Assembly: GCA_964399265.1 (NCBI GenBank)
Contig: CAYNQF010000002.1
Location: 3,444-67,443, forward strand
Direction of reading: 5' to 3'
Length of the DNA stretch: 64,000 bases
Source of the DNA: an uncultured bacterium
GTDB lineage: Bacteria > Joyebacterota > Joyebacteria > Joyebacterales > Joyebacteraceae
In this document: positions 1 through 64,000 of the stretch, in pieces
How positions within the stretch are numbered: the first letter of the stretch is position 1
Layout: every line of letters starts with the position of its first letter
Notes under the pieces: generated by a model
Seen by the model: only the letters and a program-made list of their open reading frames with translations
What the model was told of the DNA's origin: nothing
Database searches by the model: none
Translations under genes and position numbers: made by a program

Positions 1-2805
1 GACGACTACGTCCTCTTCTACGGGCTGTCGTTCCACGACCAGTTCGTCATCAATGGCTACGAGAACCGGTACGGCGCAAACAACGTCTACTGGTTCGGTT
101 GGGGCACCGGCCTGGCCGCACGGATGACCAGTCGAACGGCGTGGCTCGACGAGCCCGGACTGACGCCTCCCGCCAGCTTCCGCGACACGTTGCGGTCTGA
201 GAAGGACGTCTATTACGACTCGACGCCCAGCTCGAGCTTCATCGACTACTACAGCTGGACCAGTTACACGGCGTACAACGACCACTACGAGCTGCCGTTC
301 CGGCTCTACGACCTGCTGCCGACCGGCACGGCCGTGCTCACGGCACGATACCAGGGGATGACCGGCGGAACGCACCGCATCGACTTGAGCGTTGAGAACG
401 GCGCCTCGCAGGAGAACTACGTCGGGGCGTTCGTCTTCACCGGCGAAGCGTATACGATGGACAACGACATCTACACGTCGGCTCCGGTCGCGAACTCGTA
501 CTTCACTGAAGGCCTGAACTACCTTATCGCTGTTGGGAGCCTCGGGACGATGGGCTCGGGAGCGAACCTGGACTGGTTCTCGTGGAGCTACGACCGCGAG
601 TACCGGGCTCACGACGACCGCCTGAGCTTCACGAACGCGCTGCAGACGGGGACCCAGGAGTTCGACGTGACAGGGTTCTCCTCAGACGCGCTGATGGCAT
701 TCGACGTCACGCACCCGTTCTCGCCGGTCATGCTCACGCTGCACCAGAACAACATCGAGCAGAACGGAGGGACGTACGACCTCGTGCTCCAGGAGGTGGT
801 CCCCGGCTTTACGCGGTATGAAGCCGCCACCGAGGACGCGTTCCTGAGCCCCGAGGCAGTCGAGCGCCGGGAGCCCGCGAACCTCTACGCGCAGGAGGCC
901 GACCTCATCGTCGTGTCATACGACGGATTCGCGCAGACGGCCGACGCGCTGGTCGAGCGACGCGAGCAACAGGGGTACGCCGTCGCGCACGCCCGCCTCT
1001 CCGAGGTCTACGACGAGTTCGGAGGGGGGCTTCCCGGGCCGCAGCCGCTCAGGAACTACTTCATGTACGCTTACGACGCGTGGGAGCGGCAGCCGCAGTT
1101 CGTGCTCCTTATCGGAGACGCGAGCGAGGACACGAAGCAGGTCCTGTCCACGAGTTCTCCGAATTACATGCCGACCTACCTGTTCCCGGCGTCCGACGAC
1201 AAGTTCGCTGCGAGCGACCAGTGGTACGTGAGGACTGCGGGGTCGCCGTATCTTCCTCTCATGTTCATCGGACGGTTGCCCGCGGGAGGAACCGGACAGC
1301 TGTCGAACTTCATCGACAAGATCGGAACCTACGAGAGCTATTCCTACGGGGACGGCTGGCGCAACAAGGACCTCTTCATCGCCGATGACGCGTGGTCGTA
1401 CATCTCGCTGGAGTCGGACTACACGTTGAAACCGAGCGAGGTCGATTTCACCACCATCAGTCAGGAACTATCTGATGTGGCTGCCGCGTCACCCGCCGGG
1501 ATCGACACCGTGAACTTCTTCCTGCGGCGGTACACGGACCCCTATCACGGAAGCACGACCTCCGGTGACATCTTCTACGCGGTGCAGACGGCCGACTGGG
1601 TACGCAACGACGGCCCGCGGGCCGATCTCATGGGGATGCTCAACAGCGGCGCGGCTCTGGTCAATTTCGAGGGTCACGGCAACCGAACCCAGATGACGCA
1701 CGAGCAGTTGATACTGGCGACCGTGCAGTCCTCGAGCAACGACATCGCCGCGCTCAACAACGAGAACAAGCCCTTCGTCTTCCTCGGCTTCAGCTGCGAG
1801 CTTGCGCGGTTCTATGACTATCGCGAGGGGACCTCTATCGACTGCATCACGGAGCAGATGCTCCAGCGCGACAACGGGCGCGGTGCTTCGGCGACGTTCG
1901 CCTGCAGCGACCGCGCGTTCATCTTCACGAACGTGCGACTCCACAGGAAGATCTACGAGGCGCTCTTCACCGACCCGACGCCCGAGGGCGACGGCATCTA
2001 CCACTGGCCGCGGTGGGCGCTCGGCGGGACCATCGCGAAGGGCGTGATCAAGTATCTGACCGCATCAGGCAATCCAACGGGTCCGCAAACGTACATGCTG
2101 TTCGGCGATCCGCTCATGCACATCGACATGAGCCCGCCCAGGTTCGAGGTGACCGTGGACGGCGTCCCGCATGTGAGCGGCGACTTCCTCGCGTCGTCTC
2201 CGGAGGACGTGACTATCGTCGCTGACATCATCGACGAGGTCGAGATAGACCCGTCGACCATCAGCGTCGAGGAGACCGACACCGGGGTCGTGGATCACTC
2301 CGACTACACGGTCGTGGCCATCGGCGACACCGTGGGTGAGGCCAGCAGATGGTACAGGCTCACCTATACCACGCCGGTCCGGGACTGGAGCTACGACATC
2401 AGGTTGTCGGCGACCGACTTCACGGGGGCGCGCACGAACTTCACGCTGCACGTGGCCGAAGGGCAGCGCATACTCATCCGGGACGTGGCGAACTACCCCA
2501 ATCCGTTCTCCGAAGACACCAACATCATCTACCTGCTCAACCAGGGCGGCGCCGAGGTCAGGATAAGGATCTTCACCGTCGGCGGCCGGCTCATCCGCGT
2601 GATCAGAGACGCGCCCGGCAACCTCAACTACAACCAGGTGTCGTGGGACGGACGCGACGAGCAGGGCGACGAGGTGGCGAGCGGTATCTACCTCTACGTT
2701 ATCGACGTGAAGGGAGAGGACGGCTCGACCGCGACCACGCCGGTGGGACGCATGGCGAGGATCGCGGGAGCGAGGCCGGTCGGGGACGGCGGCGGACGCC
2801 GATGA
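1..2805 (+). CDS. Peptidase C25 (gingipain-like) cysteine protease with C-terminal FlgD-like/T9SS-type sorting domain; 5' end lies outside window (frame 1 is open from base 1)
   Basis: C25-like segments ('QFVLLIGDASEDTK', His in 'FEGHGNRTQM', Cys in 'FLGFSCELARF'); C-terminal 'NYPNPFSEDTNIIY...IFTVGGRLIRVI...SWDGRDEQGDEVASGIYLYVI'; high GC3 in this frame. Confidence 0.7.
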   Translation, partial: DDYVLFYGLSFHDQFVINGYENRYGANNVYWFGWGTGLAARMTSRTAWLDEPGLTPPASFRDTLRSEKDVYYDSTPSSSFIDYYSWTSYTAYNDHYELPFRLYDLLPTGTAVLTARYQGMTGGTHRIDLSVENGASQENYVGAFVFTGEAYTMDNDIYTSAPVANSYFTEGLNYLIAVGSLGTMGSGANLDWFSWSYDREYRAHDDRLSFTNALQTGTQEFDVTGFSSDALMAFDVTHPFSPVMLTLHQNNIEQNGGTYDLVLQEVVPGFTRYEAATEDAFLSPEAVERREPANLYAQEADLIVVSYDGFAQTADALVERREQQGYAVAHARLSEVYDEFGGGLPGPQPLRNYFMYAYDAWERQPQFVLLIGDASEDTKQVLSTSSPNYMPTYLFPASDDKFAASDQWYVRTAGSPYLPLMFIGRLPAGGTGQLSNFIDKIGTYESYSYGDGWRNKDLFIADDAWSYISLESDYTLKPSEVDFTTISQELSDVAAASPAGIDTVNFFLRRYTDPYHGSTTSGDIFYAVQTADWVRNDGPRADLMGMLNSGAALVNFEGHGNRTQMTHEQLILATVQSSSNDIAALNNENKPFVFLGFSCELARFYDYREGTSIDCITEQMLQRDNGRGASATFACSDRAFIFTNVRLHRKIYEALFTDPTPEGDGIYHWPRWALGGTIAKGVIKYLTASGNPTGPQTYMLFGDPLMHIDMSPPRFEVTVDGVPHVSGDFLASSPEDVTIVADIIDEVEIDPSTISVEETDTGVVDHSDYTVVAIGDTVGEASRWYRLTYTTPVRDWSYDIRLSATDFTGARTNFTLHVAEGQRILIRDVANYPNPFSEDTNIIYLLNQGGAEVRIRIFTVGGRLIRVIRDAPGNLNYNQVSWDGRDEQGDEVASGIYLYVIDVKGEDGSTATTPVGRMARIAGARPVGDGGGRR

Positions 2806-3623
2806 TCGAGGTTCTGAATACAGCGGGGATTCCCGTCGAGGACAGATCGGGCAGGGCGGTCGCCCTGCCCGGCGACGCAGATGGTGTAGTGGCCGTCGTG
2901 AACGAGGCGCGCAAGGCGAGAGTGGTCGTGGCACCGTGGTGGACGGACGTCGCGGACGCCGTCTACATCTCAACCGAGCGGCTAACCGACATCACCGAGG
3001 TCGTTCCGCAGGACCTCATGGCCGTCGTCGGCGCAGGCGTGACGTGCAGCTCGCTCGCTGACCGGGTGGAGTGCGACTCGCTCTACTGGCCGGGATGCGA
3101 TGTGTCGGAGCCCGGAGCGGCCGTAGGCGACATAGTCGCGCGGGCTCAGGGCAACTGGACGCTCGCCGGGAACGTGCTCAGGCGCTACCTGCTGGGGATG
3201 GAAGTTGTGCTGGCGGACGGGCGCGTGCTCCACACCGGCTCGCGCACGGTCAAGTGGGTGACCGGGTACGACCTGCGGCAGCTCTTCGTGGGCTCGAGGG
3301 GCACGATGGGCATCATAACGGGGCTCACGCTGCGCCTCGAGCCGCTCGCCAACCGCGCCGTCGTGACCGGAAGGTACGAGCGGGAGTTCGCGGGGCTCGA
3401 GAAGCTGGGCGACGAGCCCTGGCACGCGGCGGAGGCGCTCGATGCGTCGGGCCCGGGCGCGCACGGAGGCATAGCCACTGGGGCCCGTGAGCCGAGCGCT
3501 TCAGCACTCTACGGAGAGACGGCGACCGGCGTCGCCGGGAGTCTGGCGGTCCTGAGGCGGCTCAAGGCGGAACTGGACCCGACCGGCGTGTTCCCGCCGG
3601 CCGAAACCGCATTCGGGGCTTAG
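2802..3623 (+). CDS. FAD-binding (PCMH-type) oxidoreductase, GlcE-like subunit; ATGA overlap with upstream protease stop
   Basis: ATG at 2802 overlaps TGA 2803-2805; 'VVGAGVTCSSL...GSRGTMGIITGLTLRLEPL' FAD-binding fold; upstream part of the 424-aa ORF is entirely inside the protease gene in another frame. Confidence 0.6.
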   Translation: MIEVLNTAGIPVEDRSGRAVALPGDADGVVAVVNEARKARVVVAPWWTDVADAVYISTERLTDITEVVPQDLMAVVGAGVTCSSLADRVECDSLYWPGCDVSEPGAAVGDIVARAQGNWTLAGNVLRRYLLGMEVVLADGRVLHTGSRTVKWVTGYDLRQLFVGSRGTMGIITGLTLRLEPLANRAVVTGRYEREFAGLEKLGDEPWHAAEALDASGPGAHGGIATGAREPSASALYGETATGVAGSLAVLRRLKAELDPTGVFPPAETAFGA

Positions 3624-3702
3624 GACGGGGTCTGATTGACGCCGGCCCCCGGAGCCGTCTGAGCGTGGCAGTACGGGGACTTTCGGTCCTCGAGGAGGAC
3701 GC

Positions 3703-5172
3703 TTGAGCGGAGCGGGCCGAGAGTTGCTCGCCAGAGCCGACCTTGCCGCCAGGTGCCGCAGCTGTGGCACCTGTCGGTCCGTATGCCCCGTGTTCGCCGA
3801 GGTGGGGCTCGAGGGCTCGGTGGCGCGCGGCAAGGTCGCGCTCATTCGTTCCGTCTTGGAGGGCGACCTCGAGCTGTCTGAAGTCTTCGAGGATCGCATC
3901 CTGCTGTGCCTCAACTGCAAGTCGTGCGTCGAGGGCTGTCCCAACAGCGTCAAGGTCGACGACCTCATCCTCGCCGCGCGCGCCGACCTCGTCGGGTCGG
4001 GGCGCCTTCCGTTCATTCGCAGGCTCGTCTTCCGGTATCTGCTCAAGCGCGGGCGGCTGCTCCCGCCCTTCGGCAGGCTGGCCTCGTTCGGCCAGCGGTG
4101 GTTCCTGCGCGGGCTGCCCCAGGACAGCGCCCTGCGCCTGCTTCTCCCGCTCGCCGGAGTGGATGAGAACCGCGTCTTCCCGGAGTTTGCGCCCAGGAGC
4201 TTCATGTCGATGGTCTCGGTGGAGACGGAGGCTGTCGGCTCCGCACCGTCCTCGTCCGAGGGGGGCGCCCGCGGGACGTACGACGCGGGCGTCGCCGGGC
4301 TCGAGCGGGGCGGTCCGGCCGACACGGGCTCGGCCGGAGTGCGAGATGAGAACCCGGAGATCGCGAAGCGCCGGGAGATCGCGCGCGCGGCTAAGCGTGT
4401 GGCCTATTTTGTCGGGTGTGCCACCAACCTGCTCTACCCGGAGACGGGTCGCGCGACCGTCGATGCGCTCGCGCGTAGCGGCGTCGACGTCGTGGTGCCG
4501 CGCGGGCAGACCTGCTGCGGCACGCCCGTGTTCAACTCCGGCGACTTCGAGACGGCACGCGCCATGGCGCGACGGAACATTAGGCTGTTGCGCGCGACCG
4601 GCGCCGACGCGGTGGTGACGGGCTGCGGCTCGTGCGGGTTGACGCTCAAGCGCGAGTACGAGCAGATGCTGGGTCTAGACGGGGGAGTGGGGTTGCCGGT
4701 GTTCGACTTCGCCGAGTTCCTGGCGTACCGGGGATTCGATGCTGGTTCGGCCGAGCTCGCGGCAGACGCCTCAGAGGCCGGTGGTCGTTCGAGGGATCAC
4801 GCTGACGCCGGCGCCGCGCCGCCGAAGGTGCGAGTGACCTACCACGACCCGTGCCACCTGTCGCGAGGGCAGGGGATACGCGACGAGCCGCGCCAGCTGC
4901 TGCGCGCGCTGCCGTGGGTCGAGTTCGTAGAGATGCGCGACGCCGACCGCTGCTGCGGCAGCGGGGGGACGTTCTCGCTGTCGCACTACGACATCTCGAA
5001 GCAGATTGGGGCGCGCAAGGTCGCCGCGATCCGCGACGCCGAGGTGGATGTCGTCGTCACCGAGTGCCCGTCGTGCGTCATGCAGCTGCGGGACATGCTG
5101 ACGCAGGCGGGGCTGGACGTGGCCGTCGTGAGCGTGGCCGACCTGGTAGCGCAGAGGGGACGGCGAGGCTAG
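3703..5172 (+). CDS. Fe-S oxidoreductase with two 4Fe-4S motifs and two CCG (Cys-rich) domains, GlcF/heterodisulfide-reductase-like
   Basis: 'CRSCGTCRSVCP' and 'CLNCKSCVEGCP' ferredoxin motifs; 'TCCGTP' and 'CCGSGGTF' CCG domains; TTG start preceded by GAGGAGG. Confidence 0.7.
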   Translation: MSGAGRELLARADLAARCRSCGTCRSVCPVFAEVGLEGSVARGKVALIRSVLEGDLELSEVFEDRILLCLNCKSCVEGCPNSVKVDDLILAARADLVGSGRLPFIRRLVFRYLLKRGRLLPPFGRLASFGQRWFLRGLPQDSALRLLLPLAGVDENRVFPEFAPRSFMSMVSVETEAVGSAPSSSEGGARGTYDAGVAGLERGGPADTGSAGVRDENPEIAKRREIARAAKRVAYFVGCATNLLYPETGRATVDALARSGVDVVVPRGQTCCGTPVFNSGDFETARAMARRNIRLLRATGADAVVTGCGSCGLTLKREYEQMLGLDGGVGLPVFDFAEFLAYRGFDAGSAELAADASEAGGRSRDHADAGAAPPKVRVTYHDPCHLSRGQGIRDEPRQLLRALPWVEFVEMRDADRCCGSGGTFSLSHYDISKQIGARKVAAIRDAEVDVVVTECPSCVMQLRDMLTQAGLDVAVVSVADLVAQRGRRG

Positions 5173-5314
5173 CGGGGGCGGGTGCCAGAGGGCGCTCCGG
5201 GCGCCCTCGTTTGCGTTTGACAGCGGGCACGCGGGTTGCTAGAATAGCGGTTTGTCGGGCGCGGACATCGGGGAGACGCCTCCCGTGCCGCGCCCTTCTG
5301 AACAATCGTCATAA

Positions 5315-5389
5315 TCCTCGGTAGCTCAATGGTAGAGCAACCGGCTGTTAACCGGTTGGTTGGTGGTTCGAGTCCGCCCCGAGGAGCCA
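5315..5389 (+). tRNA. tRNA-Asn (anticodon GTT), CCA encoded
   Basis: Hand-folded cloverleaf: acceptor tcctcgg/ccgagga, D-stem gctc/gagc, anticodon stem accgg/ccggt with loop cuGUUaa, T-stem ggtgg/ccgcc with loop TTCGAGT, discriminator G then CCA. Confidence 0.9.
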
Positions 5390-5396
5390 AAGACGC

Positions 5397-5426
5397 GGGG
5401 CCTGGCGCACTGCCAGGCCCCGTTTT
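5397..5426. terminator. Intrinsic terminator hairpin (ggggcctggc-gcact-gccaggcccc + GTTTT); bidirectional for tRNA-Asn and the convergent amidohydrolase gene
   Basis: 10-bp GC stem followed by T-run, directly after the tRNA 3' end and 11 nt from the stop of the minus-strand gene. Confidence 0.6.
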
Positions 5427-5436
5427 CAGTTCCGCA

Positions 5437-7650
5437 TCAGCGCAAGAGCACGACCTTCTTCGTCAGCGCTGTGCTCCCGGTGTTCAGACGTATCAGATAG
5501 ACGCCCGAAGCGAGGATGTGGCCCGATCCGTCGAGGCCCCGCCACTCCAGAGTGTGATTGCCGGCCTCGAAGTGGCCGTCGGCCAGAACGCTCACACGTC
5601 GGCCACCGACGGTGAAGAGCTCTACGGAGACCTGTTCGTCGCGTGGCAGTGTGAACGTCACCGTCGCGCGCGGATTGCAGGGATTAGGATGAATCCCCAT
5701 GGTCACCGGCGTCTGGTCGTACTCGGGTACGTCCGCAACGTCGCATTCAGACACCTCGAGACCTCTGAAGCAGCACAACTCCGGCTGCGCCACGTCGTAG
5801 GCCGCCTCCAGCGGGGCCATGACATCGCTGAAGAGCTGATCGGAGTATTCGATCGCGTGAGACTCCACGGCCAGCGCAAGACGCTTGGTCTCCCCGGAGA
5901 TGGTGACGTCCTCCGTCAGGGTGAGGTAGTCGAACTGGTCCATGAGCGCCGGGTCGCCGTATCCGGGTCTGCCGCTCACCACAGTGAGCTTCACATCTAC
6001 GGCGTCAGCCGCGAGCAGCGCGTCGTAAGGCGCGGCGGGATCTCCGGGGATCACCATGAGGTCGGCGCGGAGCCCCGGCACGATCGCTCCGCGGATGTCG
6101 CTCATGCCCAAAGCCTCAGCAGCGTTCACGGTGACCATCTCCGCCAACATCTGGGGAGTCAAGAGACCCGACCACTGGGAGTTGGACCACCCGTGAGCGA
6201 TCTTCATCTCGTCGAGCACGCTGTTGGACCCGCTCTCAGTCCAGTCGGGGCCCAGCGCGACGTTGACACCCGCGGCAAGCGCCCCGGGCACGTCGGCCGT
6301 CGCTCCGTACAGCGTGAGGTTGGATTCGGGTGACCAGATGAGGTGGGCTCCCACTGCCGCCATCGCCGACCACTCGGGCGCTTGGAGCGCCGTGCCGTGG
6401 ATGATGGTGGTGCGGCCATCCAGCATGCCCATGCTCTGCCACTGGGCGAACTCGTTGCGCGCGGTCACATCGATACCCTCAGCCAGGTGAATCACGAAGC
6501 GGCGCCAGTTCTCGGCGGCGCGGGCTTGCCATTGGCTGGCGCTGTCTGACAGGGGAAACGTGCTGTGGTAGATGCGCGGCGGCCAGCGATGAGCGTTGTT
6601 GATGCCGATTCCCTCTCGCGCGTAGGGATCGTCATCGTGGCTGTAGCAGTTGGGGCCCTGGATGGTCGTCGTGCCGTTGCACATGGCCCGGACCTCGGCG
6701 AGCTTGTCGATGTTGAAACGCTGGACCGCGGGCGTCGTGTAGTTGAGGATGTCCTGGTACTGCGCGTTGAAGTCATCGTAGATCGGGTCGCTCTGCCACT
6801 CGGCGCGATTGTCGAAGAGCTGGCCGAAGGGGATGAAGCCGAGCACGTTGTACTGCTGGTGGTTGTGGGCGTCGATGAGGCCGGGGAAGATGAGGCCGTC
6901 GGTTGCGATCGCGGGAATGCCCGGTGGCGGTGAGTCATAGATCCCGACGATGAGGTCGCCCTGCACCTCTACCCAATGATCGATCAGCACGTCGCGAGTG
7001 GCGTTCATGGTGACCACATCGCCGCCAAGGGCGTAGTGCGCAATGAGGTCACCGGCGATATCGGCCGTGAAGCGGGGTTCCAGCTCGAAGACTCCGAAGC
7101 GGTAGAAAAGGGTGCCTGTGATCGACGTGAGTTCATCGCCAACCTTCGGGAAGTAGAGGTAGTCGTTGATATCGTCACAGACCAGGACGCCGTCCACGGT
7201 CCACTCACCGTAGGTGAGCAGGGCGGTCACCGTTACGTCCTCCACGGTGATAAGCACAGACTCGTACTGCTCCTGGTTTGCGGACGCCGTTGAGATGACC
7301 ACCGGAGTCACCGGGCTGTCGTGCGAGAGGATGCTGAAGGCAGTGAGACCCGTGATCTCGGTCATCCCGTTGTATTCCTGCACTCGACCCGTCAGTTCCA
7401 CCTCGTCACCGACGGCCGGCCCGGCCGTGTAGGTGTAGACGAAGACCGCGTGCCAAGGTCCCGCCTCCTCGCACATCACGAAGCCGTCGTAGTGCACCGC
7501 GGTCACGACGCCGCCGGTGCTCACCACCTGCCCGGCGTACGGCGAGTTACCGGAGGGGTCGGTGGTGTACTGGATGTCGTAGATGGTCACTCCTGAAGCC
7601 GCGGCCGAGGTGCAGAAGACAACAGCCAAGACTACGAAGAAGCGTCGCAT
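5437..7650 (-). CDS. Secreted amidohydrolase-family metal-dependent hydrolase with N-terminal OB-like beta-barrel domain and C-terminal FlgD-like sorting domain
   Basis: Start at internal Met 'MRRFFVVLAVVFCTSAAASG' (signal peptide, GGAGGG RBS); 'GLIDAHNHQQY' amidohydrolase HxH motif; C-terminal 'HPNPCNPRATVTF...LFTVGGRRVSVL...GVYLIRL...KKVVLLR'. Confidence 0.7.
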   Translation of the reverse strand: MRRFFVVLAVVFCTSAAASGVTIYDIQYTTDPSGNSPYAGQVVSTGGVVTAVHYDGFVMCEEAGPWHAVFVYTYTAGPAVGDEVELTGRVQEYNGMTEITGLTAFSILSHDSPVTPVVISTASANQEQYESVLITVEDVTVTALLTYGEWTVDGVLVCDDINDYLYFPKVGDELTSITGTLFYRFGVFELEPRFTADIAGDLIAHYALGGDVVTMNATRDVLIDHWVEVQGDLIVGIYDSPPPGIPAIATDGLIFPGLIDAHNHQQYNVLGFIPFGQLFDNRAEWQSDPIYDDFNAQYQDILNYTTPAVQRFNIDKLAEVRAMCNGTTTIQGPNCYSHDDDPYAREGIGINNAHRWPPRIYHSTFPLSDSASQWQARAAENWRRFVIHLAEGIDVTARNEFAQWQSMGMLDGRTTIIHGTALQAPEWSAMAAVGAHLIWSPESNLTLYGATADVPGALAAGVNVALGPDWTESGSNSVLDEMKIAHGWSNSQWSGLLTPQMLAEMVTVNAAEALGMSDIRGAIVPGLRADLMVIPGDPAAPYDALLAADAVDVKLTVVSGRPGYGDPALMDQFDYLTLTEDVTISGETKRLALAVESHAIEYSDQLFSDVMAPLEAAYDVAQPELCCFRGLEVSECDVADVPEYDQTPVTMGIHPNPCNPRATVTFTLPRDEQVSVELFTVGGRRVSVLADGHFEAGNHTLEWRGLDGSGHILASGVYLIRLNTGSTALTKKVVLLR

Positions 7651-7698
7651 ACGTGTCCCTCCGGTTGCATTCGCCACATCGAGTATGTGAGCAATGCT

Positions 7699-7730
7699 AT
7701 TATACCACACTGTGGCTAGAATCGGCTGCC
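7699..7730 (-). promoter_or_regulatory. Candidate sigma70 promoter for the amidohydrolase gene (extended -10 TGgTATAAT on minus strand)
   Basis: Reverse complement of 7699-7707 reads tggTATAAT, about 45 nt upstream of ATG 7650; -35 is weak. Confidence 0.35.
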
Positions 7731-7944
7731 GATGTCGGGAGTGCGATGCTCTGAAGGGGACGGCTCTCGTACGGCCCTCTGGAGCTGATCCAGGTCAGGA
7801 GTGCGGCCCTGATGCCGCGGCCCGCTCTGCCACGAGCGGAACGCTCCACATTCCAGGGACTCCTCTCTAAGGCTCAGTCAGGGCGGCCACTGCGCATTCG
7901 GGACCGTAGTGAGATCGGTTGGCAGCGATTGGGTGGCGCACGCC

Positions 7945-8028
7945 GGAGGGTCGAACACTCGGGTTCGAAACACGTCCACCACGCGGAGCCAGCATACGAA
8001 GGCCCGGTCTGTCGAGACCGGGCCTTCT
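7945..8028 (+). repeat. Intergenic repeat copy A (GGTTCGAAaCaCGTCCACCACGcGGAGCCaGCATAcGAA + hairpin gaaggcccggtc-tgtcgag-gaccgggccttc)
   Basis: Shares a ~45-nt core plus GC hairpin with the copies at 10288, 13187 and 16597. Confidence 0.5.
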
Positions 8029-8055
8029 CACTCCGGATGGGTCCGGCGATTCTGC

Positions 8056-8084
8056 TTGACTTCATTGTGCCTTCTGACTATACT
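8056..8084 (+). promoter_or_regulatory. Near-consensus sigma70 promoter TTGACT-17-TATACT
   Basis: TTGACT 8056-8061, 17-nt spacer, TATACT 8079-8084; conserved in the duplicated module (23318-23346). Confidence 0.6.
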
Positions 8085-8091
8085 GTATGTC

Positions 8092-8170
8092 AGCAGAGGC
8101 GACCACGTTGGTATGGTGACATATCCGGAAGCTCTTAGGAGGGACCTGGCGCGCGAGCCGGTCCCTTTTT
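8092..8170 (+). ncRNA. Candidate ~79-nt small RNA or cspA leader-attenuator transcript (promoter to intrinsic terminator)
   Basis: Bounded by promoter 8056-8084 and terminator 8141-8170; whole unit conserved (about 85-90 % nt) in the second copy at 23354-23432. Confidence 0.4.
8141..8170 (+). terminator. Rho-independent terminator gggacc(t)ggc-gcgcga-gccggtccc + TTTTT
   Basis: 9-bp stem with one bulge followed by five T; loop differs between copies while the stem is conserved. Confidence 0.6.
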
Positions 8171-8356
8171 ACGTTTCAGAGGCGCCATGAGGCGCCCAAG
8201 GATATGCTCCATACCGGCGGTCGGTGATGGCGCCACCTGCAGGGGCGGACAGGCCCCGTCACGAAGAATGTCGGAACGTCGGGCACCCCGGCGCCGGCAA
8301 CACGGTCGCAGGCGAGGAAACGCTTTTCGCCGCGAGAGCAAGAGAGGTAGCAGATA

Positions 8357-8572
8357 GTGAGTACCAACGGAACCGTGAAGTGGTTCAACGACGGCAAGGG
8401 CTTCGGCTTCATCTCCTTGGAGGACGGGTCGAAGGACGTATTCGTTCACCATTCGGCGATTCAGGGCGGAGACGAGTTCAAGACGCTGAACGAGGGCGAT
8501 CGCGTGCAGTTCGATGTCGTGCAGGGCGAGAAGGGCCCGGCGGCCGAGAACGTCACGAAGATCGTGGAGTAG
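8357..8572 (+). CDS. cspA: Cold-shock protein, CspA family (71 aa, GTG start)
   Basis: '[13 protein letters not shown]' RNP1 and 'VFVHHSAI' RNP2-like motifs; AAGAGAGG RBS. Confidence 0.9.
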
Positions 8573-8608
8573 TCGGCGACCCCAGGATCGCAGACTGATA
8601 TTGCTGTA

Positions 8609-8652
8609 CGGGGCCGCCTTCTGACTCAATGAGGGCGGCCCCGCTGCTTCTC
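8609..8652 (+). terminator. Hairpin terminator after cspA (cggggccgcc-N15-ggcggccccg + ctgcttctc)
   Basis: 10-bp GC stem then pyrimidine/U-rich tract; counterpart at 23870-23910 in copy 2. Confidence 0.5.
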
Positions 8653-8689
8653 GCACCATCTGGTACGCTGCCACAATCGAGGATCAGCA

Positions 8690-10201
8690 TTGAACGCGCT
8701 TCTAGTCTATCCCAAGAACCCCGAGACCTTCTGGAGCCTCACGCATGCCCTCAGGCTCATAAACCGGAAGGCCGCGTCTCCTCCTCTCGGCCTTCTGACA
8801 GTGGCGGCGATGCTTCCCTCTGACTGGGACCTTCGTCTCGTCGATCTGAACGTTCGCCCCATGACCCGTGAGGACCTTGCGTGGGCCGACTGTGCCCTTC
8901 TGAGCGGGATGATCGTCCAGAGGGAGTCGGCGCTCGAGATCGCCGCTCGCTGTAAGGCCGCGGGCCTGATGGTGGTTGCAGGCGGACCGCTCTTCGCGTC
9001 GGAGAACGAGAGAGCGAAGTTCGGGGACGTCGATCACTTCGTGCTTAACGAGGCGGAGCTCACACTGCCTCCGTTTCTTGAGGATCTTGAACGCGGCCGG
9101 GCGCGCCGCGTGTACCAGACCAGCGAGTTCGCTGACCTGACCACCACGCCGGTCCCGCGATGGGACTTGGTGGACCCGCACGAGTACGCCTCCCGAGGAG
9201 TCCAGTTCTCGCGCGGCTGTCCCAACAACTGCGAGTTCTGTGAAGTAACACAGCTATTCGGTCATCGCTGGCGGACGAAGGCGGTCTCTCAGGTCGTCGC
9301 TGAACTCAACGCCCTGCACGGGCTCGGCTGGCGCGGTGTCGTTCCTTTCGTGGACGACAACTTCAACGCGAAGGGCGAGTACGTCCGCCGCGAGCTTCTC
9401 CCGGCCCTGATCGAATGGAGAGCGGGCAAGCGAGGAATGGGCTTCAGCGCTCAGGTCACCATGCAGCTCGCAGACGACGCCGAGCTCATGGAACTCATGG
9501 TACGGGCCGGGTTCGACACCGTCTTCATCGGGATCGAGACGATGGACGACGCGAATCTGGCGGAGTGTCACAAGAGGCACAATCGCCACAGGGACCTCCT
9601 GGCCGACGTGAAGCGCATCCAGAGGGCCGGACTCCAGGTGCAGGCGGGGTTCATCGTGGGGTTCGACAACGACACGCCGTCGGTCTTCGCGCGGATGACC
9701 GAGTTCATACAGAAGAGCGGCATCGCCACCGCGATGGTCGGTATGCTGCAGGCGCCGGTCGGCACGGCCCTGTACAAGCGTCTCGATCGCGAGGGTCGGA
9801 TTCGAGTCGATCTGTCCGGCGACAACTCCGACGGCACGACGAACATCGTTCCGAGGATGGGTCTCGAGTCGCTGCAGACGGGATACGGCGGCCTACTGCG
9901 CGACCTCTATGCGCCAAGCAATTACTACCGCCGCGTGCGAACCTTCCTCAGGGAGTACCGCCCGCAGAGGACGAACCTCCGGTTCTCAGCGCCGCACGCC
10001 CTGGCCGTCTTCCGCTCTTTCTACCACTTGAGCCTCGCAGGCCGGGAGCGGTGGGAGTATCCGGGCCTGCTGTTCTGGACGCTCTTCAGACGTCCCAGGT
10101 CCTTGCCAGTAGCCGTAGTGCTCGCCATCTACGGGTACCACTACCGCAAGTGCTACGAGACATTCTTCAGCGCGGTCATCCCTGATTCTGCTCGCGCTTG
10201 A
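8690..10201 (+). CDS. B12-binding domain radical SAM protein with C-terminal DUF4070-like region (class B rSAM methyltransferase-like), TTG start
   Basis: N-terminal B12-binding-like 'PPLGLLTVAAMLP'; CX3CX2C 'CPNNCEFC'; 503 aa; about 85 % identical paralogue at 23947-25458. Confidence 0.85.
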   Translation: MNALLVYPKNPETFWSLTHALRLINRKAASPPLGLLTVAAMLPSDWDLRLVDLNVRPMTREDLAWADCALLSGMIVQRESALEIAARCKAAGLMVVAGGPLFASENERAKFGDVDHFVLNEAELTLPPFLEDLERGRARRVYQTSEFADLTTTPVPRWDLVDPHEYASRGVQFSRGCPNNCEFCEVTQLFGHRWRTKAVSQVVAELNALHGLGWRGVVPFVDDNFNAKGEYVRRELLPALIEWRAGKRGMGFSAQVTMQLADDAELMELMVRAGFDTVFIGIETMDDANLAECHKRHNRHRDLLADVKRIQRAGLQVQAGFIVGFDNDTPSVFARMTEFIQKSGIATAMVGMLQAPVGTALYKRLDREGRIRVDLSGDNSDGTTNIVPRMGLESLQTGYGGLLRDLYAPSNYYRRVRTFLREYRPQRTNLRFSAPHALAVFRSFYHLSLAGRERWEYPGLLFWTLFRRPRSLPVAVVLAIYGYHYRKCYETFFSAVIPDSARA

Positions 10202-10287
10202 GGCTGCCGCCCGCGTCATCTGTGCCGTCCAGCGCGACGTGCCGAGTCCGAAACCAGACCTCGGTCTGGGTTGCCCCTTGCCTGCGT

Positions 10288-10348
10288 CGAATACTGCTGC
10301 ATTCGGGGAGCCGGCATACGAAGGCCGGTCCGAGAGGACCGGGCCTTC
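10288..10348 (+). repeat. Intergenic repeat copy B (GGGGAGCCGGCATACGAAGGCCGGTCC-gaga-GGACCGGGCCTTC), downstream of the rSAM gene
   Basis: Same GGAGCC-GCATACGAAGG-hairpin core as copy A; likely doubles as a terminator. Confidence 0.45.
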
Positions 10349-10845
10349 CACTTGCGCGCGAGATAGAGGAAATCGGGAGCGTCGGAGGGCGCTCCCCTTA
10401 GTGCATTCCAGGGGGTGGGCCGCCCTGTGGAGTCGTCCTGCGGTTGCAGCGGGGGTCCACAGTGATGCTCGACAGCGAACGGTCAGGTGTGGGCGACAAA
10501 CCGCAGCTGCCCATGTGATGATAATGGCCATTGAGGAACCTCCGCCTTACGAAGTAGATGCACGATCTGCTCAAGCGTGTAGCGGCTCCGTCCCATCAAG
10601 AACCCCCTCTCTGACCAGCCCGAGTCTACCTCCCGACTTGGACCAGTTCTAGGGGGTCAGGTCAGGCTCGGTGCGTTCTAGAAGCTTGACGTGTTCACGA
10701 GCGTGTGGGAGGCAGAGGCGCTGGCCACAAGACGGCGACGCAAGTACAATGAGATGAGAACTCACGAGCCTTGGGGCACCTCCCGGCATCACATGCTTCT
10801 ACCCGACCGGGGCTTGCGCCGCTCTTAACCGCCGCTGATGTGTGA

Positions 10846-13104
<2,259 letters not shown>

Positions 13105-13186
13105 CATGGACGTCCAGGCCCGGGCGTGGCGCCGGGGAGCGATCAAGGCGCTGCGCAGTTGGCCCGTCGCCTGACGGAACCGTCGA

Positions 13187-13265
13187 GGGTTCCCGGTCAC
13201 AAGTTCGAATACCGTCCACCGCGGGGAGCCATAGAAGCGGGGCCTGGCGATGACGTCAGGTCCCG
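13187..13265 (+). repeat. Intergenic repeat copy C (GGTTCccGGTCACaaGTTCGAATACCGTCCACCGCGGGGAGCCATAGAAGCGGGGCCTG...CAGGTCCC), downstream of katG
   Basis: Shares GTTCGAAT-CCGTCCACC-GGAGCC-CATA-hairpin order with copies A and D. Confidence 0.45.
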
Positions 13266-13337
13266 TGTTCAGTTGGACGTCCGTCACGTCCCTGGGGGCG
13301 GCCAACGCTCGGATATCGTCCATTGGCGGGCGCTTTG

Positions 13338-13366
13338 TTGACATAGTGTTCAGTCTGTGGTATCGT
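13338..13366 (+). promoter_or_regulatory. sigma70 promoter TTGACA-17-TATCGT (TGg extended -10)
   Basis: Perfect -35 hexamer at 13338-13343; about 150-nt structured leader containing palindrome GAGCGATCGCTC before the 13521 gene. Confidence 0.5.
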
Positions 13367-13520
13367 AGAGTGAAGGCAAGAACCCCGGGGCTGAGCGAGC
13401 GATCGCTGATCGCTCGGCCCCGGTTGCGCGCCGCGCAGGTCCCGCCTGCGGGGCACATGGCAGGTCTGCACCGGCCCAGTGGACTCGGTGGAGATCTCCC
13501 ACACGGAAGGAGACAGCCTG

Positions 13521-14039
13521 ATGAGCCTGCCTCGCAGTTCGTTGAGCCTCCTGCTTGTCATCTTCGTCGCGACCTCGGCCGCAGCCGACTACGTCATCGA
13601 AGAGAGCGTGGTGGCGTCCGGTGGAGGAGCGGGTGCCGGAGGCAGCTACTCGCTGCTGGGGACAGTCGGCCAGCCGGTGATCGGGACCGCGTTGTCCGCG
13701 ACGAACACGGCGGAGATCGGATTCTGGTACCAGCCCGGCTGGATACTGACCGGCATCACAGATCCAGACGGACCGCTCGCCTTCCGCATGAACCAGAACG
13801 CTCCCAATCCGTTCAACCCCGTGACCACACTGAGCTACTCCGTCGCCGCCAGGACTCACGTGACCATCTCTGTCTACAACGTGTCCGGCAGGCTCGTGAA
13901 GACGCTGGTCGACGAGAGCAAGGAGGCGGGGAGGTTTGAGACCGTACTGGACGCCCGCGGTCTGACGAGCGGGGTCTACTTCGCCCGCATGACCGCCGGT
14001 GACTTCGTTGAGACAACCAAGATGGTTCTGCTGAAGTAA
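13521..14039 (+). CDS. Small secreted protein (172 aa) consisting mainly of signal peptide plus FlgD-like C-terminal sorting domain
   Basis: Start at Met 'MSLPRSSLSLLLVIFVATSAAA'; C-terminal 'NAPNPFNPVTTLSY...VYNVSGRLVKTLVDE...GVYFARM...KMVLLK'. Confidence 0.55.
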   Translation: MSLPRSSLSLLLVIFVATSAAADYVIEESVVASGGGAGAGGSYSLLGTVGQPVIGTALSATNTAEIGFWYQPGWILTGITDPDGPLAFRMNQNAPNPFNPVTTLSYSVAARTHVTISVYNVSGRLVKTLVDESKEAGRFETVLDARGLTSGVYFARMTAGDFVETTKMVLLK

Positions 14040-14070
14040 CGTTGGGGCGGACGCCCCGGAGGGATCTCCG

Positions 14071-16593
14071 ATGCGCGCGATCTCTGCTGTCCTGTCTCTC
14101 CTGTTCATCCTGGCCGCCTGCACCGCCGAGGCCCAGATCCCCTCGACGATAAGCTACCAGGGCGTGTTGAACGACGACACCGGGACACCCGTCCCGGATG
14201 GTGATTACGACATGACATTCAGGATCTACAACGTGGCCACAGGCGGAAGCAACCTGTGGCATGAGGCCCAGACCGTGCCGGTGGCGGGTGGCATATTCAA
14301 CGCGCAGCTCGGCGCCGCGACGCCGCTGGATGACTTGCTGGAGTTCGACGAGCCCTACTACCTGAGCGTGGAGATTGGCCACAACGGGGAGATGACTCCC
14401 CGGAACCCGCTGACCACGACGCCCTACGCGTTCCGCGCGGCCGTTGCTGAGTCGCTGGACGGCGTCATTCCCCCCGACACCGACTGGGTTGAGTCGGGCG
14501 GTAACGTCTACCGGCTGACCGGCAACGTTGGTATCGGCACGAGCGATCCGTCGAAGCAGCTTGACGTCGTCGGCGATGCCGCGATCCTGGGCAACCTGAA
14601 GGTGATAGGCGACGTGGACATGCAGTCGGTGGAGATGAACCCTGGCGCTTCCGACGGATACGTTCTCACGTCCGACGCGAGCGGCAACGGCACGTGGCAG
14701 CCGGTTGCCGGTGTGGCGGTGCCGGGGAGCGACACCCAGGTGCTCTACAACGACGGCGGCAGCCTGGGCGCTGCCGGTCTGTACTACGACGATGTCAACG
14801 GGCGGCTCGGCGTAGGAGTGGCCGCGCCGATTCGGACGCTTGACATCGGAACGGGGGACCTCATCGCCGGCGAGATCTCCGCATTGAGCAGCGTGGGGAC
14901 GGGCACGCTCGAGGACGACGGCTCAGGAGAGCTCGACATCAACTCCTGGCAGATCAACCTGAACGGTCGCGCGGTCATCGCCGGGCAGCCAAGCTACGAT
15001 CCGGATCTCGACGTTACGGGCGTGACTGAGACCGACGGGTTCAGGCTCACGACTTCGCCTTCGGCGGGATTTGTGCTGACCTCCGACGCGAGCGGCAACG
15101 GCACGTGGCAGGCGCCGTCGGAGGTCACGGTGCCGGGCAGCGACGCCCAGATGCTCTACAACGACGGGGGAGACTTCGGTGCTGCGGGCGTCTACTACGA
15201 TGACGTCAACGGCAGGCTAGGTGTCGGTGTGGCGTCGCCCACAAGGACTCTCGATGTGGGGCAGAGCGGGGACATTCATTGCGGCGGCCTGCTCGCGGAT
15301 GGAGGCGTGTTCACGACCTCCCTGGCGCCAGCGGCGACAGCTGACCTCGACGTCACCCACGGGAGAACGGAGTTCTCGGGACGGGTCGGCATTAAGACCC
15401 TTCCTGGAACGGGCGTTGATCTCGACGTCATGGGCCTGACGCGGACCCAGACCTTCAGACTGACGACCTCGCCGACAGCGGGCCACGTTCTCACCTCGGA
15501 CGCCACCGGCAACGGCACGTGGCAGGCGCCGCCTGAGGTGACGGTGCCCGGCAGCGACACGCAGATGCTCTACAACGACGGGGGTGACTTCGGAGCCGCC
15601 GGCGTCTACTACGATGACGCCAACGGCAGGCTGGGCATCGGTGTAGCGTCCCCCGCCTACTCTCTCGACACCGGCGCAGGCGGCTGGATGCGCTCCGGCG
15701 ATGTGCGCGCGGAAACTGCAGTTCATACGAACACGCTTATGTCGACGGGGAGCAACCCCGACCTGACCGTAATGCACAACAGGACGCTGGTGACGGGCCA
15801 GCTCGGGGTGGGCGGTGCAACGCCGGGGGTCGGCACCTCCCTCGAGGTCGACGGGCTCACGCAGACCGACGAGTTCAGACTGACGACCTCGCCGTCCGAC
15901 GGCTACGTCCTGACCTCGGACGCAAGCGGCAACGGCACATGGCAGGCAGTTCCCGTGGAGCTGACGACGGACTCGGTCACTGCGGTGCACATCGCGGCGA
16001 ACGCCGTCGGCACCGACGAGCTCGCGACGGACTCAGTCGGCTCGAGCAATATACAGCACAACGCCGTCACCGCGGACGAGATCCTGGACGGCGCGGTGGG
16101 CGCTGCTGAGATCGGGACCGACGCCGTCGGCACCGATGAGATCATGTGGAACGGCGTCGACTCGGATGAGATCGCGACGGACGCAGTGGGCGAGGACGAG
16201 ATCGCCTACGGCGCCGTTGGCCGTGACGAGCTGGCCGAGACGTTCAAGTCCGCGTACGTGAACGTGAACACCTACAACTCAGGCGAGTACATCTGGCACC
16301 AGTCGTACTGGACGAAGGGAACGCCGCTCATCCAGACAACAGGCACGTCACGCCAGATCCAGATCATCGACACTGCCAGCTCCGGCACGGTCAACGTGCT
16401 GGTCACGGTCAACGGCTCGGTGCTGGTCAGTACGACGGCGCCGTACACGCTGAACATGACATCGACGGGCTCCGCGTACGACATCTACGTCTACCCGGCC
16501 AACTCCCTGGTCAAGTGGTTCGTGCACTTCGAGGGGACCATCCTGTCGAACTATCGCGTGGTCGGAATTGTCCAGGCAGGAGGAGGCCACTAG
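14071..16593 (+). CDS. Lipoprotein with four ~110-aa tail-fibre-like repeats ('LTSDASGNGTWQ...PGSDxQxLYNDGGxxGAAGxYYDDxNGRLGxGVAxP')
   Basis: Signal/lipobox 'LFILAAC'; N-terminal 'ISYQGVLND' module; internal repeats obvious by eye; no FlgD tail; GGAGGG RBS. Confidence 0.6.
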   Translation: MRAISAVLSLLFILAACTAEAQIPSTISYQGVLNDDTGTPVPDGDYDMTFRIYNVATGGSNLWHEAQTVPVAGGIFNAQLGAATPLDDLLEFDEPYYLSVEIGHNGEMTPRNPLTTTPYAFRAAVAESLDGVIPPDTDWVESGGNVYRLTGNVGIGTSDPSKQLDVVGDAAILGNLKVIGDVDMQSVEMNPGASDGYVLTSDASGNGTWQPVAGVAVPGSDTQVLYNDGGSLGAAGLYYDDVNGRLGVGVAAPIRTLDIGTGDLIAGEISALSSVGTGTLEDDGSGELDINSWQINLNGRAVIAGQPSYDPDLDVTGVTETDGFRLTTSPSAGFVLTSDASGNGTWQAPSEVTVPGSDAQMLYNDGGDFGAAGVYYDDVNGRLGVGVASPTRTLDVGQSGDIHCGGLLADGGVFTTSLAPAATADLDVTHGRTEFSGRVGIKTLPGTGVDLDVMGLTRTQTFRLTTSPTAGHVLTSDATGNGTWQAPPEVTVPGSDTQMLYNDGGDFGAAGVYYDDANGRLGIGVASPAYSLDTGAGGWMRSGDVRAETAVHTNTLMSTGSNPDLTVMHNRTLVTGQLGVGGATPGVGTSLEVDGLTQTDEFRLTTSPSDGYVLTSDASGNGTWQAVPVELTTDSVTAVHIAANAVGTDELATDSVGSSNIQHNAVTADEILDGAVGAAEIGTDAVGTDEIMWNGVDSDEIATDAVGEDEIAYGAVGRDELAETFKSAYVNVNTYNSGEYIWHQSYWTKGTPLIQTTGTSRQIQIIDTASSGTVNVLVTVNGSVLVSTTAPYTLNMTSTGSAYDIYVYPANSLVKWFVHFEGTILSNYRVVGIVQAGGGH

Positions 16594-16596
16594 CGT

Positions 16597-16671
16597 TCCG
16601 TCCTGTGGTTCGAATCCCGTCCACCACGAGGAGCCGGCATAGGAGGCCCGGTCCATGAGGACCGGGCCTCC
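16597..16671 (+). repeat. Intergenic repeat copy D (GTGGTTCGAATCCCGTCCACCACGAGGAGCCGGCATAGGAGGCCCGGTCC-atga-GGACCGGGCCTCC)
   Basis: Begins 4 nt after the TAG stop of the upstream gene; 13-bp perfect GC stem. Confidence 0.5.
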
Positions 16672-16773
16672 TCGCGGCTGCGCTCGATTGTGGCCGCAGG
16701 GCACAACGCGTATGCTGCGAGAACCCCCTCAGGGCGCTCCATCCGCAGGCTGTCCACCGCGGGACTCGCGGCG

Positions 16774-18882
16774 ATGCCGCTGCTTCTCATTGCCTTCTGT
16801 TCTCTTTCGGCAACCGGCACCGCGAACGAATACGTCGAGGACTTCACTTCCAGGACGTTCTGCGACACGCTCAACACGACTGCATTCTGGGATACCGCGA
16901 TGGGGAAGCTGCGGCTCCGGCCCTTCAGCGTGTCCATGGAGGGAGGATGTCTCACCTACGACAGCGCGCGGGATGTCGCGGTCGAGGGCGTCTACGTGCT
17001 CGACGTTGCCAATCCGAGCACCCCTGTTCTCGTGGACAGCTACGACACCTCCGGCTACGCGGTGGCCGCGGCTCCCGATGGAGAGCATGTTCTCGTTGCC
17101 GACCACGACTCAGGACTCGTCGCGCTGCGCGTCAGGGAGTCGACACGTCCGTTCCTCGTGTGTAGCGACGAAGGTTCGAACGAAGCCCACTGCATCACCT
17201 TGTCCGGCGACTACGCCTACGTGGCGAACGTGATCAATGGTCTTGTGGTAGTCGACATATCGGATCCCACGAACCCGACTCAGGTGGGAACGTGCGACCC
17301 GGCTCCCTACGTGATGGACGTGGACACAAGCGGGGACTTCGCCTACCTGGCATGTCGTGAGGACGGGCTGCACGTTGTGGACATCGAAGACCCTACGAAT
17401 CCCGTTGCGCTCGGTGGGGTCTCGGGCCTGGGGTGGGCTCAGACTGTGTCGGTGATCGGCGAGCTGGCCTACGTGGCGTGCGACACCTCTGGAATCAAGG
17501 TTGTGGACGTCAGCGATCCTGAGAACCCAGTGCTCCTGAGCGGCCACAACACACCGGGAGCCGGTGAGCACATCGCGGTCGAAGGAGACTACGCGTTCGT
17601 CGCGGACGGGGCTGCCGGCGTGCACGTCTTCGAAGTCTACCAGCGCCAGTTCGATGCCCGCGCGAACCTTGCCCAGTCCCTGCCTGTCGGAATCGCAGGA
17701 CTGGGCGTCTACGGAGCGCGATTGAACACGGTGCAGGCCGACTCGATACTGTGGGAGATGAGCGCTGATGGGGGAGGTCACTGGGAGGCCATTACCCCTG
17801 ATGGTGAGTGGGTCTACTTCCTGCGGCCTGGCGGCGACCTTCTCTGGAGATCGACCCACACGTATCTCGGCGGCCACGTCGATCCTTCCTGCACGAGCCT
17901 GACGATCGGCACGCTCTACGAGTGCCCCATTCTCACGGCTGTCTCGGACATCCCGGATGATCAAGGTCGGCAGGTCCGCTTGTCCTGGGCCAGGAGCGCG
18001 TACGACGTGACGGGGAGCATCGCGCCTATCCTCGAGTACTCCGTCTTCAGGAGGATCACGGAAACGCGTGAGCCACAGGTCGGCCTCGGGCAGGATGCTC
18101 GCTACCCTCCAGGCGACTGGGACTACGTTGTGAGCGTCCCGGCGTACCTGGAGGACGGCTATTCGGTCGTCGTACCGACGTTAACCGATTCAACGAGCGC
18201 GGGGGGGATGGGGTACTCCGTGTTCTTCGTGCGGGCTGCCACAGCCACCCCTGGTCTCTTCTTTGACGCACCTCCCGACAGCGGATACTCCGTCGACAAC
18301 CTTGCGCCATCGGTTCCGACCGGGCTCGGGGTCGACTATGGCGCGACCGAGAACGAGCTGGCGTGGGAGGAGTGCGAGGACGATGACTTCCAGTACTTCC
18401 GGATCTACAGGAGCACGGATCCCGAGTTCACTCCCGCTTCGGAGAACCTAGTGCACATGACGGTCGACACGGGGTGGGTCGATCCAGTCTCGGAGGGCTG
18501 GCAGTACTACTACAAGGTCAGTGCTGTCGATTTCTCCGGCAATGAGAGTGACGCGGCTTCGCCGGAGACGGTGACGGGCGTCGATGATTCCTCGATGCCG
18601 AGCCGATATGCCCTCTACCAGAACGTGCCCAACCCGCTGAACCCGACGACGACCATCAGCTACGACGTGCCGGCCAATGGCGGCCACGTATCGCTCGACA
18701 TTTTCGATGTGCGAGGTCGACTGGTACGGCGTTTGGTGGATGGCTACGTCGAAGGTGGACGAAGGACGGCGGTGTGGGACGGACGCGATGACGGCGGCGA
18801 CCGAGTGGCATCGGGCGTCTACTACTACCGACTGAGTGCGCCGGGGTACGAGAGAATGCTCAAGATGACGGTGCTGAAGTAA
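16774..18882 (+). CDS. Secreted LVIVD-repeat beta-propeller protein with FN3-like region and FlgD-like C-terminal sorting domain
   Basis: Repeated 'DxxxAYVAxxxxGLxVVDISDPxNP' LVIVD-type units; C-terminal 'NVPNPLNPTTTISYDVP...IFDVRGRLVRRLVDG...GVYYYRL...KMTVLK'. Confidence 0.65.
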   Translation: MPLLLIAFCSLSATGTANEYVEDFTSRTFCDTLNTTAFWDTAMGKLRLRPFSVSMEGGCLTYDSARDVAVEGVYVLDVANPSTPVLVDSYDTSGYAVAAAPDGEHVLVADHDSGLVALRVRESTRPFLVCSDEGSNEAHCITLSGDYAYVANVINGLVVVDISDPTNPTQVGTCDPAPYVMDVDTSGDFAYLACREDGLHVVDIEDPTNPVALGGVSGLGWAQTVSVIGELAYVACDTSGIKVVDVSDPENPVLLSGHNTPGAGEHIAVEGDYAFVADGAAGVHVFEVYQRQFDARANLAQSLPVGIAGLGVYGARLNTVQADSILWEMSADGGGHWEAITPDGEWVYFLRPGGDLLWRSTHTYLGGHVDPSCTSLTIGTLYECPILTAVSDIPDDQGRQVRLSWARSAYDVTGSIAPILEYSVFRRITETREPQVGLGQDARYPPGDWDYVVSVPAYLEDGYSVVVPTLTDSTSAGGMGYSVFFVRAATATPGLFFDAPPDSGYSVDNLAPSVPTGLGVDYGATENELAWEECEDDDFQYFRIYRSTDPEFTPASENLVHMTVDTGWVDPVSEGWQYYYKVSAVDFSGNESDAASPETVTGVDDSSMPSRYALYQNVPNPLNPTTTISYDVPANGGHVSLDIFDVRGRLVRRLVDGYVEGGRRTAVWDGRDDGGDRVASGVYYYRLSAPGYERMLKMTVLK

Positions 18883-19090
18883 TGCGGTCATGACCAGAGG
18901 TGAGGCGAGGTTCCCGATCCGAAAGGACCGGGCCTTCCGCGTGTTTGGCGCTCTAGTCGAACCTGGCGATTGAGAGACTTGGTGCAATCCCCGCTTGTCT
19001 CCGTGACCGCGGAGCCGCAGGCCGTCTCCAAGCAACGAAAACCCCCGCCGCTCGGAGAACGGCGGGGGTCTCATCTTCTACAGGATGCGT

Positions 19091-19732
19091 CTAGCGGTAC
19101 AGCGACTTCACCATTCCCCAGGTCGACGACTCGACCGGAGAGGCGCCGGCGCACTCGTAGGTGCCAAGCGGGAACGGAGTGGCGGCCGTCGCGTTCGTGG
19201 TCTCGTTGTCGAGCGCGTTAGTGCCGCTGTAGATCCAGTTCTCGAGAACGAACGTCGAGCCATCAGGACCGGTGCCGTTGACCCGGTAAACCCAACCGTC
19301 CAGGTAGTCCCAGGCCGTTCCCGTGCCGTCGACGTTGATGTCGCCGAACACGTCCACGACGCTGCCGTTCATGAACAGCTCTATGGCGTCGTCGCCGTTG
19401 ATGTTCGGGGCGTTGGCGTCGGTGTAGTCCGGGGCGAAGCCGAAGAACGCGGTGAATGCGTCCACGTCGTACGAAACATAGATGTACTGGCCCGCGACCG
19501 CGGAGTCGGCCGGGAAGGTGAACTCCTCGCCGTCCGTGCCGCCGCCGTTGTTGGCGGACCCGAGCCCGTAGATCGAGAGGTCGGCGATGTCGGCGCAGGC
19601 GACCACCTCGATCGCCTTCGGGATCCCGCCCGTGAGCGGACCGTCGACCACGCCGGTTATGACGAGGTCGGAAGCGCCGGCGCCCGTGGCGGCCAGCGAG
19701 AGCACTACGGCTATCATGACCAACTGTCTCAC
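19091..19732 (-). CDS. Secreted lamin-tail-domain (LTD) protein ending in the novel C-terminal motif '...GASPVESSTWGMVKSLYR'
   Basis: GTG start with AGGAGG RBS; signal 'MRQLVMIAVVLSLAATGAGA'; LTD-like 'LVITGVVDGPLTGGIPKAIEVV'; C-terminal tail shared with two other proteins. Confidence 0.6.
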   Translation of the reverse strand: MRQLVMIAVVLSLAATGAGASDLVITGVVDGPLTGGIPKAIEVVACADIADLSIYGLGSANNGGGTDGEEFTFPADSAVAGQYIYVSYDVDAFTAFFGFAPDYTDANAPNINGDDAIELFMNGSVVDVFGDINVDGTGTAWDYLDGWVYRVNGTGPDGSTFVLENWIYSGTNALDNETTNATAATPFPLGTYECAGASPVESSTWGMVKSLYR

Positions 19733-19777
19733 AGGATCCTCCTATGTGAGAGGTAGTAGAACCTACGCACTTGACAT

Positions 19778-19807
19778 ATTGTACCACATAAGTGACAGGA
19801 CACGCAA
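19778..19807 (-). promoter_or_regulatory. Candidate sigma70 promoter (TTGCGT-18-TGgTACAAT, minus strand) for the LTD gene
   Basis: Reverse complement gives an extended -10 TGGTACAAT about 45 nt upstream of the GTG start. Confidence 0.4.
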
Positions 19808-20007
19808 GAGCTGGGATGGTGCGAGACCTGTTCAGAAGGCCCCAGTGGCCGGGCCTTCCAGGTGATGGCGCGTGCAAGGGGGGAGGCGAGGCTCGTGACG
19901 ACTGACATAGCGAGGAGCACCGCGGTCGACACGATTGGCCCGGGCCCATCGCCAGGTCCGGACCTATCGCAAGGCCCAGACCTATCGCTCGCCGCAGGCC
20001 TATCGCC

Positions 20008-20745
20008 TCATTGCCCCAGCACTTCTTCCAGGAAGAGTGTGAACCGCTCCCAGGACTTGCGGTCCGCATCCGGTCTGTAGCGACTCGTTCCAAACACCGT
20101 GAAGGCGTGTGGTGCTTCCCCGTAGGTGATCATCTCGTACGGAAGGCCTGCCGCCTCGAGTTCAGCGGAGAGGCGCGCGAAGTCCTCCATGCTGACGCTC
20201 TGGTCGGCGCCGCCGTGCAGCACCAGAAACTCACCCTTCGCCTGAGAATAGTCCTGACCCTCGGGCGTGCGCAACACGCCGTGGAACGTGACGTACCCCC
20301 TGAGGTCGGCTCCAGACCTTGCCAGCTCGAGGACCGCCGCGCCGCCGAAGCAGTAGCCGACGGCAACGGTCCTCGTCGCGTCTGCGCCCTGCCCGCGTGC
20401 CACATCCAGGGACGCGGCGAGACGCGAGCGCAGCAGTCTCCGGTCCTGGTAGAATTCCCCGGTCAGCCGCCTGCTCTCATCGGCCGAGTTCGGACGCACG
20501 CCCTTCCCGAAGAGATCCGCCGCGAACACCGCGTACCCCAGCTCGGCGAGCATATCGGCGCGGGTCATCTCGTAGTCGTCGAGCCCGCTCCAGTCGTGAA
20601 CGAGAAACACCAGAGGGGCCACTGTAGGAGGGGCGACGTAGTACCCCTCGAACGTCTTCCCGTCGGCCTCGTATGTCACTGGCATGCCATCGCGCCGCGC
20701 AGACCGGATGAGTCCGAGAGGCGTCGCCGGGAGAAGAGACATCAT
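20008..20745 (-). CDS. Dienelactone hydrolase family protein
   Basis: 'AVGYCFGG' nucleophile elbow, alpha/beta-hydrolase layout, about 245 aa; ATG overlaps upstream stop (ATGA) at 20742-20745. Confidence 0.8.
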   Translation of the reverse strand: MMSLLPATPLGLIRSARRDGMPVTYEADGKTFEGYYVAPPTVAPLVFLVHDWSGLDDYEMTRADMLAELGYAVFAADLFGKGVRPNSADESRRLTGEFYQDRRLLRSRLAASLDVARGQGADATRTVAVGYCFGGAAVLELARSGADLRGYVTFHGVLRTPEGQDYSQAKGEFLVLHGGADQSVSMEDFARLSAELEAAGLPYEMITYGEAPHAFTVFGTSRYRPDADRKSWERFTLFLEEVLGQ

Positions 20746-23141
20746 CGCGAACCTCCGCGCTTCTTCGGCGCGGGCCTTGCAGGGCTCGGCGCAGGCCTTG
20801 CGGGCTTCGGCGCGGGGGTGCTCCGTGGCTTCGCCTTCTTCTCCAGAGCTTTTCCGCGACTTCTCGCCTTGTGCGCCTTGTTCAACTCCTCCTGCGTACC
20901 CTTCGCCGGGCCGGCCTGCTTCTTCGGCGGAACACGCTTGCTCTTCTCCACCTTCTGCCATTTGCCGCCCTGCTCCTTGTAGACCTTGCCGTCGGGCGCC
21001 GCGTATATGTTGTTCTCCTTGGTCGCCTTTCTGGGCTTCTTCATCTCCAGCGGGGCCTTGGGCGCTCTCCTGGGCTCGTGCTTCGTTGGTCCGACGATCG
21101 TGACGTTGCCCGCCGGTTTCTTGGGCTTCGCCGGGACTCGACCGGTTCCCTCTCTGGGGATGGGTCTCACGGGAGTGCCGGGCACACGCTCTATGGCGCG
21201 CGGCGTGCGCTGTTCCACCTTGCCCCCCTTGGAGGCGAGGTGTTCTCCGCCCGACAGCACTATCCCCTTCGGGTGCTTCCTGAAGAGGTTCCTGTTGTCG
21301 GTACCCCTCACCACGCCGGGATGCTGCGCGGGATGGTACCCGGCATACTTGCTGTCCCAGTAACCGTCGTGGTCACCATGGTGGTAGCCGCCCCCGTGGC
21401 CGTGATGATGGCCGTGGTGGTAGCCGTGGCGGTAGCCGTAGACGTACCCGCCAGGTCCCCACCAGCCTGTGTACCAGGGGCGCCCGTACCAGAGGTCGAG
21501 CCAGCCCAGGCTGACGCCGAAGTAGAGCCCCCAGCCTGTGTAGGGCCGCCACTGCGCACCGTAGCCCCACGTCGAGAACCTCGGGTAGTAGTGGTGTCTG
21601 TACCAGGGGCGGTAGTGGTAGCCGGTGCCGTAAACCACGCAGCCGCGGTAGACGTACGAGCCCAGATAGCCCGGCGTGTAGCCCACGTAGATGATGTCCG
21701 GCGTCACGTTGTAGATGTAGACGTACCGGACGTTGTAGTAGGGGCAGGTGGGTGGCAGGGTCTGCACCTGCGCAGGCACCCGCGTCGCAACGAGCCACGG
21801 GCCATTGGCGTAATCCGACACGAACCAGACGGCGTTGTCGCAGCAGTAGTACTCGTTGTCGACGAGCAGCACCGCCTTGTCCGCATTGGCGGCGTACGCG
21901 ACGTCGCCGGAGCAGAGCACGAACTCGGGGTTGCCGTCGTAAGTCACGGTCACCGCGGTCGTGTTGCGCTCAACCTCGGCGGTCTGAGGGATCAGGTTCT
22001 CGGCCACCGCGTCGGCCGCTTCGTCCGTCCCGGCTATGCTGGCGCGCACGTCCGCCATCTCGGAGTCGGCCGGTATCCCGTAGAAGTCGGCCGGCAGGAG
22101 GTCGGGCGCCACGAACGTCCAGTCGTTCCCGGACAGTGAACCCGACATATACCACCGTCCGGACAGCAGGACGTAGTAATGCTGCGTCGGGGTGTGCATG
22201 ATGATGTCGCTCTCGGAGTTCTGAACATAGAGCAGGTCCGTCCCCTCTATGGGGGCGAGCTGCGGTTCTCCGTCGGTCTCGATCACCTCCGCGGGGACGG
22301 CGCTCACCACCACTCTCGGTGTCGGGACGTCGACCAGAGAGAGAGCGGGATCGGCAGTCTGCGGATCGGAGGACAGAGTCTCTTCCCGCTTCTTCTCCTG
22401 CGCCTCGACGTCCGCGGCGACGGCCGACACCTTAGGCGGGAGCGATGATGTCACCCGCCAATCCCCGAGAATGTCTCCGCTCGTGTACCAGTGCCCGCCT
22501 CCGTACAGGAAGTAGCGGTCGGTGTCCGGATCCAGCAAGATGTAGAAGGGAGTGTTGACGACGTATTCGAGGCCCGAATTTTCGAGGTCGTTCAGGATGG
22601 GGTCACCGTCGATCGTGACCAGCACCGTGGGCTCGGAGGCGTAGATGATCTTGGGCGGGGAGTTGTCCAGGTCTGACACTCCGCCGTACGACTCCTCTAG
22701 CGGCGCGAGCCCGGCGATCAGGCTGTCCATCGACATGACCATCTCCCACTTCGGGAGTTCTTCCTCGACGTAGTCGGCCAGGCGGCGGCCCTCCTCGGTG
22801 GTGGAGTCGGGAAAGCGCGCGTCCGTCACGGTCATCGACTCGAGAGAGGCCGTTCTCGCGTCAGTGTCGGTGGCGATCCGCGCGTCGAACCACACGGCTC
22901 CGAAGACGGGAGCCGACTCGCCATTCGGGATGACTGACACGGCCGCACGGGCCTTGAGCATGTCGCCCGAGTACTCCTCGATCTGCGGCTGGTAGATCAC
23001 GATCTGGCCCTGCTCTCCGTCAAGCTGCCTCGGCCAGGGCAGGACGCTTGATTCCTGCGACGCTGCAGGCAGGGTCGCCAGCAGCAGGGGGACGACCAGT
23101 GTCGCAGTGCCCAACCACTTAAATGGCGATAATGACTTCAT
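20742..23141 (-). CDS. Secreted hypothetical protein (about 800 aa) with Tyr/Trp/Gly/His-rich low-complexity region and highly basic Lys/Pro-rich C-terminal tail
   Basis: Signal 'MKSLSPFKWLGTATLVVPLLLATLPAASQ'; 'YGYRHGYHHGHHHGHGGGYHHGDHDGYWD'; C-terminal 130 aa is KPKKPxxPAPK-rich. Confidence 0.6.
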   Translation of the reverse strand: MKSLSPFKWLGTATLVVPLLLATLPAASQESSVLPWPRQLDGEQGQIVIYQPQIEEYSGDMLKARAAVSVIPNGESAPVFGAVWFDARIATDTDARTASLESMTVTDARFPDSTTEEGRRLADYVEEELPKWEMVMSMDSLIAGLAPLEESYGGVSDLDNSPPKIIYASEPTVLVTIDGDPILNDLENSGLEYVVNTPFYILLDPDTDRYFLYGGGHWYTSGDILGDWRVTSSLPPKVSAVAADVEAQEKKREETLSSDPQTADPALSLVDVPTPRVVVSAVPAEVIETDGEPQLAPIEGTDLLYVQNSESDIIMHTPTQHYYVLLSGRWYMSGSLSGNDWTFVAPDLLPADFYGIPADSEMADVRASIAGTDEAADAVAENLIPQTAEVERNTTAVTVTYDGNPEFVLCSGDVAYAANADKAVLLVDNEYYCCDNAVWFVSDYANGPWLVATRVPAQVQTLPPTCPYYNVRYVYIYNVTPDIIYVGYTPGYLGSYVYRGCVVYGTGYHYRPWYRHHYYPRFSTWGYGAQWRPYTGWGLYFGVSLGWLDLWYGRPWYTGWWGPGGYVYGYRHGYHHGHHHGHGGGYHHGDHDGYWDSKYAGYHPAQHPGVVRGTDNRNLFRKHPKGIVLSGGEHLASKGGKVEQRTPRAIERVPGTPVRPIPREGTGRVPAKPKKPAGNVTIVGPTKHEPRRAPKAPLEMKKPRKATKENNIYAAPDGKVYKEQGGKWQKVEKSKRVPPKKQAGPAKGTQEELNKAHKARSRGKALEKKAKPRSTPAPKPARPAPSPARPAPKKRGGSR

Positions 23142-23317
23142 AATGGTCCTCCTGTCGGGAATCCAGAGGCGCGCCCCCTGGTGAGCCCGACACATAGGAT
23201 GCAGGACGGGGCCCGGCGTGACTGCACTTGCGGTACGTGCGTGCTATCTCTTTGGTCGGCGAGCGGCGGTGAAGGATTCACTGGGCGCTCGCCGTGCGCA
23301 TCGCCCTACGATTTCGT

Positions 23318-23346
23318 TTGACTTAAATGGGTGGGTGGACTATCTT
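23318..23346 (+). promoter_or_regulatory. sigma70 promoter TTGACT-17-TATCTT (copy 2 of the module)
   Basis: Paralogous to 8056-8084. Confidence 0.55.
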
Positions 23347-23353
23347 GAAGCCA

Positions 23354-23432
23354 AGCAGAGGCGACCACGTCGGTATGGTGACATATCCGAAGACTCTCAA
23401 GAGGGACCTGGCGCAGAGGCCGGTCCCTTTTT
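23354..23432 (+). ncRNA. Candidate small RNA / csp leader-attenuator, copy 2
   Basis: Conserved with 8092-8170; ends in gggacc(t)ggc-gcagag-gccggtccc + TTTTT (23403-23432). Confidence 0.4.
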
Positions 23433-23617
23433 GCGTTTCAGGGGCGCCATGAGGCGCCCCAGGATATGCCCCAGGCCGGCGGTCGGTGACGGCGTCGCCT
23501 GCAGGGGAGGACAGGCCCCTTAACTGAGGATGTCGGAAAGCCTGGTTGAGAGGCGCCGACGACACGATCGCGGGCGAGGCACGATTCTCGCCGCGAGAAC
23601 AAGAGAGGCAGCATACA

Positions 23618-23830
23618 GTGAGTACCACCGGAACCGTGAAGTGGTTCAACGACGCCAAGGGCTTTGGCTTCATCTCCTTGGAGGATGGGTCGAAGGACGT
23701 ATTCGTTCACCATTCGGCGATCCAGGGCGACGGCTTCAAGACGCTGAACGAAGGTGATCGCGTGCAGTTCGATGTCGTGCAGGGCGAGAAGGGCCCGGCG
23801 GCCGAGAACGTCACGAAGATCGTCGAGTAG
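23618..23830 (+). CDS. cspA: Cold-shock protein, CspA family, paralogue 2 (70 aa, GTG start)
   Basis: 96 % identical to the 8357 copy apart from a one-codon indel (GGDEF versus GDGF). Confidence 0.9.
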
Positions 23831-23869
23831 TCGGAGACTCAGGATCGCAGACCGATGCATCAGTTCACC

Positions 23870-23910
23870 GGGCCGCCCTCTGGCGCAATGAGGGCGGCCT
23901 CTTCGTTTCT
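23870..23910 (+). terminator. Hairpin terminator after cspA copy 2 (gggccgccct-N11-agggcggcct + cttcgtttct)
   Basis: Conserved position and stem relative to copy 1. Confidence 0.5.
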
Positions 23911-23946
23911 CGCCTGTTCGGAGAGCACACCATCAAGGAGCCCCCA

Positions 23947-25458
23947 TTGAACGCGCTCCTGATCTACCCGAAGAACCCCGAGACCTTCTGGAGCCTTACG
24001 CACGCCCTCCGGCTCATCAACCGGAAGGCCGCTTCACCTCCACTCGGGCTCCTGACGGTCGCCGCCCTTCTACCTTCCGACTGGAATCTGCGCCTCGTCG
24101 ACCTGAACGTTGGCGTCTTGACCAACGACGACCTGGTCTGGGCCGACTGCGCTCTAGTGAGCGGCATGATCGTGCAGAAGAACTCGGCACTGGAGGTCGT
24201 CACTCGCTGCAAGTCGGCGGGCCTGACCGTGATCGCCGGCGGGCCGCTCTTTGCGTCGGAGGAAGAGAGGGCCGCGTTCACCGGTGTGGATCACTTCGTG
24301 CTGAACGAGGCAGAGCTGACCCTCCCGCCGTTCCTCCAGGACCTCGAGCGGGGCACGACACGCCGCACGTACCGCACAGACCAGTACGCCGACATGACCA
24401 CCACGCCCGTACCTCGCTGGGATCTCCTGGATCCGCGCGAGTACGCCTCACGTGGCGTCCAGTTCTCACGTGGCTGTCCGAACAACTGCGAGTTCTGCGA
24501 GGTCACGCAGCTGTTTGGGCATCGCTGGAGGACGAAGGCGGTCTCTCAGGTCATTGCCGAACTGGACGTACTCGACGGACTCGGGTGGCACGGTGTCGTC
24601 CCATTCGTCGACGACAACTTCAACGCGAAGGGGCGGTACCTGCGCGGCGAGCTTCTTCCCGCGCTGATCGAGTGGAGGCGAGGCAAGCGCGGCATGAACT
24701 TCAGCGCTCAGGTCACGATGGAACTCGCCGACGACCCCGAGCTGATGCAGATGATGGTGAGCGCGGGTTTCGACACTGTCTTCATCGGGATCGAGACGAT
24801 GGACGAGGCGAACCTCGCCGAGTGTCACAAGCGGCAGAATCGCAACCGCGACCTTCTGGCCGACATCAAGCGCATCCAGAGGGCGGGCCTCCAGGTCCAG
24901 GCGGGCTTCATCGTCGGTTTCGACAACGACACGCCCTCGGTCTTCGAGCGGATGGGCGAGTTCATACAGAAGAGCGGTATCGTTACCGCGATGGTCGGAA
25001 TGCTCCAGGCTCCGATCGGCACGGCTCTCTACAAGAGGCTCGACCGCGAGGGGCGGATTCGCACCGGTCTGTCGGGTGACAACTCCGACGGCACGACGAA
25101 CATCGTTCCGAGCATGGGCTTGGGTCCGCTCCAGGAAGGGCACAAGAGGCTCCTGAGAGAACTCTACTCGCCGGCGAACTACTACCGTCGAGTGAAGACC
25201 TTCCTCCGCGAGTACCGCCCGCCCAGGGCGAACACTCACATCTCCCGCTCACACGTCCTGGCGGCCGTCAGGTCGTTCTACTACCTGAGCCTCGCGGGTC
25301 GTGAGCACTGGCAGTTCCCCGGCCTTCTCATCTGGACCCTGTTCCGGCGCCCCAGGGCTCTTCCGGTCGCCGTCGTTCTCGCCATCTACGGCTATCACTA
25401 CCGCAAGAGCTACGAGCCTCTCTTCAGTTCGGTCACCTCCGTCACCGCTCGTGCCTGA
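23947..25458 (+). CDS. B12-binding radical SAM / DUF4070 protein, paralogue 2 (503 aa, TTG start)
   Basis: 'CPNNCEFC'; same length and about 85 % identical to the 8690 copy. Confidence 0.85.
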   Translation: MNALLIYPKNPETFWSLTHALRLINRKAASPPLGLLTVAALLPSDWNLRLVDLNVGVLTNDDLVWADCALVSGMIVQKNSALEVVTRCKSAGLTVIAGGPLFASEEERAAFTGVDHFVLNEAELTLPPFLQDLERGTTRRTYRTDQYADMTTTPVPRWDLLDPREYASRGVQFSRGCPNNCEFCEVTQLFGHRWRTKAVSQVIAELDVLDGLGWHGVVPFVDDNFNAKGRYLRGELLPALIEWRRGKRGMNFSAQVTMELADDPELMQMMVSAGFDTVFIGIETMDEANLAECHKRQNRNRDLLADIKRIQRAGLQVQAGFIVGFDNDTPSVFERMGEFIQKSGIVTAMVGMLQAPIGTALYKRLDREGRIRTGLSGDNSDGTTNIVPSMGLGPLQEGHKRLLRELYSPANYYRRVKTFLREYRPPRANTHISRSHVLAAVRSFYYLSLAGREHWQFPGLLIWTLFRRPRALPVAVVLAIYGYHYRKSYEPLFSSVTSVTARA

Positions 25459-25843
25459 GGTTGCCGCAACGGGACCGTCGTCAAGGCTACGACGAACCTC
25501 TCTCTTGACGGCAGCCGGCTGACCGGCGATGGCCGGGCGACGTATAGCCGGCTTCACGGGGTCCGGCGTTGCGGGCGGGAATGCGGTGCGCTGGTGCGAG
25601 CTGTATCTCACGGCGTGCCCTCCCTTTCGGGGGGCACGCTTCTTTCTGTCTCTCCCGGCTTCCGGTCAGGCAGTGTGCGGTCCCCAAGCCATTCCATGGT
25701 AGACTTGGCGTGCTCGATCGTTTCAGAGATGAGAGGGGAAGCTGGCCACCGCAGGGTAGCTCGTGTGGTATGGTTCGACGCTATTCTGGAAAGTCGTTGC
25801 GAAGCGGACGGACGCTCGCGGAACAACCCGAAGGGAGAGTGCA

Positions 25844-26974
25844 ATGAGGAAGCTCGCTACAGCATTCGTCGCGGTGCTGCTGGTTCTGGTCGCAGTAGGA
25901 GGCGCGGAGGCGAAGTGGGTAGAGAAGCGACGTCCCACCAAGCCCACGGCCGAGATCCTGAAGAGAGGCGAACTCGATTGCTCGTCGGCCATCCCCATCT
26001 CGGTCGGGGAGACGGTGTACAGCACCAACGTGGGCGCTCCGAGCAACGCGGACGGATATCCCGAGTGCATAGCCTGGAACGAGTCAGGTGGCGAGGTCGT
26101 GTACGAGCTGACCATCGACGGACCCACGTGCCAGGACATCGGGATCGCCCTCTGGTACAGAGTCGACCTGGACCTGGACCTCGACTGGTTCCTCCTGGAT
26201 AGTTGTGACGAAAATGGCCAGTGTGTCGAGTTCGACGATTATAGCGACATAGTCGACTGCCTGGCGCCTGGAACCTACTACCTCATCGTGGACGGGTACT
26301 ATGGCGACGAGAGCGAGTACATCCTCTGCGTGTATCGCAACGAGCCCATAGCGGAGTGCTCGCCCCTAACGTCGGTATGCCACGAGTGGAACTTCAATAC
26401 GAGCGACGAGGGGTTCGAGCACGTCCAGTGCGGGATACCTCAGTACGCTTGGGAATGGGGCCCGGCTCCGGACGGGATCCCTGAGACGGCCTGTGGCGGC
26501 ATCCAGGTCAACAACGTCCTGTGTACCGGGCTCGAGGGCGAGTATGTCAACAACGCAGGCGACGCCGCCGTCGTGGGTCCGGTCGTGCTGGGAGAGGACT
26601 GCAACTGCCTCGAGCTGTGCCACTTCTACTCGTTGGAAGACGGCGTGGACCAGGGCATGGTCGGTCTCACGGCCGACGTGGGCGTGACCTGGAACCTGCT
26701 CACGCCCGCTCGCGGCTACGACGACTACGGCGACTGGGATAACACGTGTATCGGGCCGTACCCCGCGTTCCAGGAATCGGGCGCCACGGAGTTCAGGACC
26801 GACTCGTTCGACCTCACGCCGTGGATAGGAGAGACGGTCTTCGTCGGCTTCTTCTTTGGCTCCAACAGCTCTGTGTCCGACCTGGGCTGGTACATCCTCC
26901 GTGCGGCGATAGGGACCTCCGGGAGTCCGGTGGAAAGCACCAGCTGGGGCGCCATCAAGGCCATGTATCGTTGA
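25844..26974 (+). CDS. Secreted Cys-rich protein with PPC/pre-peptidase-C-terminal-like beta-sandwich domain, ending in the novel tail '...SGSPVESTSWGAIKAMYR'
   Basis: Signal 'MRKLATAFVAVLLVLVAVGGAEA', AAGGGAGAG RBS; 'DCSSAIPISVGETVYSTNVG...YYLIVDGYYGDESEYIL' PPC-like. Confidence 0.5.
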   Translation: MRKLATAFVAVLLVLVAVGGAEAKWVEKRRPTKPTAEILKRGELDCSSAIPISVGETVYSTNVGAPSNADGYPECIAWNESGGEVVYELTIDGPTCQDIGIALWYRVDLDLDLDWFLLDSCDENGQCVEFDDYSDIVDCLAPGTYYLIVDGYYGDESEYILCVYRNEPIAECSPLTSVCHEWNFNTSDEGFEHVQCGIPQYAWEWGPAPDGIPETACGGIQVNNVLCTGLEGEYVNNAGDAAVVGPVVLGEDCNCLELCHFYSLEDGVDQGMVGLTADVGVTWNLLTPARGYDDYGDWDNTCIGPYPAFQESGATEFRTDSFDLTPWIGETVFVGFFFGSNSSVSDLGWYILRAAIGTSGSPVESTSWGAIKAMYR

Positions 26975-27076
26975 CGTATCGCTGATGACGCATCGAGATC
27001 ATGCGTGAGCGATGGATACGCCGGGCGGCGGCAGCCGGTGTATCACGCGGGTCTTCTTGTTGTCCTGTTGTCTGGT

Positions 27077-28045
27077 TCAGAAGAGGATTCCGGCGGTCGC
27101 GCTGAGGCGGAACTGAAGGCTGTCGATCTCGTACGGCAAGTCGGCGATGACCGCGCCTGCCGGCATGTCCTCGTCGCGGTACCACCGCTGGGCGACATGG
27201 CCGACGGCGTGGAAGTACCTGACCTCTCCGGCCAGGCTCACCGAGAGCCAGTCGAGCGAGGGTGAGCCCGGCACGAGGTCGAGCGTGGCGCTCGCGCCCG
27301 CGCCGATCCCCCAGCCCCGACCTTCGGAGATCCGTCCCCTGAGGAGATGGTCGTCCGTGTCCGTCGCTCTAACCACTCCGACGGTTGCCTTGGCTCCCAG
27401 GGCCGAACGGGTGCCCACGGCGCACCCCAGCCCGGCCCCCAGTTGTCCGCTCAAGTACGTGACCGAGTAGTCGATGACCCGGGCCGTTCCGGACACCGCG
27501 ACCTGCTCGTCGGAGAACAGGCTGCCGCGCCATCCCTCGTAGCCGACGACGTACTGCTCTATCCGCTGGTAGTCCAGGTGGAAGAGGATGGAGGTGCTAA
27601 CTCTGCGCTCGCCCGGCAGCCTGTAGGATACGTCCGCCGTGGCCAGGATCACGTCGAGCTCGGTGTCGGATTCCGTGTACGAGAGCCGTGTCGCTCCAAC
27701 CCAGTCCTCATCGGTGACCCTGGCGGATGGGTTGTCGAGGTTCGTGTGGATCCCGGCGCCCAGCGTCCATCCGCCGTGACCGGCAGTTCGCGGACTCCAG
27801 CCGGCCGTCACGCCCACGAGCGTGGTCTCCAGGGGGAACTCGAGTGTGCTGTGAATGTCGACTAGGCTCCCGGGGTCCGTCGGGTCCTCGGCTCTCGCCG
27901 ACATCCGGTAGGAGGTGCTTCCCGTCCACTGCGATACCGACGCCCCGACGTGCAAACCGGGCGGGGGAGACGCGACGGATTCCGCCGGTCTCCCCCAGAA
28001 GAGAGCAATCAGACACAGCGCTGTCACCACGACCCTGCGCATCAC
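27077..28045 (-). CDS. Outer-membrane beta-barrel protein (omptin/MipA-like), ends in Phe
   Basis: Signal 'MMRRVVVTALCLIALFWG'; alternating amphipathic strands; C-terminal '...LSATAGILF'. Confidence 0.5.
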   Translation of the reverse strand: MMRRVVVTALCLIALFWGRPAESVASPPPGLHVGASVSQWTGSTSYRMSARAEDPTDPGSLVDIHSTLEFPLETTLVGVTAGWSPRTAGHGGWTLGAGIHTNLDNPSARVTDEDWVGATRLSYTESDTELDVILATADVSYRLPGERRVSTSILFHLDYQRIEQYVVGYEGWRGSLFSDEQVAVSGTARVIDYSVTYLSGQLGAGLGCAVGTRSALGAKATVGVVRATDTDDHLLRGRISEGRGWGIGAGASATLDLVPGSPSLDWLSVSLAGEVRYFHAVGHVAQRWYRDEDMPAGAVIADLPYEIDSLQFRLSATAGILF

Positions 28046-28078
28046 ACCCCCGGGGTCTCGAGGAGCGGGACGTACGCT

Positions 28079-29185
28079 CTAGAACGGCAGACCGTACCAG
28101 CATCCTCGTTCGCCGCAGTCTCCGCCCTCGAAGTCGCCCCAGACGACGGCATTGCCGACCACGTAGAAGCCGGCCGCGCCGACCTGGAATGGTCCGTAGC
28201 TGTCGCTCTGCACGTCATCGAGACCGACGTTGGCGTAGGGGTAGTGCGGCGGAGCTACCGAGTACTCTCCTTCGTACAGCGGCAGAGGCTCATCGCCGAT
28301 GTAGAGATGTGTCTCGGTCATCGTGTAATCGCCGCACGTGGCCAACGTCACCATCGCCTGGCCGTAGAAATAGTCGACCACCATCTCTCCAACGAGAGTG
28401 GCTTCGGCCAGATCGCACTCGACGGCGCCGACGTACAGGTCGAAGTGGTACGAACCATCGTAGGGTATGAAGTTCGTCCAGCCCCAGTGGTCAAAGTCCG
28501 GCAGGCCGTCGTTGTTCAGGTCCAGCTCGGCGAAGCATGTCGCGGCCTCGCAGCCGTACCCGAACGCGATCTCGGAGCCGTCATCATCGGGCGGTTCGGT
28601 GGGGTCGCAGATGAACTCGATGCCGAAGAACGTCGCCCAGTTGCCCTTGCTGACGATGCGGTAGCCGTCGCCCCAGCCGGTCTCCGTCTGGTAGCTACCG
28701 TCTCCGTTGTCCTTTCGGAGCGCAGCGTGGGCGGCCGCGAGCAGCTCTTCGCCGCACAGCCCCGCCTCGCCTCCGAACTCATCGAGCGGCACGATGAACG
28801 TGTACGTGGTCTCGCCCGTGATGTCGCCTGCGTTGTATGGGAAGTTGCCGACCTTCGGGTTGCCCTTGTTGGTCTGCGGCATGTCGTTGAGCGACTGGCC
28901 GACCCACAGGTGGGCTTCGACGAGTTCCCATCCGTTCGCGGTGTTGTAAGTGACCCAGAGTTCCTCGGTCTCTCCGCTGTCGACTATCTCGAGGCACACG
29001 GTGCCGGCGTCGATCGTCTGACCCGCGAAGAGCGTGGTGCAGTACTGCCCCTGCGTCCCGTTGACGCCATAGACCGACAGCGTCGAGAGCACGCTCAACG
29101 GAGCGATCGGGCTCTCCTGGCTGCAGCCTACGATGCCGACGGACAACAGGACTGCGAACACAACGAGCGCCAACTTGGCCTTCAT
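28079..29185 (-). CDS. Cys-rich lipoprotein, hypothetical; likely co-transcribed with the downstream OM beta-barrel
   Basis: Lipobox 'LLSVGIVGCS'; 34-nt gap to the barrel gene; C-terminal '...WYGLPF'. Confidence 0.5.
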   Translation of the reverse strand: MKAKLALVVFAVLLSVGIVGCSQESPIAPLSVLSTLSVYGVNGTQGQYCTTLFAGQTIDAGTVCLEIVDSGETEELWVTYNTANGWELVEAHLWVGQSLNDMPQTNKGNPKVGNFPYNAGDITGETTYTFIVPLDEFGGEAGLCGEELLAAAHAALRKDNGDGSYQTETGWGDGYRIVSKGNWATFFGIEFICDPTEPPDDDGSEIAFGYGCEAATCFAELDLNNDGLPDFDHWGWTNFIPYDGSYHFDLYVGAVECDLAEATLVGEMVVDYFYGQAMVTLATCGDYTMTETHLYIGDEPLPLYEGEYSVAPPHYPYANVGLDDVQSDSYGPFQVGAAGFYVVGNAVVWGDFEGGDCGERGCWYGLPF

Positions 29186-29397
29186 GGGTGCTCCTCCCTG
29201 ATGAAGTCTACAGGCCAAACCGCCGGCCGCACCTGTAACAAGCCGCGCGGCTCGATGCCTTCACTGCAATAGGCGGGCCATTCGCTTGTCGCATAGCCGG
29301 CGGTTTCAGGGAGTGTTCATCGCGGGCGGAATTCAGTAGTGAGGGGCGGGTCGCTGTGCCGCCGGGGGCGCTGCATTGCGCGGCGCTGGAGAAAGTC

Positions 29398-31638
29398 CTA
29401 CTTAACGAGCATGACCTTGGAGGTCCGGGTCTCGTCCCCGGCCTCCAGGCGAACAAAGTACATGCCCGCGGCCACCGGGTTCCCCTCGCCGTCGACTCCG
29501 CTCCAGCCCGTCTCGTGTGGGCCTCCGGACTGCGTTCCGTCCTCTAGGACCGCGACTTCGCGTCCCGCGACGTCATAGATGCCTAGCCGGACATGCATGC
29601 GGAACGGCAGCGAGTACTGGATGGTCGTTGACGGCGTGAACGGGTTGGGGTAGCTCTGCTCCAGCCTGAGGCTCGAGCCTTCTCCTTCGTCTCCGTCGTC
29701 GGTTCCGGTGGTGTCCGCGAACTCGTAGACGGCGACTTGGTAGCCCGACAAGTGGAAGCCTCCCACCTCGTAGTCGGCATTGACCGTTACGTTCAGCGTG
29801 TCGCCGGGGTCCAGCAGGTTGACGAGCGTATGCTCGCCCGGGGCCAGACTCTGCGACGACCCGGTCAGGTTGACGCTCCCGAAGGCACTCGAAGAAGTGT
29901 TGGCGAGGCAGAGCACCGTCTGCTGCTCGTCGCTTCGGACGAACGCCAGGACGGGAGAGTCCGATGTTCCCAGCGGCACGTGCACACCCCTGCGGAGGGC
30001 GGGGGATTCGTTGCGGACGGCTATGAGTTCCTGATACCAGCGAAGCAGGGACCCGGAGTCCTGTAGTTCCGTCGCAACATTGTAGTCTACATAGTTGGAG
30101 TTGACCGCCCGCCATGGGGTTCCGGTAGTGAAGCCGGCATTCGCGCCCGCGGTCCACTGCATGGGAGTCCTGATGTTCAGGTGGTCGCCTGCTCCCGTCA
30201 TCCCGATCTCCTCGCCGTAGTAGACGAACGGGATGCCCGGCAGCGTCATGCAAATGCCCGCCGCGACCTTCGCCTTTCCTTCGCTCTCACCCAATACGCT
30301 GAACGTGCGGTCCTGGTCGTGGTTGGTGAGGAACGTTCCCCACTGCAGATACGGGTAGACGTGATAGACCTCGTTCGCCTTGTAGCCGAGCGCGCCAGCG
30401 TCGCCCCAGTTGACCGCGTTCAGCATTGAGTAGGAGAGGTCGAACTCGAAGCAGAAGTCGATCCTGTCGTCGGTCACGTACTGCTGGACGATGCTAGTCG
30501 ACGTCCACGCCTCGCCGACCGTCATCGCGTCCGGCCTTACGGCCTCGATGTACGTGTTGAAGTCGTGCCAGAACTCGAGCGTCTCCGGCGTGTTCTGAAG
30601 CTGGTCCCCGTCCTCGATGATGTAGAGCACCGCGTCGAGGCGGAACCCGTCGACACCGATCGTGTCCAGCCAGTACGCCGCGGTCTGGAACATGCTGTCC
30701 TTGACCGCCGGCGTCCGGTAGTTCAGGTCGGGCATGTCTCCGCCGAACAGCCCGTAGTACCAGTCCGAGCCGTCTCTGTGCCATACCTGCTGGCCCCAGG
30801 GACCCGTCTGGTCGGGGTCGTAGGACGACCATCGGAAGAAGTCGCGGTACTGCGCGTCTCCGGCGGCCGACTGCACGAACCACGGGTGCTCGTCGGAGCA
30901 GTGGTTCATGACGTAATCGATGATGACCTTGATGCCACGCGCATGCGCGGCCGCGAGGAACGTCCTGAAGTCGTCCATGGTCCCGTAGTCGGGATTGATA
31001 GAGCGATAGTCGACGGAGTCGTATCCGTGGTAGCTAGGGGAGTCGTTGATCGGCATGAGCCATATGCCGGTGATGCCTAGGTCGTCATGCGTGGACGGGT
31101 CACCGTCGTTCAGGTAGTCGAGCTTCTGCGTCAGTCCCTGGAAGTCGCCTGTGCCGTCACCGTCGCTGTCGTAGAAGCTCCTGACGAAGATCTCGTAGAA
31201 GACCCTGTCATTCCACCAGTGCAGCTCGCCCACGCCTCCGTTGGGCGCAAGGTCGTTGTACCAAACGAGTATCGTGTCGTTGTTCGATGGCACCGTGTAG
31301 AACCGGTTGTTGCCGACGCCCGGGAACTCCTCTGTTCCGTCCCACTCTCCGTTCATCCGGAACTTGTACTCGATCTGTTCGTATGGGGTGAAACCCGACA
31401 CGGTGACTCCGTATATCGTGTCGCCGTCGGCGTCGGAGAGAGGGGTGAGAGGGTCCGTCCCCCAGTCATTGAAGGTGCCCGCGACGTCTACGAAGTCGGT
31501 CGCCGGGTCGAAGTTGCCAATCTCGACCTGATAAGACATCCGGACGCGGAAGGTGATATCGACCGCGTGTGCGCTCGAGACGAACAGGAGCGCCAGCAGC
31601 ACGGCTGCCGCGGCGGCCCTCAGGTGCGTTCTGTTCAT
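29398..31638 (-). CDS. Secreted GH13 alpha-amylase-family glycoside hydrolase with N-terminal carbohydrate-binding module and C-terminal FlgD-like sorting domain
   Basis: Start at Met 'MNRTHLRAAAAAVLLALLFVSSAHA'; 'GVDGFRLDAV', 'IIDYVMNHCSDEHPWF' GH13 regions; C-terminal 'SYPNPFTPSTTIQY...IYDVAGREVAVL...GMYFVRL...KVMLVK'. Confidence 0.85.
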   Translation of the reverse strand: MNRTHLRAAAAAVLLALLFVSSAHAVDITFRVRMSYQVEIGNFDPATDFVDVAGTFNDWGTDPLTPLSDADGDTIYGVTVSGFTPYEQIEYKFRMNGEWDGTEEFPGVGNNRFYTVPSNNDTILVWYNDLAPNGGVGELHWWNDRVFYEIFVRSFYDSDGDGTGDFQGLTQKLDYLNDGDPSTHDDLGITGIWLMPINDSPSYHGYDSVDYRSINPDYGTMDDFRTFLAAAHARGIKVIIDYVMNHCSDEHPWFVQSAAGDAQYRDFFRWSSYDPDQTGPWGQQVWHRDGSDWYYGLFGGDMPDLNYRTPAVKDSMFQTAAYWLDTIGVDGFRLDAVLYIIEDGDQLQNTPETLEFWHDFNTYIEAVRPDAMTVGEAWTSTSIVQQYVTDDRIDFCFEFDLSYSMLNAVNWGDAGALGYKANEVYHVYPYLQWGTFLTNHDQDRTFSVLGESEGKAKVAAGICMTLPGIPFVYYGEEIGMTGAGDHLNIRTPMQWTAGANAGFTTGTPWRAVNSNYVDYNVATELQDSGSLLRWYQELIAVRNESPALRRGVHVPLGTSDSPVLAFVRSDEQQTVLCLANTSSSAFGSVNLTGSSQSLAPGEHTLVNLLDPGDTLNVTVNADYEVGGFHLSGYQVAVYEFADTTGTDDGDEGEGSSLRLEQSYPNPFTPSTTIQYSLPFRMHVRLGIYDVAGREVAVLEDGTQSGGPHETGWSGVDGEGNPVAAGMYFVRLEAGDETRTSKVMLVK

Positions 31639-31928
31639 CGGCGTTCCAGACCTTGTGTTGGGGATGAAGGCCAAGTTGCGTGTCTGCATACCATTATACA
31701 CCACATCCGCTCCCTCACACGGTCGTACCTGCGCCGGGCCATCGTCGCGGCGCAGCGACATGACCTGGCGGTACAGCGACAGGGCCTCGCGGCGCGCCGA
31801 CAGGGCCCAGCCGTCGGCCGCTGCGGCAGCGGGGGCGGTCGTCCGTGCGGTGCGTTGACATAGCTCGGGTCCGGTGGAATACTGAATGCTGGTGCTCGTC
31901 CCGCCTGCTGCCGAAAGGGGGCCGTCCG

Positions 31929-33089
31929 ATGACCAGACCTCTCTTCCTCTCACTCCTTCTCGCCCTTGTCTCGGCCGTTCAGGCCAACGCGAGTCTCATC
32001 GTCGTGGACCAGTCCGGAACCGGCGACTTCACAACGATCTCGGAGGGCGTCGGCGTGGCGGTCGTCGGCGACACGGTGCTCGTCATGCCGGGCGTCTACA
32101 CGGGTCCGCTCAACCGCAACATCGAGATGCACTACCTGATGGTCACGGCACCGGGCGGACCCGGGATCACGACCATAGACTGCGAGCACGCTGGGTACGC
32201 GTTCTATGCGTGGAACACAAGCATATCCGGGTTCACGGTCAGGCACGGCGTGGGCGTGCCTGAGGTGCAGTTCGGCGCCGTGTTCATCAGGGACGGGGAG
32301 CTGTCCGACTGCGTTCTGGAGGACAACGACTGCATGGGTCTCGTGACCTACGGCGGCAGCTCGATCACCGACTGTGTCTTCAGAGGCAATACGGACTACG
32401 GTGTGGAGCTGGGTCCGGAGGGGCTCATGGGCAGGAGCATGGTCAGCGACTGCCTCTTCGAAGGGAACGCGAGAGGCCTGCATGTCTACATGCCGGACAC
32501 CGGCAGGCCCATTCCACCGCGCTGGATCCTGGACTGCACCTTCATCGACAACGGTCTGCCTGTGGTCGCGGCCTACTACACGAGCCCGGTTGTTCAGAGG
32601 TGCGTTATCGCGGGCAACTACGGCAGCGGCAGCTGCATCGCATTGACGGCGAGCTACTGCGAACTGCGGCAGTGCACCATCGTCGGCAACGAGAGCAGCT
32701 CGGGAGCCGTCTTCCAGTTCGCCTCCGACGTGCACTACGACTGCGGCTGCTCGATAGCGTACAGCATCGTCGCCTTCAACTCGTGTCAGCAGCTGGCCGG
32801 CGGCATTCCCGGAGATTCCGCGTTCTCGAACGACTGCGTTTTCGGGAACGCGTGGGGGGACACATTCCCTGGTGACCTGAACTCGTCCGGCGTCGTCGCA
32901 GAGGATCCGCTGTTCTGCGACATGGACGCCGGCGACTACACGCTGTGCAGCAACTCACCCTGCCTTGCCGAGAACGAGCCCGAGGCCGTGGCCATGGGCG
33001 CATTCCCCGACGCGGCCGGGTGCCCCGCGTGCAACGGCTCACCGGTCCTCGACATCTCATGGGGAGTCATAAAGGCGCTGTTCAGGTAG
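31929..33089 (+). CDS. Secreted right-handed parallel beta-helix (pectate-lyase-fold) protein ending in the novel tail '...NGSPVLDISWGVIKALFR'
   Basis: Signal 'MTRPLFLSLLLALVSAVQA'; repeated 'xDCxFxGN' beta-helix rungs; C-terminal tail conserved with 19091 and 25844. Confidence 0.55.
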   Translation: MTRPLFLSLLLALVSAVQANASLIVVDQSGTGDFTTISEGVGVAVVGDTVLVMPGVYTGPLNRNIEMHYLMVTAPGGPGITTIDCEHAGYAFYAWNTSISGFTVRHGVGVPEVQFGAVFIRDGELSDCVLEDNDCMGLVTYGGSSITDCVFRGNTDYGVELGPEGLMGRSMVSDCLFEGNARGLHVYMPDTGRPIPPRWILDCTFIDNGLPVVAAYYTSPVVQRCVIAGNYGSGSCIALTASYCELRQCTIVGNESSSGAVFQFASDVHYDCGCSIAYSIVAFNSCQQLAGGIPGDSAFSNDCVFGNAWGDTFPGDLNSSGVVAEDPLFCDMDAGDYTLCSNSPCLAENEPEAVAMGAFPDAAGCPACNGSPVLDISWGVIKALFR

Positions 33090-33100
33090 GTCCCGAGCAC

Positions 33101-34321
33101 ATGGACGAGGGGGCACGAGTGGGCGTCTGGCAGAGACTCGGCGCGAGCAGGGAGCTGCTCGCGCTGTCCTTCGCCCGGATGGGCGATGGCGTGGGCAACA
33201 GCATACTCTTCGTGGTCATTCCGCTCTACATCTCCAAGCTGTCGGCGCCGCTGTTTCCGTATCCGGCGACCGTGCGGGCGGGGATCCTGGTCTCGCTCTT
33301 CGGACTCGTCTTCGGCATCACCCAGCCGTTGACGGGCGCTCTCGTCGACCGCCTCAACCGCAGGAAACCATTCGTGCTCGGAGGACTTCTTCTCCTGGCC
33401 GCCGCGACGGCCGCGTACACCTTGACCGAGCGATACGCATGGACGCTCGTCATTCGGGCGCTGCAAGGACTAGGGATGGCGGTGGCTCTCCCCGCGACGA
33501 TGGCCATTCTGACCAACACAACGCGGCGCGAGTCGCGCGGCGGTGCCATGGGCATCTTCAGCACCTTCCGTGTGGCCAGTCTGGCAGTCGGTCCCCTGAT
33601 GGGTGGGTATGTCTACGACCGCTTTGGGTTCAATGCGACCTTCTACACGGGCGCGGCGTTTATCCTCCTCGGGTTTCTCTTCGTTCAGATGTGGGTCAGA
33701 GAGGTGAGGGCCGTCGTCGGCGATGAGCAGAGAAAGACCGTGAGGGTCTTTGATCGGCGGCTGCTTTCGCGTCCCATCCTCTCGCTCGGTCTCGGGACTT
33801 TCGTGATGGCGAGTTCCATCGCGATGATCGTTCCGCTGGAGCAGATCTTCAACGCCAGGTTCGGAACGACGGCAACGGTGTTCGGTCTCGCGTTCAGCTC
33901 TCTGCTCGTTGCGAGGCTGCTGGTCCAGATACCTCTGGGTCATCTTTCGGATGAACGAGGACGCAAGCGGCTCATCGTCGGGGGGCTGGCGCTCCTCACC
34001 GTGTCGCTGTTGCCGATGGGATTCGTCAACGCCATGTGGCAGCTCATCGTGCTTCGGGTGGTGCAGGGTGTTGCCACCGGGGCGGTGGCCGCGCCGACCT
34101 TCGCCCTGGCGGGCGACCTCTCTTCGGCGGGAGGAGAGGGGCGTCAGATGAGCATCGTTACGATGGGCTTCGGACTCGGCGTCTCGATGGGAACGCTGGC
34201 GGCCGGCATCCTCGCCGTCTACTGGCTGCCGCTCCCGTTCCTCGTGGCTGCTGCTGCGAGCGTAGTGGCGGCGTGGGTGGTCCAGCGCAATGTGCCGGAG
34301 ACTGTGATCGTCCAAGCGTGA
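33101..34321 (+). CDS. MFS transporter
   Basis: 12 predicted TM segments; 'GxLxDRxxRRK' loop-2/3 motif ('VDRLNRRKPFVLGG'). Confidence 0.8.
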   Translation: MDEGARVGVWQRLGASRELLALSFARMGDGVGNSILFVVIPLYISKLSAPLFPYPATVRAGILVSLFGLVFGITQPLTGALVDRLNRRKPFVLGGLLLLAAATAAYTLTERYAWTLVIRALQGLGMAVALPATMAILTNTTRRESRGGAMGIFSTFRVASLAVGPLMGGYVYDRFGFNATFYTGAAFILLGFLFVQMWVREVRAVVGDEQRKTVRVFDRRLLSRPILSLGLGTFVMASSIAMIVPLEQIFNARFGTTATVFGLAFSSLLVARLLVQIPLGHLSDERGRKRLIVGGLALLTVSLLPMGFVNAMWQLIVLRVVQGVATGAVAAPTFALAGDLSSAGGEGRQMSIVTMGFGLGVSMGTLAAGILAVYWLPLPFLVAAAASVVAAWVVQRNVPETVIVQA

Positions 34322-34472
34322 GGACCGTCTCCCATCTTGGCCGCGCCGCTGAGCCACGACGCCGACGGGCCTGCGACAGGCGCCCGGGCGCAGGTCCTGC
34401 GCGCCTTGAGAACGCCGCCATTTCATGCTAAAATCTACAGATGAGGCTCTTTATGCCTGCGTAGGGAGGATC

Positions 34473-36695
34473 ATGCTCCGACGATCTCCTGCACTGCTTG
34501 CCATGCTGTTGCTGCTCGCCGTCGCGTCGTCGTCGGGGGCGGCCAATCCGTACAACGCACAGCTCTACTGGAGCGTCTACGAGAACCTCTTCCTGAAAGA
34601 CCAGGCCGGGGTCTCCGACGTCTACATCTCCGAATCTGAGCTTGCCGCCAACGTCGATTGGGTGGAGGCCAACCTCAAGGACCTCGGCTATACGACCGTG
34701 TGCATGGACGGTTGGGGCGACGTGTCGCAGGTCGACGAGAACGGCTACCGCACTTCCCACTCGAGCCACTGGACGCACGACTACGCCTGGTGGGCCGCCG
34801 AGCTCCAGAGTCGCGGGATGAACCTCGGGATGTACGACAACCCGCTCTGGATCCACATGAACGCGGTGGAGGACGGCGCCCTCGTCGTCGGCACCGACAT
34901 ACCCGTGGGCAGCCTCGTCGACTACGACGAGAACGCGCTCTGGTTCACCTGGGTCCAGGTCGACCGGCCCGGTGCAGAGGAGTACGTGAAGGGCTGCATC
35001 CAGCACTACGCCGACATGGGGATCAGATATCTGAGGGTCGACTTCCTGTCGTGGTTCGAGACGGGGTACGACCGGAACATGGGGACGGTCGGACCGTCAC
35101 GGCCGCACGAGTACTACGTGACGGCGCTCCGTTGGATGCGCGAGGCCTGCGACGCAAACGGCGTGTACCTGAGTCTCGTGATGCCCAACATGTTCAACGA
35201 GGCGGAGGTAGAGAGGCGGTACGGGCACTCCACCAGGATCAACGAAGATTGCTGGACCGGAGCCTGGTGGAGGTTCAGCGACAAGGACCGCGGGATACGC
35301 TTTCCCGAGTGGTCGCAGTACTCGACGGCCCTCGACGGATACACCTACTGGTCCCACATCGCGGGACGCGACTCCGTTGACCTTGACGGTGACTTCATCC
35401 GTCTCAACACGTTCGAGAGCGACAGCGAGAAGAGGAGCGTCGTGTCGGCGCACCTGATGGCCGGCGGTCCGGTGTCGATCGCGGACCAGTACGACACCAT
35501 CGGCGACGACCTCTGGCTGTACCAGAACGACGAGATGCTGGCGCTCAACCATGACGGGTTCACCGGCGCGCCCCTTACGAACGATCCCACTGACGAACGG
35601 AGCCAGGTGTGGACGGGTCAGATGTCGAACGGCGACTGGATCGTGGGGCTCTTCAACCGCGAGACTTCGATCCAGACGCGGTCGCTCGACTTCTCGGACC
35701 TTGGCATTGCGGGGGAGGCGTGCGTCCGGGACCTCTGGCAGCACGCGAGTCTGGGCTCGATGTCGTCGCTGACGGCGGACTTGGCGCCGCACGGTTGTCT
35801 GATCGCGAAGGTGAGGCAGGACGGCTGCAACTGCGACCGTCAGACCATCACGTTCGAGCCGATCGGCGACGTCGAGTACGGCGTCCCGGACTTCGAGCCG
35901 GACGCGACGGCCGACTCAGGGCTTCCCGTCGAGTTCGAGGTGGCGCTGGGCCCCGCGACCATCGTGGACGGCAAGGTGCATCTGACCGGACATGCGGGGA
36001 CCGTATCGGTCGTCGCCTATCAGCCGGGAGATGAGTCGCACTGCGCCGCGATGCCTGAGGTGCGGTCGTTCGAGGTCACCGGAGGACACCAGGACCAGAT
36101 GTACGTGGCGGGCACGTTCACGGGCTGGAGCCCGAACATTCCGATGACGCTGGTCGACGACATCTGGGTCGCAGAGGACGTGTACATAGGCGCCGGCTAC
36201 CAGGAGATGAAGTTCGCCAACACGAACGACTGGAGCGGCGACGACTGGGGCAACGCCGGCGGGCTGGCCGGGATCGCGCGGCTCGCGACGGGCGGCCAGC
36301 CGAACATCTCGTTCACCATGCCCGCGTCCGGGTCGTACGAGATCCGGTTCGACGACATACGTCTGGCCTACACGATCGGCGATGGCGGGACGAGCGTCGA
36401 TGGCGATGCACACGGCAGGCTGATGCTGGAGCAGAACGTCCCCAATCCGTTCAACCCGCGGACCGAGATCCGCTACGAACTCCCGGCGCCCGCCGGCGTC
36501 GATCTGACCGTCTACGACGTCTCGGGACGGTTGGTGCGCGAGCTCGTGTCCGGGGAGGCGCAGCGGGCAGGGGCGCACGCGGTCGAGTGGGACGGCGTCG
36601 ACGCCGCCGGCCGGCGGGTCGGCTCGGGCGTCTACCTCTACCGCCTGGAGGTCGGGAGAGACGTCCTGTCCCGCCGGATGGTGCTGTTGGAGTAA
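34473..36695 (+). CDS. Secreted GH27-like alpha-galactosidase (melibiase fold) with extra beta-sandwich/CBM region and C-terminal FlgD-like sorting domain
   Basis: Signal 'MLRRSPALLAMLLLLAVASSSGAA'; 'YLRVDF', 'VRDLWQHASLGSMSSLTADLAPHGCLIAKV' GH27 C-terminal-like; C-terminal 'NVPNPFNPRTEIRY...VYDVSGRLVREL...GVYLYRL...RMVLLE'. Confidence 0.65.
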   Translation: MLRRSPALLAMLLLLAVASSSGAANPYNAQLYWSVYENLFLKDQAGVSDVYISESELAANVDWVEANLKDLGYTTVCMDGWGDVSQVDENGYRTSHSSHWTHDYAWWAAELQSRGMNLGMYDNPLWIHMNAVEDGALVVGTDIPVGSLVDYDENALWFTWVQVDRPGAEEYVKGCIQHYADMGIRYLRVDFLSWFETGYDRNMGTVGPSRPHEYYVTALRWMREACDANGVYLSLVMPNMFNEAEVERRYGHSTRINEDCWTGAWWRFSDKDRGIRFPEWSQYSTALDGYTYWSHIAGRDSVDLDGDFIRLNTFESDSEKRSVVSAHLMAGGPVSIADQYDTIGDDLWLYQNDEMLALNHDGFTGAPLTNDPTDERSQVWTGQMSNGDWIVGLFNRETSIQTRSLDFSDLGIAGEACVRDLWQHASLGSMSSLTADLAPHGCLIAKVRQDGCNCDRQTITFEPIGDVEYGVPDFEPDATADSGLPVEFEVALGPATIVDGKVHLTGHAGTVSVVAYQPGDESHCAAMPEVRSFEVTGGHQDQMYVAGTFTGWSPNIPMTLVDDIWVAEDVYIGAGYQEMKFANTNDWSGDDWGNAGGLAGIARLATGGQPNISFTMPASGSYEIRFDDIRLAYTIGDGGTSVDGDAHGRLMLEQNVPNPFNPRTEIRYELPAPAGVDLTVYDVSGRLVRELVSGEAQRAGAHAVEWDGVDAAGRRVGSGVYLYRLEVGRDVLSRRMVLLE

Positions 36696-36721
36696 GGGGG
36701 CTCCCGGAAACGGGAACCCCC
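36696..36721. terminator. Bidirectional hairpin terminator gggggctcccg-gaaa-cgggaaccccc between convergent GH27 and amt genes
   Basis: 11-bp GC stem with GNRA-like loop immediately after the TAA at 36693-36695. Confidence 0.55.
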
Positions 36722-36781
36722 CAGGTTCCCTCGCTACGATACTCGGTTGTGCCCGCCGCGCTCGCGGCCGCCCTGCATCAA

Positions 36782-37984
36782 TTACTCGTACGCCGATTCG
36801 CCGTGCAGCGACTCGTCGAGGGTTCCTTCCTCGGTCTCGCTGGTCCTGACGGTCGTGATCTTGTCGATGATCCACAGCATGCCCCAGGTGAACCCGAACG
36901 CGTAGATGGACGACACGACCACCGAGAACAGCTGCTTCCAGAAGAACGAGGCGCCTCCGTAGAAGAGCCCGTTCGCCCCCGACGCGTTGATCGCCGTCGA
37001 GCCCAGCACCCCGAGCAGTATCACGCCAAGCGCGCCTCCGACACCGTGCACGCCCCAGACGTCGAGAGCGTCATCCCACTTGAGTCGGTTCTTGAGTTCG
37101 ACGGCCGAGTAGCAGACGAGACCGGCCGCGATGCCGATCAGTGCGGCGTTGGGTGTCGACACGTAGCCGGCCGCAGGTGTGATGGTAGCCAGTCCCGCCA
37201 CGGCTCCCGTCAGCAGACCGACGAAGCGCGGCTTCCTCGACCTGGACCATTCCACGATCATCCACGTGATCGCCGCGAAGGACGCGGCCACGTCGGTGTT
37301 GAGGAATGCCAGCGACGTGATCTGGTCCACGCGAAGTTCGCTGCCCGCGTTGAACCCGTACCATCCGAACCACAGGAGCCCCGTGCCGAGCGCGACGAGC
37401 GGGATGCTGTGAGGTTTGCTGTCCTCGACGCGCCTGCGTCCGACGAACAGCACCGACGCAAGCGCCGCCATTCCCGCGATGTTGTGAACCACGATCCCGC
37501 CCGCGAAGTCGAGCACCCCGAGCTTCGCCAGCAGGCCGCCGCCCCACACCATGTGAACGAACGGGAAGTAGACGAGAAGCAGCCACGCGACCAGGAAGAT
37601 GAGGTAGGCGGGGAAACGGACGCGGTTGGAGAATGCGCCGGTGATCAACGCGGGTGTGATGATGGCGAACATCATCTGATACGCGATGAAGACATATAGC
37701 GGGATGTGTCCGGCGCCGAAGGGCGTGCTCGGGTCTATGCCTCTCAGAAACGCCATGTCGAGGTTGCCGATGAACCCACCCTCGCCGCCGCTGAAACAGA
37801 GCGAATACCCGACGGCGAACCAGAGGATCGTGGTGATGCCCATCGAGACGAAGCTCTGGATCATGATAGACAGCACGTTCTTTCGCCCGACCAGTCCGCC
37901 GTAGAAGAACGCCAGGCCGGGGGTCATCAGCATCACGAGACTTGTCGCAAGAAGCATGAATGCGGTGTTGCCTGTGTCGAACAT
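36782..37984 (-). CDS. amt: Ammonium transporter (Amt family)
   Basis: 'MFDTGNTAFMLLATSLVMLMTPGLAFFYGG' and 'DFAGGxVVH' Amt signatures; GAGGAG RBS. Confidence 0.9.
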   Translation of the reverse strand: MFDTGNTAFMLLATSLVMLMTPGLAFFYGGLVGRKNVLSIMIQSFVSMGITTILWFAVGYSLCFSGGEGGFIGNLDMAFLRGIDPSTPFGAGHIPLYVFIAYQMMFAIITPALITGAFSNRVRFPAYLIFLVAWLLLVYFPFVHMVWGGGLLAKLGVLDFAGGIVVHNIAGMAALASVLFVGRRRVEDSKPHSIPLVALGTGLLWFGWYGFNAGSELRVDQITSLAFLNTDVAASFAAITWMIVEWSRSRKPRFVGLLTGAVAGLATITPAAGYVSTPNAALIGIAAGLVCYSAVELKNRLKWDDALDVWGVHGVGGALGVILLGVLGSTAINASGANGLFYGGASFFWKQLFSVVVSSIYAFGFTWGMLWIIDKITTVRTSETEEGTLDESLHGESAYE

Positions 37985-38114
37985 GAGCGTCTCCTCAGTG
38001 GACTGCGTTGGGCCGCTGTTTCCTGGCACCCTATGCTAGGCCTCCGCTAGGGCCGGGGCAACGGGAAACCGAAGGGAGAGCGGGTACTCCGCTGCGCGTA
38101 TCCGTATGTCCGGA

Positions 38115-38130
38115 TGGCACGTGGATTGCA
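38115..38130 (+). promoter_or_regulatory. sigma54 (RpoN) promoter TGGCAC-N5-TTGCA
   Basis: Perfect -24/-12 consensus at 38115-38130, about 75 nt upstream of the ATG 38205 of the hybrid kinase. Confidence 0.6.
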
Positions 38131-38204
38131 GTCTGCCGTCATAGTGGCCGTCGCTCAGAAGGCGTCGGCGTTTGCGTCGTGTCGCACCGAACCGGAGGAC
38201 CTTG

Positions 38205-41200
38205 ATGCTCTCAGGCAAGCGCCCCACAAGAGCGGTATCACTTCTCCTCGCCGTACCCATCGTCCTGGCGGCCGGTTTCTGGTTCCACCGGGCCGAGGAG
38301 CGCGAGATGAGGTCGGAGATCGACGAGGGGCTTCATACGATCGCGCAGCTCAAGGCCGAGCAGCTCGAGGCGTGGCGGAGGGAGAGGTTGGGCGACGCGG
38401 CGGTTCTGGCCGAGAACGCGTTCCTGGTGCGGGCGGTTGACGAGTGGCTGCGCGACCCGCGGCCGGAGGGCGAGCACGACATAGCCGCGATTCTCGAGAG
38501 CGTTTCCGCCAACTACGGGTATGCCGACGTGGCCGTCGTGTCTCCAGACGGCAACATTCTCCTGAGCGTGAACGGGGCGCAGGATGTCAGGGAGGCAGAG
38601 GTGGTGCACGACGTGTCGGGCGCGGTTGCCGACGGCCGTCCTCACCTGGCCGACATGCACAATGGCGAGATTCTCGGACGGCCACACATGGCCGCGGTAG
38701 CTCCTCTCGTCGTCAGAGACGGCGACGAAGAGCGTACGGTGGCGGCCGTCCTGCTCGTCTGCGACGCTCGAACGATGCTTGATCCCATTCTCAGATTCTG
38801 GCCTACCGACAGCGAGACAGCGGAGACGCTGCTCGTCCGTCGGGAGGGCGACGACGTGGTGTTCCTGAACGACCCGAGGCGCATGTCGGGAGCGGCGCTC
38901 AAGCTCCAGTTTCCGGTGACGCGTGATGATCTTCCTTCCGTTGCGGGCGTCAAAGGGCTCTACGGCGTCGTCGAAGGGCGAGACTATCGCGGCGTGGACG
39001 TCATCGCGGATGCGCTACCGGTCCCCGATTCGCCCTGGACGGTCGTCGCCAAGATCGACGCCGCCGAGGCGTTGGCACCCCTTCGTACGAGATCTGCCGT
39101 GACGACGGTCATCGTTCTTGCCGCCGTGTCGGTCCTGCTTGCAGCGGTCATGGCGGTTTGGAGCAGGGATCAGAAGCACAAGTATGAGGCTCTGTACCTC
39201 TCCGAGGCCGCTCTCAAGGCGAGCGAAGAACGCTTCGGCATTACGCTCCGGAGCATCGGTGACGCCGTCATCACGACGGACGACGGCGGCAACATCACGT
39301 TCTTGAACCACGTAGCGGAGGACTTGACCGGGTGGACGTCGGAAGAGGCGGAGGGCAGACCCTTAGGCGAGGTCTTCGAGGTGATCAACGAGACCACTCA
39401 CGAGGCGGTGGAGAACCCCGCGATGAAGGTGTTGCGCGATGGGATCATCGTCGGTCTCGCCAATCACACGCTCCTGATCTCCCGGGACGGTACCGAGCAT
39501 CCGATCGCGGATAGCGGGGCTCCCATCCGCGACGGCGACAACGTCGTCGGCGTGGTCCTCGTGTTCCGCGACACCACCGAGGAGCGCGAGGCGGAGCGGA
39601 GACTTGAAGAGAGCCTGAAGAGGCAGGAACACCTCGTCTCGGTGCTTCGTGCGATAAGAGACGTGAACCAGCTGATCACTCGCGAGGACGACCGCGAGAA
39701 GCTGGTCCAGGGTGCGTGCGATTGCATGACCGGGGTGCTGGGGCACGGCAGCGCCAGGATCATGTTGCTCGGCGCAGACGGTAGCATCGAGGGTATGGGC
39801 TACTCGGGTGACCCGGCAGTACTGGAGCAGCTGCGGGAGGTCGTCGAGAGCGGTGAGATGCCGCCGTGCGCGAAGCAGATACTTGCCTCGGAGGGCGTCA
39901 CCGTCGTGTCGGACTCGCCGCATGCCTGCTCCGGAGTTCTGGACGGCGGGGGAAGTCACGAGGCTGCTCTTGGAACTCGGCTCGAGTTCAAGGACCGTCT
40001 GTATGGCCTCATTGCCACGTCCGTCCCGGCAGAGTATGCGGAGGATGATGATGAACGGGGGCTGTTTGCCGAGGTCGCGGGCGACATCGCCTTCGCTCTC
40101 TGGAAGATAGAGAGCGCACAGCGCAGGCACGAGGTCGAACAGAAGTACAGCGCGGCTCTTGCGACGACCAGCGATGCCGTCGTCATGGTGGACGGAGACG
40201 CCAGGATCGTGATGTTCAATCCGGGTGCCGAGAGACTTCTGGGGTACTCGTCGGAGGAAGTGCTCGGAAAGTCCGTCATCATGTTCACGCCGGACGACAA
40301 GCAGAGCGAGATGCAGATGGTACTCGAGGCGACGCGCGCCGGCACGGTCTCCCAGCGATTGGAGACCGAGCGAATCACAAAGGATGGAAGGAGAGTGCCG
40401 GTCGAGATAGCGGTCAACTCGCAGACAGATGAAGACGGTCGACCGGTTGGATCGGTGGAGGTGCTCAGAGACATCACGGAACGTCAGGAGGCAGAGCGCG
40501 CTCTCGTCGAGAGCCGACGGATCCTCAACGACACAGGAAGACTTGCGGCCGTAGGAGGCTGGGAGTTCGACGTCGAGACCGGCGCCGTCACATGGACGGA
40601 CGTGCTGTTCGACGTGCTCGAGATAGAGTGGAGTCCCAGGGCACCGGCCTTCGAGAAGCACCTCGACTCATACCTCCCCGAGTCCCGCGAGGCACTCGAG
40701 CGCGCTCATCATCGGGCGCTCGATGAGGGGGTGTCGTTCGACCTGGAACTACAACTCCGTACGCCCAAGCGCGGAGTCATATGGTGCCGGGCCTGTGGCG
40801 AGCCGGTAGTCGTCGGAGGCAAGACCGCGAAGCTTCGCGGTACATACCAGGACATCACCGTTCGCAAGGAAGCGGAGCTTGACCTCGAGCGGGCGCTTGT
40901 CGAGACGCGAAAGCGCGAGGACGAGACGCGGGCACTGCTCGATGGCGCCAGAACCGTGCTCAAGTCCTCGTCCCTTGAGGACTCCACCAGAGCCATATTC
41001 GATCGAGCGAGGGAGGCCACCGGCGCGGCCTCGGGTTTCGTGATGCTGCTCAATGACGATGGGTCGGAGCGCAAGGTGCTGTTCATCGAGACCGGAGACC
41101 CGTCTCGCGACGCGGAGGCCGCGCCGCCCAGGCTCCCGAATGGTCTGCGTGAGCACCTGCGGCGAGACGGTACAGCCGTCTTCGAGAACGATTTCATGAG

Positions 41201-42980
41201 CAGCGAGTGGGCCCAGGGCATGCCTCCCGGCCGCATCGAGCTGCGCAATATTCTCCTAGCACCGTTGGCAGTAGGGGGGAGCGTCGTAGGAGTCATGGGG
41301 CTCGCCAACAAACCCGGCGGCTTCGATGACAACGACGCGGGCGTGTCCGAAGCCTTCGGGAACCTCGCGGCAGTGGCTCTGGAGCGTTCCATGTCGATCG
41401 AGCAGCTGCGTGAGAGCGAGGAGAAGTACAGGCTGCTTGCAGACAACGTCGCCGACTGCATATGGGTGGCGAGCATGGACGGTATTCTCGAGTACATAAA
41501 CCCCACGTGCGGGGTCCTGTTCGGGTACACACCGGAGGAGATGATCGGAAAGCCGGTCGATGCCTACTGCGACGAGGAGAACTCGAGGAAGATGGTGGAA
41601 GCGATCGGCGATGCGATCTCACGGTTGCCCGACACCTCATCGACGACGCTTGAAACGCAGTTTCTCAGGAAGGACGGCACCATGGTCGACGTCGAGGTGA
41701 GGGGACGTGTGTTGCTGGATGAGGGCGGACGGCCGAGGAAGCTGCAGGGCGTGACCAGGGACATCACCGAGCGCAAGGTTGCCCAGGCCGAGCAGGAGAG
41801 ACTCCAGACACAGCTGGCTCAGTCGCAGAAGATGGAGTCAGTGGGGCAGCTCGCCGGCGGAGTTGCGCACGACTTCAACAATATGCTGCAGGTGATACTG
41901 GGCAACTCAGAACTGGCTCTCATGAAGGTTGCGTCCGACGACGCTCTTCATAGTGACCTCGACCAGATACACTCGGCCGCCGAGCGTTCGGCCGATCTCA
42001 CGCGACAGCTGCTCGCCTTCGCGCGCAAGCAGACTGTCGCTCCCCGCGTGATGGACCTGAACGGCACCGTGGGCGGGATGCTCAAGATGCTGCAGCGTCT
42101 GATCGGCGAGGACATAGACCTCACGTGGTCACCTGCGTCGAAGCTCTGGCCCGTCAAGCTCGATCCGTCGCAGGTCGACCAGATCCTGGCGAACCTGTGC
42201 GTGAACGCGCGGGACGCCATTGGCGGCGTCGGCAAGGTCATCATCAGCACGGCCAACGTCGAAGTAGAGCCGGGAGCGGACTCGTGGTTCGTGGACGGTC
42301 CCCCGCGCGGGTCGTACGTCACGCTATCCGTGACGGACACCGGGAAGGGCATGGATCGGGAGACGATGGACAGGATCTTTGATCCGTTCTTCACAACGAA
42401 GCCGGTGGGTCACGGAACGGGCCTTGGCCTCTCGACGGTGTACGGCATCGTGAGGCAGAACGACGGGAACGTGCAGGTCTCCAGCGAGAAGGGGCAGGGG
42501 ACGACGTTCACCGTCTTCCTCCCGCGGTACGAAGGCTCGTTGGATGAGATCACGGAGGAGAGGTCACAGACCATGGCGTCCGCCGCCGGCGAGACAGTTC
42601 TGGTCGTCGAGGACGAGTCGGCGATACTGGACTTGTGTTCGTCCGTGCTGAGTCAGCTCGGGTACCACGTGCTGACGGATCGCACGCCCGCCGAGGCGCT
42701 GGTCACGGAGGCCATGCATCAGGGACAGATAGACCTCCTGATCACCGACGTCATCATGCCCGACATGAACGGAAGAGAGCTGGCGAAGCGCATAATCACG
42801 CATCGTCCCAACATCAGCGTGCTGTACATGTCGGGTTACACGGCCGACGTCATATCGCGGCGCGGCGTACTGGAGGATGGTGTCAGCTTCCTTCAGAAGC
42901 CCTTCTCGGTAGGCTCTATCGCCGCAAAGGTCAGAGAAGCGCTGGCGTCCTCCGTGCACTCCCAGGACGCACCCTCATAA
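38205..42980 (+). CDS. Hybrid sensor histidine kinase / response regulator (2 TM + periplasmic sensor, multiple PAS and GAF domains, HisKA, HATPase_c, C-terminal receiver)
   Basis: ATG with GGAGGA RBS; 'GVAHDFNNMLQVILGN' H-box, 'GxGxGLGLSTVYGIV' G-box, receiver 'VLVVEDE...DLLITDVIMPDMNG'. Confidence 0.85.
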   Translation: MLSGKRPTRAVSLLLAVPIVLAAGFWFHRAEEREMRSEIDEGLHTIAQLKAEQLEAWRRERLGDAAVLAENAFLVRAVDEWLRDPRPEGEHDIAAILESVSANYGYADVAVVSPDGNILLSVNGAQDVREAEVVHDVSGAVADGRPHLADMHNGEILGRPHMAAVAPLVVRDGDEERTVAAVLLVCDARTMLDPILRFWPTDSETAETLLVRREGDDVVFLNDPRRMSGAALKLQFPVTRDDLPSVAGVKGLYGVVEGRDYRGVDVIADALPVPDSPWTVVAKIDAAEALAPLRTRSAVTTVIVLAAVSVLLAAVMAVWSRDQKHKYEALYLSEAALKASEERFGITLRSIGDAVITTDDGGNITFLNHVAEDLTGWTSEEAEGRPLGEVFEVINETTHEAVENPAMKVLRDGIIVGLANHTLLISRDGTEHPIADSGAPIRDGDNVVGVVLVFRDTTEEREAERRLEESLKRQEHLVSVLRAIRDVNQLITREDDREKLVQGACDCMTGVLGHGSARIMLLGADGSIEGMGYSGDPAVLEQLREVVESGEMPPCAKQILASEGVTVVSDSPHACSGVLDGGGSHEAALGTRLEFKDRLYGLIATSVPAEYAEDDDERGLFAEVAGDIAFALWKIESAQRRHEVEQKYSAALATTSDAVVMVDGDARIVMFNPGAERLLGYSSEEVLGKSVIMFTPDDKQSEMQMVLEATRAGTVSQRLETERITKDGRRVPVEIAVNSQTDEDGRPVGSVEVLRDITERQEAERALVESRRILNDTGRLAAVGGWEFDVETGAVTWTDVLFDVLEIEWSPRAPAFEKHLDSYLPESREALERAHHRALDEGVSFDLELQLRTPKRGVIWCRACGEPVVVGGKTAKLRGTYQDITVRKEAELDLERALVETRKREDETRALLDGARTVLKSSSLEDSTRAIFDRAREATGAASGFVMLLNDDGSERKVLFIETGDPSRDAEAAPPRLPNGLREHLRRDGTAVFENDFMSSEWAQGMPPGRIELRNILLAPLAVGGSVVGVMGLANKPGGFDDNDAGVSEAFGNLAAVALERSMSIEQLRESEEKYRLLADNVADCIWVASMDGILEYINPTCGVLFGYTPEEMIGKPVDAYCDEENSRKMVEAIGDAISRLPDTSSTTLETQFLRKDGTMVDVEVRGRVLLDEGGRPRKLQGVTRDITERKVAQAEQERLQTQLAQSQKMESVGQLAGGVAHDFNNMLQVILGNSELALMKVASDDALHSDLDQIHSAAERSADLTRQLLAFARKQTVAPRVMDLNGTVGGMLKMLQRLIGEDIDLTWSPASKLWPVKLDPSQVDQILANLCVNARDAIGGVGKVIISTANVEVEPGADSWFVDGPPRGSYVTLSVTDTGKGMDRETMDRIFDPFFTTKPVGHGTGLGLSTVYGIVRQNDGNVQVSSEKGQGTTFTVFLPRYEGSLDEITEERSQTMASAAGETVLVVEDESAILDLCSSVLSQLGYHVLTDRTPAEALVTEAMHQGQIDLLITDVIMPDMNGRELAKRIITHRPNISVLYMSGYTADVISRRGVLEDGVSFLQKPFSVGSIAAKVREALASSVHSQDAPS

Positions 42981-43046
42981 TGCCCACCCTCATAGTGCCC
43001 ACCCATAGGGGGGCACTCGCTCGTTCAGTGCCCTCGTGGGCTGGAC

Positions 43047-44564
43047 CTACTCAACCAGAGCTTCCATGTCGGGCGTGATGACGACGTCGATACGCCGGTT
43101 GCGTGCGCGCCCGTCCGCGGTCTCGTTGTTCGCGATGGGCTCGGACTCGCCGCGACCAACTGCGGTCACGCGCTCCGGGTCGATGCGCATGTTGGCGAGC
43201 AGGTACTCGCGCACGGCCGCCGCCCGGTCCTCCGACAGCGTGAGGTTCATCTCGTCCGTTCCGTACGAGTCGGTGTGACCCTCGACCAGGAGCGAGCAGC
43301 CCGGGAACAGGTTGACCGCGTCCTGGACCTTCGTGAGAAGCGAGAAGTACTGCGGCTGGATAACCGCCTTGCCCGAGTCGAATTGGAGCCCGACGACTCG
43401 TACGATGACGTCGTTGCCCTCCCTCAGCACACGCGCCTCGCTTGTGTCGAACATCTTCTGAATGCGGTCGAACCGCTCGCGAACGGCCGCCTCGGCCTCC
43501 ATCCTGCGCTGGAGCGCCTGGTGCTCCTCCGACGCGCCGCCCAGTTCCTCCTCGAGGCCGGCTATCTGCCCCTCGAGCTCCTCGACCGCGCGTTCTCTCT
43601 CGGCAAGCGCCGACCGGAGAGCCTCGTTGTCGGCCCGGAGTCCCTCGAACCTCTGGATGATGGTGTTCGTCGTCAGTTCGTACCCGTCGCTGAAACGCGG
43701 GACGATGTCGATCGTGCCGGAGATCGCTTCCAGGGGACGCTCGGAGTCGAGCACGATCTGCTCGACTGTGGCTTCGTCGGCGTCCACGCCCCTCGCTAGT
43801 TCAGCGATACGGAAGGCGTGGTTGGCCTCGTACTTCGCCTCGCTCGCCAGAGTCCGCGGCAGATCGGTGTCGTAGCGGTCCTTCTCGATTGCGGCCTCGG
43901 CCTGTGAGAGCAGGTCCTGCGAGCGTGCGAGGGTCTCGGGCGCGTACCTTTCGGTCCTGTCCTTCCTGGCCCTCTCGAGGAGCGCTCGGGTCTCGTCGAA
44001 AAAGTTGGACTTGATGGCGTTCAGCTCGGCGTCCCGGAAGAGCGGCACGGCTTCCTCCGCGCGCTTCTTCGCTCTGTTGACGTTGCCGCCTTCGAGCGAG
44101 CGAGCCGCCTCACCGAATCTCTGCTCCGCCTTCTCCCACAACTCCGCCGCGTACCTTGCGGCCTCCGCGGTCTCCGCGTCGTCGCGCGCGCCAATCGCGT
44201 CCGCGAGAGTGACCTTCGCGAGTTTGGTCGCCTCGATCGCGGCCTTGAAACTCTCGACCGCATCGGCCAGATCCTCCTGAATGCTCTCGATGTCTCTCCC
44301 TCGCTCCAGGTGGTCCTCAGCACGGTCGTAGAGCTTCTGCGCATCCTCGAAGCTGTCCGGGGCCAGGACGTCGGCGCGGGCCTCGATGGCCGCGTCCCTG
44401 AAGCTGTCCGCGGTAGAGAAGAGGTCGGCTCTCAGGTCCTGGGCTGCCGCAGGGGCGCTCAAGGCGATACTACCGAGCAACGTGACGGCAAGCGACACAA
44501 CGAGAGCGGCGGCCTGCAGCCTTGCCCGCGCCTCGCTGGGGCTGTTACGGCGGTCGAGCAACAT
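43047..44564 (-). CDS. OmpA-family protein with N-terminal coiled-coil region
   Basis: C-terminal 'GHTDSYGTDEMNLTLSEDRAAAVREYL...RNRRIDVVI' OmpA/MotB peptidoglycan-binding motif; signal peptide. Confidence 0.8.
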   Translation of the reverse strand: MLLDRRNSPSEARARLQAAALVVSLAVTLLGSIALSAPAAAQDLRADLFSTADSFRDAAIEARADVLAPDSFEDAQKLYDRAEDHLERGRDIESIQEDLADAVESFKAAIEATKLAKVTLADAIGARDDAETAEAARYAAELWEKAEQRFGEAARSLEGGNVNRAKKRAEEAVPLFRDAELNAIKSNFFDETRALLERARKDRTERYAPETLARSQDLLSQAEAAIEKDRYDTDLPRTLASEAKYEANHAFRIAELARGVDADEATVEQIVLDSERPLEAISGTIDIVPRFSDGYELTTNTIIQRFEGLRADNEALRSALAERERAVEELEGQIAGLEEELGGASEEHQALQRRMEAEAAVRERFDRIQKMFDTSEARVLREGNDVIVRVVGLQFDSGKAVIQPQYFSLLTKVQDAVNLFPGCSLLVEGHTDSYGTDEMNLTLSEDRAAAVREYLLANMRIDPERVTAVGRGESEPIANNETADGRARNRRIDVVITPDMEALVE

Positions 44565-44835
44565 GCTTGTGCTCCTTCCGGGTGCCTGTGGCGGTCGACT
44601 AGCGTATGCGAACCACGTGGGTGGATTCTTCTACGGCGGCCCGGCGTTCGCAAGCGGAATCAGACAAGGGGGCCGCATGGCCCGCCTCACGCGGCCAACC
44701 GGCGGTCAGGCCGTCGCACCTGCCACGCCCCTCATTCTGTGCTATAATAGAAGAACGGGAATACTGCGGGCCGCGTCGAAAACCGGGCATCGGCGAGATC
44801 GACGTGTGCCTCTACGAAACAGCGGGAGCGACACC

Positions 44836-47580
44836 ATGCGCAGGACATCAGTCCGGACGGCGGTTGCCGCACTGGCCCTGGCGGCCCTAATGGCGGCGCC
44901 GGCCTATTCGAACGTGCTCATATCCGAGATGTGCGACCCGCATCTCAACTACCTCACCGACCGGTTCATCGAGATCTACAATCCGGGACCTGAGGCCGTG
45001 GACCTTACGGACTGGTCCCTCGTCGCGGTCGGCAACGGCGGCGACATCTTCACCTGGCCACTCTCCGGGACGATAGCCGCCGGCCAGGCCCTGGTAGCCG
45101 GCGACTACACCACGGTCGTGCCCTTCCAGGTCGACTTTCCCGAAGAGGCGTGGTCGAGCAACAACAGCCTCTGGAACGGGAAGGTGGGGGACGGGGCGAA
45201 GCTCTTGAACGCCAGTTCCATCGTGATCGACTACGCCGTCGTTGACGGCACGGCGTTCGAGAACGAGGACTACAACCGCAACTACGGCGTGGTGCAGCCC
45301 TCGACCGCCTACGACCCGTCCGAGTGGACGGCGACGCCCGCGGAATACCCGACGGACGGCACCCCGGGCACGCACTACTCGGCGCCGCCGACCCCGGGCC
45401 CCACGGTGACGAACATCGTCACCGAGCCCGACGCTCCGCTGGCGGGCGAGACCGTTGACGTTTACGCCGTAGTGACCGACACGGTCGCCATCGGCACGGT
45501 CTCCCTCTTCTGGGGCACCTCCCAGTTCAGCCTTCCGAACGAGATAACGATGTCGCTCGATTCGGGAGACACCTACGTCACCGATTCGCAGATACCTGCC
45601 CAGACCTCTGGGACGACCGTCTACTTCGAGATACATGCCGCGAACGTCCTTCCCGGGACTACGGTCACTGACGTCGACAGCTACTCGCTTCCGTTCGTAG
45701 CGTCGATCTCCGAGATCCAGGGCACGGGCTCAGACTCACCCTACGAGGGCTACGCGGTCATCACGCACGGCGTCGTGACCGGCAACTACGGGACCTACTT
45801 CACCGTGCAGGACGGGAGCGGCGCCCGTTCCGGTGTGTGGGCGCGCGCGCTGTCGGCGCCCGCGGTCGGCGACTCCGTCACCATCAGGGGCACCGTGAGC
45901 GAGACCTACGGCGTCTCGTACATAGGCACCACGGTCGTGATCGGCGTCACCGTCGAGGCCACGATGGCGGGCGCGGCGCTCCCCGCGGCCGCGTCGGTGT
46001 CGACCGTTGCCGCATCCGCTGAGGACTACGAGGGAGTGCTTGTCGTCGTGGATGACGCGACGTGCACGGACGCGGACATCGGCGGCGGCGCGTGGGCGGT
46101 CGACGACGGGAGCGGAGAGGCCAGGGTGGGCGACCTCGGGCTGAGCTACACTCCCTACCTCGGTACGACCTACGGCGTCACGGGCCCCGTGATCTACGTC
46201 GACGGCGGGTTCGCGATCGAGCCTCGCAGTGCCGGCGACGTGGTCTGGACGGGGGACACCGTCGCGCCTTCGATCTATCAGGCATACACGGAGACGGAGA
46301 CGAGCGTCCTCATCACCTTCTCCGAGCCCGTGGACGAGACCTCAGGCGAGACGGCCGCGAACTACACCATAGACGGGCTCATGGTCTACGACGCCGAACG
46401 CGACGTGTCGCACTTCGACGAGGTCCTGCTCACTGTCAGTGCGATGACGGCCGGCGAGTACACGCTCGTCGTGCACGGCGTGGAGGACCTCCATTCGAAC
46501 GCGGCAGACGGAGTCGTATACGACTTCGACTACGTGGATGTCTCGATACCGTCAGGTTACTACGACGCCGCCGAGGGCCTGGCGGGAGACGACCTCCGCG
46601 CGGCCCTGCACGGGATCATCGACGACCACACCGTGCTTCCGTACACGTACTCGTGGGAGGCCTTCTACACGACCGACGACAAGCCGAACGGCAAGGTCTG
46701 GGACATGTACTCGGACGTGCCCGGCGGCACTCCGCCGTACGAGTACACGTTCGGCGTCGACCAGGGCGGCGTGGGCGGCGTCGAGGGAACGGGCTACAAC
46801 AGGGAACACGCTTGGCCGTCGAGCTGGTCCGGCGACGAGCTGCTTCCCAAGTACTCCGATCTGCATACGATCTATCCGACCGACAACTACGTCAACAATC
46901 AGCGGGGCAACTACCCGTACGGCGAGGTCGACTCGCCGACATGGACGTCACTGAACGGAAGCAAGCTGGGCAACTGCACGTATCCAGGGTACTCGGGCAT
47001 GGCCTTCGAGCCCATCGACGAGTACAAGGGCGACTTCGCCCGCACGTACTTCTACGTGACAGTCCGGTACTACACCGAGGACGCCGCGTGGACCACGAGC
47101 CCGATGACCGACGGCGCGGACATCCTGCCCTGGGCGGTCAACATGCTGCTCGACTGGCACGAGGCCGACCCGGTCAGCCGCAAGGAACTCGAGCGCAACG
47201 GCGAGATCTACGGGATGCAGGGCAACAGGAACCCGTTCATCGACCGGCCCGAGTTCGCCGACCTCATGTACCAGGCGGCCGGCGTGGATGACGAGCCGAT
47301 GCCCGCGTTCGCGCTGGGACAGAGTTCGCCCAACCCGGCCACGCTCTCTTCGACGATCAGCTTCACCGTGCCGTCCCGAACGGACGTCCGCCTGAGCGTC
47401 TACGACGTCGCGGGAAGGCTCGTCCGCGTTCTGGCCGACAGGGACTTCAGGGCGGGCGACCACGAGGTTTCGTGGGACGGGATGGACTCATCGGGTCGCC
47501 GCGTCGCGGCGGGAGTCTACTTCTACTCGATGGACGCCGGCGAGTACAGCGCCGCCAGAAAGATGGTCCTCCTGCGGTAG
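44836..47580 (+). CDS. Secreted extracellular nuclease: LTD plus OB-like domains plus endonuclease-I (EndA/NucM-type) domain plus FlgD-like C-terminal sorting domain
   Basis: Signal 'MRRTSVRTAVAALALAALMAAPAYS'; LTD 'NVLISEMCDPHLNYLTDRFIEIYNP'; 'NREHAWPSSW', 'NPFIDRPEFADL' endonuclease-I motifs; C-terminal 'SSPNPATLSSTISF...VYDVAGRLVRVL...GVYFYSM...KMVLLR'. Confidence 0.75.
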   Translation: MRRTSVRTAVAALALAALMAAPAYSNVLISEMCDPHLNYLTDRFIEIYNPGPEAVDLTDWSLVAVGNGGDIFTWPLSGTIAAGQALVAGDYTTVVPFQVDFPEEAWSSNNSLWNGKVGDGAKLLNASSIVIDYAVVDGTAFENEDYNRNYGVVQPSTAYDPSEWTATPAEYPTDGTPGTHYSAPPTPGPTVTNIVTEPDAPLAGETVDVYAVVTDTVAIGTVSLFWGTSQFSLPNEITMSLDSGDTYVTDSQIPAQTSGTTVYFEIHAANVLPGTTVTDVDSYSLPFVASISEIQGTGSDSPYEGYAVITHGVVTGNYGTYFTVQDGSGARSGVWARALSAPAVGDSVTIRGTVSETYGVSYIGTTVVIGVTVEATMAGAALPAAASVSTVAASAEDYEGVLVVVDDATCTDADIGGGAWAVDDGSGEARVGDLGLSYTPYLGTTYGVTGPVIYVDGGFAIEPRSAGDVVWTGDTVAPSIYQAYTETETSVLITFSEPVDETSGETAANYTIDGLMVYDAERDVSHFDEVLLTVSAMTAGEYTLVVHGVEDLHSNAADGVVYDFDYVDVSIPSGYYDAAEGLAGDDLRAALHGIIDDHTVLPYTYSWEAFYTTDDKPNGKVWDMYSDVPGGTPPYEYTFGVDQGGVGGVEGTGYNREHAWPSSWSGDELLPKYSDLHTIYPTDNYVNNQRGNYPYGEVDSPTWTSLNGSKLGNCTYPGYSGMAFEPIDEYKGDFARTYFYVTVRYYTEDAAWTTSPMTDGADILPWAVNMLLDWHEADPVSRKELERNGEIYGMQGNRNPFIDRPEFADLMYQAAGVDDEPMPAFALGQSSPNPATLSSTISFTVPSRTDVRLSVYDVAGRLVRVLADRDFRAGDHEVSWDGMDSSGRRVAAGVYFYSMDAGEYSAARKMVLLR

Positions 47581-47750
47581 GCAGGGGACCGGCGGCGGCA
47601 TGGACGGGGCGCGCAACGGCGCCCCGTCTTGCTTCTCCTGCCCGGTGGGCGCGACAGAATTGTTCCTTGCGGTGCACAGGTTGTGGAGCGACAATCGCGG
47701 ATCGAGAGTGTCGGGTTCCCGTTCCTCTTATCGATACAAGAAGGTCCGCC

Positions 47751-47897
47751 ATGCGAGCTGTTGCCGCAGTAGTGCTGCTCCTGGCCGCAACCGTGCTGTG
47801 TTCGGCGGATCCGGGCGCTGCCACTCCTCCGCCGATCACCGAAATGCAGGCACAGAGGCTCGGTCGAGTCGAGCTGGGCTCGCTTCCGCCGTGCTGA
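47751..47897 (+). CDS. Possible small secreted peptide (48 aa)
   Basis: 'MRAVAAVVLLLAATVLCSA' signal, AAGAAGG RBS, upstream TTGCGG-17-GACAAT promoter-like; no homology support. Confidence 0.25.
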   Translation: MRAVAAVVLLLAATVLCSADPGAATPPPITEMQAQRLGRVELGSLPPC

Positions 47898-47929
47898 ACC
47901 CACGCTCACGGTGGTCCGCACCGCTGTCC

Positions 47930-49297
47930 GTGCCGAAATCCAACGCGGAGCGTCCGCCATTGCCGGGACCTCGAATCAGGACACTGACAGCTCTGGCGGC
48001 CTCGGCCATCGTTCTGACGTCTCTCGGCGGCGCTTCCGCCGCCGGCTCGGTTCTCGAATTGACTCCCGACGGGGCCTGGAGCTGGTTCTCCGGGCCCCGC
48101 GCTTCGTGTTTCGGCGACACGCTGGTTGCCGGATGGGTTACCCGCGACGGACGCCTGCAGGTGGGGGTGTGCGATCTCTCGTCCGGGGCGGTTGAGCGCC
48201 ACGACGTCGTTCCGAACTTCGAGGCCGACGACCACTCGCATCCGATCGTGGTGAGGACTGGCGACGGGCGCTACACCGCGTTCTATTCGATCCACGCCGG
48301 AGCCAGCACCTTTCTCATGTACCGGGTGAGCGAGACGCCGGGTCGCATCGATTCGTGGCGAAGAGAGAGGAACATTACGACCAACACGCCCGGCTTCGGA
48401 GGCGTGACCTACCCGAACCTGTTCCCACTCCGCGGTTCGCGCGACAGGCTCCTCGCGTTCTGGCGCGGCGGCAACTGGAACCCAACGTACGATGTGCTGA
48501 CCTATGACCACGAGATGCTCTCGTGGAGATCCGGCGCCGCGGCCCCGCTCATCCTGTGCGCCGGGGAGAGACCGTACGCGAAGTACGCGATGGACAGCAC
48601 GGGCAAGGTGGGCGTGGCGTTCACCGACGGCCATCCCAGGGAGGTTCCGAACAACCTCTACTACGTTGCCGTAGAGTGGCAGTCTGAACGCGAAGGGGGA
48701 GGCTCGACGCTTGGTGCGCCCGACTTCCTGACCGCGGACGGCCGGACGATCCGGTCCGCGGAGTCGGGTCCACTCTCCGCGGAGGAGGCCGAGTTCGTCT
48801 TCGACAGAACGAGAACAGGCGGGGGCAACTGCTGGGTGTGGGATGTCGCGTTCGACGAGGACGACAGACCGGTCGTGGCGTATTCGGCGTTCGCGTCGAG
48901 GAACAACCATGAGTACCACGTCGCCTGGTACGACGGCGAATCCTGGGTCGACCACCTGCTGGTGCCCGACGCCGGCGGCTCGATCGCAGACACGACACAG
49001 GGGTACAACGAGTACTACTACTCGGGCGGCATCGCGCTCGATCCCAGGGGCCCCGGCACCGTCTACACGTCCGTCCGGAACGGCGCAGGCGGATGGGACG
49101 TAGCACAGTGGCGGACGCGCGACCGCGGGGTCTCCTGGGAGCGTCAGCCGGTCACCGAGAACTCGCCCGACAAGAACGTTCGCCCGGTCGTTCCCGTTGG
49201 ACTGGCCACAGGCAGAGACGCCGTCCTCTGGATGAGCGGCGGCTACACGTACTACACCGACTACGATACCGCGGTCCTTCTCTGGAGGTATCCATGA
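47930..49297 (+). CDS. Secreted hypothetical beta-propeller protein (BNR/sialidase-like; possible phosphoesterase); start uncertain (GTG 47930 or TTG 47960)
   Basis: Signal-like 'RIRTLTALAASAIVLTSLGGASAAG'; high GC3 in this frame; ATGA-coupled to the downstream acid phosphatase. Confidence 0.5.
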   Translation: MPKSNAERPPLPGPRIRTLTALAASAIVLTSLGGASAAGSVLELTPDGAWSWFSGPRASCFGDTLVAGWVTRDGRLQVGVCDLSSGAVERHDVVPNFEADDHSHPIVVRTGDGRYTAFYSIHAGASTFLMYRVSETPGRIDSWRRERNITTNTPGFGGVTYPNLFPLRGSRDRLLAFWRGGNWNPTYDVLTYDHEMLSWRSGAAAPLILCAGERPYAKYAMDSTGKVGVAFTDGHPREVPNNLYYVAVEWQSEREGGGSTLGAPDFLTADGRTIRSAESGPLSAEEAEFVFDRTRTGGGNCWVWDVAFDEDDRPVVAYSAFASRNNHEYHVAWYDGESWVDHLLVPDAGGSIADTTQGYNEYYYSGGIALDPRGPGTVYTSVRNGAGGWDVAQWRTRDRGVSWERQPVTENSPDKNVRPVVPVGLATGRDAVLWMSGGYTYYTDYDTAVLLWRYP

Positions 49298-50154
49298 TGC
49301 TGTCGACGACAAGTGGCCGTGTCCCGTTCTTCCTGGCCCTCCTTCTGGCCGTCACACTGCTTCCCGCGGCGCAAGCAGGTGCGCAGACGGCCGCCGCGCT
49401 CGAGACGCCGCCCGAGCAGGGCTCTCTGTCAGCCAACGTCTATCTCCAAACGTCGGCTGAGTACCGGGCCTGCTGCCTCGGCATCTACGCCGGCGCGACG
49501 CTCAGGCTTGAGGAGATGTTGGAGGACGCGGACCCGTCGCCCACGAGTCCCGCCGTCGTGATGGACATAGACGAGACCGTTCTCGACAACTCCACGTTCC
49601 AGACCTTCCTCTACGTGAACGGGCTCGACTACTCCGACGAGCTGTGGGAGCGGTTCGAGCGCGAAGGAGTCGGCGAGGTCGGGCTCGTGCCCGGTGCGAA
49701 GGGGTTCATCGAGCGGGCGGAGTCGCTCGGCGTCACGGTCATCTATCTGTCCAACAGGAACGAGAGCAACCTGGAATGGACGGCGCAGGCCCTCGAGCGC
49801 GTCGGCCTGGGTTCCGAGGGGCTGCGAGAGCGCCTTTATCTGAGACCGGCTGGAGCGTCCTCGGACAAGTCGCCGCGGCGCGATGAGGTGGCCGCGCGTT
49901 ACAACGTCCTCATGTACTTCGGGGACAACCTGAGAGATTTCTCCGAAGTGTTCGCCGCTCCGCGGCTTTCTTCTGACGCGTCGGAGCAGGACTACCTCGA
50001 CGCGATCGGTGCGCGGGCGGACGAGGTCGATGCGGCCTCCTGCCACTGGGGCGTCGACTGGTTCGCGCTGCCGAACCCCATCTACGGTGAGTGGGAGAAG
50101 CTGGAGGGCAAGCGTCCTGCGGACGTGCTGCGCCCCTCCGAGATGGCCCCCTGA
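49294..50154 (+). CDS. Class B acid phosphatase / 5'-nucleotidase lipoprotein e(P4) family (HAD superfamily)
   Basis: 'VVMDIDETVLDNS' DDDD motif, 'IYLSNR', 'YFGDNLRDF'; signal peptide; ATG overlaps upstream TGA. Confidence 0.75.
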   Translation: MMLSTTSGRVPFFLALLLAVTLLPAAQAGAQTAAALETPPEQGSLSANVYLQTSAEYRACCLGIYAGATLRLEEMLEDADPSPTSPAVVMDIDETVLDNSTFQTFLYVNGLDYSDELWERFEREGVGEVGLVPGAKGFIERAESLGVTVIYLSNRNESNLEWTAQALERVGLGSEGLRERLYLRPAGASSDKSPRRDEVAARYNVLMYFGDNLRDFSEVFAAPRLSSDASEQDYLDAIGARADEVDAASCHWGVDWFALPNPIYGEWEKLEGKRPADVLRPSEMAP

Positions 50155-50217
50155 CGGGCGCTCCCGGAAGGGCGCTGAGACGGCGAAGACGCCGCCGACC
50201 TCGGCGACGTCGTCCTG

Positions 50218-52281
50218 CTACCTGAGCAGCACGAGCTTCGCCGATGCCTCGTCCCGTCCCGTCGAAAGCCTGAGGAAGTAGACGCCGGAGGCGGCCTGAC
50301 CACCCTCGTCGCTCCTTCCGTTCCACACGGCGCTGTGACTGCCGGCCGCCACGTCGCGGTCGACGAGCGTCGTCACCAACCTGCCCGAGACGTCGTAGAC
50401 CCTGAGGTCCACGTGTCCCGCCTGAGGCATCGTGAACGTGAGCCGGGCACCTGGCCCGGAGGGGTTGGCGGGCGTCTGCAGCGCGAGCGCGCCTCCACCG
50501 TGCTGAACGCCGGTGGTCACCTCGTTGGCGTTCTTCAGGACCCAGTCGGCAGGGTCGAAGTTTACGTCGGTCGGTAGGTCGTCGACCGAGAAGAAGAAGT
50601 CCTGGCTCCACTGGTCGTTCCAGATCGTGACGAACGTGTCGCCCGTCGCGGTCTCGACCTGGATGTCGATGGGCATCGTGAACAGCCCGGCGTCCGACTG
50701 CACCTGGTCGACGTGCAGCATCACCTCGTAGGGCGGGCCCTGGTCGCTTGCGACCCACGACCACTCGTAGTCGGGTCGGTTCTCACCGTAGATCCATTCC
50801 TGGAAGAACCAGTCCATGCTCGAGCCGTACTTGGCCTCGCAGTATGACTGGAACTCCGCGGTCGTGGCCGTGCCGTACGAGTTGTCGGTGCCGTACGAAT
50901 CCAGAACGTCGAAGAGGGACTCCGCCGGGAAGTCCGTGTTAGGCGGCGCGCCGTCCGCGAGCGCCAGGACACGTCTCAGCATGTGCAGCACAAGCGCGCC
51001 CTTGTCGTAGACCGTCCGGTTGAAGGTTGCGTCGGGGTGGTAGATGGGGCCGTCGAAGTAGCCGTAGTAGTCGTAGCCGTCCACGTAGTCGTGGTACTCC
51101 TGTGAGCCTCCGAGGCTCTCGAACCAGAGCGCCTCCGAGTAGCTCGCGAACCCCTCGTTCAGCCAGACGTCATCCCAGGTCTCGCAGGTGACCCAGTCGC
51201 CCCACCACTGATGTGACAGCTCGTGCACGAGGATCCAGTCGTAGTAATGGTCGCCGCGTATGAGCACCCTGCCGTAGCTGGTGCAGGTCTGGTGCTCCAT
51301 CGCCCCGCCCCACGGGAATATCGCGTGACCGTACTTCTCCTCGACGAACGGGTACTCGCCGTACATTCCGGCGAACGCCCCGATGGCGGCGGCCGTAATG
51401 TCCAGGTCCTCCTGTGCCGCGGCAAGGATCTCGGGATACACGTAATTCTCTATCGGCATCGTGCCGCGGGAGTAGACGTAATAGTCGGTCCAGTGCGAGT
51501 AGTTCGATATGGCGACCGAGATCAGGTACGTGGTTATCGGGTAGTCCTCGACCCACGTGTAGGTCTTGGTGGAGCCATTGTCGGTGACCGAATCGAGCAA
51601 CCCGTTTGAGACCGCTGTCAGCGCGTCGTCGACCGTGATCGCCACGCGAGCGGAGTCCGCCTTGTCGGCCGGCGTGTCCTTGCACGGCCACCACTGCCGC
51701 GCTCCGCTGGGCTCGGACAGACTCGAGACGATCGGGTATCCGCCACCGTGGGTGTCGAAGGTGAGAGCATCGTTGATGGGGAAACCGTGATAGAAGATCT
51801 CGAGTTCGAACAGCTGCCCGGTGTCGACCGTGCTTCCGAGGGTGACCGTCAGAATGTCGTTGTTGTGCGAGTAGGAGAGCGGCAGACCTTCCTGCGACAT
51901 GACCGAGTCGACGGTCATGTTGTCGTAGAGGTCCAGGAGCACGGTCGTGAGGCCGTCGACGTTGCTCGTCGCCCTCATCGTGACCGAGCCCGCCACCGAC
52001 CCGGCGCCGTCGTCGATCTCGATGTCCAGGAAGTAGTATCGGGCGTCGAAGTCCTCCTGGGTGGCGCGCGCGGCGTCCCACGGGGCCGAGAGGGCCTCCT
52101 GCAGCTCCTCGAACGCGGCCTGCTTGGGTTCCCACAGCACGTTCCTGGGGTCACCGGAGCCTCTGGAGCGGTCGTCGAAGTAGGCCGGACGGGCGGCGGC
52201 GGTGACAGCGGCTGCGGCCACGGCCAGAACGGCGATGGCGGCCACGAGTCCACGGCTGGCCGGGAAGAATGCACGTTGCAT
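50218..52281 (-). CDS. Secreted M1-family zinc aminopeptidase (aminopeptidase N-like) with C-terminal FlgD-like sorting domain
   Basis: 'GAMEHQT' exopeptidase motif, 'HELSHQWWGD...WLNEGFASY' HEXXH-E zincin motif; C-terminal 'TMPQAGHVDLRVYDVSGRLVTTL...GVYFLRL...KLVLLR'. Confidence 0.85.
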   Translation of the reverse strand: MQRAFFPASRGLVAAIAVLAVAAAAVTAAARPAYFDDRSRGSGDPRNVLWEPKQAAFEELQEALSAPWDAARATQEDFDARYYFLDIEIDDGAGSVAGSVTMRATSNVDGLTTVLLDLYDNMTVDSVMSQEGLPLSYSHNNDILTVTLGSTVDTGQLFELEIFYHGFPINDALTFDTHGGGYPIVSSLSEPSGARQWWPCKDTPADKADSARVAITVDDALTAVSNGLLDSVTDNGSTKTYTWVEDYPITTYLISVAISNYSHWTDYYVYSRGTMPIENYVYPEILAAAQEDLDITAAAIGAFAGMYGEYPFVEEKYGHAIFPWGGAMEHQTCTSYGRVLIRGDHYYDWILVHELSHQWWGDWVTCETWDDVWLNEGFASYSEALWFESLGGSQEYHDYVDGYDYYGYFDGPIYHPDATFNRTVYDKGALVLHMLRRVLALADGAPPNTDFPAESLFDVLDSYGTDNSYGTATTAEFQSYCEAKYGSSMDWFFQEWIYGENRPDYEWSWVASDQGPPYEVMLHVDQVQSDAGLFTMPIDIQVETATGDTFVTIWNDQWSQDFFFSVDDLPTDVNFDPADWVLKNANEVTTGVQHGGGALALQTPANPSGPGARLTFTMPQAGHVDLRVYDVSGRLVTTLVDRDVAAGSHSAVWNGRSDEGGQAASGVYFLRLSTGRDEASAKLVLLR

Positions 52282-52572
52282 CGTTTCCTCCTGGAGCATC
52301 AGGACGGGGGCACCGTGGAATGTCGCGGCGCCTCAAATGGTGGAGTTCTGTGGTTCCATTATACCGCAATCCAGGCCAGAGGTCAAGAGCGACAACAGAT
52401 TCTGTCGGACCGCGTCATAGTTCGGTAGTACGATGCTGCATGTCCCTCTAGGCCGCCCGGGGGAGGACCCAGCCATGGAGCTGATACTGCAGCCGTTTGC
52501 GGGCGGCCACGGTCGCTCACTGCGCGGCGCTGAGTCGAGTGCCGGCGCGCGGCGGGCACAGTCGGGGAGTCG

Positions 52573-53280
52573 ATGATGCGGAGATTCATGCTGCCGGCGG
52601 TCGCCGTTGTCGTGGCGGTCGCGGTGATCGGATGCCAGAAGGCGGAGAAGCCGCCGGAGAAGCCGAAGGTAACGATACCAGCGGGGCAGGTGCTGGTCAG
52701 GGATGCCGATCTGCGGGACCTGTCCGGCCAGACCCGCGTGCACCTGCTCATGGCGCGCGACGCACTTCAGAAGCGGGACACGAAGATGGCCGCGGGCGAG
52801 CTGCGCACGGCGACCGCCTTCATGAGGCTGGAGCTTGCGCGGGGCAAGGCTCAAGGCAAGAAGGGGCTCAAGGCATCGATAGACGAACTCACGAAGCTCG
52901 CGGACGGTCTTGGCGGCGGCACCAAGATGGTAGTGAGCGATCTCAACGTTCCGGCAGCGCGTGCCGACTACGCTCTGGCGCTCCACCACTACTACGTCGC
53001 CGCCGCCGCGATAAAGGCGGGGGCGGACAAGAAGGCAGCCCACGACCTGACGGCATCGGTGCAGGAGGCCCAGGACGTCTTCAGGTGGGTGAAGAGGAAG
53101 CAGACCACCGAGGAGAAGGGCGCGGCCTCACAGGTCGAGGAACTGGCTGCCAAGATGGCCGGTGGAACCGCCGTCGGAGCTCAGGACGTCGACAGGGCCA
53201 TGAGCGCGCTCAAGACGTACCTGGACGGTCTGTCAGCCACCGTGGAGCCCGCGAAGGGCGGCACGCCCGCTCAGGGGTAG
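52573..53280 (+). CDS. Hypothetical lipoprotein, mostly alpha-helical
   Basis: Lipobox 'VAVIGCQK'; no recognisable domain. Confidence 0.45.
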   Translation: MMRRFMLPAVAVVVAVAVIGCQKAEKPPEKPKVTIPAGQVLVRDADLRDLSGQTRVHLLMARDALQKRDTKMAAGELRTATAFMRLELARGKAQGKKGLKASIDELTKLADGLGGGTKMVVSDLNVPAARADYALALHHYYVAAAAIKAGADKKAAHDLTASVQEAQDVFRWVKRKQTTEEKGAASQVEELAAKMAGGTAVGAQDVDRAMSALKTYLDGLSATVEPAKGGTPAQG

Positions 53281-53436
53281 GGCCGGGCCCTCTCGGGATG
53301 CCGACCTCACTAGCGCACGCGGACGACCCTGGACGCCGCTCCGGGGTCGTCCGTTGACGTGACTCAAGACGGTTGGCACGTGCGGCGCGCGACTGGTAGT
53401 ATTCACCGGTCGCCTGAACCATCGGAGGGGGTACAA

Positions 53437-54435
53437 GTGTCAGAGCTGCGCCAGAACGCCGCAACGAAGGAGTGGGTCGTCATCGCGAGCGAGCGCGCGA
53501 AGCGGCCGGACGAATACTCGGAGAAGAAGTCGACGCTCACGGAGGACCATCCGGCGTGGGTCGCCGACTGCCCGTTCTGTCCGGGCAACGAGGAGCCCGA
53601 CCTCGAGATATCGCGCGAGCCTGCGTCCGGCCCCTGGCAGCTGAGGGTCATCAAGAACAAGTTTCCCGCGCTCAGGGTGTCGGACGAACTGGTTCGGAAC
53701 CCCGCGGGGACACGGCGCTCGATCTCCGGCTTCGGATACCACGAGGTCGTCGTGGAGTCGTCGGTGCACAATACCTGCCCGGCGCTCGAGAGCCCGGAAG
53801 AGGTCACCCGGGTCCTGTCGGCCTTCAGACGACGAGGCCGCAAGATGGCGGCCGACGAGCGCGTCGAACACGTCATCTACTTCAAGAACCACGGCGAGCG
53901 GGCCGGCACCTCCCTCGAGCATCCACACGCACAGATCGTGGGTGTGCCGGTCGTTCCGTACGAGATCCGCGCGCGCACGGAGGAGGCGCGCAGGCACTTC
54001 GACGACGACGGCACCTGCGTCTTCTGCGACATTCTGGAGGACGAGCTGCGTGACAAGAGCAGGTTGATCGTCCAGAGCGAACGTTTCGTGGCGTTCGTAC
54101 CGTACGCGGCTCCGACGCCGTTCCACACCTGGATACTGCCGCGCCGGCACTCGCCGGACTTCCTCATGGTGTCCGATGCGGACCTCGAAGATCTCGGGCA
54201 CGTGCTTCACACGGTGCTGCGCAAGCTGTACGTTGGACTCCACGACCCGGACTACAACTACATCATCCGCTCCGCGGCGATGCAGGACAGGGAACAGGAC
54301 TACCTCCACTGGTACATGTCGATCATCCCGCGCGTCGCCCGCTCTGCGGGGTTCGAACTCGGCAGCGGCATGTTCATCAACACGGCCAGGCCCGAGGACA
54401 GCGCTGAGTTCCTGAGGAACGTTAAGGAAGGGTGA
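53437..54435 (+). CDS. galT: Galactose-1-phosphate uridylyltransferase (HIT family)
   Basis: GTG start with GGAGGGGG RBS; 'CPFCPGNE' zinc site; 'HPHAQI' HxHxQ active site; N-terminal 'ELRQNAATKEWVVIA'. Confidence 0.85.
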   Translation: MSELRQNAATKEWVVIASERAKRPDEYSEKKSTLTEDHPAWVADCPFCPGNEEPDLEISREPASGPWQLRVIKNKFPALRVSDELVRNPAGTRRSISGFGYHEVVVESSVHNTCPALESPEEVTRVLSAFRRRGRKMAADERVEHVIYFKNHGERAGTSLEHPHAQIVGVPVVPYEIRARTEEARRHFDDDGTCVFCDILEDELRDKSRLIVQSERFVAFVPYAAPTPFHTWILPRRHSPDFLMVSDADLEDLGHVLHTVLRKLYVGLHDPDYNYIIRSAAMQDREQDYLHWYMSIIPRVARSAGFELGSGMFINTARPEDSAEFLRNVKEG

Positions 54436-54496
54436 TCGGGCAGCGGCACCCAGACGATGGGCGAACCGGCGCGGGGTCCTGAGCACGCCCGGGGGC

Positions 54497-55285
54497 TCAG
54501 TCGCAGCGCCGCCCGGCGGCCAGTCCCAGAGGCAGCTCCAGCCCGCACGACAGGAGAAGTCTCTCGTCGCTCAGAACGCGGCGTGATTCGCCGTCCGCGA
54601 CGGCCCGTCCTCTCTCGAGCACGAGCACGCGGTCGCACAGGTCGAGCGCCATGTCCAGGTCGTGCGTGGCAATGACCTTCGTGTGGTCGAGTCCCCTCAA
54701 CAGGTCGATCAGCCGCCGTCTCGCGCCCGGGTCGAGTCCGGACCCGGGCTCGTCCATTACCATGATAGACGGGTCCATCGACAGCACGGTCGCTATTGCG
54801 ACCGCGCGTTTCTCGCCGCCCGACAGGTGGTACGGCGCGCGCGACGCGAGGTGCGCGGCGCCGACCCGTTCGAGCGCCTCGTTCGCCCGCTCGACCGCCG
54901 CCTCGGGCGCCAGGCCCATGTTGAGCGGCCCGAACGCGACGTCCTGCAGCGCGGTCGGCATGAAGAGCTGGTCGTCCGAGTTCTGGAAGAGCATCCCGAC
55001 CATGCGGCGGACCTCACTCAGGTTGGCTCTTTTGACCTTCGAGCCCTCGACGCTCACCGTGCCCTCGCGTGGCACCAGGTAGCCGTTGAGATGGAGGAGA
55101 AGCGTCGACTTGCCCGCTCCGTTCGCGCCAACGACCGCGAGCGACTCGCCGCGCGTTACGTCGAACGACACCTCCTCGAGCGCCCTGCTGCCGTCCGGGT
55201 AGGTGAAGGAGAGGCCCCTGATCTCCAGGGCAGGGGATGCCCCGCTCCGCTCGCGGGAACCGCCGGGGCCGTCGCTCTCTCTCAT
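54497..55285 (-). CDS. cbiO: ECF/cobalt-nickel ABC transporter ATP-binding protein
   Basis: Walker A 'GANGAGKST', signature 'LSGGEKRAV', Walker B 'MVMDEP'; start overlaps cbiQ stop (ATGA). Confidence 0.85.
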   Translation of the reverse strand: MRESDGPGGSRERSGASPALEIRGLSFTYPDGSRALEEVSFDVTRGESLAVVGANGAGKSTLLLHLNGYLVPREGTVSVEGSKVKRANLSEVRRMVGMLFQNSDDQLFMPTALQDVAFGPLNMGLAPEAAVERANEALERVGAAHLASRAPYHLSGGEKRAVAIATVLSMDPSIMVMDEPGSGLDPGARRRLIDLLRGLDHTKVIATHDLDMALDLCDRVLVLERGRAVADGESRRVLSDERLLLSCGLELPLGLAAGRRCD

Positions 55286-56094
55286 CCCATCATCCCCCTC
55301 ACAAGGTTTCCCAGCATCGCCGGCAGGTCCCAGACGCGCATGGCGACGAACGCAGCCGACCAGCCGAGCCCGAACGCCAGGTCCGAGCGCCGCAGCTCGA
55401 GTCGGTTCAAGAGGCGCACCTCGCCCGTGAAACCTCTGCTACGCATCGCGCCGTGTATCCTGTCGCCCCGGTCGATGGTACGAAGCAACATGTGTCCCGT
55501 GATCGAGGCGAACGTCTTCATGTCCCTGCCCCTGCGTCCGAACGAACGGAGGTCCCTCGCGCGCGCGACGCGCGACGCCTCGTCGGCCAGGACGAAGATG
55601 TAGCGGTAGAGGAGGAGCAGCTGCACGACCATGACCTCGGGAACTCCGAGCTTCCGAAGGCCCACACACAAGCCCTCAAAGCTCGTCACCCCGACGAGTA
55701 CGATGGTCGTCCCAACCGTGAGCGCGAAACGCACGAGCACCGACGTGAACGAGAGGACGCCCGCGCTCAGCACGACTGGGCCCGCGGCGAAGGCCGCCGA
55801 CCGTTCGATGAAGAGGCTCGGGAGCGCTACGAGCAGCGCGAAGGGAGAGACAAGAGCGGCCTTCCTCGCCACGTACCCCATCGGGATGCCGCCCAGCGAC
55901 GCCATCGCCAGGGGGTAGAGCACAAACGGCAGGAGCGCGGAGATCTCGTATCGTTCGAAGGAGAGCACGCACGTCAGGAAGACGGCGGTCGCCACGAGCT
56001 TGGCGCGCGGGTCGACGCGATGGACCGTCGTTTCGCGCAGCGCCATCGCGTCCAGGTTCCTGATGTCACCGAGAGCAGCTTCGATTCCTCTCAT
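55282..56094 (-). CDS. cbiQ: ECF transporter transmembrane (T) component
   Basis: CbiQ-like multi-TM protein with 'RDLRSFGRRGRDMKTFASITGHMLLRT' C-terminal loop; operon position between nikR and cbiO. Confidence 0.8.
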   Translation of the reverse strand: MRGIEAALGDIRNLDAMALRETTVHRVDPRAKLVATAVFLTCVLSFERYEISALLPFVLYPLAMASLGGIPMGYVARKAALVSPFALLVALPSLFIERSAAFAAGPVVLSAGVLSFTSVLVRFALTVGTTIVLVGVTSFEGLCVGLRKLGVPEVMVVQLLLLYRYIFVLADEASRVARARDLRSFGRRGRDMKTFASITGHMLLRTIDRGDRIHGAMRSRGFTGEVRLLNRLELRRSDLAFGLGWSAAFVAMRVWDLPAMLGNLVRGMMG

Positions 56095-56102
56095 GGGTAC
56101 CG

Positions 56103-56522
56103 TCAGGCAATGTCCTCTCCGGCAGTGGTCGTCACGAGTTTGCCGTGCTTGACTCCCTTCATGCCGATCAGGTGGTCCGCGAGCGTCCGCACTTCGCCTG
56201 CCTTGCCCCGCACGACGATGACCTCGAGGCAGTCCCTCGGGTTCAGGTGGACGTGGAGCACCGAGATCACCGCGTCGTGATGACCGTGCTGGTGCTCCGT
56301 CAGCCTGTCGGAGACGCCGCGCATGTGATGGTCGTAGACGATGGTGACGGTTCCCACGATCTCCTCGTTCCCCCGCGCGGACGCGTCCTCGACCAGGGCT
56401 CCCCTCACGAGGTCACGTATGGCTTCGGAGCGGTTGTCGTAGCCCTTGCGCTCCATCAGGGCGTCGAACTTCCTCAAGAGCTTCGCGTCCATCGATATCC
56501 CGAAACGGGCCAGCTCGTTCAT
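56103..56522 (-). CDS. nikR: Nickel-responsive transcriptional regulator NikR (ribbon-helix-helix plus C-terminal metal-binding domain)
   Basis: '[32 protein letters not shown]' RHH; '[12 protein letters not shown]' with His/Cys nickel ligands. Confidence 0.85.
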
Positions 56523-56572
56523 CCCGCCTCCCCGTAGCACGAACCGAAGAATCTTGCTATCCGACTTCCGGC

Positions 56573-56600
56573 GTGTTACTCTTCCTCAATATGGTAACAC
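56573..56600. promoter_or_regulatory. Predicted NikR operator: perfect inverted repeat GTGTTAC-N14-GTAACAC in the nikR/cbiM divergent intergenic region
   Basis: 7-bp perfect arms at 56573-56579 and 56594-56600; located 26 nt upstream of the cbiM ATG and about 50 nt upstream of nikR. Confidence 0.6.
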
Positions 56601-56625
56601 GGCACGGCCACGGGAGGTAGCACAG

Positions 56626-57669
56626 ATGCACATGGCAGACGCGCTTCTTTCGCCGGGTGTAGGAGCAACGATGTGGGCGCTGGCGGGCGGAGCGATCGCC
56701 TACGCCGCACGGAAGGTGCGCTCGAGGCTGGACGAGTCGCTCGTGCCGCTCATGGGAGTGCTAGGGGCGTTCGTCTTCGCGGCGCAGATGATCAACTTCA
56801 CGATACCGGGCACCGGGTCGAGCGGTCACCTCGGAGGAGGGATGCTGCTGGCCATCCTGTTGGGGCCCGAGGCTGCATTCCTCGTGATCGCCTCCGTGCT
56901 CTCGGTGCAGGCGTTCTTCTTCGCCGACGGCGGTCTGCTTGCTCTCGGGGCCAACATCTTCAACATGGGCGTCCTTCCGTGCTTCGTCGCGTACCCGCTC
57001 CTCTACAGGCCACTCGCGGGGCGTGACACCGCGCCGCGCCGCATGGCCGTGGCCTCGGTGATCGCGTCGGTCGCAGCGCTCGAGCTGGGTGCGTCGGGCG
57101 TCGTGTTGGAGACCGTGTGGTCGGGCATCACGAGTCTGCCGTTCGCCTCGTTCGCTCTTCTCATGCTGCCGGTGCACCTGGCCATCGGCATCGTTGAGGG
57201 TCTCGTGACCGCGGCCGTCGTCACGTTTGTCTGGCGGGCGAGGCCCGAGATCCTGTCGCGCGGCCACGTTCCCGGTGGGATGCCGTCCCTCAGGAAGGTG
57301 ATGGTCGGTCTGGCCGCCGCGACACTCGTTGCGGGCGCCGTGCTTTCGTGGTTCGCTTCAGCCCACCCGGATGGGTTAGAATGGTCGGTGGCAGGCGTCA
57401 CCGGGTCAGAGGAACTCGCGGCGCCGCCCGACGGAAGTCACGTGGCCTTGGGCGCCCTGCAGGAGAGGATGTCCTTCTTGCCGGATTACGGGTTCCGCCG
57501 GGCCTCGGCCGATGTGGAAGAGGATGCCGAATCCTCGTGGCCGGCGGTCGACGCGGGGACCAGCGTCTCCGGCGTCCTGGGCGGCGCAATGACTCTGGCG
57601 CTCGCGGGGATCGTGGCCTTCATCCTGAGAAGGAGGGCCTCAGCATGGAACTCACGCTCACCATCCTGA
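56626..57669 (+). CDS. cbiM: ECF transporter substrate-specific component CbiM/NikM with C-terminal PDGLE-domain extension
   Basis: 'MHMADALLSPGVG' CbiM N-terminus; 'AHPDGLEWS' PDGLE motif in a 347-aa protein; GGGAGG RBS. Confidence 0.8.
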   Translation: MHMADALLSPGVGATMWALAGGAIAYAARKVRSRLDESLVPLMGVLGAFVFAAQMINFTIPGTGSSGHLGGGMLLAILLGPEAAFLVIASVLSVQAFFFADGGLLALGANIFNMGVLPCFVAYPLLYRPLAGRDTAPRRMAVASVIASVAALELGASGVVLETVWSGITSLPFASFALLMLPVHLAIGIVEGLVTAAVVTFVWRARPEILSRGHVPGGMPSLRKVMVGLAAATLVAGAVLSWFASAHPDGLEWSVAGVTGSEELAAPPDGSHVALGALQERMSFLPDYGFRRASADVEEDAESSWPAVDAGTSVSGVLGGAMTLALAGIVAFILRRRASAWNSRSPS

Positions 57670-58226
57670 TAGGGATCGGCCTGGCAGCGGCATGCGGGTA
57701 TCGAGTCTTCGTCCCGTTCCTCGTGCTCAGCATCGCCGCCGTGAGCGGCCATGTTACCCTCTCTCACGGCTTCGAGTGGATAGGGACGCCGCCCGCGCTC
57801 ATCGCCTTCGCGATCGCCACCGCTCTCGAGGTTCTTGCCTACTACATACCGTGGCTCGACAACGTGCTGGACGCGGCCGCCACGCCGGCGGCCGTCGTCG
57901 CCGGCGTCGTGATAGCCGCGTCCGTGGTGACCGATGTCTCGCCGTTTCTAAGATGGACGCTCGCGGTGATAGCGGGGGGGGGAGCGGCGGCGGCCGTTCA
58001 GGCCACGACCGTCGCGGTGCGTGGCGCGTCGACCGTCACCACGGGAGGCGTGGGCAACCCGGTCGTATCGACAGGGGAACTCGGCGGCTCGGTCGTCACG
58101 TCGGTACTGTCGATCGCCGTTCCGGTCGTCGCAGTGGCGCTCGTGATCGTGTTGCTTGTCGTGATCGTGCGCGTGACGCGCGGGCTTCGCCGCCGTCGCT
58201 GCGCGCCCGGCGTCACATCCCCGTGA
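57645..58226 (+). CDS. DUF4126-like integral membrane protein, translationally coupled (25-nt overlap) to cbiM
   Basis: 'MELTLTILIGIGLAAACGYRVFVPFLVLSIAA' matches my recollection of the DUF4126 N-terminus; GAGAAGGAGGG RBS. Confidence 0.55.
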   Translation: MELTLTILIGIGLAAACGYRVFVPFLVLSIAAVSGHVTLSHGFEWIGTPPALIAFAIATALEVLAYYIPWLDNVLDAAATPAAVVAGVVIAASVVTDVSPFLRWTLAVIAGGGAAAAVQATTVAVRGASTVTTGGVGNPVVSTGELGGSVVTSVLSIAVPVVAVALVIVLLVVIVRVTRGLRRRRCAPGVTSP

Positions 58227-59829
58227 CCTCGAGCCTTCCGTCCGGGGCTTCCGGATTCAACACGCCCTCGTTCCCCACGATCTCCTCGAGTATCGAGTAG
58301 AAGGTCGAGTACGTGTTCTCCATGTCCCTGCCGTACTTGCCGAACCAGAAGTAGCCGTCTCCGTCCTTGTTGACGATGAAGCTGTTGCTGAGGACGCGGT
58401 AATCGCGGTCGTCCTCCAGCGGCTGCCAGCTCCCGTCCGGGCCCTCGACCTCCACGCTGGTGACCCTCTCGCCGGGCACGGCGACGACCCATCCACCGGA
58501 ACCGTCCTGCTCGATCTCCTGAGCGGTTCGCGACATGTCTATCGCGTACCTCATGCCCGAGACGTGCATGAGGCCGCCCTCGCCGAAGCTGGCGGCGCTG
58601 TGTTCGAGGATGTCCCTCAGATGACCGCCGTCGATCGTGAGCATGATCGCATCGTTGCCGAACTCGTCGATAGACCGGAGCATGACGTCAGTGACCGGGC
58701 CGGGCTCGTATACCTTCTTGCCCCGAAAGGCTCCCGCGTTGTTCATCACGATGTCGACCCCGAACTTCTCTCGCATCCTGTCGTTGACCAGGTTTGCCAC
58801 CGCGGACTCCCCGCCCCGCACTGCACTGGACGAGAGGTCCCAAGCGACGCCGGTCGTGCCCAGCACCACGGCCCCGGGGAGCGAATCACGGTAGACGGCG
58901 AGACGTCCGTCGACGTCGGGCGCGGCGGCCACGGCGTCCGTGATAGGTACCATCTGGTAGTGGACCGTCTCCGGCAGCAGATTCCCATCGGCGTCGGTCT
59001 CCACGTCCAGGCGCATGAGGTGCGTGCCGCCGTATCCACCCGCGACGACGAACGTGTTACCGACGCGGACCGGCTCTTCGACGTAGCTGTGCGAGTGGCC
59101 GCCGAAGATGATGTCGATGCCCGGGACCCCTCGTGCCAGCGCCTCGTCGTTGTCGAGGCCTATGTGAGTCAGCGCGACGATGACCTGGGCGCCGCGGTCC
59201 TCGAGTTCGAGCACCGCGCGCCTGGCGGTCTCGACGTTGTCACCGGTCAGGATTACGTCGCCCGGGCTCGAGAGGTAAGGGAGCCCTTCCGTGATGAGAG
59301 AGAAGTATCCTACGCGGAGTCCGTCGTAGTCCTCGACCAGCACGGGCACGCAGGTTCCCTCCAGGGCCGTGTCCTCGACGGCCAGGTCGGAGCATATGAA
59401 GTCGAAGTCGGCCGACGCGAGCGCAGCCGCCAGCTCCTCGGGACCCTTGTCGAACTCGTGGTTGCCGAAGACCGCGATCTCGTACCCGGCGTCGGACATG
59501 AGGCCGTAGATGGCGCGCCCTCCGAACGAGTGGAAGTAGAGGTCGGAGAGCGCGTCGCCGGAGAAGACGACCGCGACGGTCCCGGGGTTCTCTTGCTCAA
59601 CGTCGCGAATCACCGTGGCGATGCGGGCGATGCCGCCCGTCGACACGGTCTCGTCCACTCCGTCTCCGTCCGAGTCGACGATCGACGGATACGACTCGAG
59701 CTGCCCGTGGATGTCGCCGAGCCCTATGATCGTGAGCTCGTGCCCCCTCGGGGACTGCGCGCAGGACGTGAGTAGAGCGCTCGCGACGGCGAGCGAGAGA
59801 ACTGTGAGCACTGTCGTCCTCGGTCTCAT
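58213..59829 (-). CDS. Bifunctional metallophosphatase / 5'-nucleotidase (UshA-like) lipoprotein
   Basis: Lipobox 'LLTSCAQ'; 'GLGDIHGQLE' and 'GNHEFD' metallophosphoesterase motifs; C-terminal 5'-nucleotidase-like half. Confidence 0.8.
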   Translation of the reverse strand: MRPRTTVLTVLSLAVASALLTSCAQSPRGHELTIIGLGDIHGQLESYPSIVDSDGDGVDETVSTGGIARIATVIRDVEQENPGTVAVVFSGDALSDLYFHSFGGRAIYGLMSDAGYEIAVFGNHEFDKGPEELAAALASADFDFICSDLAVEDTALEGTCVPVLVEDYDGLRVGYFSLITEGLPYLSSPGDVILTGDNVETARRAVLELEDRGAQVIVALTHIGLDNDEALARGVPGIDIIFGGHSHSYVEEPVRVGNTFVVAGGYGGTHLMRLDVETDADGNLLPETVHYQMVPITDAVAAAPDVDGRLAVYRDSLPGAVVLGTTGVAWDLSSSAVRGGESAVANLVNDRMREKFGVDIVMNNAGAFRGKKVYEPGPVTDVMLRSIDEFGNDAIMLTIDGGHLRDILEHSAASFGEGGLMHVSGMRYAIDMSRTAQEIEQDGSGGWVVAVPGERVTSVEVEGPDGSWQPLEDDRDYRVLSNSFIVNKDGDGYFWFGKYGRDMENTYSTFYSILEEIVGNEGVLNPEAPDGRLEVTGM

Positions 59830-60150
59830 GACGTCTCCGATTCCGTAGGATGGTGAACGTGCGCGTCTGATGTTCCGAGAAGATAAGTTACCACGTTGCG
59901 ACGCTCCCGAAAACAGATGAGGCATCGTTCATGTTCAAGACGAAGCTATCCCAAAGGCATCATTAAGGTGTAGGGTAGTTGACGAAGCCTCAGGTGTGCT
60001 CCACAGTGTCGAGAGCCGCCCCAACGATACGCTGCGGCCTCTTCGGACCTCTCCACGCGTTCCACTCCCCGGTCACAGCGGCGGCCCTCGGGCGCCCCTC
60101 ACGAGTCACGTGTCCGCGCGCCGGCCCCACCAGCAGGAAGGGAGCAGGAT

Positions 60151-62871
60151 ATGTCGTGCGCTACTGTCTGGCGCGCGGCGGCCACGCGTTATGCGGTCGC
60201 GGCCGTCACGCTGTACGTGTTGTGTGCGCTCGCTGTCCTTTCGTCGCCGGCCGCGGCCGGCGTCCAGCCGACCGATGAGGTCTCGGGCCCGCGCGGAGAC
60301 GACGCGATCGGACCCGCGGCCGGGAACCAGTACGATCCTTACATTGCGCGCGGGGGGGATGAGTTCCTGGCCGTGTGGGTCGACGAGAGATCGGTCGTCC
60401 CGGGCGACGACTTCGAGTACCCGACCTATCAGGACGTATACGCGGCTCGTCTCGACTCGACCGGCGCCCTGATCGACGAGACTCCCATCATCATTTCTGA
60501 CGATGTGGGAGACGAGTACGACCCGCGCGCGGCCTGGAACGGACAGAACTGGCTCGTGACGTGGGAGAGCAGAGTCCCGGGTGGAACCATTCCCAGGGTG
60601 CTGGCAACGCGCATCCGGCCCGACGGTGAGGTGCTGGATGACCCTCCGATCGAGGTCGACCCCGACCCGGTCGGAACGATCGACTTCGTCGCCATGGGTA
60701 GCGACGGCGACGAGTGGATGGTGCTCCTGAAGGAGACGTACCAGAGCGGCATCAACACGGAGACCGTCCTTCGCGGCGCCCGGGTCTCGGCGGCAGGCTC
60801 TCGCGTGGGCAGCCCCGTCACGCTCTTCCACCCGTCGTGCTGCTATTTCTTCTCGGTCGGCGGACTCGCCTACGCCGACGGGGTTTACCTCCTGGTGATG
60901 GAGTGCATACCAGACATCTATGCGCACTCCGGCATCTGCGGACTCAGGATAACTCCCGCTCTCGCGAACCTCGACGGCTATCCCTTTGAGATTGCTCTCA
61001 CGAGCGACTACTTCAGGACGGCCTCCGCGGCGAGCAACGGGTCCTCCTTCTTCGTCGGGTGGGAACGCTACATGTCTTACCCGCCACCGATCACGGACCC
61101 GTTCTGTGCGAGAGTGACCACGGGCGGAGTGTCGCTCGACCATCCCGACGGCATCGAGTTGTGGGGAGGGGTAGGATCCGGAGCGGCCAGGGTGCCGACG
61201 GTGACGTGGGATGGCACGAACTGGATCGCGTCCTGGACCGACGACTCGGGAGCGCGCGTCGCGCGCGTCGCAACCGACGGGACCGTACTGGACCCTGGCG
61301 GCGTGAGCCTCCATGCCTTTGGGGCAGACTCGAGCACGCCCGCGTCTGGCGGCATAAGGCTGGCATGGGAGCACGACAGCGCGGGCGGAGATAGGCCCTA
61401 CGACGTAAGCTCGGTCTTCGTGTCCAGCAGCATCTCGGCGGGCCCGCCGACCGCGTTGTCGGTTGGTGCGCCGTCGCATCACCTGGCGGACGCGGCGGTC
61501 GGCTCGAGCGACACGCTCCTCGTCTTCAGGAGCGACGTTTCGGGAGAGATGCGGATCATCGCCGAGACCTCGGCCGACTACGCAGGCGTGGGCAAGGTGG
61601 GTCCGGTCACGATCGCGATGGGGCAGTATCTGTCGGGTCCTGCCGTGGCCTGGAACGGGTCGGTCTACCTCGTGACCTGGGCCGATGAGTCGACAGACAC
61701 CATCTACGCCGTGAGGATGCAGCCCGGCGGGACCATCCTCGACTCGCCCGCCATCACCGTGATGTCGGGCCGCGAGCCCGACGCGGCCGCGTCCGGAGCC
61801 GACTTCCTCGTGGCGGGGACCGACGAGTACGGAGCGGCGACCGTGAGGCGGGCGTACGGCGCCAGGGTCAGGGGAACTGACGGAGCGGTGCTCGACGCCA
61901 CGCCCCTCACTCTCGGCCAGAGTTACGCGATGCGACCGCGCGCCGCCGGCTTCTCGGACAGGTGGGTCGTGACGTGGGAGCGCCGCCCGTCCTACGACAG
62001 CGAACAGGCTGACATCTGGGCCGCGTTCGTGAGCGGCGTCGGTGTCGTCGGTGGCGAGTTCGGCGTGGCGACCGATCACGCGACGTCCGACCGGCACTAC
62101 AACCCGGCGGTGGACACCAGCATCGGCTTGGCGCTGATCGTGTGGGAGGACACACGGACCTACCCGAACGACGACTGGAACCTGTACGGTCGACGGCTGC
62201 TGGTGACGGGGGACTTCCTGGATGCGGAGAACGGGTTTGCAGTCGCGACCGAATCCCCCGATGAGCGGAGGTCGGCCGTAGCGTGGAACGGCGTCAACTT
62301 CCAGGTCGCCTACGAGGTAAGCGAACAGTTCAACTACTTCTTCCACACCAAGCCGGACGTCTACGGCATACGCGTCAACCAGGACGGCACGCTGCAGAGT
62401 TCACACGGGTTTCCGATCGAGGACTCGGCCGAGCAGGACGTGAGGCCTGCCGTTGCCGGCGACGGCGCAGGCGGCTCCGTCGTCGTGAGTTCGTCGTTCA
62501 TGGGCGAATACCCCTACGCCTCCTACAGGCTGTCAGCCGCACGGCTCAGCGACGGAACGAGTGGAGTGCCGCAGCCGCAGCAGGTTGCCGGCACGGTCAG
62601 CTACTTGTCGCCGGCCTTCCCGAACCCATCGGGCGAGGGAACGTCCCTGCGCTTCACGCTGTCGGGCGAAACGCACGCCGACGTGTCGGTCTACGACGTC
62701 TCGGGCCGCCTCGTGCGGCGTCTCCTGGACGAGAGACTTCCCGCCGGCCAGCACGGCGTGGAGTGGGATGGTCACACCGATGCGGGGCAGCGCGTGGCGG
62801 CCGGGATCTACCTGCTGGCGGTAGACGCCGGCAGCTATCACGGAACCAGAAAGGTGGCACTCCTCAGGTAG
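60151..62871 (+). CDS. Large secreted repeat (probable beta-propeller) protein with C-terminal FlgD-like sorting domain
   Basis: Signal peptide; recurring 'AWNGxNWLVTW' / 'VTWDGTNWIASW' / 'VAWNGSVYLVTW' blades; C-terminal 'FPNPSGEGTSLRF...VYDVSGRLVRRL...GIYLLAV...KVALLR'. Confidence 0.6.
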   Translation: MSCATVWRAAATRYAVAAVTLYVLCALAVLSSPAAAGVQPTDEVSGPRGDDAIGPAAGNQYDPYIARGGDEFLAVWVDERSVVPGDDFEYPTYQDVYAARLDSTGALIDETPIIISDDVGDEYDPRAAWNGQNWLVTWESRVPGGTIPRVLATRIRPDGEVLDDPPIEVDPDPVGTIDFVAMGSDGDEWMVLLKETYQSGINTETVLRGARVSAAGSRVGSPVTLFHPSCCYFFSVGGLAYADGVYLLVMECIPDIYAHSGICGLRITPALANLDGYPFEIALTSDYFRTASAASNGSSFFVGWERYMSYPPPITDPFCARVTTGGVSLDHPDGIELWGGVGSGAARVPTVTWDGTNWIASWTDDSGARVARVATDGTVLDPGGVSLHAFGADSSTPASGGIRLAWEHDSAGGDRPYDVSSVFVSSSISAGPPTALSVGAPSHHLADAAVGSSDTLLVFRSDVSGEMRIIAETSADYAGVGKVGPVTIAMGQYLSGPAVAWNGSVYLVTWADESTDTIYAVRMQPGGTILDSPAITVMSGREPDAAASGADFLVAGTDEYGAATVRRAYGARVRGTDGAVLDATPLTLGQSYAMRPRAAGFSDRWVVTWERRPSYDSEQADIWAAFVSGVGVVGGEFGVATDHATSDRHYNPAVDTSIGLALIVWEDTRTYPNDDWNLYGRRLLVTGDFLDAENGFAVATESPDERRSAVAWNGVNFQVAYEVSEQFNYFFHTKPDVYGIRVNQDGTLQSSHGFPIEDSAEQDVRPAVAGDGAGGSVVVSSSFMGEYPYASYRLSAARLSDGTSGVPQPQQVAGTVSYLSPAFPNPSGEGTSLRFTLSGETHADVSVYDVSGRLVRRLLDERLPAGQHGVEWDGHTDAGQRVAAGIYLLAVDAGSYHGTRKVALLR

Positions 62872-63159
62872 CGCATCAGTAGCTACCTCCCGGCCCCGGG
62901 CGGCAGCCAGCCCAATGCCCGGGGCCGGGACCTTCTTGTCAGCACCCCTCACTTACTGGCCAATCTGCCTCAACTGGGCGCATTCCCAGGCACGCTTGAT
63001 GCTATTCCCCTATTGATGTCTGCGTCAGATATGAGGTTTCGGCTGACAGAAGCCGGACGCGCTTGCGCCCGGCACGGCGGCTGCCTGCGGGCGCCGCCGC
63101 GAGAGGTGTTTGCGGAGAGCACCGACGATAGTCCGAGAGCGGAACGGAGGTCGGAAGAA

Positions 63160-64000
63160 ATGTGGTCCAAGGCCAAGGATTCGAGGTGGGTGGTTCTCGC
63201 CGCCGTCATCGCCGCGCTGGCGTTCGCGGCGCTGATGCCTGCGGTGTGCGCCGCCAGGGAGTACGTCGTGCTTGTCGACTGCACCGGCACGATGCGGTAT
63301 CAGGGACGCGGTGACGCGACGATGCAGGCTCTGAGCGACTTCGTCCGCGCGGTCAACCCCGGCGACTTCGTTACCATCTACGGCTACGGCGAGGAGCCGT
63401 TCCCGGCGCTTGCCGAGTACCCGTGGCGCGTCGAGTCCGGTGACACGTGGACCGCGATGAACAGGCATCTCACGCTGCCGTTCGACGCCGACAGGACCGA
63501 CATCACCAAGGGTCTCGACCTCGTGTGGAGTGAGCGTGAACTCGTGCTTCCGTCCGCCTTCGAGTCGTCTTCGAAGTCGCGCAGTGCGAACTCGTGCGTG
63601 GTGCTCCTCACCGACGGCAAGCTCATACCCTGTTATGACGACTACTCGAAGTACGACTCGATATACTCCAAGAGCAGAACCAGGCTCCTGGAGTTGGCCA
63701 AGTTGTTCGGAGACGCAGGGATCTCCGTCTACTCGATCGGGCTCGGCAGCGAAGACAAGGTCGACGGAGAACTTCTGTCGGAGGTATCGCGCAGGACCGG
63801 CGGGAAGTACCTGCACTCCGCGACCAGCGGACAGCTTGCCGCCGTCTTCGGCACGCTCATCGCCGAGATAGCCGAACCTCACTCCGGCGGGAACGAGAAG
63901 GTCGCCGCTGCCACACCGGCAACGCGGGCGCCTGTTGCGAGCGTGGACGTGGCGACGGCCGCGCCTGCTGATGCGTGGAACCACGAGGAGCCGGTGCAGG
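63160..64000 (+). CDS. von Willebrand factor type A (vWA) domain protein, 3' end outside window
   Basis: Signal peptide; 'YVVLVDCTGTM' and 'CVVLLTDGK' MIDAS-region motifs; open to the window end; GGAACGGAGG RBS. Confidence 0.65.
   Translation, partial: MWSKAKDSRWVVLAAVIAALAFAALMPAVCAAREYVVLVDCTGTMRYQGRGDATMQALSDFVRAVNPGDFVTIYGYGEEPFPALAEYPWRVESGDTWTAMNRHLTLPFDADRTDITKGLDLVWSERELVLPSAFESSSKSRSANSCVVLLTDGKLIPCYDDYSKYDSIYSKSRTRLLELAKLFGDAGISVYSIGLGSEDKVDGELLSEVSRRTGGKYLHSATSGQLAAVFGTLIAEIAEPHSGGNEKVAAATPATRAPVASVDVATAAPADAWNHEEPVQ

Follow-up and report, generated by a model that had tools for sequence, protein, structure and literature searches.

The window analysed here, i.e., a stretch of 64,000 nucleotides from the metagenome-assembled genome of an uncultured bacterium of Candidatus Eisenbacteria, harbors a 2.16-kb cassette in two collinear direct copies, which were delimited by repeat finding and pairwise alignment to ~8047-10209 (copy A) and ~23309-25466 (copy B). 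In each cassette, a promoter of the sigma-70 type and a structured leader of 265 nt precede a gene for a cold-shock protein (csp), which is followed by a GC hairpin and by a gene, starting with TTG, for a radical-SAM enzyme (rSAM) (Table 1). Homology between the copies sets in some 10 nt upstream of the -35 box (at 8047 and 23309) and ends about 8 nt past the stop codon of the rSAM gene (~10209 and 25466), and the sequences that flank the cassettes are unrelated (35-39% identity). This combination of collinear homology in coding as well as non-coding parts with unrelated flanks identifies a segmental duplication, and the two methods agree on the collinear, conserved modules that were described in the initial annotation.

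Table 1. Features of the two cassette copies (positions in the window)
Feature	Position	Strand	Description
Copy A promoter region	8047..8091	+	conserved CGATT motif; -35 TTGACT 8056-8061; -10 TATACT 8079-8084; consensus scan
Copy A leader, 5' module (79 nt)	8092..8170	+	single-stranded AGCAGAGGCGACCAC; GNRA-capped hairpin 8108-8128; linker; terminator-like hairpin 8141-8165; U run 8166-8170
Copy A leader, 3' part	8171..8356	+	further conserved hairpins; SD AAGAGAGG ahead of GTG
Copy A cspA-like gene	8357..8572	+	GTG start, 71 aa; Pfam CSD E 1.9e-29
Copy A intercistronic hairpin	8606..8647	+	GC-rich, weak U tract; -32.0 kcal/mol, z -5.4
Copy A radical-SAM gene	8690..10201	+	TTG start, 503 aa; Pfam Radical_SAM + DUF4070 + B12-binding
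Copy B promoter region	23309..23353	+	-35 TTGACT 23318-23323; -10 TATCTT 23341-23346; consensus scan, alignment
Copy B leader, 5' module	23354..23432	+	GNRA hairpin 23370-23390; terminator-like hairpin 23403-23427; U run 23428-23432
Copy B leader, 3' part	23433..23617	+	from alignments; 81% identical to copy A
Copy B cspA-like gene	23618..23830	+	GTG start, 70 aa; Pfam CSD E 3.9e-32
Copy B intercistronic hairpin	23870..23900	+	-24.8 kcal/mol, z -2.9
Copy B radical-SAM gene	23947..25458	+	TTG start, 503 aa; Pfam Radical_SAM + DUF4070; B12-binding below cut-off

The nucleotide identity between copies varies along the cassette, from 58% in the promoter spacer to 86% and 81% in the 5' and 3' parts of the leader, 94% in csp, 64% in the intergenic region and 79% in the rSAM gene. 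For the rSAM genes dS is 0.89 and dN 0.12, which means that the duplication is ancient, not recent; the dS of the csp genes is 0.18. The cassette was kept as a unit through duplication, as had been proposed, but the event itself is old, and both copies are, as judged from their sequences, under purifying selection. The copy A enzyme is closer to orthologues in other assemblies (up to 92% identity) than to that of copy B (82%). The copy B enzyme is identical to a database protein (P0009) encoded on a 71,023-bp NCBI contig.

The csp products belong to the cold-shock domain family, with scores for PF00313 of 101.8 and 110.4 bits (cut-off 27), and the RNP1 (KGFGFI) and RNP2 (VFVHH) motifs are visible in their translations, while NCBIfam matches of the CspE/CspA type to the copy A protein are found below the equivalog cut-offs. 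Identities of about 96% for the Csp pair and about 85% for the rSAM pair had been given; the counts are 67/71 (94%) and 410/503 (82%). In the enzyme, a B12-binding-like N-terminal domain is followed by a core with a CxxxCxxC motif and by DUF4070 as a C-terminal helical bundle. The cysteines (C177-x3-C181-x2-C184) are invariant in 23 homologues, and scores of 57.4 and 52.8 bits for PF04055 (cut-off 29.5) place the protein in the radical SAM superfamily; DUF4070 (PF13282) is matched at 105.1 and 100.9 bits (cut-off 22). The match to the B12-binding domain (PF02310) is marginal, i.e., 34.9 versus 32.1 bits in copy A, below the cut-off in copy B and 27.4 bits in an Acidobacteriota homologue, so that "B12-radical-SAM" is no more than a label of the domain architecture. 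The TTG start that had been assigned is borne out by TTG, ATG or GTG in the same column of the orthologues, with GAGGA/AAGGAG 6-8 nt upstream. An AF2 model (pLDDT 83) displays a Rossmann-like N-terminal domain and DUF4070 as a five-helix bundle (residues 392-493). This C-terminal domain is basic (median net charge +12 over 116 homologues), a property that is compatible with RNA and equally with acidic lipid head groups. Membership in a defense system was rejected, as the PADLOC matches (PDC-M51A at 21-29 bits and CSD_V) were generic and weak.

Thousands of DUF4070 radical-SAM proteins are found in Chloroflexota, Desulfobacterota, Planctomycetota, Verrucomicrobiota, Acidobacteriota, Eisenbacteria and other phyla, and their identity between phyla is 55-60%; the family is large, highly conserved and uncharacterized. 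None of the NCBIfam equivalogs considered (HpnR, HpnJ, BchE, PhpK, MgmA/QCMT, ladderane rSAM, AprD4 and slr0320) reaches its cut-off; the best score is that of PhpK (81.6 versus 600), and the others remain at or below 65 bits against cut-offs of 251-775. The closest solved structure is that of AprD4 (PDB 6fd2), a radical-SAM 1,2-diol dehydratase (Foldseek E 7.6e-20, TM 0.66/0.72; phmmer E 6e-9), which shares the Rossmann-like N-terminal domain followed by a TIM-barrel core; the cobalamin enzymes MgmA, TsrM, CysS, OxsB and TokK come after it in the Foldseek order. AprD4 itself is not known to use cobalamin. It differs from the csp-linked enzyme in sequence (21-22% identity; NCBIfam model 44 versus a cut-off of 500) and in residing in an aminoglycoside biosynthetic cluster. 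The methylthiotransferases MiaB and RimO, which act on tRNA and ribosomal protein S12, respectively, are likewise stand-alone, widely conserved proteins with a Rossmann-like N-terminal domain (Foldseek E ~1e-13; weak NCBIfam matches), but the csp-linked enzyme ends in the basic helical bundle rather than in a TRAM domain. With the hopanoid C-2 methylase HpnP, in which DUF4070 is the C-terminal domain (PMC10697835), it shares the three-domain Pfam architecture of B12-binding (a marginal match here), radical SAM and DUF4070. It scores below the HpnP and HpnR equivalog cut-offs (HpnR 39.8 versus 650 bits), and the genes near it are RNA-related, with hopanoid genes absent.

Upstream of csp, promoters of the form TTGACT-17-TAT(A/C)(C/T)T had been noted in both modules, and the sites TTGACT-17-TATACT (8056-8084) and TTGACT-17-TATCTT (23318-23346) are located there. 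A scan limited to sigma-70 consensus sites yielded 2 (A) and 1 (B) sites per 3 kb versus 0.5 and 0.3 in shuffled sequences, and TTGAC as well as the T/A/T positions of the -10 box are invariant in 13 orthologous leaders. Homology between the leaders begins exactly at 8092, and the ~79-nt RNA with terminator that had been suggested is recovered as a 79-nt module that runs from this start (near 23354 in copy B) through a hairpin followed by T5 (8166-8170 and 23428-23432). The hairpin combines a stem of 12-13 bp with a loop of 6 nt, and U5 follows it in A (-31.4 kcal/mol, z -1.9) as well as in B (-31.8 kcal/mol, z -2.4). It is kept in 22 variants, i.e., a GC-rich hairpin directly before a U run, as in intrinsic terminators, is conserved in orthologues. 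The preceding hairpin is always capped by a GNRA loop (GUGA, GCAA, GCGA or GUAA) in 22 distinct leader copies. Over the leader, 94% of the cells are paired and 10 pairs display double changes, versus 3.4 in shuffles. A long-range helix between the 5' core and the segment 8201-8221 (RNAalifold and pair counts) is compatible with most sequences, but was demoted from key conserved structure because it is deleted in one group of loci (L178-187) and degenerate in another (L168-176) while the core is invariant; in these comparisons the local GNRA hairpin is better supported. An alternative antiterminator pairing for the terminator-like hairpin was sought by inspection and with RNAalifold and was not found. 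An upstream open reading frame (8187-8357) was rejected as a leader peptide, since it is stopped early in copy B and the indels in orthologues are not multiples of three.

Leader copies were recovered by BLASTN among the sequences examined. They are 73-90% identical in other genomes, where the rSAM proteins are 67-87% identical, and between A and B the leader is 81-86% identical versus 48% identity at rSAM synonymous sites; on this sequence evidence the leader is under constraint. With gathering and E-value thresholds, no Rfam family covers the leader and none reaches its gathering score there; the cspA thermoregulator (RF01766) attains 36.4 bits versus 78, in an alignment that falls largely within the csp coding region. 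As seen from these comparisons, the leader is a lineage-specific csp element outside the Rfam families. It resembles the E. coli cspA 5' UTR in being a long structured leader before a major csp, with a highly conserved 5'-proximal element as a plausible site of autoregulation, but homology in sequence and structure is absent. The canonical-looking intrinsic terminator hairpin and U run of the Eisenbacteria leader also set the two apart, as the E. coli cspA leader is not known to contain such a hairpin.

Two other accounts of the leader were considered. Recent gene conversion between copies, with a functionless leader, would accommodate the low dS of csp (0.18) next to that of rSAM (0.89), but conversion cannot act between genomes, where the leader is also conserved, and the loop variation obeys the GNRA rule and the stems carry compensatory changes. 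With the high dS of rSAM and the between-genome conservation, recent duplication or conversion was discarded as the source of leader conservation, and this account is very improbable. It is also unlikely that the 79-nt module is a free-standing gene for a trans-acting small RNA rather than, or in addition to, a cis attenuator of csp. In favor of such a gene, promoter, two hairpins and U run together make up a discrete unit, conservation within the leader is highest in this module, and it stays intact in the L178-187 variant despite the loss of ~42 nt downstream. Against such a gene, every occurrence of the module in the window and 187 loci immediately precedes a csp gene of the same orientation, and the interval between module and csp is also conserved and structured, without a second promoter-like site.

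The two genes of the cassette are found on the same strand with a 117-nt gap and a strong hairpin between them. In the initial annotation this hairpin was called a conserved terminator; it is conserved, and compensatory changes maintain the stem in 13 loci, but a poor U tract (GCUGCUUCUC) follows it, and the hairpin of copy A is a candidate leaky terminator or stabilizer. Imperfect U tracts are, however, frequent among the intrinsic terminators of high-GC bacteria, and the hairpin may thus terminate efficiently. A Shine-Dalgarno sequence and the rSAM start follow within 30-50 nt. The scan revealed no promoter-like (sigma-70 consensus) site between csp and rSAM in either copy, and across orthologous loci the gap is 95-170 nt, with only ~29 nt between hairpin and start in L083. 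Because these distances are too short to accommodate a separate promoter, rSAM is most likely expressed from csp by transcripts that read through the hairpin. In L002, where csp is lost, rSAM has its own promoter-like site. Read-through from csp is not the sole mode of expression, as csp is found downstream of rSAM in the Eisenbacteria loci L162-L164.

In Candidatus Eisenbacteria, csp adjoins rSAM on the same strand in 13 of 16 distinct rSAM loci with differing flanks, i.e., in most relatives the adjacency persists, and its absence from related genomes, which the initial annotation had named as a refutation, was not observed. Other csp genes of this group, 85-93% identical and preceded by the same leader, occur without any rSAM. 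Beyond it, csp was found at 8/80 and an RRM-type RNA-binding gene at 5/80 species-level loci from many phyla, on the same strand and within 1.7 kb, whereas outer flanks totaling 265 kb for the 80 loci held none. The enrichment has p = 6e-5, or 6e-4 when 10 independent events are counted, where the null is an assumed genome-wide csp and RRM density and independence is judged from a neighbor-joining tree only. The csp-rSAM pair recurs independently in Desulfobacterota, Chloroflexota and Brocadiaceae. A clade of Acidobacteriota displays the synteny ZnF-csp, small ORF-rSAM, DEAD-box helicase, with the enzyme between csp and helicase; the notion that the 75-aa ORF between csp and rSAM is RpoZ-like received no support from Pfam. 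RRM proteins or DEAD-box helicases take the position of csp in five loci (L023, L005, L021, L059 and L067), in the first of which a DEAD-box helicase, an RRM protein and rSAM stand in a row, and a gene for an RNB (RNase II-type) nuclease lies downstream of rSAM in L026 and L041. Cyanobacterial genes for RRM (rbp) and DEAD-box (crhR) proteins are cold-induced, and their products serve as RNA chaperones of the cold shock response in place of Csp; genes of the same two types hold the csp position here, and in the literature searched no radical-SAM partner of rbp or crhR is described. The retained csp pair together with the unrelated RRM, DEAD-box and RNase II neighbors elsewhere supports a non-random link of the DUF4070 family to cold-shock-type RNA genes. 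This link is the sole recurrent theme found in its neighborhoods; clustering of 635 flanking ORFs for pathway-revealing neighbors gave only generic two-component regulators and lineage-specific synteny.

The adjacency could still be meaningless, with a monocistronic csp that has its own terminator, a separate, unrecognized rSAM promoter, inherited synteny in Eisenbacteria and chance in other phyla. The csp genes with the same leader and no rSAM, the reversed order in L162-L164, the strong canonical terminator after csp in L070, the 65/80 species-level loci that have no RNA-chaperone or RNA-metabolism neighbor and the restriction of the promoter scan to sigma-70 sites are all consistent with this view. 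It is rendered rather unlikely by the ten phylogenetically separate same-strand cases that involve two unrelated RNA-chaperone families, by the persistence of the Eisenbacteria pair while flanking genes change, by post-hairpin spacers too short for a promoter, and by the DEAD-box helicase and RNB neighbors in further clades. A different question is what the enzyme modifies. It may alter membrane lipids rather than RNA, e.g., by methylation or another change of acyl or alkyl chains, for the cold where O2-dependent desaturases fail, a tentative reading that we regard as rather unlikely. The presence of DUF4070 in HpnP agrees with a lipid substrate, as do the carriers, which are mostly anaerobes plus peat Acidobacteriota, the genes for HflK/HflC, FtsH, a fatty-acid desaturase or a multi-TM HisKA_3 kinase that adjoin some loci, and a basic helical domain that could bind acidic membranes. 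However, lipid-biosynthesis genes are never recurrent neighbors, the scores for HpnR and other lipid-enzyme equivalogs fall far short of the respective thresholds, no hydrophobic segment of the enzyme passes the transmembrane-like threshold, and the recurrent neighbors encode RNA-binding or RNA-processing proteins. Searches of the literature on brGDGTs and lipid methylases gave no connection to the Csp-linked enzyme, and we found no paper in which a radical-SAM enzyme of the B12 or DUF4070 kind is tied to Csp or described as cold-induced. An RNA- or ribosome-associated substrate, e.g., for radical C-methylation, is slightly favored over a membrane lipid.

The explanation that we prefer, with moderate confidence, is an ancient two-gene cassette in which expression would be attenuated in the leader, rSAM would be produced by read-through from csp, and the enzyme would be part of a cold-shock regulon. 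The strong sigma-70-type promoter would drive csp via the ~265-nt structured leader, where the 79-nt module may act as an attenuator or as a Csp-responsive analogue of a "cold box" that sets transcription into csp. The amount of enzyme would follow that of csp at a lower level, and by analogy with E. coli it is possibly raised when Csp proteins melt the hairpins. Bae and co-workers reportedly described, in 2000, antitermination by CspA, CspE and CspC at terminators in the metY-rpsO-pnp region of E. coli. The proposed likeness is that genes past hairpin terminators are switched on in the cold as Csp melts RNA; in the present case, the putative terminators flank csp itself and the downstream gene encodes a radical-SAM enzyme. 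Because family members adjoin csp, RRM, DEAD-box helicase and RNase II-type genes in unrelated lineages, a place in a cold-shock or cold-acclimation regulon is indicated, which suggests that the csp-linked protein is an undescribed cold-response enzyme. A bolder version, which is speculative and unlikely in full, holds that DUF4070 enzymes are a widespread, unrecognized component of the cold shock response that modifies RNA or the ribosome by radical chemistry, probably C-methylation, and that in Eisenbacteria their synthesis would be gated by Csp antitermination at two hairpins, i.e., in the csp leader and in the interval between csp and the enzyme gene.

The leader is a new csp leader RNA that is specific to the lineage and contains its own terminator, and it is a candidate system for Csp-dependent attenuation outside Proteobacteria and Firmicutes. 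For the DUF4070 radical-SAM family, the recurrent adjacency to cold-shock-type RNA genes provides a first testable hypothesis, i.e., cold-induced expression and a substrate that is either RNA or membrane, and cultivable carriers are found among Terracidiphilus-type Acidobacteriota and Desulfobacterales. A lipid substrate would be relevant to how the membranes of anaerobes are adapted to cold when oxygen-dependent desaturases are not at hand. If the substrate is RNA or the ribosome, the enzyme would be the first of class-B architecture known to act on RNA.

A 2.16-kb unit is found in two direct, collinear copies in the window, at ~8047-10209 (copy A) and ~23309-25466 (copy B), each composed of a promoter, a leader of ~265 nt, a cold-shock gene (csp), a GC-rich hairpin and a radical-SAM gene (rSAM), in that order. 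The duplicated collinear module described in the initial annotation was borne out by repeat finding and pairwise alignment, i.e., the observation of a duplicated cassette is confirmed, and the flanks of the two copies are unrelated (35-39% identity). Identity of the proteins between the copies is 94% for Csp and 82% for rSAM, slightly below the values first estimated. The proposed TTG start of rSAM also held, as the same column is TTG, ATG or GTG in orthologues, where it is preceded by a Shine-Dalgarno sequence (GAGGA/AAGGAG). The rSAM products match the Pfam domains Radical_SAM and DUF4070, with B12-binding above the cut-off in copy A only, and no NCBIfam equivalog came near its cut-off. Immediately 5' of the csp -35 box (8047-8055 and 23309-23317) is a conserved CGATT motif that almost every orthologous locus shares; it may serve as an UP element or bind a regulator.

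Features of the two cassettes, the tRNA gene of the window and RRM genes near rSAM in other loci
Feature	Sequence	Position	Strand	Description
Promoter match, copy A	window	8056-8084	+	sigma-70-type, TTGACT-17-TATACT
Promoter match, copy B	window	23318-23346	+	sigma-70-type, TTGACT-17-TATCTT
csp, copy A	window	8357-8572	+	GTG start, Pfam CSD
csp, copy B	window	23618-23830	+	GTG start, Pfam CSD
rSAM, copy A	window	8690-10201	+	TTG start, 503 aa
rSAM, copy B	window	23947-25458	+	TTG start, 503 aa
tRNA gene	window	5315-5386	+	Rfam 69.8 bits; anticodon loop CUGUUAA
RRM_1 gene	L005	5644-5883	as rSAM	small; 150-614 nt from rSAM (range of the five loci)
RRM_1 gene	L021	2061-2300	as rSAM	small
RRM_1 gene	L023	3605-3850	as rSAM	small
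RRM_1 gene	L059	3151-3387	as rSAM	small
RRM_1 gene	L067	1410-1649	as rSAM	small

The closest named relatives are Candidatus Eisenbacteria MAGs, and the copy B rSAM is identical to one NCBI database protein. Between the copies, dS is 0.89 and dN 0.12 for rSAM, dS is 0.18 for csp, and copy A shares up to 92% identity with orthologues of other assemblies, more than with copy B; this divergence indicates that the duplication is old and that both copies are under purifying selection. A catalase-peroxidase-type gene (10888-13104) is found shortly 3' of cassette A, and its orthologue lies shortly 5' of the csp-rSAM pair in a related locus (L084, 830-3046), a residual synteny that could help in reconstructing the duplication. 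Cassette A is also bracketed, ~25 nt before and ~100 nt after, by two copies of a 43-nt repeat (7985-8024, 10307-10346 and 16630-16669, + strand) that consists of GGAGCCrGCATAsGArG followed by the hairpin GGCCGGTCC-GAGA-GGACCGGCC; none of its three copies would be expected by chance, and it was not found in 187 related loci.

Elsewhere in the window, an 840-aa ORF (14071-16593) with internal tandem repeats of ~411-420 nt and a run of 30-nt periodic repeats (14593-16224) has no Pfam match. The DNA repeats at 2636-2703, 13834-13900, 18767-18834, 36472-36647, 47360-47426 and 62651-62717 correspond to FlgD_ig/type IX secretion C-terminal sorting domains, which end many large secreted proteins, e.g., an amidohydrolase and an LVIVD-repeat protein. 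The tRNA gene is, judging from its anticodon loop, probably tRNA-Asn (GUU).

Within the Eisenbacteria clade, csp is found 95-240 nt upstream of rSAM in 11 distinct loci with different flanking genes (the two window copies, L001/L082, L081, L083, L084/L119, L087/L088, L089/L095, L091, L166 and the contig encoding the database protein P0003). In L162/L163 and L164 csp and its leader are located downstream of rSAM, and one metagenome contig (L091) displays the order csp-rSAM-csp, each csp (1343-1549 and 3708-3914) being preceded by a leader. Loci L002, L003 and L004 lack csp, and L002 harbors its own promoter-like site in its place; in a neighbor-joining tree the csp-linked state falls within one Eisenbacteria subclade and L002 represents a loss. 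Multiple copies seem common in Eisenbacteria; the MAG GCA_964562405.1, for example, holds both L166, with csp, and L002, without it. The Eisenbacteria csp (85-93% identical, same leader) is also found in other contexts without rSAM. The linkage is one-way, i.e., rSAM goes with csp but not the reverse, and the functional partnership initially proposed for the two genes is partly supported.

The rSAM family comprises >8000 matches, with more than 592 loci in GTDB representatives, and is 55-60% identical between phyla; association with csp was assessed in 80 species-level loci, counting genes on the same strand within 1.7 kb. A csp neighbor was found in 8 of these (L001, L027, L037, L042, L062, L065, L070, L075) as compared to none in 265 kb of outer flank (p = 0.0026, or 0.011 if six independent events are counted); with 5-10 csp genes assumed per genome, p < 2e-4. 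In five further loci an RRM-type RNA-binding gene occupies the position of csp (see the table), which for Csp and RRM combined yields p = 6e-5 (6e-4 for ten independent events). One of these loci, L023, carries in succession a DEAD-box helicase gene (2349-3446), the RRM gene and rSAM, and in two Chloroflexota loci an RNase II-type exoribonuclease (RNB + S1) is located directly downstream of rSAM on the same strand (L026, 5724-7250; L041, 5764-7275). An Acidobacteriota clade with a 45% identical rSAM (Terracidiphilus, Ca. Sulfotelmatomonas; L097-L116, soil and peat metagenomes) displays a conserved order: the minus strand carries a treble-clef zinc-finger gene and csp, the plus strand a conserved 75-aa ORF without a Pfam match and rSAM, and a convergent DEAD-box RNA helicase comes next. 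Carriers of a linked pair that can be cultivated are found among Terracidiphilus-type Acidobacteriota and among Desulfobacterales related to L027 or L070. This recurrent link of the enzyme family with cold-shock RNA genes appears to be new.

Among the flanking genes examined, no pathway-type neighbor is recurrent. Occasional neighbors are HflK/HflC, FtsH, HisKA_3 kinases, an EF-G paralogue and a desaturase. The HflK and HflC (Band_7) genes end ~35 nt before a same-strand rSAM in Desulfobacterota (L008, L034, L064, L069), and FtsH is downstream of rSAM in L015. Just upstream of rSAM in Anaerolineae (L033, L048, L055, L068, L077; at about 1000-3900), and divergent from it, are genes for a HisKA_3 histidine kinase with multiple transmembrane segments, for a response regulator and for a multi-transmembrane protein; this architecture recalls the thermosensor DesK/DesR.

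Homology of the leaders starts at 8092 and 23354, i.e., at the transcript start expected from the promoter. Their identity, 81-86% between the copies as compared to 48% at rSAM synonymous sites and 73-90% in other genomes, indicates that the leader is under selection. No Rfam family matches it; with 36 bits, mostly over coding sequence, the cspA thermoregulator model stays below its gathering score of 78. The first 80 nt of 22 distinct copies begin with an invariant single-stranded segment, followed by an 8-bp hairpin with a GNRA loop in 22/22 (GUGA, GCAA, GCGA or GUAA), a linker, and a 12-13-bp GC-rich hairpin with a U run, i.e., the shape of an intrinsic terminator. The 3' remainder forms more hairpins with compensatory changes (94% of cells paired), and 10 pairs carry double changes as compared to 3.4 in shuffles. 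The 5' core can pair with 8201-8221 in a long-range helix that fits most sequences; a natural variant in which this helix is deleted keeps the core unchanged, which makes the core and terminator hairpin the essential module. The uORF of copy A was rejected as not conserved. The motif appears to be new.

The hairpin after csp is strong (-32 kcal/mol in copy A, -25 kcal/mol in copy B) and kept through compensatory changes, but it has a poor U tract; it is located ~29-50 nt before the rSAM start; a promoter scan of both copies found no promoter-like site between csp and rSAM. In the model that we infer, transcripts from the csp promoter would read through this hairpin and rSAM would be translated from them, such that its level would track that of csp. 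Csp-dependent antitermination is a mechanism known in E. coli, by analogy with which both hairpins, in the leader and after csp, would be candidates. A single such mechanism is argued against by relatives with the reversed gene order, by the strong terminator of the csp-linked locus L070 and by the existence of csp copies without rSAM.

An AlphaFold model of rSAM (pLDDT 83) has a TIM-barrel core between a Rossmann-like N domain and, at the C terminus, a five-helix bundle that corresponds to DUF4070. Among solved structures AprD4, which is not known to use cobalamin, is nearest, followed by cobalamin enzymes and MiaB; on this ranking, use of B12 is plausible without being certain. Basic charge is a consistent feature of the DUF4070 domain (median net charge +12 in 116 homologues), the other rSAM domains being slightly acidic, and would suit a polyanionic partner, RNA or an acidic membrane. 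Otherwise, DUF4070 is known in the lipid methylase HpnP (PMC10697835); the neighboring genes lean toward RNA, and RNA or the ribosome is placed slightly ahead of lipid as the putative substrate. PADLOC detected no membership in a defence system.

Each component is of a known kind, csp with its structured leader as well as the radical-SAM enzyme. Literature searches uncovered no account of a DUF4070 or B12 radical-SAM enzyme that is linked to Csp or induced by cold. For a large protein family whose function is unknown, the cassette offers a lead that can be tested.

Follow-up and report, generated by a model that had tools for sequence, protein, structure and literature searches.

A conserved structured leader with a terminator-like hairpin upstream of cold-shock protein genes of Candidatus Eisenbacteria-like bacteria

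The csp genes in the window (the whole 64,000-nt stretch of DNA analyzed here) are, with little room for doubt, preceded by a conserved cis-acting structured leader of about 265 nt. Within this leader lies a GC-rich hairpin directly followed by a run of U's, and the reading that we moderately favor from sequence comparison is that this hairpin works as a conditional intrinsic terminator (i.e., an attenuator) for csp. Below we describe the leader and its relatives, weigh this reading against other possible roles of the hairpin, and compare the leader with the csp leaders of better-known bacteria.

Architecture of the leader

Two csp genes are present on the + strand of the window (Table 1). These copies, A and B, are parts of a 2.1-kb duplication with 81% identity, which also carries a B12-binding radical SAM/DUF4070 gene. 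The cold-shock family membership implied by the name cspA, used in an earlier note on this DNA, holds, whereas the name itself reflects that membership and nothing further. A search of the 345 nt upstream of the promoter found no tmRNA or tRNA.

Table 1. Features of the two csp leaders and their genes in the window
Feature	Position	Strand	Basis or remark
Copy A promoter: -35 TTGACT 8056-8061, 17-nt spacer, -10 TATACT 8079-8084	8056..8084	+	consensus match 10/12
5' domain: single strand AGCAGAGGCGACCACGUU 8092-8109, then hairpin GGUAUG-GUGA-CAUAUC 8110-8125	8092..8128	+	nearly invariant
Terminator-like hairpin: core 8141-8165, lower stem 8137-8140 with 8166-8169, U run 8166-8170	8137..8170	+	sequence, folding, covariation
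GGCGCC-AUGA-GGCGCC hairpin	8181..8196	+	helix 7 of consensus, 3 pairs changed on both sides
Closing-helix 3' strand GGCGCC-ACC-UGC, pairs with 8093-8104	8229..8240	+	RNAalifold on 34 leaders
Distal hairpin 1, GGGGC/GCCCC	8242-8257	+	helix 8, 2 pairs changed on both sides
Distal hairpin 2, GUCGG.../...CCGGC	8270-8298	+	helices 9-10, 6 pairs changed on both sides
Distal hairpin 3	8306-8335	+	helices 11-12, 8 pairs changed on both sides
Ribosome-binding site AAGAGAGG 8340-8347; GTG start 8357-8359	8340..8359	+	unpaired in predicted full-length fold
csp copy A, 71 aa, cold-shock domain	8357..8572	+	Pfam CSD 1.9e-29
Copy B promoter TTGACT-17-TATCTT	23318..23346	+	sequence
Leader copy B: hairpin core 23403-23427, U run 23428-23432	23354..23617	+	covariance model 109.8 bits
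csp copy B, 70 aa	23618..23830	+	sequence

The earlier note had described a near-consensus promoter and no other recognizable promoter before csp, and both statements were confirmed. A promoter scan of 7400-9200 found two promoter-like sites, against 0.3 expected from shuffles, and no second + strand site between 8085 and 8357. Transcription of copy A is predicted to start near A8092. The TTGAC and TAnnnT hexamers are kept in all 49 family leaders compared, only the upstream promoter is conserved among the leaders, and the similarity between copies A and B begins exactly at the -35 box. As no downstream promoter is seen, csp expression has to pass the hairpin that lies in between.

The core stem-loop of this hairpin reads GGGACC(u)GGC-gcgcga-GCCGGTCCC in copy A, that is, nine G-C-rich pairs with one bulged U and a 6-nt loop, and is immediately followed by TTTTT. 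Four further A-U/G-U pairs between the U run and the 5' flank lengthen the stem to 13 pairs, with a folding energy of -16.7 kcal/mol for the core and -21.2 kcal/mol for the extended form. The U run ends at about +79 from A8092 and 186 nt upstream of the GTG at 8357. A terminator at about 79 nt and about 185 nt before csp, made of a 9-bp stem and TTTTT, had been noted earlier; the distances, the nine pairs and the T run all stand, and the stem is to be corrected for its bulged U. It had also been noticed that the stem is kept between the two copies while the loop changes, and indeed the copy B stem is identical, with gcagag in place of gcgcga (four positions differ). In the 64-kb window, with 64.8% G+C and 17.7% T, there are two + strand TTTTT runs, and these are the U runs of the two hairpins. 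The GC-rich stem is within the range of intrinsic terminators (5-14 pairs with a short loop), and the U run follows directly after it. The geometry is that of a canonical terminator, and termination itself is predicted from the sequence.

The hairpin and U run are present in all 37 non-redundant leaders, with a mean energy of -15 kcal/mol for the core and -21 kcal/mol with the four A-U/G-U pairs. On average, the 8-nt tail after the core contains 5.4 U, compared with about 1.4 expected from base composition; 32 of the 37 leaders have at least 5 U in this tail, and a paralogue class (L098b, L120, L137, and L138) has just 3-4. Across 44 distinct homologous leaders, 94% of the hairpin cells are paired in a model-based alignment, which leans towards the model (92% on a MAFFT alignment), and 17 cells are changed on both sides. 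None of 500 shuffles of the model-based alignment reached this paired fraction or the covariation score, which bears out the selection at the RNA level proposed in the earlier note. The U run pairs with the purine-rich 5' flank, and this pairing covaries: nine leaders carry a compensatory change from G-U or A-U to C-G, so that the pairing itself is selected, not U-richness alone. The U's of the run stay U, paired with A or G, without drift to G-C. The hairpin and U run are kept even in L146 and L148, despite an unrelated 5' domain.

The most conserved part of the leader is the 5' domain, i.e., its first 37 nt, with a mean pairwise identity of 92% (88% among leaders found via protein rather than via the DNA pattern described below). 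The csp coding sequence, by comparison, is 84% identical, and the middle and distal parts of the leader are at 38-69%. Among the homologues, the loop of the 5' hairpin is GUGA, GCAA, GCGA or UUCG, all of which are stable tetraloops, and an A-U pair is replaced by G-C in the most diverged leaders, L146 and L148. Two registers of this hairpin fit the data; the tetraloop pattern and L146 favor GGUAUG/CAUAUC, and L093 and L098a favor the other.

Based on RNAalifold of 34 leaders, nt 2-13 of the leader pair about 140 nt downstream in a closing helix, which encloses the first hairpin, the terminator hairpin, and the GGCGCC hairpin. The duplex energy of this helix is -15 to -18 kcal/mol, a value reached by 0-15 of 300 shuffles. 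In L130, three adjacent bases are changed on both strands (GCAGUUC with GAACUGC), and its strand scores -18.0 with its own partner vs. -10.7 and -10.5 in the crosswise combinations, while the GGUCGCC of L084 and L085a is fully complementary to the invariant GGCGACC.

Beyond the terminator hairpin, at 8181-8196, lies the GGCGCC hairpin that the earlier note had described between the terminator and the ribosome-binding site, and its loop is GAGA, GUGA, GCGA or ACGA elsewhere. In a natural deletion variant (L094 and L110-L119) the GGCGCC hairpin is missing, while the 5' domain, the terminator hairpin, and the closing-helix 3' strand are all retained. The long imperfect helix that had been proposed between the terminator and the ribosome-binding site gave way to several separate hairpins. 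For the whole-leader structure, 89.9% of the cells are paired across the 34 leaders, with 26 pairs changed on both sides; none of 500 shuffles reached any of five measures, and slid controls were 38-49% paired. Thus, in the covariance check suggested in the earlier note, run here on both copies and their homologues, the hairpin and the downstream helices all covary. Compared with shuffled sequences, the individual copies also fold more stably (z = -5.0 for copy A and -3.7 for copy B).

Relatives and distribution of the leader

A covariance model of the first 90 nt recovered 50 copies of the leader, 44 of them distinct, and every copy lies upstream of csp. All 50 are from Candidatus Eisenbacteria-like contigs, with up to three copies per contig, sometimes two in tandem. 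A metagenome scan with a 21-base leader pattern gave 20 matches on 19 contigs, and in all of these csp is located 251-268 nt downstream (211 nt in the shorter L094 variant). To control for the bias of a DNA pattern, contigs were also fetched via Csp proteins of 79-93% identity, and the leader was present in all of them with enough upstream sequence. Three of the Csp proteins (P0048, P0098, and P0108) are named as Candidatus Eisenbacteria by NCBI, P0098 being that of the fetched locus L137. In a Csp protein scan with one genome per species, the leader was found solely in the two closest loci (L001 and L002) and was absent from Gemmatimonadota and other phyla. An Rfam 15 scan of the window and 15 related loci, also suggested earlier, gave no hit that reached gathering score, i.e., the leader matches no Rfam family, and no paper on Eisenbacteria csp genes was found in the literature searched.

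Three csp loci of Gemmatimonadota (L003, L007, and L009) have a similar layout, consisting of a promoter, 60-80 nt, a GC hairpin with a U run, 125-150 nt, and csp, with unrelated stem sequences. No homology between the leader and Gemmatimonadota csp leaders was detected by blastn, nhmmer or the covariance model. In these three loci the upstream gene is divergent, and therefore the hairpin cannot be the terminator of that gene. In the predicted fold of L003, a closing helix again encloses the terminator hairpin together with a hairpin capped by a GNRA loop. We also looked for a general excess of leader terminators in 78 csp loci of many phyla, and found 21 sense vs. 12 antisense, a count that is confounded by the terminators of upstream genes and is not convincing.

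The covariance model also bears on termination and on gene annotation. A hairpin with a U run very similar to that of the leader is located 6 nt downstream of tRNA-Asn (5395-5423), where a terminator is expected, and is matched by the covariance model with 15.1 bits (E = 0.035), a point in favor of termination at the leader hairpin. Many related csp genes are annotated by gene callers at 89-104 aa; these extensions probably run into the leader, and the covariance model could help correct the annotation of csp starts.

Possible roles of the hairpin

In an attenuator of this kind, transcription would start about 7 nt past the sigma-70-type promoter, and the GC-rich hairpin and U run, made between +50 and +79, would act as an intrinsic terminator. 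By default, a fraction of the polymerases would stop at the U run and release an RNA of about 80 nt, while those passing the hairpin would finish the leader. The nearly invariant 5' end would then pair about 140 nt downstream and close a multi-branch domain, three more hairpins would form, and the ribosome-binding site would stay free, with the amount of csp mRNA being set by the frequency of read-through (transcription attenuation). We infer that polymerases do terminate at the U run, and that cold increases read-through or the level of Csp alters it; the route may be slower formation of the hairpin, a transient helix between the 5' strand and the hairpin's 5' arm, or Csp binding to the nascent RNA. 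Cold or the Csp protein is a possible signal, as suggested by the regulated gene and by precedent. Csp proteins of E. coli are reported to melt terminators, and the known autoregulation of csp genes is negative; melting of the terminator by Csp here, if true, would give positive feedback, a point against the attenuator.

A candidate antiterminator was predicted by RNAalifold on the first 24 leaders: nt 8-18 (GCG.CCA.GUY) would take up the hairpin's loop and 5' arm. When the nascent RNA is 62-66 nt long, this pairing gives its lowest-energy fold, with a gain of 6-9 kcal/mol; completion of the 3' arm then favors the terminator fold, which is about 15 kcal/mol more stable. The pairing is 96.8% conserved, with no change on both sides because both strands are almost invariant. 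In three variant leaders (L130, L098a, and L085c), the own antiterminator partner fits better than a foreign one. Shuffled 5' segments match or beat the candidate in 4 to 92 of 100 cases, and in at least 10 of 100 for 36 of the 37 leaders. An antiterminator pairing is thus possible in these predictions, and no better than chance.

What the comparisons establish more firmly is the role of the complete leader. Given the promoter upstream and the structural selection beyond the hairpin, read-through transcripts must exist and matter; and given this downstream selection, the downstream partner of the 5' end, and the sole conserved promoter upstream, the functional RNA is the full-length leader. 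These data fit an attenuator, and they fit equally well a hairpin that never terminates. In the predicted fold, a larger conserved structure includes the hairpin as one of its arms, and the hairpin could be purely structural. A non-terminating hairpin of this kind, structural or Csp-binding, in a leader that acts after transcription or as a thermosensor, is a tentative alternative to which we give distinctly less credence than to the attenuator. The U-rich 3' side would then be the site where Csp binds and melts the hairpin for negative autoregulation, possibly with RNase III cleavage, or, alternatively, the whole leader would set mRNA stability or translation. A U-rich 3' arm is indeed present and covaries in its pairing (8166-8169 with 8137-8140), and in the S. 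aureus cspA 5' UTR both CspA binding and autoregulation require a UUUUU in the right arm of a hairpin (PMC5815144). The hairpin also sits in a closed multi-branch domain with a well-supported closing helix, and a 5' end that is helical from nt 2 would presumably protect the mRNA from 5'-end-dependent decay. As to temperature sensing, csp thermosensors have been described for E. coli (RF01766) and Listeria (PMC8079631), but here the full-length fold is predicted to leave the ribosome-binding site single-stranded, and no translational switch is visible. A pairing of the U run with the ribosome-binding site was predicted by RNAalifold on the first 24 leaders and was rejected, being weak, rich in G-U, and without any change on both sides; the G in the U run of L083-type leaders compensates a C in the 5' flank of the hairpin, not an altered ribosome-binding site. 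Further, a GC stem abutting 5-7 U in a genome of 65% G+C has the look of a terminator, and the Gemmatimonadota loci keep a hairpin and U run although the sequence is wholly changed.

The same comparisons bear on a stand-alone sRNA, the alternative raised in the earlier note. On this reading the terminated RNA of about 80 nt would itself be the main product, a multi-copy trans-acting sRNA whose 37 invariant 5' nucleotides would base-pair with other mRNAs, with csp read-through being secondary. Such an RNA would have its own promoter and its own terminator with a U tail, its 5' part is more conserved than the csp coding sequence and beyond what the closing helix needs, and terminated riboswitch leaders that act in trans are known, e.g., SreA in Listeria (PMC8079631). 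However, none of the 50 copies is found apart from csp, the 5' strand has a conserved, covarying partner beyond the hairpin in the same leader, the downstream helices covary as well, and sites complementary to the 5' strand are no commoner in the window than expected by chance. The stand-alone sRNA is weakened by these findings and appears improbable to us, while a role of the 80-nt RNA in trans could coexist with attenuation rather than replace it. A nearly invariant stretch directly followed by a terminator, in a three-way junction closed by a long-range helix, would also suit a metabolite- or ion-sensing riboswitch, with the 5' domain as aptamer and the hairpin as expression platform. We regard this as very unlikely: no Rfam family matches, csp as the sole associated gene suggests no ligand, the L146 class replaces the 5' domain and keeps the hairpin, and the closing helix lies beyond the terminator, unlike the build of terminator-type riboswitches. 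Leader-peptide attenuation, in which an ORF at ATG 8113 or ATG 8187 couples translation to termination, was rejected with next to no reservation. Both frames are open in copy A (25 and 56 codons, respectively), with the end of the 56-codon frame overlapping the csp GTG by one base, but across the 37 leaders neither frame, length nor start codon is conserved. The 8113 frame is anywhere between 14 and 87 codons long, is shifted beyond about 12 residues, has no ribosome-binding site, and is without its ATG in 4 leaders; the ATG at 8187, which is merely the variable loop of a hairpin, is absent in 14 leaders, and the ends of its frame are scattered.

Returning to the conditional terminator, a more specific proposal can be made, which we hold to be speculative and on the whole doubtful. 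The hairpin would be a temperature- and/or Csp-responsive thermo-attenuator of the Eisenbacteria csp paralogues, with kinetic read-through, an independently arisen equivalent in Gemmatimonadota, and a released, multi-copy 80-nt sRNA that acts in trans and reports "warm". If true, the decision would fall in the few seconds between the synthesis of the two arms.

Comparison with known csp leaders and significance

The csp genes are a classic case of regulation by a long mRNA leader, through a translational thermosensor, Rho-dependent premature termination or RNase III processing. All of these mechanisms are, to our knowledge, from a handful of cultured Proteobacteria and Firmicutes.

In E. coli, the leaders of cspA, cspB, and cspG are summarized as undergoing Rho-dependent premature termination at 37 C (Delaleau et al., 2024, via PMC12360218), which, in the same account, is relieved by refolding in the cold and restored by CspA (PMC12360218). 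As far as that summary goes, the Eisenbacteria leader resembles these Rho switches in the length of the csp leader and, on the proposed reading, in premature termination by default, in csp output set by read-through, and in a putative response to cold and Csp. It is unlike them in having a factor-independent hairpin and U run, and there is no homology to the switches as summarized. When examined as a Rho site, the Eisenbacteria leader has a C/G ratio of 0.81, with a C excess of 3.8% in the best 78-nt window, and no C-rich, G-poor, weakly structured Rho loading site was found in it. As G exceeds C throughout and the leader is tightly folded, a Rho site is unlikely, and the hairpin and U run would do the job of Rho without a factor.

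The cspA thermosensor of E. coli is represented by RF01766 (Giuliodori et al., 2010, cited in PMC3890552). The Eisenbacteria leader is not a member: it obtains 30.2 bits with the RF01766 model, where the gathering score is 78, in a truncated match that is mostly csp coding sequence and was the sole Rfam match at the E-value threshold. The two share a long structured csp 5' UTR that is conserved among paralogues, especially at the very 5' end, whereas in E. coli the element controls translation and mRNA stability and contains no intrinsic terminator. The conserved 5' stretch in E. coli is the "cold box".

For Listeria monocytogenes, a cspA thermoswitch of 101 nt that frees the ribosome-binding site is described (Ignatov et al., 2020, via PMC8079631). 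It is likewise a csp leader and, in the description given there, has alternative hairpins that respond to temperature; unlike in that description, the ribosome-binding site is free in the predicted stable fold of the Eisenbacteria leader. The S. aureus cspA 5' UTR contains a hairpin with UUUUU on the 3' arm, which is the Csp site for negative autoregulation through RNase III (PMC5815144). A leader hairpin whose 3' arm carries UUUUU is common to both, but in S. aureus RNase III cleaves the hairpin, which is not a terminator, whereas here the U run directly abuts a GC-rich stem in terminator geometry, and there is no homology.

Terminator/antiterminator attenuators have the same order of promoter, short leader, intrinsic terminator, and gene. 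In the predicted nascent fold, the terminator's 5' arm may be occupied while its 3' arm is still to be transcribed, and no promoter-like site for csp is seen past the terminator. Unlike attenuators and riboswitch platforms, the leader contains no statistically supported antiterminator, leader peptide or recognizable aptamer, and the partner with the best support for its 5' strand is found past the terminator.

Regulatory csp leaders that terminate transcription prematurely are a known kind of element, and what is new is the proposed factor-independent form, the fold, and the lineage. The only temperature-responsive intrinsic terminators we know of are engineered, and we know of no natural one. 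If the hairpin is only a Csp-binding arm, the leader would still be a new, if unsurprising, family of csp leaders. If the attenuator is true, it would mean factor-independent premature termination for csp, in a compact and testable system of about 90 nt. The leader would be a first regulatory RNA candidate for Candidatus Eisenbacteria, a phylum without a cultured member.

tRNA-Asn terminator and a repeat-flanked segment

The hairpin of the csp leader has an almost identical counterpart in the terminator of tRNA-Asn. The covariance model of the first 90 nt of the csp leader (R1) matches this terminator with 15.1 bits (E = 0.035), and matches a second copy, at 13225-13268, with 10.5 bits. The 3' end of tRNA-Asn and the beginning of its terminator together make up one copy (5372-5407) of a 36-nt direct repeat, the other copy of which (13214-13249, 86% identity) comes after a sequence similar to the 3' half of a tRNA (approximately 13196-13231), immediately past katG. 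The 7.8 kb between the two repeats contain the amidohydrolase gene, csp copy A with its leader, a radical SAM gene, and katG. These repeats look like attachment-site repeats flanking an integrated segment, for which no integrase was seen.

Positions of features in the window and of csp leader regions in Gemmatimonadota loci
Feature	Positions	Description
tRNA-Asn	5315-5389	
tRNA-Asn terminator	5395-5423	GGGGCCUGGCGCACUGCCAGGCCCC + GUUUUCAG
Amidohydrolase gene	5437-7710	757 aa, with FlgD_ig and Por_Secre_tail
Radical SAM gene	8690-10201 and 23947-25470	B12-binding, with DUF4070 domain
katG	10888-13104	
csp leader region, L003	~1326-1551	Gemmatimonadota
csp leader region, L007	~1787-2000	Gemmatimonadota
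csp leader region, L009	~1758-2000	Gemmatimonadota

Other repeats and features of the window

A separate repeat family is represented in the window by four copies (7982-8027, 10304-10354, 16627-16677, and 18914-18943). Its unit consists of GGAGCC(A/G)GCATA(C/G)GA, the conserved prefix, which resembles the 3' end of a tRNA acceptor, followed by a GC hairpin (GGCCCGGTC...GACCGGGCC) without a U run. One copy of this family lies 30 nt 5' of the promoter of csp copy A, and the copy at 10304-10354 is found about 100 nt 3' of a radical SAM ORF (ORF end at 10201). Elsewhere, tandem repeats of approximately 411-420 nt (14593-15947) are succeeded by 30-nt periodic repeats (15991-16224), within an apparent gene for a large, repetitive surface protein. 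Secretion-system C-terminal sorting domains are found at the ends of several of the window's genes, for example FlgD_ig and Por_Secre_tail in the 757-aa amidohydrolase. At 4667-4765, ARAGORN further reported an unusual tRNA-like gene whose anticodon has four bases (cgac); no tRNA was called there by Rfam.

csp loci and Csp proteins in other genomes

Two or three csp paralogues are present per contig at loci L085, L098, L099, and L123-L126, each with its own promoter and its own leader, and some of them stand in tandem at a distance of about 600 nt. U runs differ in strength between the paralogue classes, ranging from 3 to 7 U.

The three Gemmatimonadota csp loci (L003, L007, and L009) share the order of a promoter, 60-80 nt, a GC hairpin carrying a U run, 125-150 nt, and csp, and in all three the upstream gene is divergent. 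The layout is the same as that of the Eisenbacteria leader, the sequence is unrelated, and neither nhmmer nor the covariance model found homology between the two. In the predicted fold of the L003 leader, a closing helix encloses the terminator hairpin together with a second hairpin that has a GNRA cap.

Many of the Csp database entries are 89-104 aa long (P0001, P0003, P0004, P0006, P0008, P0009, P0019, and P0021, among others), rather than about 70 aa. The excess may reflect reading frames called too far upstream, into the structured leader; in P0003 and P0011, the long entries whose sequences were read, the extra length is C-terminal, not upstream.

The radical SAM gene beside csp

A B12-binding radical SAM/DUF4070 gene is located 3' of csp in many Eisenbacteria contigs (loci L001, L082, L085, L087, L089, L091-L093, L097, L130-L136, and L149), and within the window it was duplicated jointly with csp. 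The hairpin between csp and the radical SAM gene (8611-8645) lacks a U run, and the pair may therefore be transcribed together.

Follow-up and report, generated by a model that had tools for sequence, protein, structure and literature searches.

The question raised by this locus is why three secreted proteins with dissimilar bodies end in the same short tail. In the window (the whole 64 kb stretch of DNA that was analysed), the three corresponding open reading frames (ORFs), hereafter genes 1, 2 and 3, terminate in ...GASPVESSTWGMVKSLYR, ...SGSPVESTSWGAIKAMYR and ...NGSPVLDISWGVIKALFR, respectively, and have in common a 16-residue consensus, [ST]PVxxx[ST]WGx[IV]K[AS][LM][YF]R-stop. The ORFs and their ends, as given in the initial annotation, were confirmed by translation and by scanning the 64 kb window in all six frames, where the core WG.[IVLM]K occurs at three sites only, all directly before a stop codon. 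The back-translated DNA pattern likewise gave three matches in the window, compared to 0.00 expected from 100 dinucleotide-preserving shuffles. The positions of the genes, tags and predicted signal peptides are collected in Table 1. The interpretation that we favor, with a probability of roughly 0.6, is that the tail is a C-terminal tag for sorting or surface attachment, so far undescribed and specific to the lineages in which it occurs, Candidatus Eisenbacteria (Eiseniibacteriota), Krumholzibacteriota and neighbouring metagenome-assembled genomes of the FCB group.

Table 1. Positions of the tagged genes, their tags and signal peptides, and of the PorU-like gene in the 64 kb window
Feature	Position	Strand	Evidence
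Gene 1, lamin-tail-domain (LTD) protein, secreted, 213 aa	19091..19732	-	ORF and translation
Tag copy 1, SPVESSTWGMVKSLYR; stop codon 19091-19093 directly after	19094..19141	-	Window motif scans
Gene 1 Sec signal peptide, MRQLVMIAVVLSLAATGAGAS..., predicted; cleavage site approximate	19670..19732	-	Hydrophobic-window heuristic
Gene 2, secreted, 376 aa	25844..26974	+	ORF and translation
Tag copy 2, SPVESTSWGAIKAMYR; stop codon 26972-26974 directly after	26924..26971	+	Window motif scans
Gene 2 Sec signal peptide, MRKLATAFVAVLLVLVAVGGAEA, predicted	25844..25912	+	Heuristic
Gene 3, right-handed beta-helix protein, secreted, 386 aa	31929..33089	+	ORF and PF13229
Tag copy 3, SPVLDISWGVIKALFR; stop codon 33087-33089 directly after	33039..33086	+	Window motif scans
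Gene 3 Sec signal peptide, MTRPLFLSLLLALVSAVQANA, predicted	31929..31991	+	Heuristic
PorU-like C25 peptidase with a T9SS type A tail; 5' part lies beyond the window start	1..2805	+	PF01364 at 3e-64

The cargo of the three genes falls into three separate BLAST clusters, in agreement with the initial view that the mature domains are unrelated, and all three proteins bear Sec-type signal peptides according to a hydrophobicity heuristic. Two of the three cargo labels proposed at that stage held. The AF2 model of the gene 1 protein is a beta-sandwich (block pLDDT mostly 80–94) with an N-terminal helix at residues 2–14; the best Foldseek matches of this model are the Ig-like domains of lamins (lamin A/C and B), and the homologues of the protein (1332, many of them about 213 aa long and 60–84% identical) carry PF00932. 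The gene 3 protein matches the beta-helix model PF13229 at E=1.6e-12 and sits in a tagged cluster of 36 members. The PPC domain ascribed to gene 2 was not recovered: the whole protein gave no Pfam or NCBIfam match, and one relative shows a weak MAM-like match. The exact gene 2 protein is on record at NCBI; its family, a tagged cluster of 11 members, is always tagged and displays the junction pattern GFFFGS...GWYI...IG.

The tail extends beyond three paralogous copies. Searched without the requirement for a stop codon, its DNA pattern matched at least 117 loci; these are spread over about 54 assemblies, the majority from Eisenbacteria and Krumholzibacteriota. A 19-position profile, run against 1.84 billion proteins at E<=1e-3, retrieved 516 cluster representatives. 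Strict matches reach at least 5–12 in single assemblies (at least 12 in CAZNHF01 and at least 8 in JAUWLR01). Carriers include a closed Eiseniibacteriota chromosome, OZ244990.1. The single match found in a viral control of 2.9 million contigs is a genuine tagged secreted ORF. A word-indexed protein search with tail profiles, an approach ill-suited to a 16-residue terminal motif, returned no more than 5 and 26 candidates, for the most part short fragments.

In the seed alignment of the profile, P, V, W, K and R never vary and G reaches 80%; the final R varies among the wider profile matches. Glu is 74% conserved at tag position 4, although this position was left free in the search pattern. In the codons of the tag, synonymous third positions vary freely, Ser is encoded by both AGC and TCN, Arg by both CGN and AGR, and conservation 3' of the stop codon was not found in the tagged loci compared. 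As read from these alignments, selection on the tag is on the peptide, not on the DNA, and the same three observations ruled out a DNA repeat or mobile element lying over the gene ends. Also ruled out was the end of a larger common domain: the 26 residues upstream of the tag are not alignable across families, and the carriers form separate clusters (see below).

Among the 128 matches listed for the DNA pattern, a stop codon comes directly after the match in 114 and 1–8 codons later in a further 13; among the best profile matches, 147 proteins are regex-positive, and in 129 of them the motif runs up to the very last residue. The initial description of the motif as strictly C-terminal is accurate for the three window proteins and for about 88–89% of their relatives, but is not universally valid: in one family, copies directly follow the signal peptide, lie between domain repeats, or stand four in tandem (e.g. 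P0015). Because of these internal and tandem copies in rare carriers, the tag behaves as a portable module rather than as an obligate terminus; judging from their placement, such internal, inter-domain and tandem copies would not be expected of a strictly terminal secretion signal.

When 121 tagged proteins were compared by BLAST, they fell into 47 unrelated clusters, a number to be taken as a lower bound (at least 47 cargo families). Their domains include pectate lyase, X25 with CBM20 starch binding, cohesin, FG-GAP, LTD, DUF4394 and beta-helix, and cargo of this kind is, by domain content, typical of surface or extracellular modules. A signal peptide was recognized in 97 of the 102 complete tagged ORFs, by the hydrophobicity heuristic and not by SignalP, and 67 of 86 long profile matches also passed this heuristic. 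Small residues stand just before the tag, and the linker between cargo and tag often follows a Cys.

A further comparison is provided by proteins that have the same cargo and a different end. Among 120 homologues of gene 1 with a shared ...PFPxGTY junction, 53 bear the tag; at the very same junction, at least 13 homologues carry a PEP-CTERM signal (PF07589), one of them a Cerasicoccus protein so named by NCBI, and 5 carry a T9SS tail (PF18962). Relatives of the beta-helix protein similarly end in either the tag or a FlgD/T9SS domain, as exemplified by L080_4453_8001, in which a FlgD/T9SS-type C-terminal domain (E=9e-25) takes the place of the tag. The exchange of tag, PEP-CTERM and T9SS tail at one LTD junction is, at the level of sequence, the classic "choice of anchor" pattern. 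Together with the signal peptides of the carriers, this exchange lends strong indirect support to the sorting or attachment role suggested in the initial annotation. That annotation had also set the tag apart from the FlgD-like tails of other window proteins, and these do exist as separate T9SS-type tails (seven with Pfam or NCBIfam support, two more recognized from sequence or BLAST).

The tail contains E, K and R, and its longest hydrophobic run is at most 3 residues; with its 16 residues, it has neither the length nor the hydrophobicity for a transmembrane helix, and the initial annotation likewise saw no such helix in it. In the AF2 model of the gene 1 protein, residues 205–212 form a short helix detached from the LTD domain (pLDDT about 47–51), and the W...Y segment is modelled as a short helix in two different proteins (pLDDT about 50). 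For the family that has copies in both its N-terminal and its C-terminal part, the mean pLDDT of the model is 42.5, so it is usable for secondary structure only. Low-molecular-weight PBPs (E. coli PBP5 and PBP6) are anchored by C-terminal amphipathic helices. Like the tag, these anchors are short and C-terminal, belong to Sec-exported proteins and comprise no transmembrane segment, the helix being a predicted one in the case of the tag. The tail might then be a generic in-plane anchor of the PBP5/PBP6 type, lying as an amphipathic helix on a membrane leaflet and acting with no dedicated machinery. Consistent with such an anchor, V3, W8, I11, L14 and Y15 share one side of an ideal helix when the sequence is read on a helical wheel, tandem copies as in P0015 would increase avidity, and no conserved machinery was found next to the tag in the clustered loci. 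The mean helical hydrophobic moment is also higher than in shuffles, but by about 1 SD only (0.42 versus 0.28+/-0.13), and the beta-strand angle gives a similarly high value. Furthermore, the sequence of PBP anchors is not known to be conserved among unrelated proteins, whereas P, W, G, K and the frequent Glu of the tag persist over phylum-level distances and in 47 cargo families, which would not be needed for generic anchoring; the cell surface, and not a periplasmic leaflet, is the location suggested by the types of cargo and by the exchange with PEP-CTERM or T9SS tails. We consider a generic anchor quite unlikely.

The favored reading, a sorting or surface-attachment tag, calls for a comparison with the signals already described. 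None was found to match, as the initial annotation had anticipated: the whole tagged proteins of the window gave no sorting-signal model at E<=1 in Pfam-A and NCBIfam release 20, the isolated tails gave nothing at E<=10 in NCBIfam, and the literature on the motif and on sorting or secretion in Eisenbacteria held no matching signal. As a yardstick we used the eight criteria for small C-terminal sorting signals of Haft (bioRxiv 10.1101/2023.06.07.544157), and the tag agrees with six of the eight (1, 2, 3, 6, 7 and 8). Criteria 6–8 concern a signal peptide on most carriers, pairs of carriers that share the signal alone, and homologues with no signal or with another one; criteria 4 and 5 concern a hydrophobic segment of transmembrane-helix length and a terminal cluster of 2–5 basic residues (bioRxiv 10.1101/2023.06.07.544157). 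It is in these last two that the tag departs from the pattern: it has no strongly hydrophobic segment of transmembrane length, and its only terminal basic residue is one Arg, which follows a Tyr or Phe.

The same balance of likeness and difference emerges system by system. The signals of PEP-CTERM/exosortase, LPXTG, GlyGly-CTERM, MYXO-CTERM and PGF-CTERM systems resemble the tag in lying at the extreme C-terminus, in occurring many times per genome and in being borne by unrelated cargo with signal peptides; PEP-CTERM and other tripartite signals are, moreover, lineage-restricted with a short signature motif, and PEP-CTERM is interchangeable with the tag on orthologous cargo. By contrast, these tripartite signals possess a hydrophobic transmembrane segment and an Arg-rich cluster, and the characterised signals of sortase, exosortase, rhombosortase and myxosortase all combine a transmembrane helix with a basic cluster, both of which the tag lacks. 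No intramembrane sorting enzyme is inferable for the tag, which differs from tripartite signals also in its occasional internal or tandem copies. Other short terminal peptides or modules, namely the secretin S-domain recognized by its pilotin and the dockerin recognized by cohesin, dock on a dedicated partner that fixes their final location; a dockerin, however, is far longer than the tag, and the secretin S-domain, unlike the tag, is not spread over at least 47 cargo families.

T9SS C-terminal domains come closer in some respects: they too are devoid of a transmembrane helix, their carriers are FCB-group enzymes that are exported by Sec and are surface-bound or extracellular, and T9SS-type tails coexist with the tag in one genome and swap with it on homologous cargo. 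An alternative reading is that the tail is an ultra-short T9SS-like substrate signal, a PorU-like C25 peptidase cleaving near the [ST]PVE junction and attaching the cargo to a surface glycolipid. Such a peptidase is encoded at the start of the window, and many T9SS type A tails occur together with PorU-like peptidases in the window and in related genomes. In addition, small tagged paralogues form arrays directly upstream of a UshA-like/PorU-like gene pair in 6 of the 6 related loci with enough upstream DNA, the residues ahead of the tag are small, and shortened signals are known, namely the 'short CTDs' of Prevotella (PMC11969387). T9SS C-terminal domains are characterized by motifs B, D and E, however, and the smaller form of Prevotella intermedia keeps all three along with several beta-strands (PMC11969387), whereas the tag amounts to 16 residues that are predicted to be helical at low confidence. 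The T9SS type A models describe a beta-sandwich domain of 72 (TIGR04183) or 75 (PF18962) residues, and neither matched the tail (E<=1 for the three proteins, E<=10 for the isolated tails). The PorU-like proteins themselves score below the NCBIfam PorU cutoff of 420 bits (236 bits with NF033707 for the window protein, which reaches 25 bits with TIGR04183 against a cutoff of 23; 267–279 bits for those of related genomes). The synteny concerns one of at least 47 cargo families, and internal copies are ill-suited to a terminal signal. Overall, a T9SS-like substrate signal seems unlikely. The PorU-like operon beside the tagged arrays is, as far as gene order goes, a lead for the candidate machinery, and only a lead. 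A small paralogue devoid of the tag also lies beside this operon.

This operon is also the sole exception, next to one tagged family, to a negative result: all-against-all ORF clustering of the 117 loci and the window revealed no recurrent untagged neighbour in general. Two genes considered individually as machinery were rejected, the radical SAM gene between genes 1 and 2, which does not recur, and the HNH gene beside a four-copy lipoprotein, which is unrelated.

The lack of machinery in the neighbourhoods, like the internal and tandem copies, could also be accommodated if the tail had no sorting role and served instead in protein-protein interaction or oligomerisation, in stability or recognition by a protease, or in linkage to peptidoglycan. 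The last of these is suggested by Braun's lipoprotein (Lpp), the C-terminus of which reads ...KYRK, with linkage through the terminal Lys, and which the ...K-x-x-Y-R end of the tag loosely resembles. Lpp-type linkage requires this terminal Lys, though, while the tag ends in Arg and its conserved Lys lies four residues from the end; it would moreover keep the cargo in the periplasm, an unlikely place for pectate lyase, starch-binding modules and cohesins. As for a pure stability element, it would not swap one-for-one with PEP-CTERM and T9SS tails at a single junction. We hold a role unrelated to sorting to be very unlikely. Nor does the tail look like the beta-signal of an outer-membrane protein: it ends in Arg and not in an aromatic residue, and the cargo is soluble, with beta-helix, Ig-like and lyase folds. 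An OMP-like protein is encoded in the window, and its last residues are ...GILF.

For the favored sorting or attachment tag, the following scheme can be proposed. Tagged proteins would be exported by Sec by virtue of their N-terminal signal peptide, as the sequences predict. The tail, which a flexible linker would connect to the folded cargo, probably adopts a short helix that starts at an [ST]PxE cap, as suggested by the low-confidence AF2 models. A putative dedicated partner would read the tail and retain or place the protein at the cell surface, so that the tag would do the job carried out on the same cargo in other lineages by PEP-CTERM/exosortase or by a T9SS C-terminal domain. Since the tag spans no membrane, tolerates a few extra residues and occasionally occurs in internal or tandem copies, we favor a peptide that docks non-covalently, or a very short recognition signal for T9SS-like attachment machinery, over a sortase-type transmembrane signal. 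Having neither a transmembrane segment nor an Ig-like domain, the tag fits neither known class of signal, and we know of no precedent for sorting by 16 polar-amphipathic residues devoid of a transmembrane helix, a basic cluster or a beta-sandwich. More tentatively, the tag may represent a new class of sorting signal, in which 16 terminal residues, comprising neither a transmembrane segment nor a folded domain, would suffice for surface delivery of Sec-exported proteins, its reader being either wholly new or a diverged PorU-like/T9SS-related complex of Eisenbacteria and Krumholzibacteriota.

C-terminal sorting tags reveal which proteins are displayed at the surface, and those already known have led to dedicated machines (sortase, exosortase, rhombosortase, myxosortase and the T9SS). 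As the present tag has neither the transmembrane segment nor the folded domain of known signals, its reader probably works differently. A profile of the tag would improve the annotation of hundreds of 'hypothetical proteins' and would serve as a query for tracing the machinery by phylogenetic profiling. In phyla known from metagenomes alone, the tag marks much of what is predicted to be the surface and extracellular proteome, including proteins that bind or degrade polysaccharides.

Translation of the window yielded three ORFs (proteins 1, 2 and 3; see the table) at the coordinates and with the C-termini quoted in the initial annotation, all ending in a 16-residue tail, [ST]PVxxx[ST]WGx[IV]K[AS][LM][YF]R, hereafter the tag. 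In a six-frame scan, these three are the only WG.[IVLM]K sites in the window, each immediately 5' of a stop codon, and the back-translated DNA pattern, encoding S-P-V-x3-[ST]-W-G-x-[IV]-K-[AS]-[LM]-[YF]-R, matched the window three times against 0.00 expected from 100 shuffles. All three proteins have signal-peptide-like N-termini, and their cargo is indeed unrelated, as had been claimed: they fall into separate BLAST clusters. Protein 3 is a right-handed beta-helix (PF13229). Protein 1 is a lamin-tail (LTD) Ig-like domain, as judged from an AF2 model (block pLDDT mostly 80–94) that has lamin A/C and B as best Foldseek matches. Protein 2 gave no family match in Pfam-A or NCBIfam, so that its PPC-domain label is unconfirmed. 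The distinction drawn between the tag and FlgD-like tails was correct, since FlgD_ig/Por_Secre_tail C-terminal domains occur on many enzymes of the window, which also codes for a PorU-like C25 peptidase.

Tagged genes and other features of the window
Coordinates	Strand	Feature	Remarks
1-2805	+	PorU-like C25 peptidase with T9SS-type tail	C-terminal 934 residues; cut by window start
8690-10201	+	B12-binding radical SAM protein with DUF4070	paralogue of 23947-25458
19091-19732	-	Protein 1	ends ...GASPVESSTWGMVKSLYR, stop
20008-20961	-	ORF resembling dienelactone hydrolase, judged by eye	overlaps 20742-23195
20742-23195	-	817-aa protein	signal-peptide-like N-terminus, G/Y/H/W-rich stretch, Lys/Pro-rich C-terminal part
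23947-25458	+	B12-binding radical SAM protein with DUF4070	between tagged genes 1 and 2
25844-26974	+	Protein 2	ends ...SGSPVESTSWGAIKAMYR, stop
27077-28045	-	Outer-membrane-protein-like ORF	ends ...GILF; convergent to tagged gene 2
28079-29218	-	Lipoprotein	convergent to tagged gene 2
31929-33089	+	Protein 3	ends ...NGSPVLDISWGVIKALFR, stop

Among the neighbouring genes, the radical SAM gene between tagged genes 1 and 2 does not recur beside tagged genes elsewhere, the 817-aa protein has no match in Pfam or NCBIfam, and the two ORFs convergent to tagged gene 2 have no family match and do not recur in related loci.

The motif extends far beyond the three window tails. When the DNA pattern, from which the stop codon was purposely omitted, was run against 185,579 species, each represented by a single genome, it matched at least 117 loci (L001–L117) in about 54 assemblies by accession-prefix count. 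Among the matches listed, the named assemblies are nearly all Candidatus Eisenbacteria/Eiseniibacteriota, the others being a few Krumholzibacteriota, one Latescibacteria, two Gemmatimonadota and one labelled Woesearchaeota; the contig of the latter (L039, CAZJUI010000022.1), with a tag-bearing ORF ...TPVIPVTWGTIKAMYRTR, is probably misbinned. A stop codon directly follows the motif in 114 of the 128 matches listed and lies within 1–8 codons in 13 more, and position 4 is Glu in 74% of the tails, though the pattern left it free. The pattern matched only once in 2.9 million viral contigs, and chance matches are therefore negligible; this match (L119 5566-6423, IMGVR_UViG_3300037264_001440) is a signal-peptide protein ending in ...SPVDEETWGRVKALYR, whose presence reflects either viral binning of host DNA or a tagged protein carried by a phage. 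A 19-position tag profile, seeded only with window sequences and fragments from the preceding searches, gave 516 matches at E<=1e-3 among 1.84 billion cluster representatives. The motif, initially described as strictly C-terminal, is so in the window proteins and in 129 of the 147 regex-positive proteins among the top profile matches, the remainder mostly having 1–6 additional residues or a variant last residue. Looser forms occur in paralogues within loci (VPVEESTWGGIKALYR, SAVEEHTWGRIKATYR, ...TWSSIKALYR and ...SLYK).

The carriers are diverse: 121 tagged proteins formed 47 clusters, between which no similarity was found beyond the tag. Tagged ORFs are mostly 180–490 aa, and 97 of the 102 complete ones have a basic-then-hydrophobic N-terminus, as judged heuristically. 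Their cargo includes a pectate lyase, three cohesin domains, FG-GAP repeats, LTD, DUF4394, a MAM-like domain, beta-helices and X25+CBM20 starch-binding modules devoid of a catalytic domain; such modules would be expected to be surface-exposed or extracellular. At positions -2 to -5 relative to the tag, Cys is strongly enriched (25% at -2 versus a 3.4% background; 106 tagged proteins from L001–L117 and the window), often in CxxC; it occurs in roughly half the cargo families and is not invariant.

Selection acts on the tag at the peptide level. Third codon positions are as variable within it as in coding sequence further upstream, codons of both classes are used for Ser (AGC and TCN) and for Arg (CGN and AGR), and beyond the stop the information content falls at once to background, which led us to reject a DNA element. 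The end of a larger domain was likewise rejected, the 26 preceding residues not being alignable between families.

As far as searches of Pfam, NCBIfam and the full-text literature reach, the tag is undescribed, in agreement with the initial annotation. Whole proteins gave no match over the tail at E<=1 (Pfam-A 2025 copy; NCBIfam release 20), isolated tails, including a four-copy tandem, gave none in NCBIfam at E<=10, and nothing relevant came from full texts queried for motif strings and for Eisenbacteria sorting or secretion; tagged proteins in public collections are unnamed or 'hypothetical'. The tag displays attributes 1, 2, 3, 6, 7 and 8 of Haft's list for identifying C-terminal sorting signals (bioRxiv 10.1101/2023.06.07.544157), and lacks attributes 4 (a hydrophobic transmembrane segment) and 5 (a basic cluster).

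Attribute 8 corresponds to an exchange of anchors on homologous cargo. Protein 1 has 1332 homologues at E<=1e-3; many of the best 120 are about 213 aa long and 60–84% identical, and their conserved LTD domain ends in ...PFPxGTY, to which one of three C-terminal signals is attached: the tag in 53, PEP-CTERM in at least 13 (several recognized by PF07589; that of Cerasicoccus frondis is named 'PEP-CTERM sorting domain-containing protein' by NCBI) and a T9SS tail (PF18962) in 5. Similarly, among relatives of the protein 3 beta-helix, some end in the tag and others in a FlgD/T9SS-type domain. Four LTD homologues (P0241, P0247, P0253, P0258) show ...PVELQSF[SH][VI]E at the LTD junction, where either the gene calls are truncated or another C-terminal module begins. 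More distant ones (P0221, P0226, P0239, P0259, P0274, P0210, P0237, P0278) have diverged tails, e.g. ...SWGSIKAMFDN or ...TLGGLKAMFNR, which suggests that other lineages have variants related to the tag.

One family without a Pfam match departs from the terminal rule. P0013, P0014, P0023 and P0103 have a copy directly after the signal peptide plus a C-terminal one, the lipoprotein P0022 has a copy after each of two domain repeats, P0017 has two copies in tandem, and the lipoprotein P0015 (L118 8001-8819) ends in four. The motif thus behaves like a portable module for which a free carboxylate is not strictly required, and this favours a docking or binding peptide, whose avidity would grow with the number of copies, over a terminal signal that is threaded or transpeptidated. 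That the motif is a non-sorting interaction or stability element is very unlikely.

On an ideal helix, V3, W8, I11, L14 and Y15 would share a common face, and [ST]-P-x-E is reminiscent of the N-capping box of a helix. In the AF2 model of protein 1 (51-sequence alignment), the LTD domain is well modelled, residues 197–201 (ASPVE) have pLDDT below 50, and residues 205–212 (WGMVKSLY) form a helix detached from the domain (pLDDT ~47–51); a further model, poor in quality and of a protein that bears the tag twice, likewise has both copies helical. Because of this low pLDDT, and of a hydrophobic moment only ~1 SD above shuffles and equally high at the beta-strand angle, these models hint only faintly at a helical tag. 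A generic amphipathic anchor, which the common face would suit, is distinctly unlikely.

Clustering of all ORFs in the window and the 117 loci, with a minimum length of 120 aa, revealed no untagged family that was generally recurrent beside tagged genes, as expected for dispersed cargo. The one exception is the PorU-like locus. Orthologues of the peptidase occur in L006, L117, L022 and seven metagenome contigs, and score 267–279 bits on the NCBIfam PorU model (cutoff, 420). A UshA-like metallophosphatase gene with four CxxCH motifs always lies 5' of the PorU-like gene (L006, L117, L022 and the related contigs L121–L126), preceded, in six of the six loci with enough upstream DNA, by an array of 1–4 small tagged paralogues (about 200 aa, ...AFAGGNP...HPDYPRWVVDCND...). 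This locus, which concerns one cargo family only, is a lead that may tie the tag to a T9SS-like attachment complex, and the operon may have a role. The tag itself could be an ultra-short T9SS/PorU substrate signal, which would be compatible with a sorting tag; yet even the short T9SS signals known from Prevotella retain motifs B, D and E (PMC11969387), none of which the tag has, and we regard this as unlikely.

Taken together, these data support the sorting or attachment signal initially proposed: with a probability of about 0.6, the tag serves Eisenbacteria and related FCB lineages as a so far undescribed C-terminal signal for sorting or surface attachment, recognized by a putative partner, through which tagged proteins would reach the cell surface and be docked there rather than cleaved.
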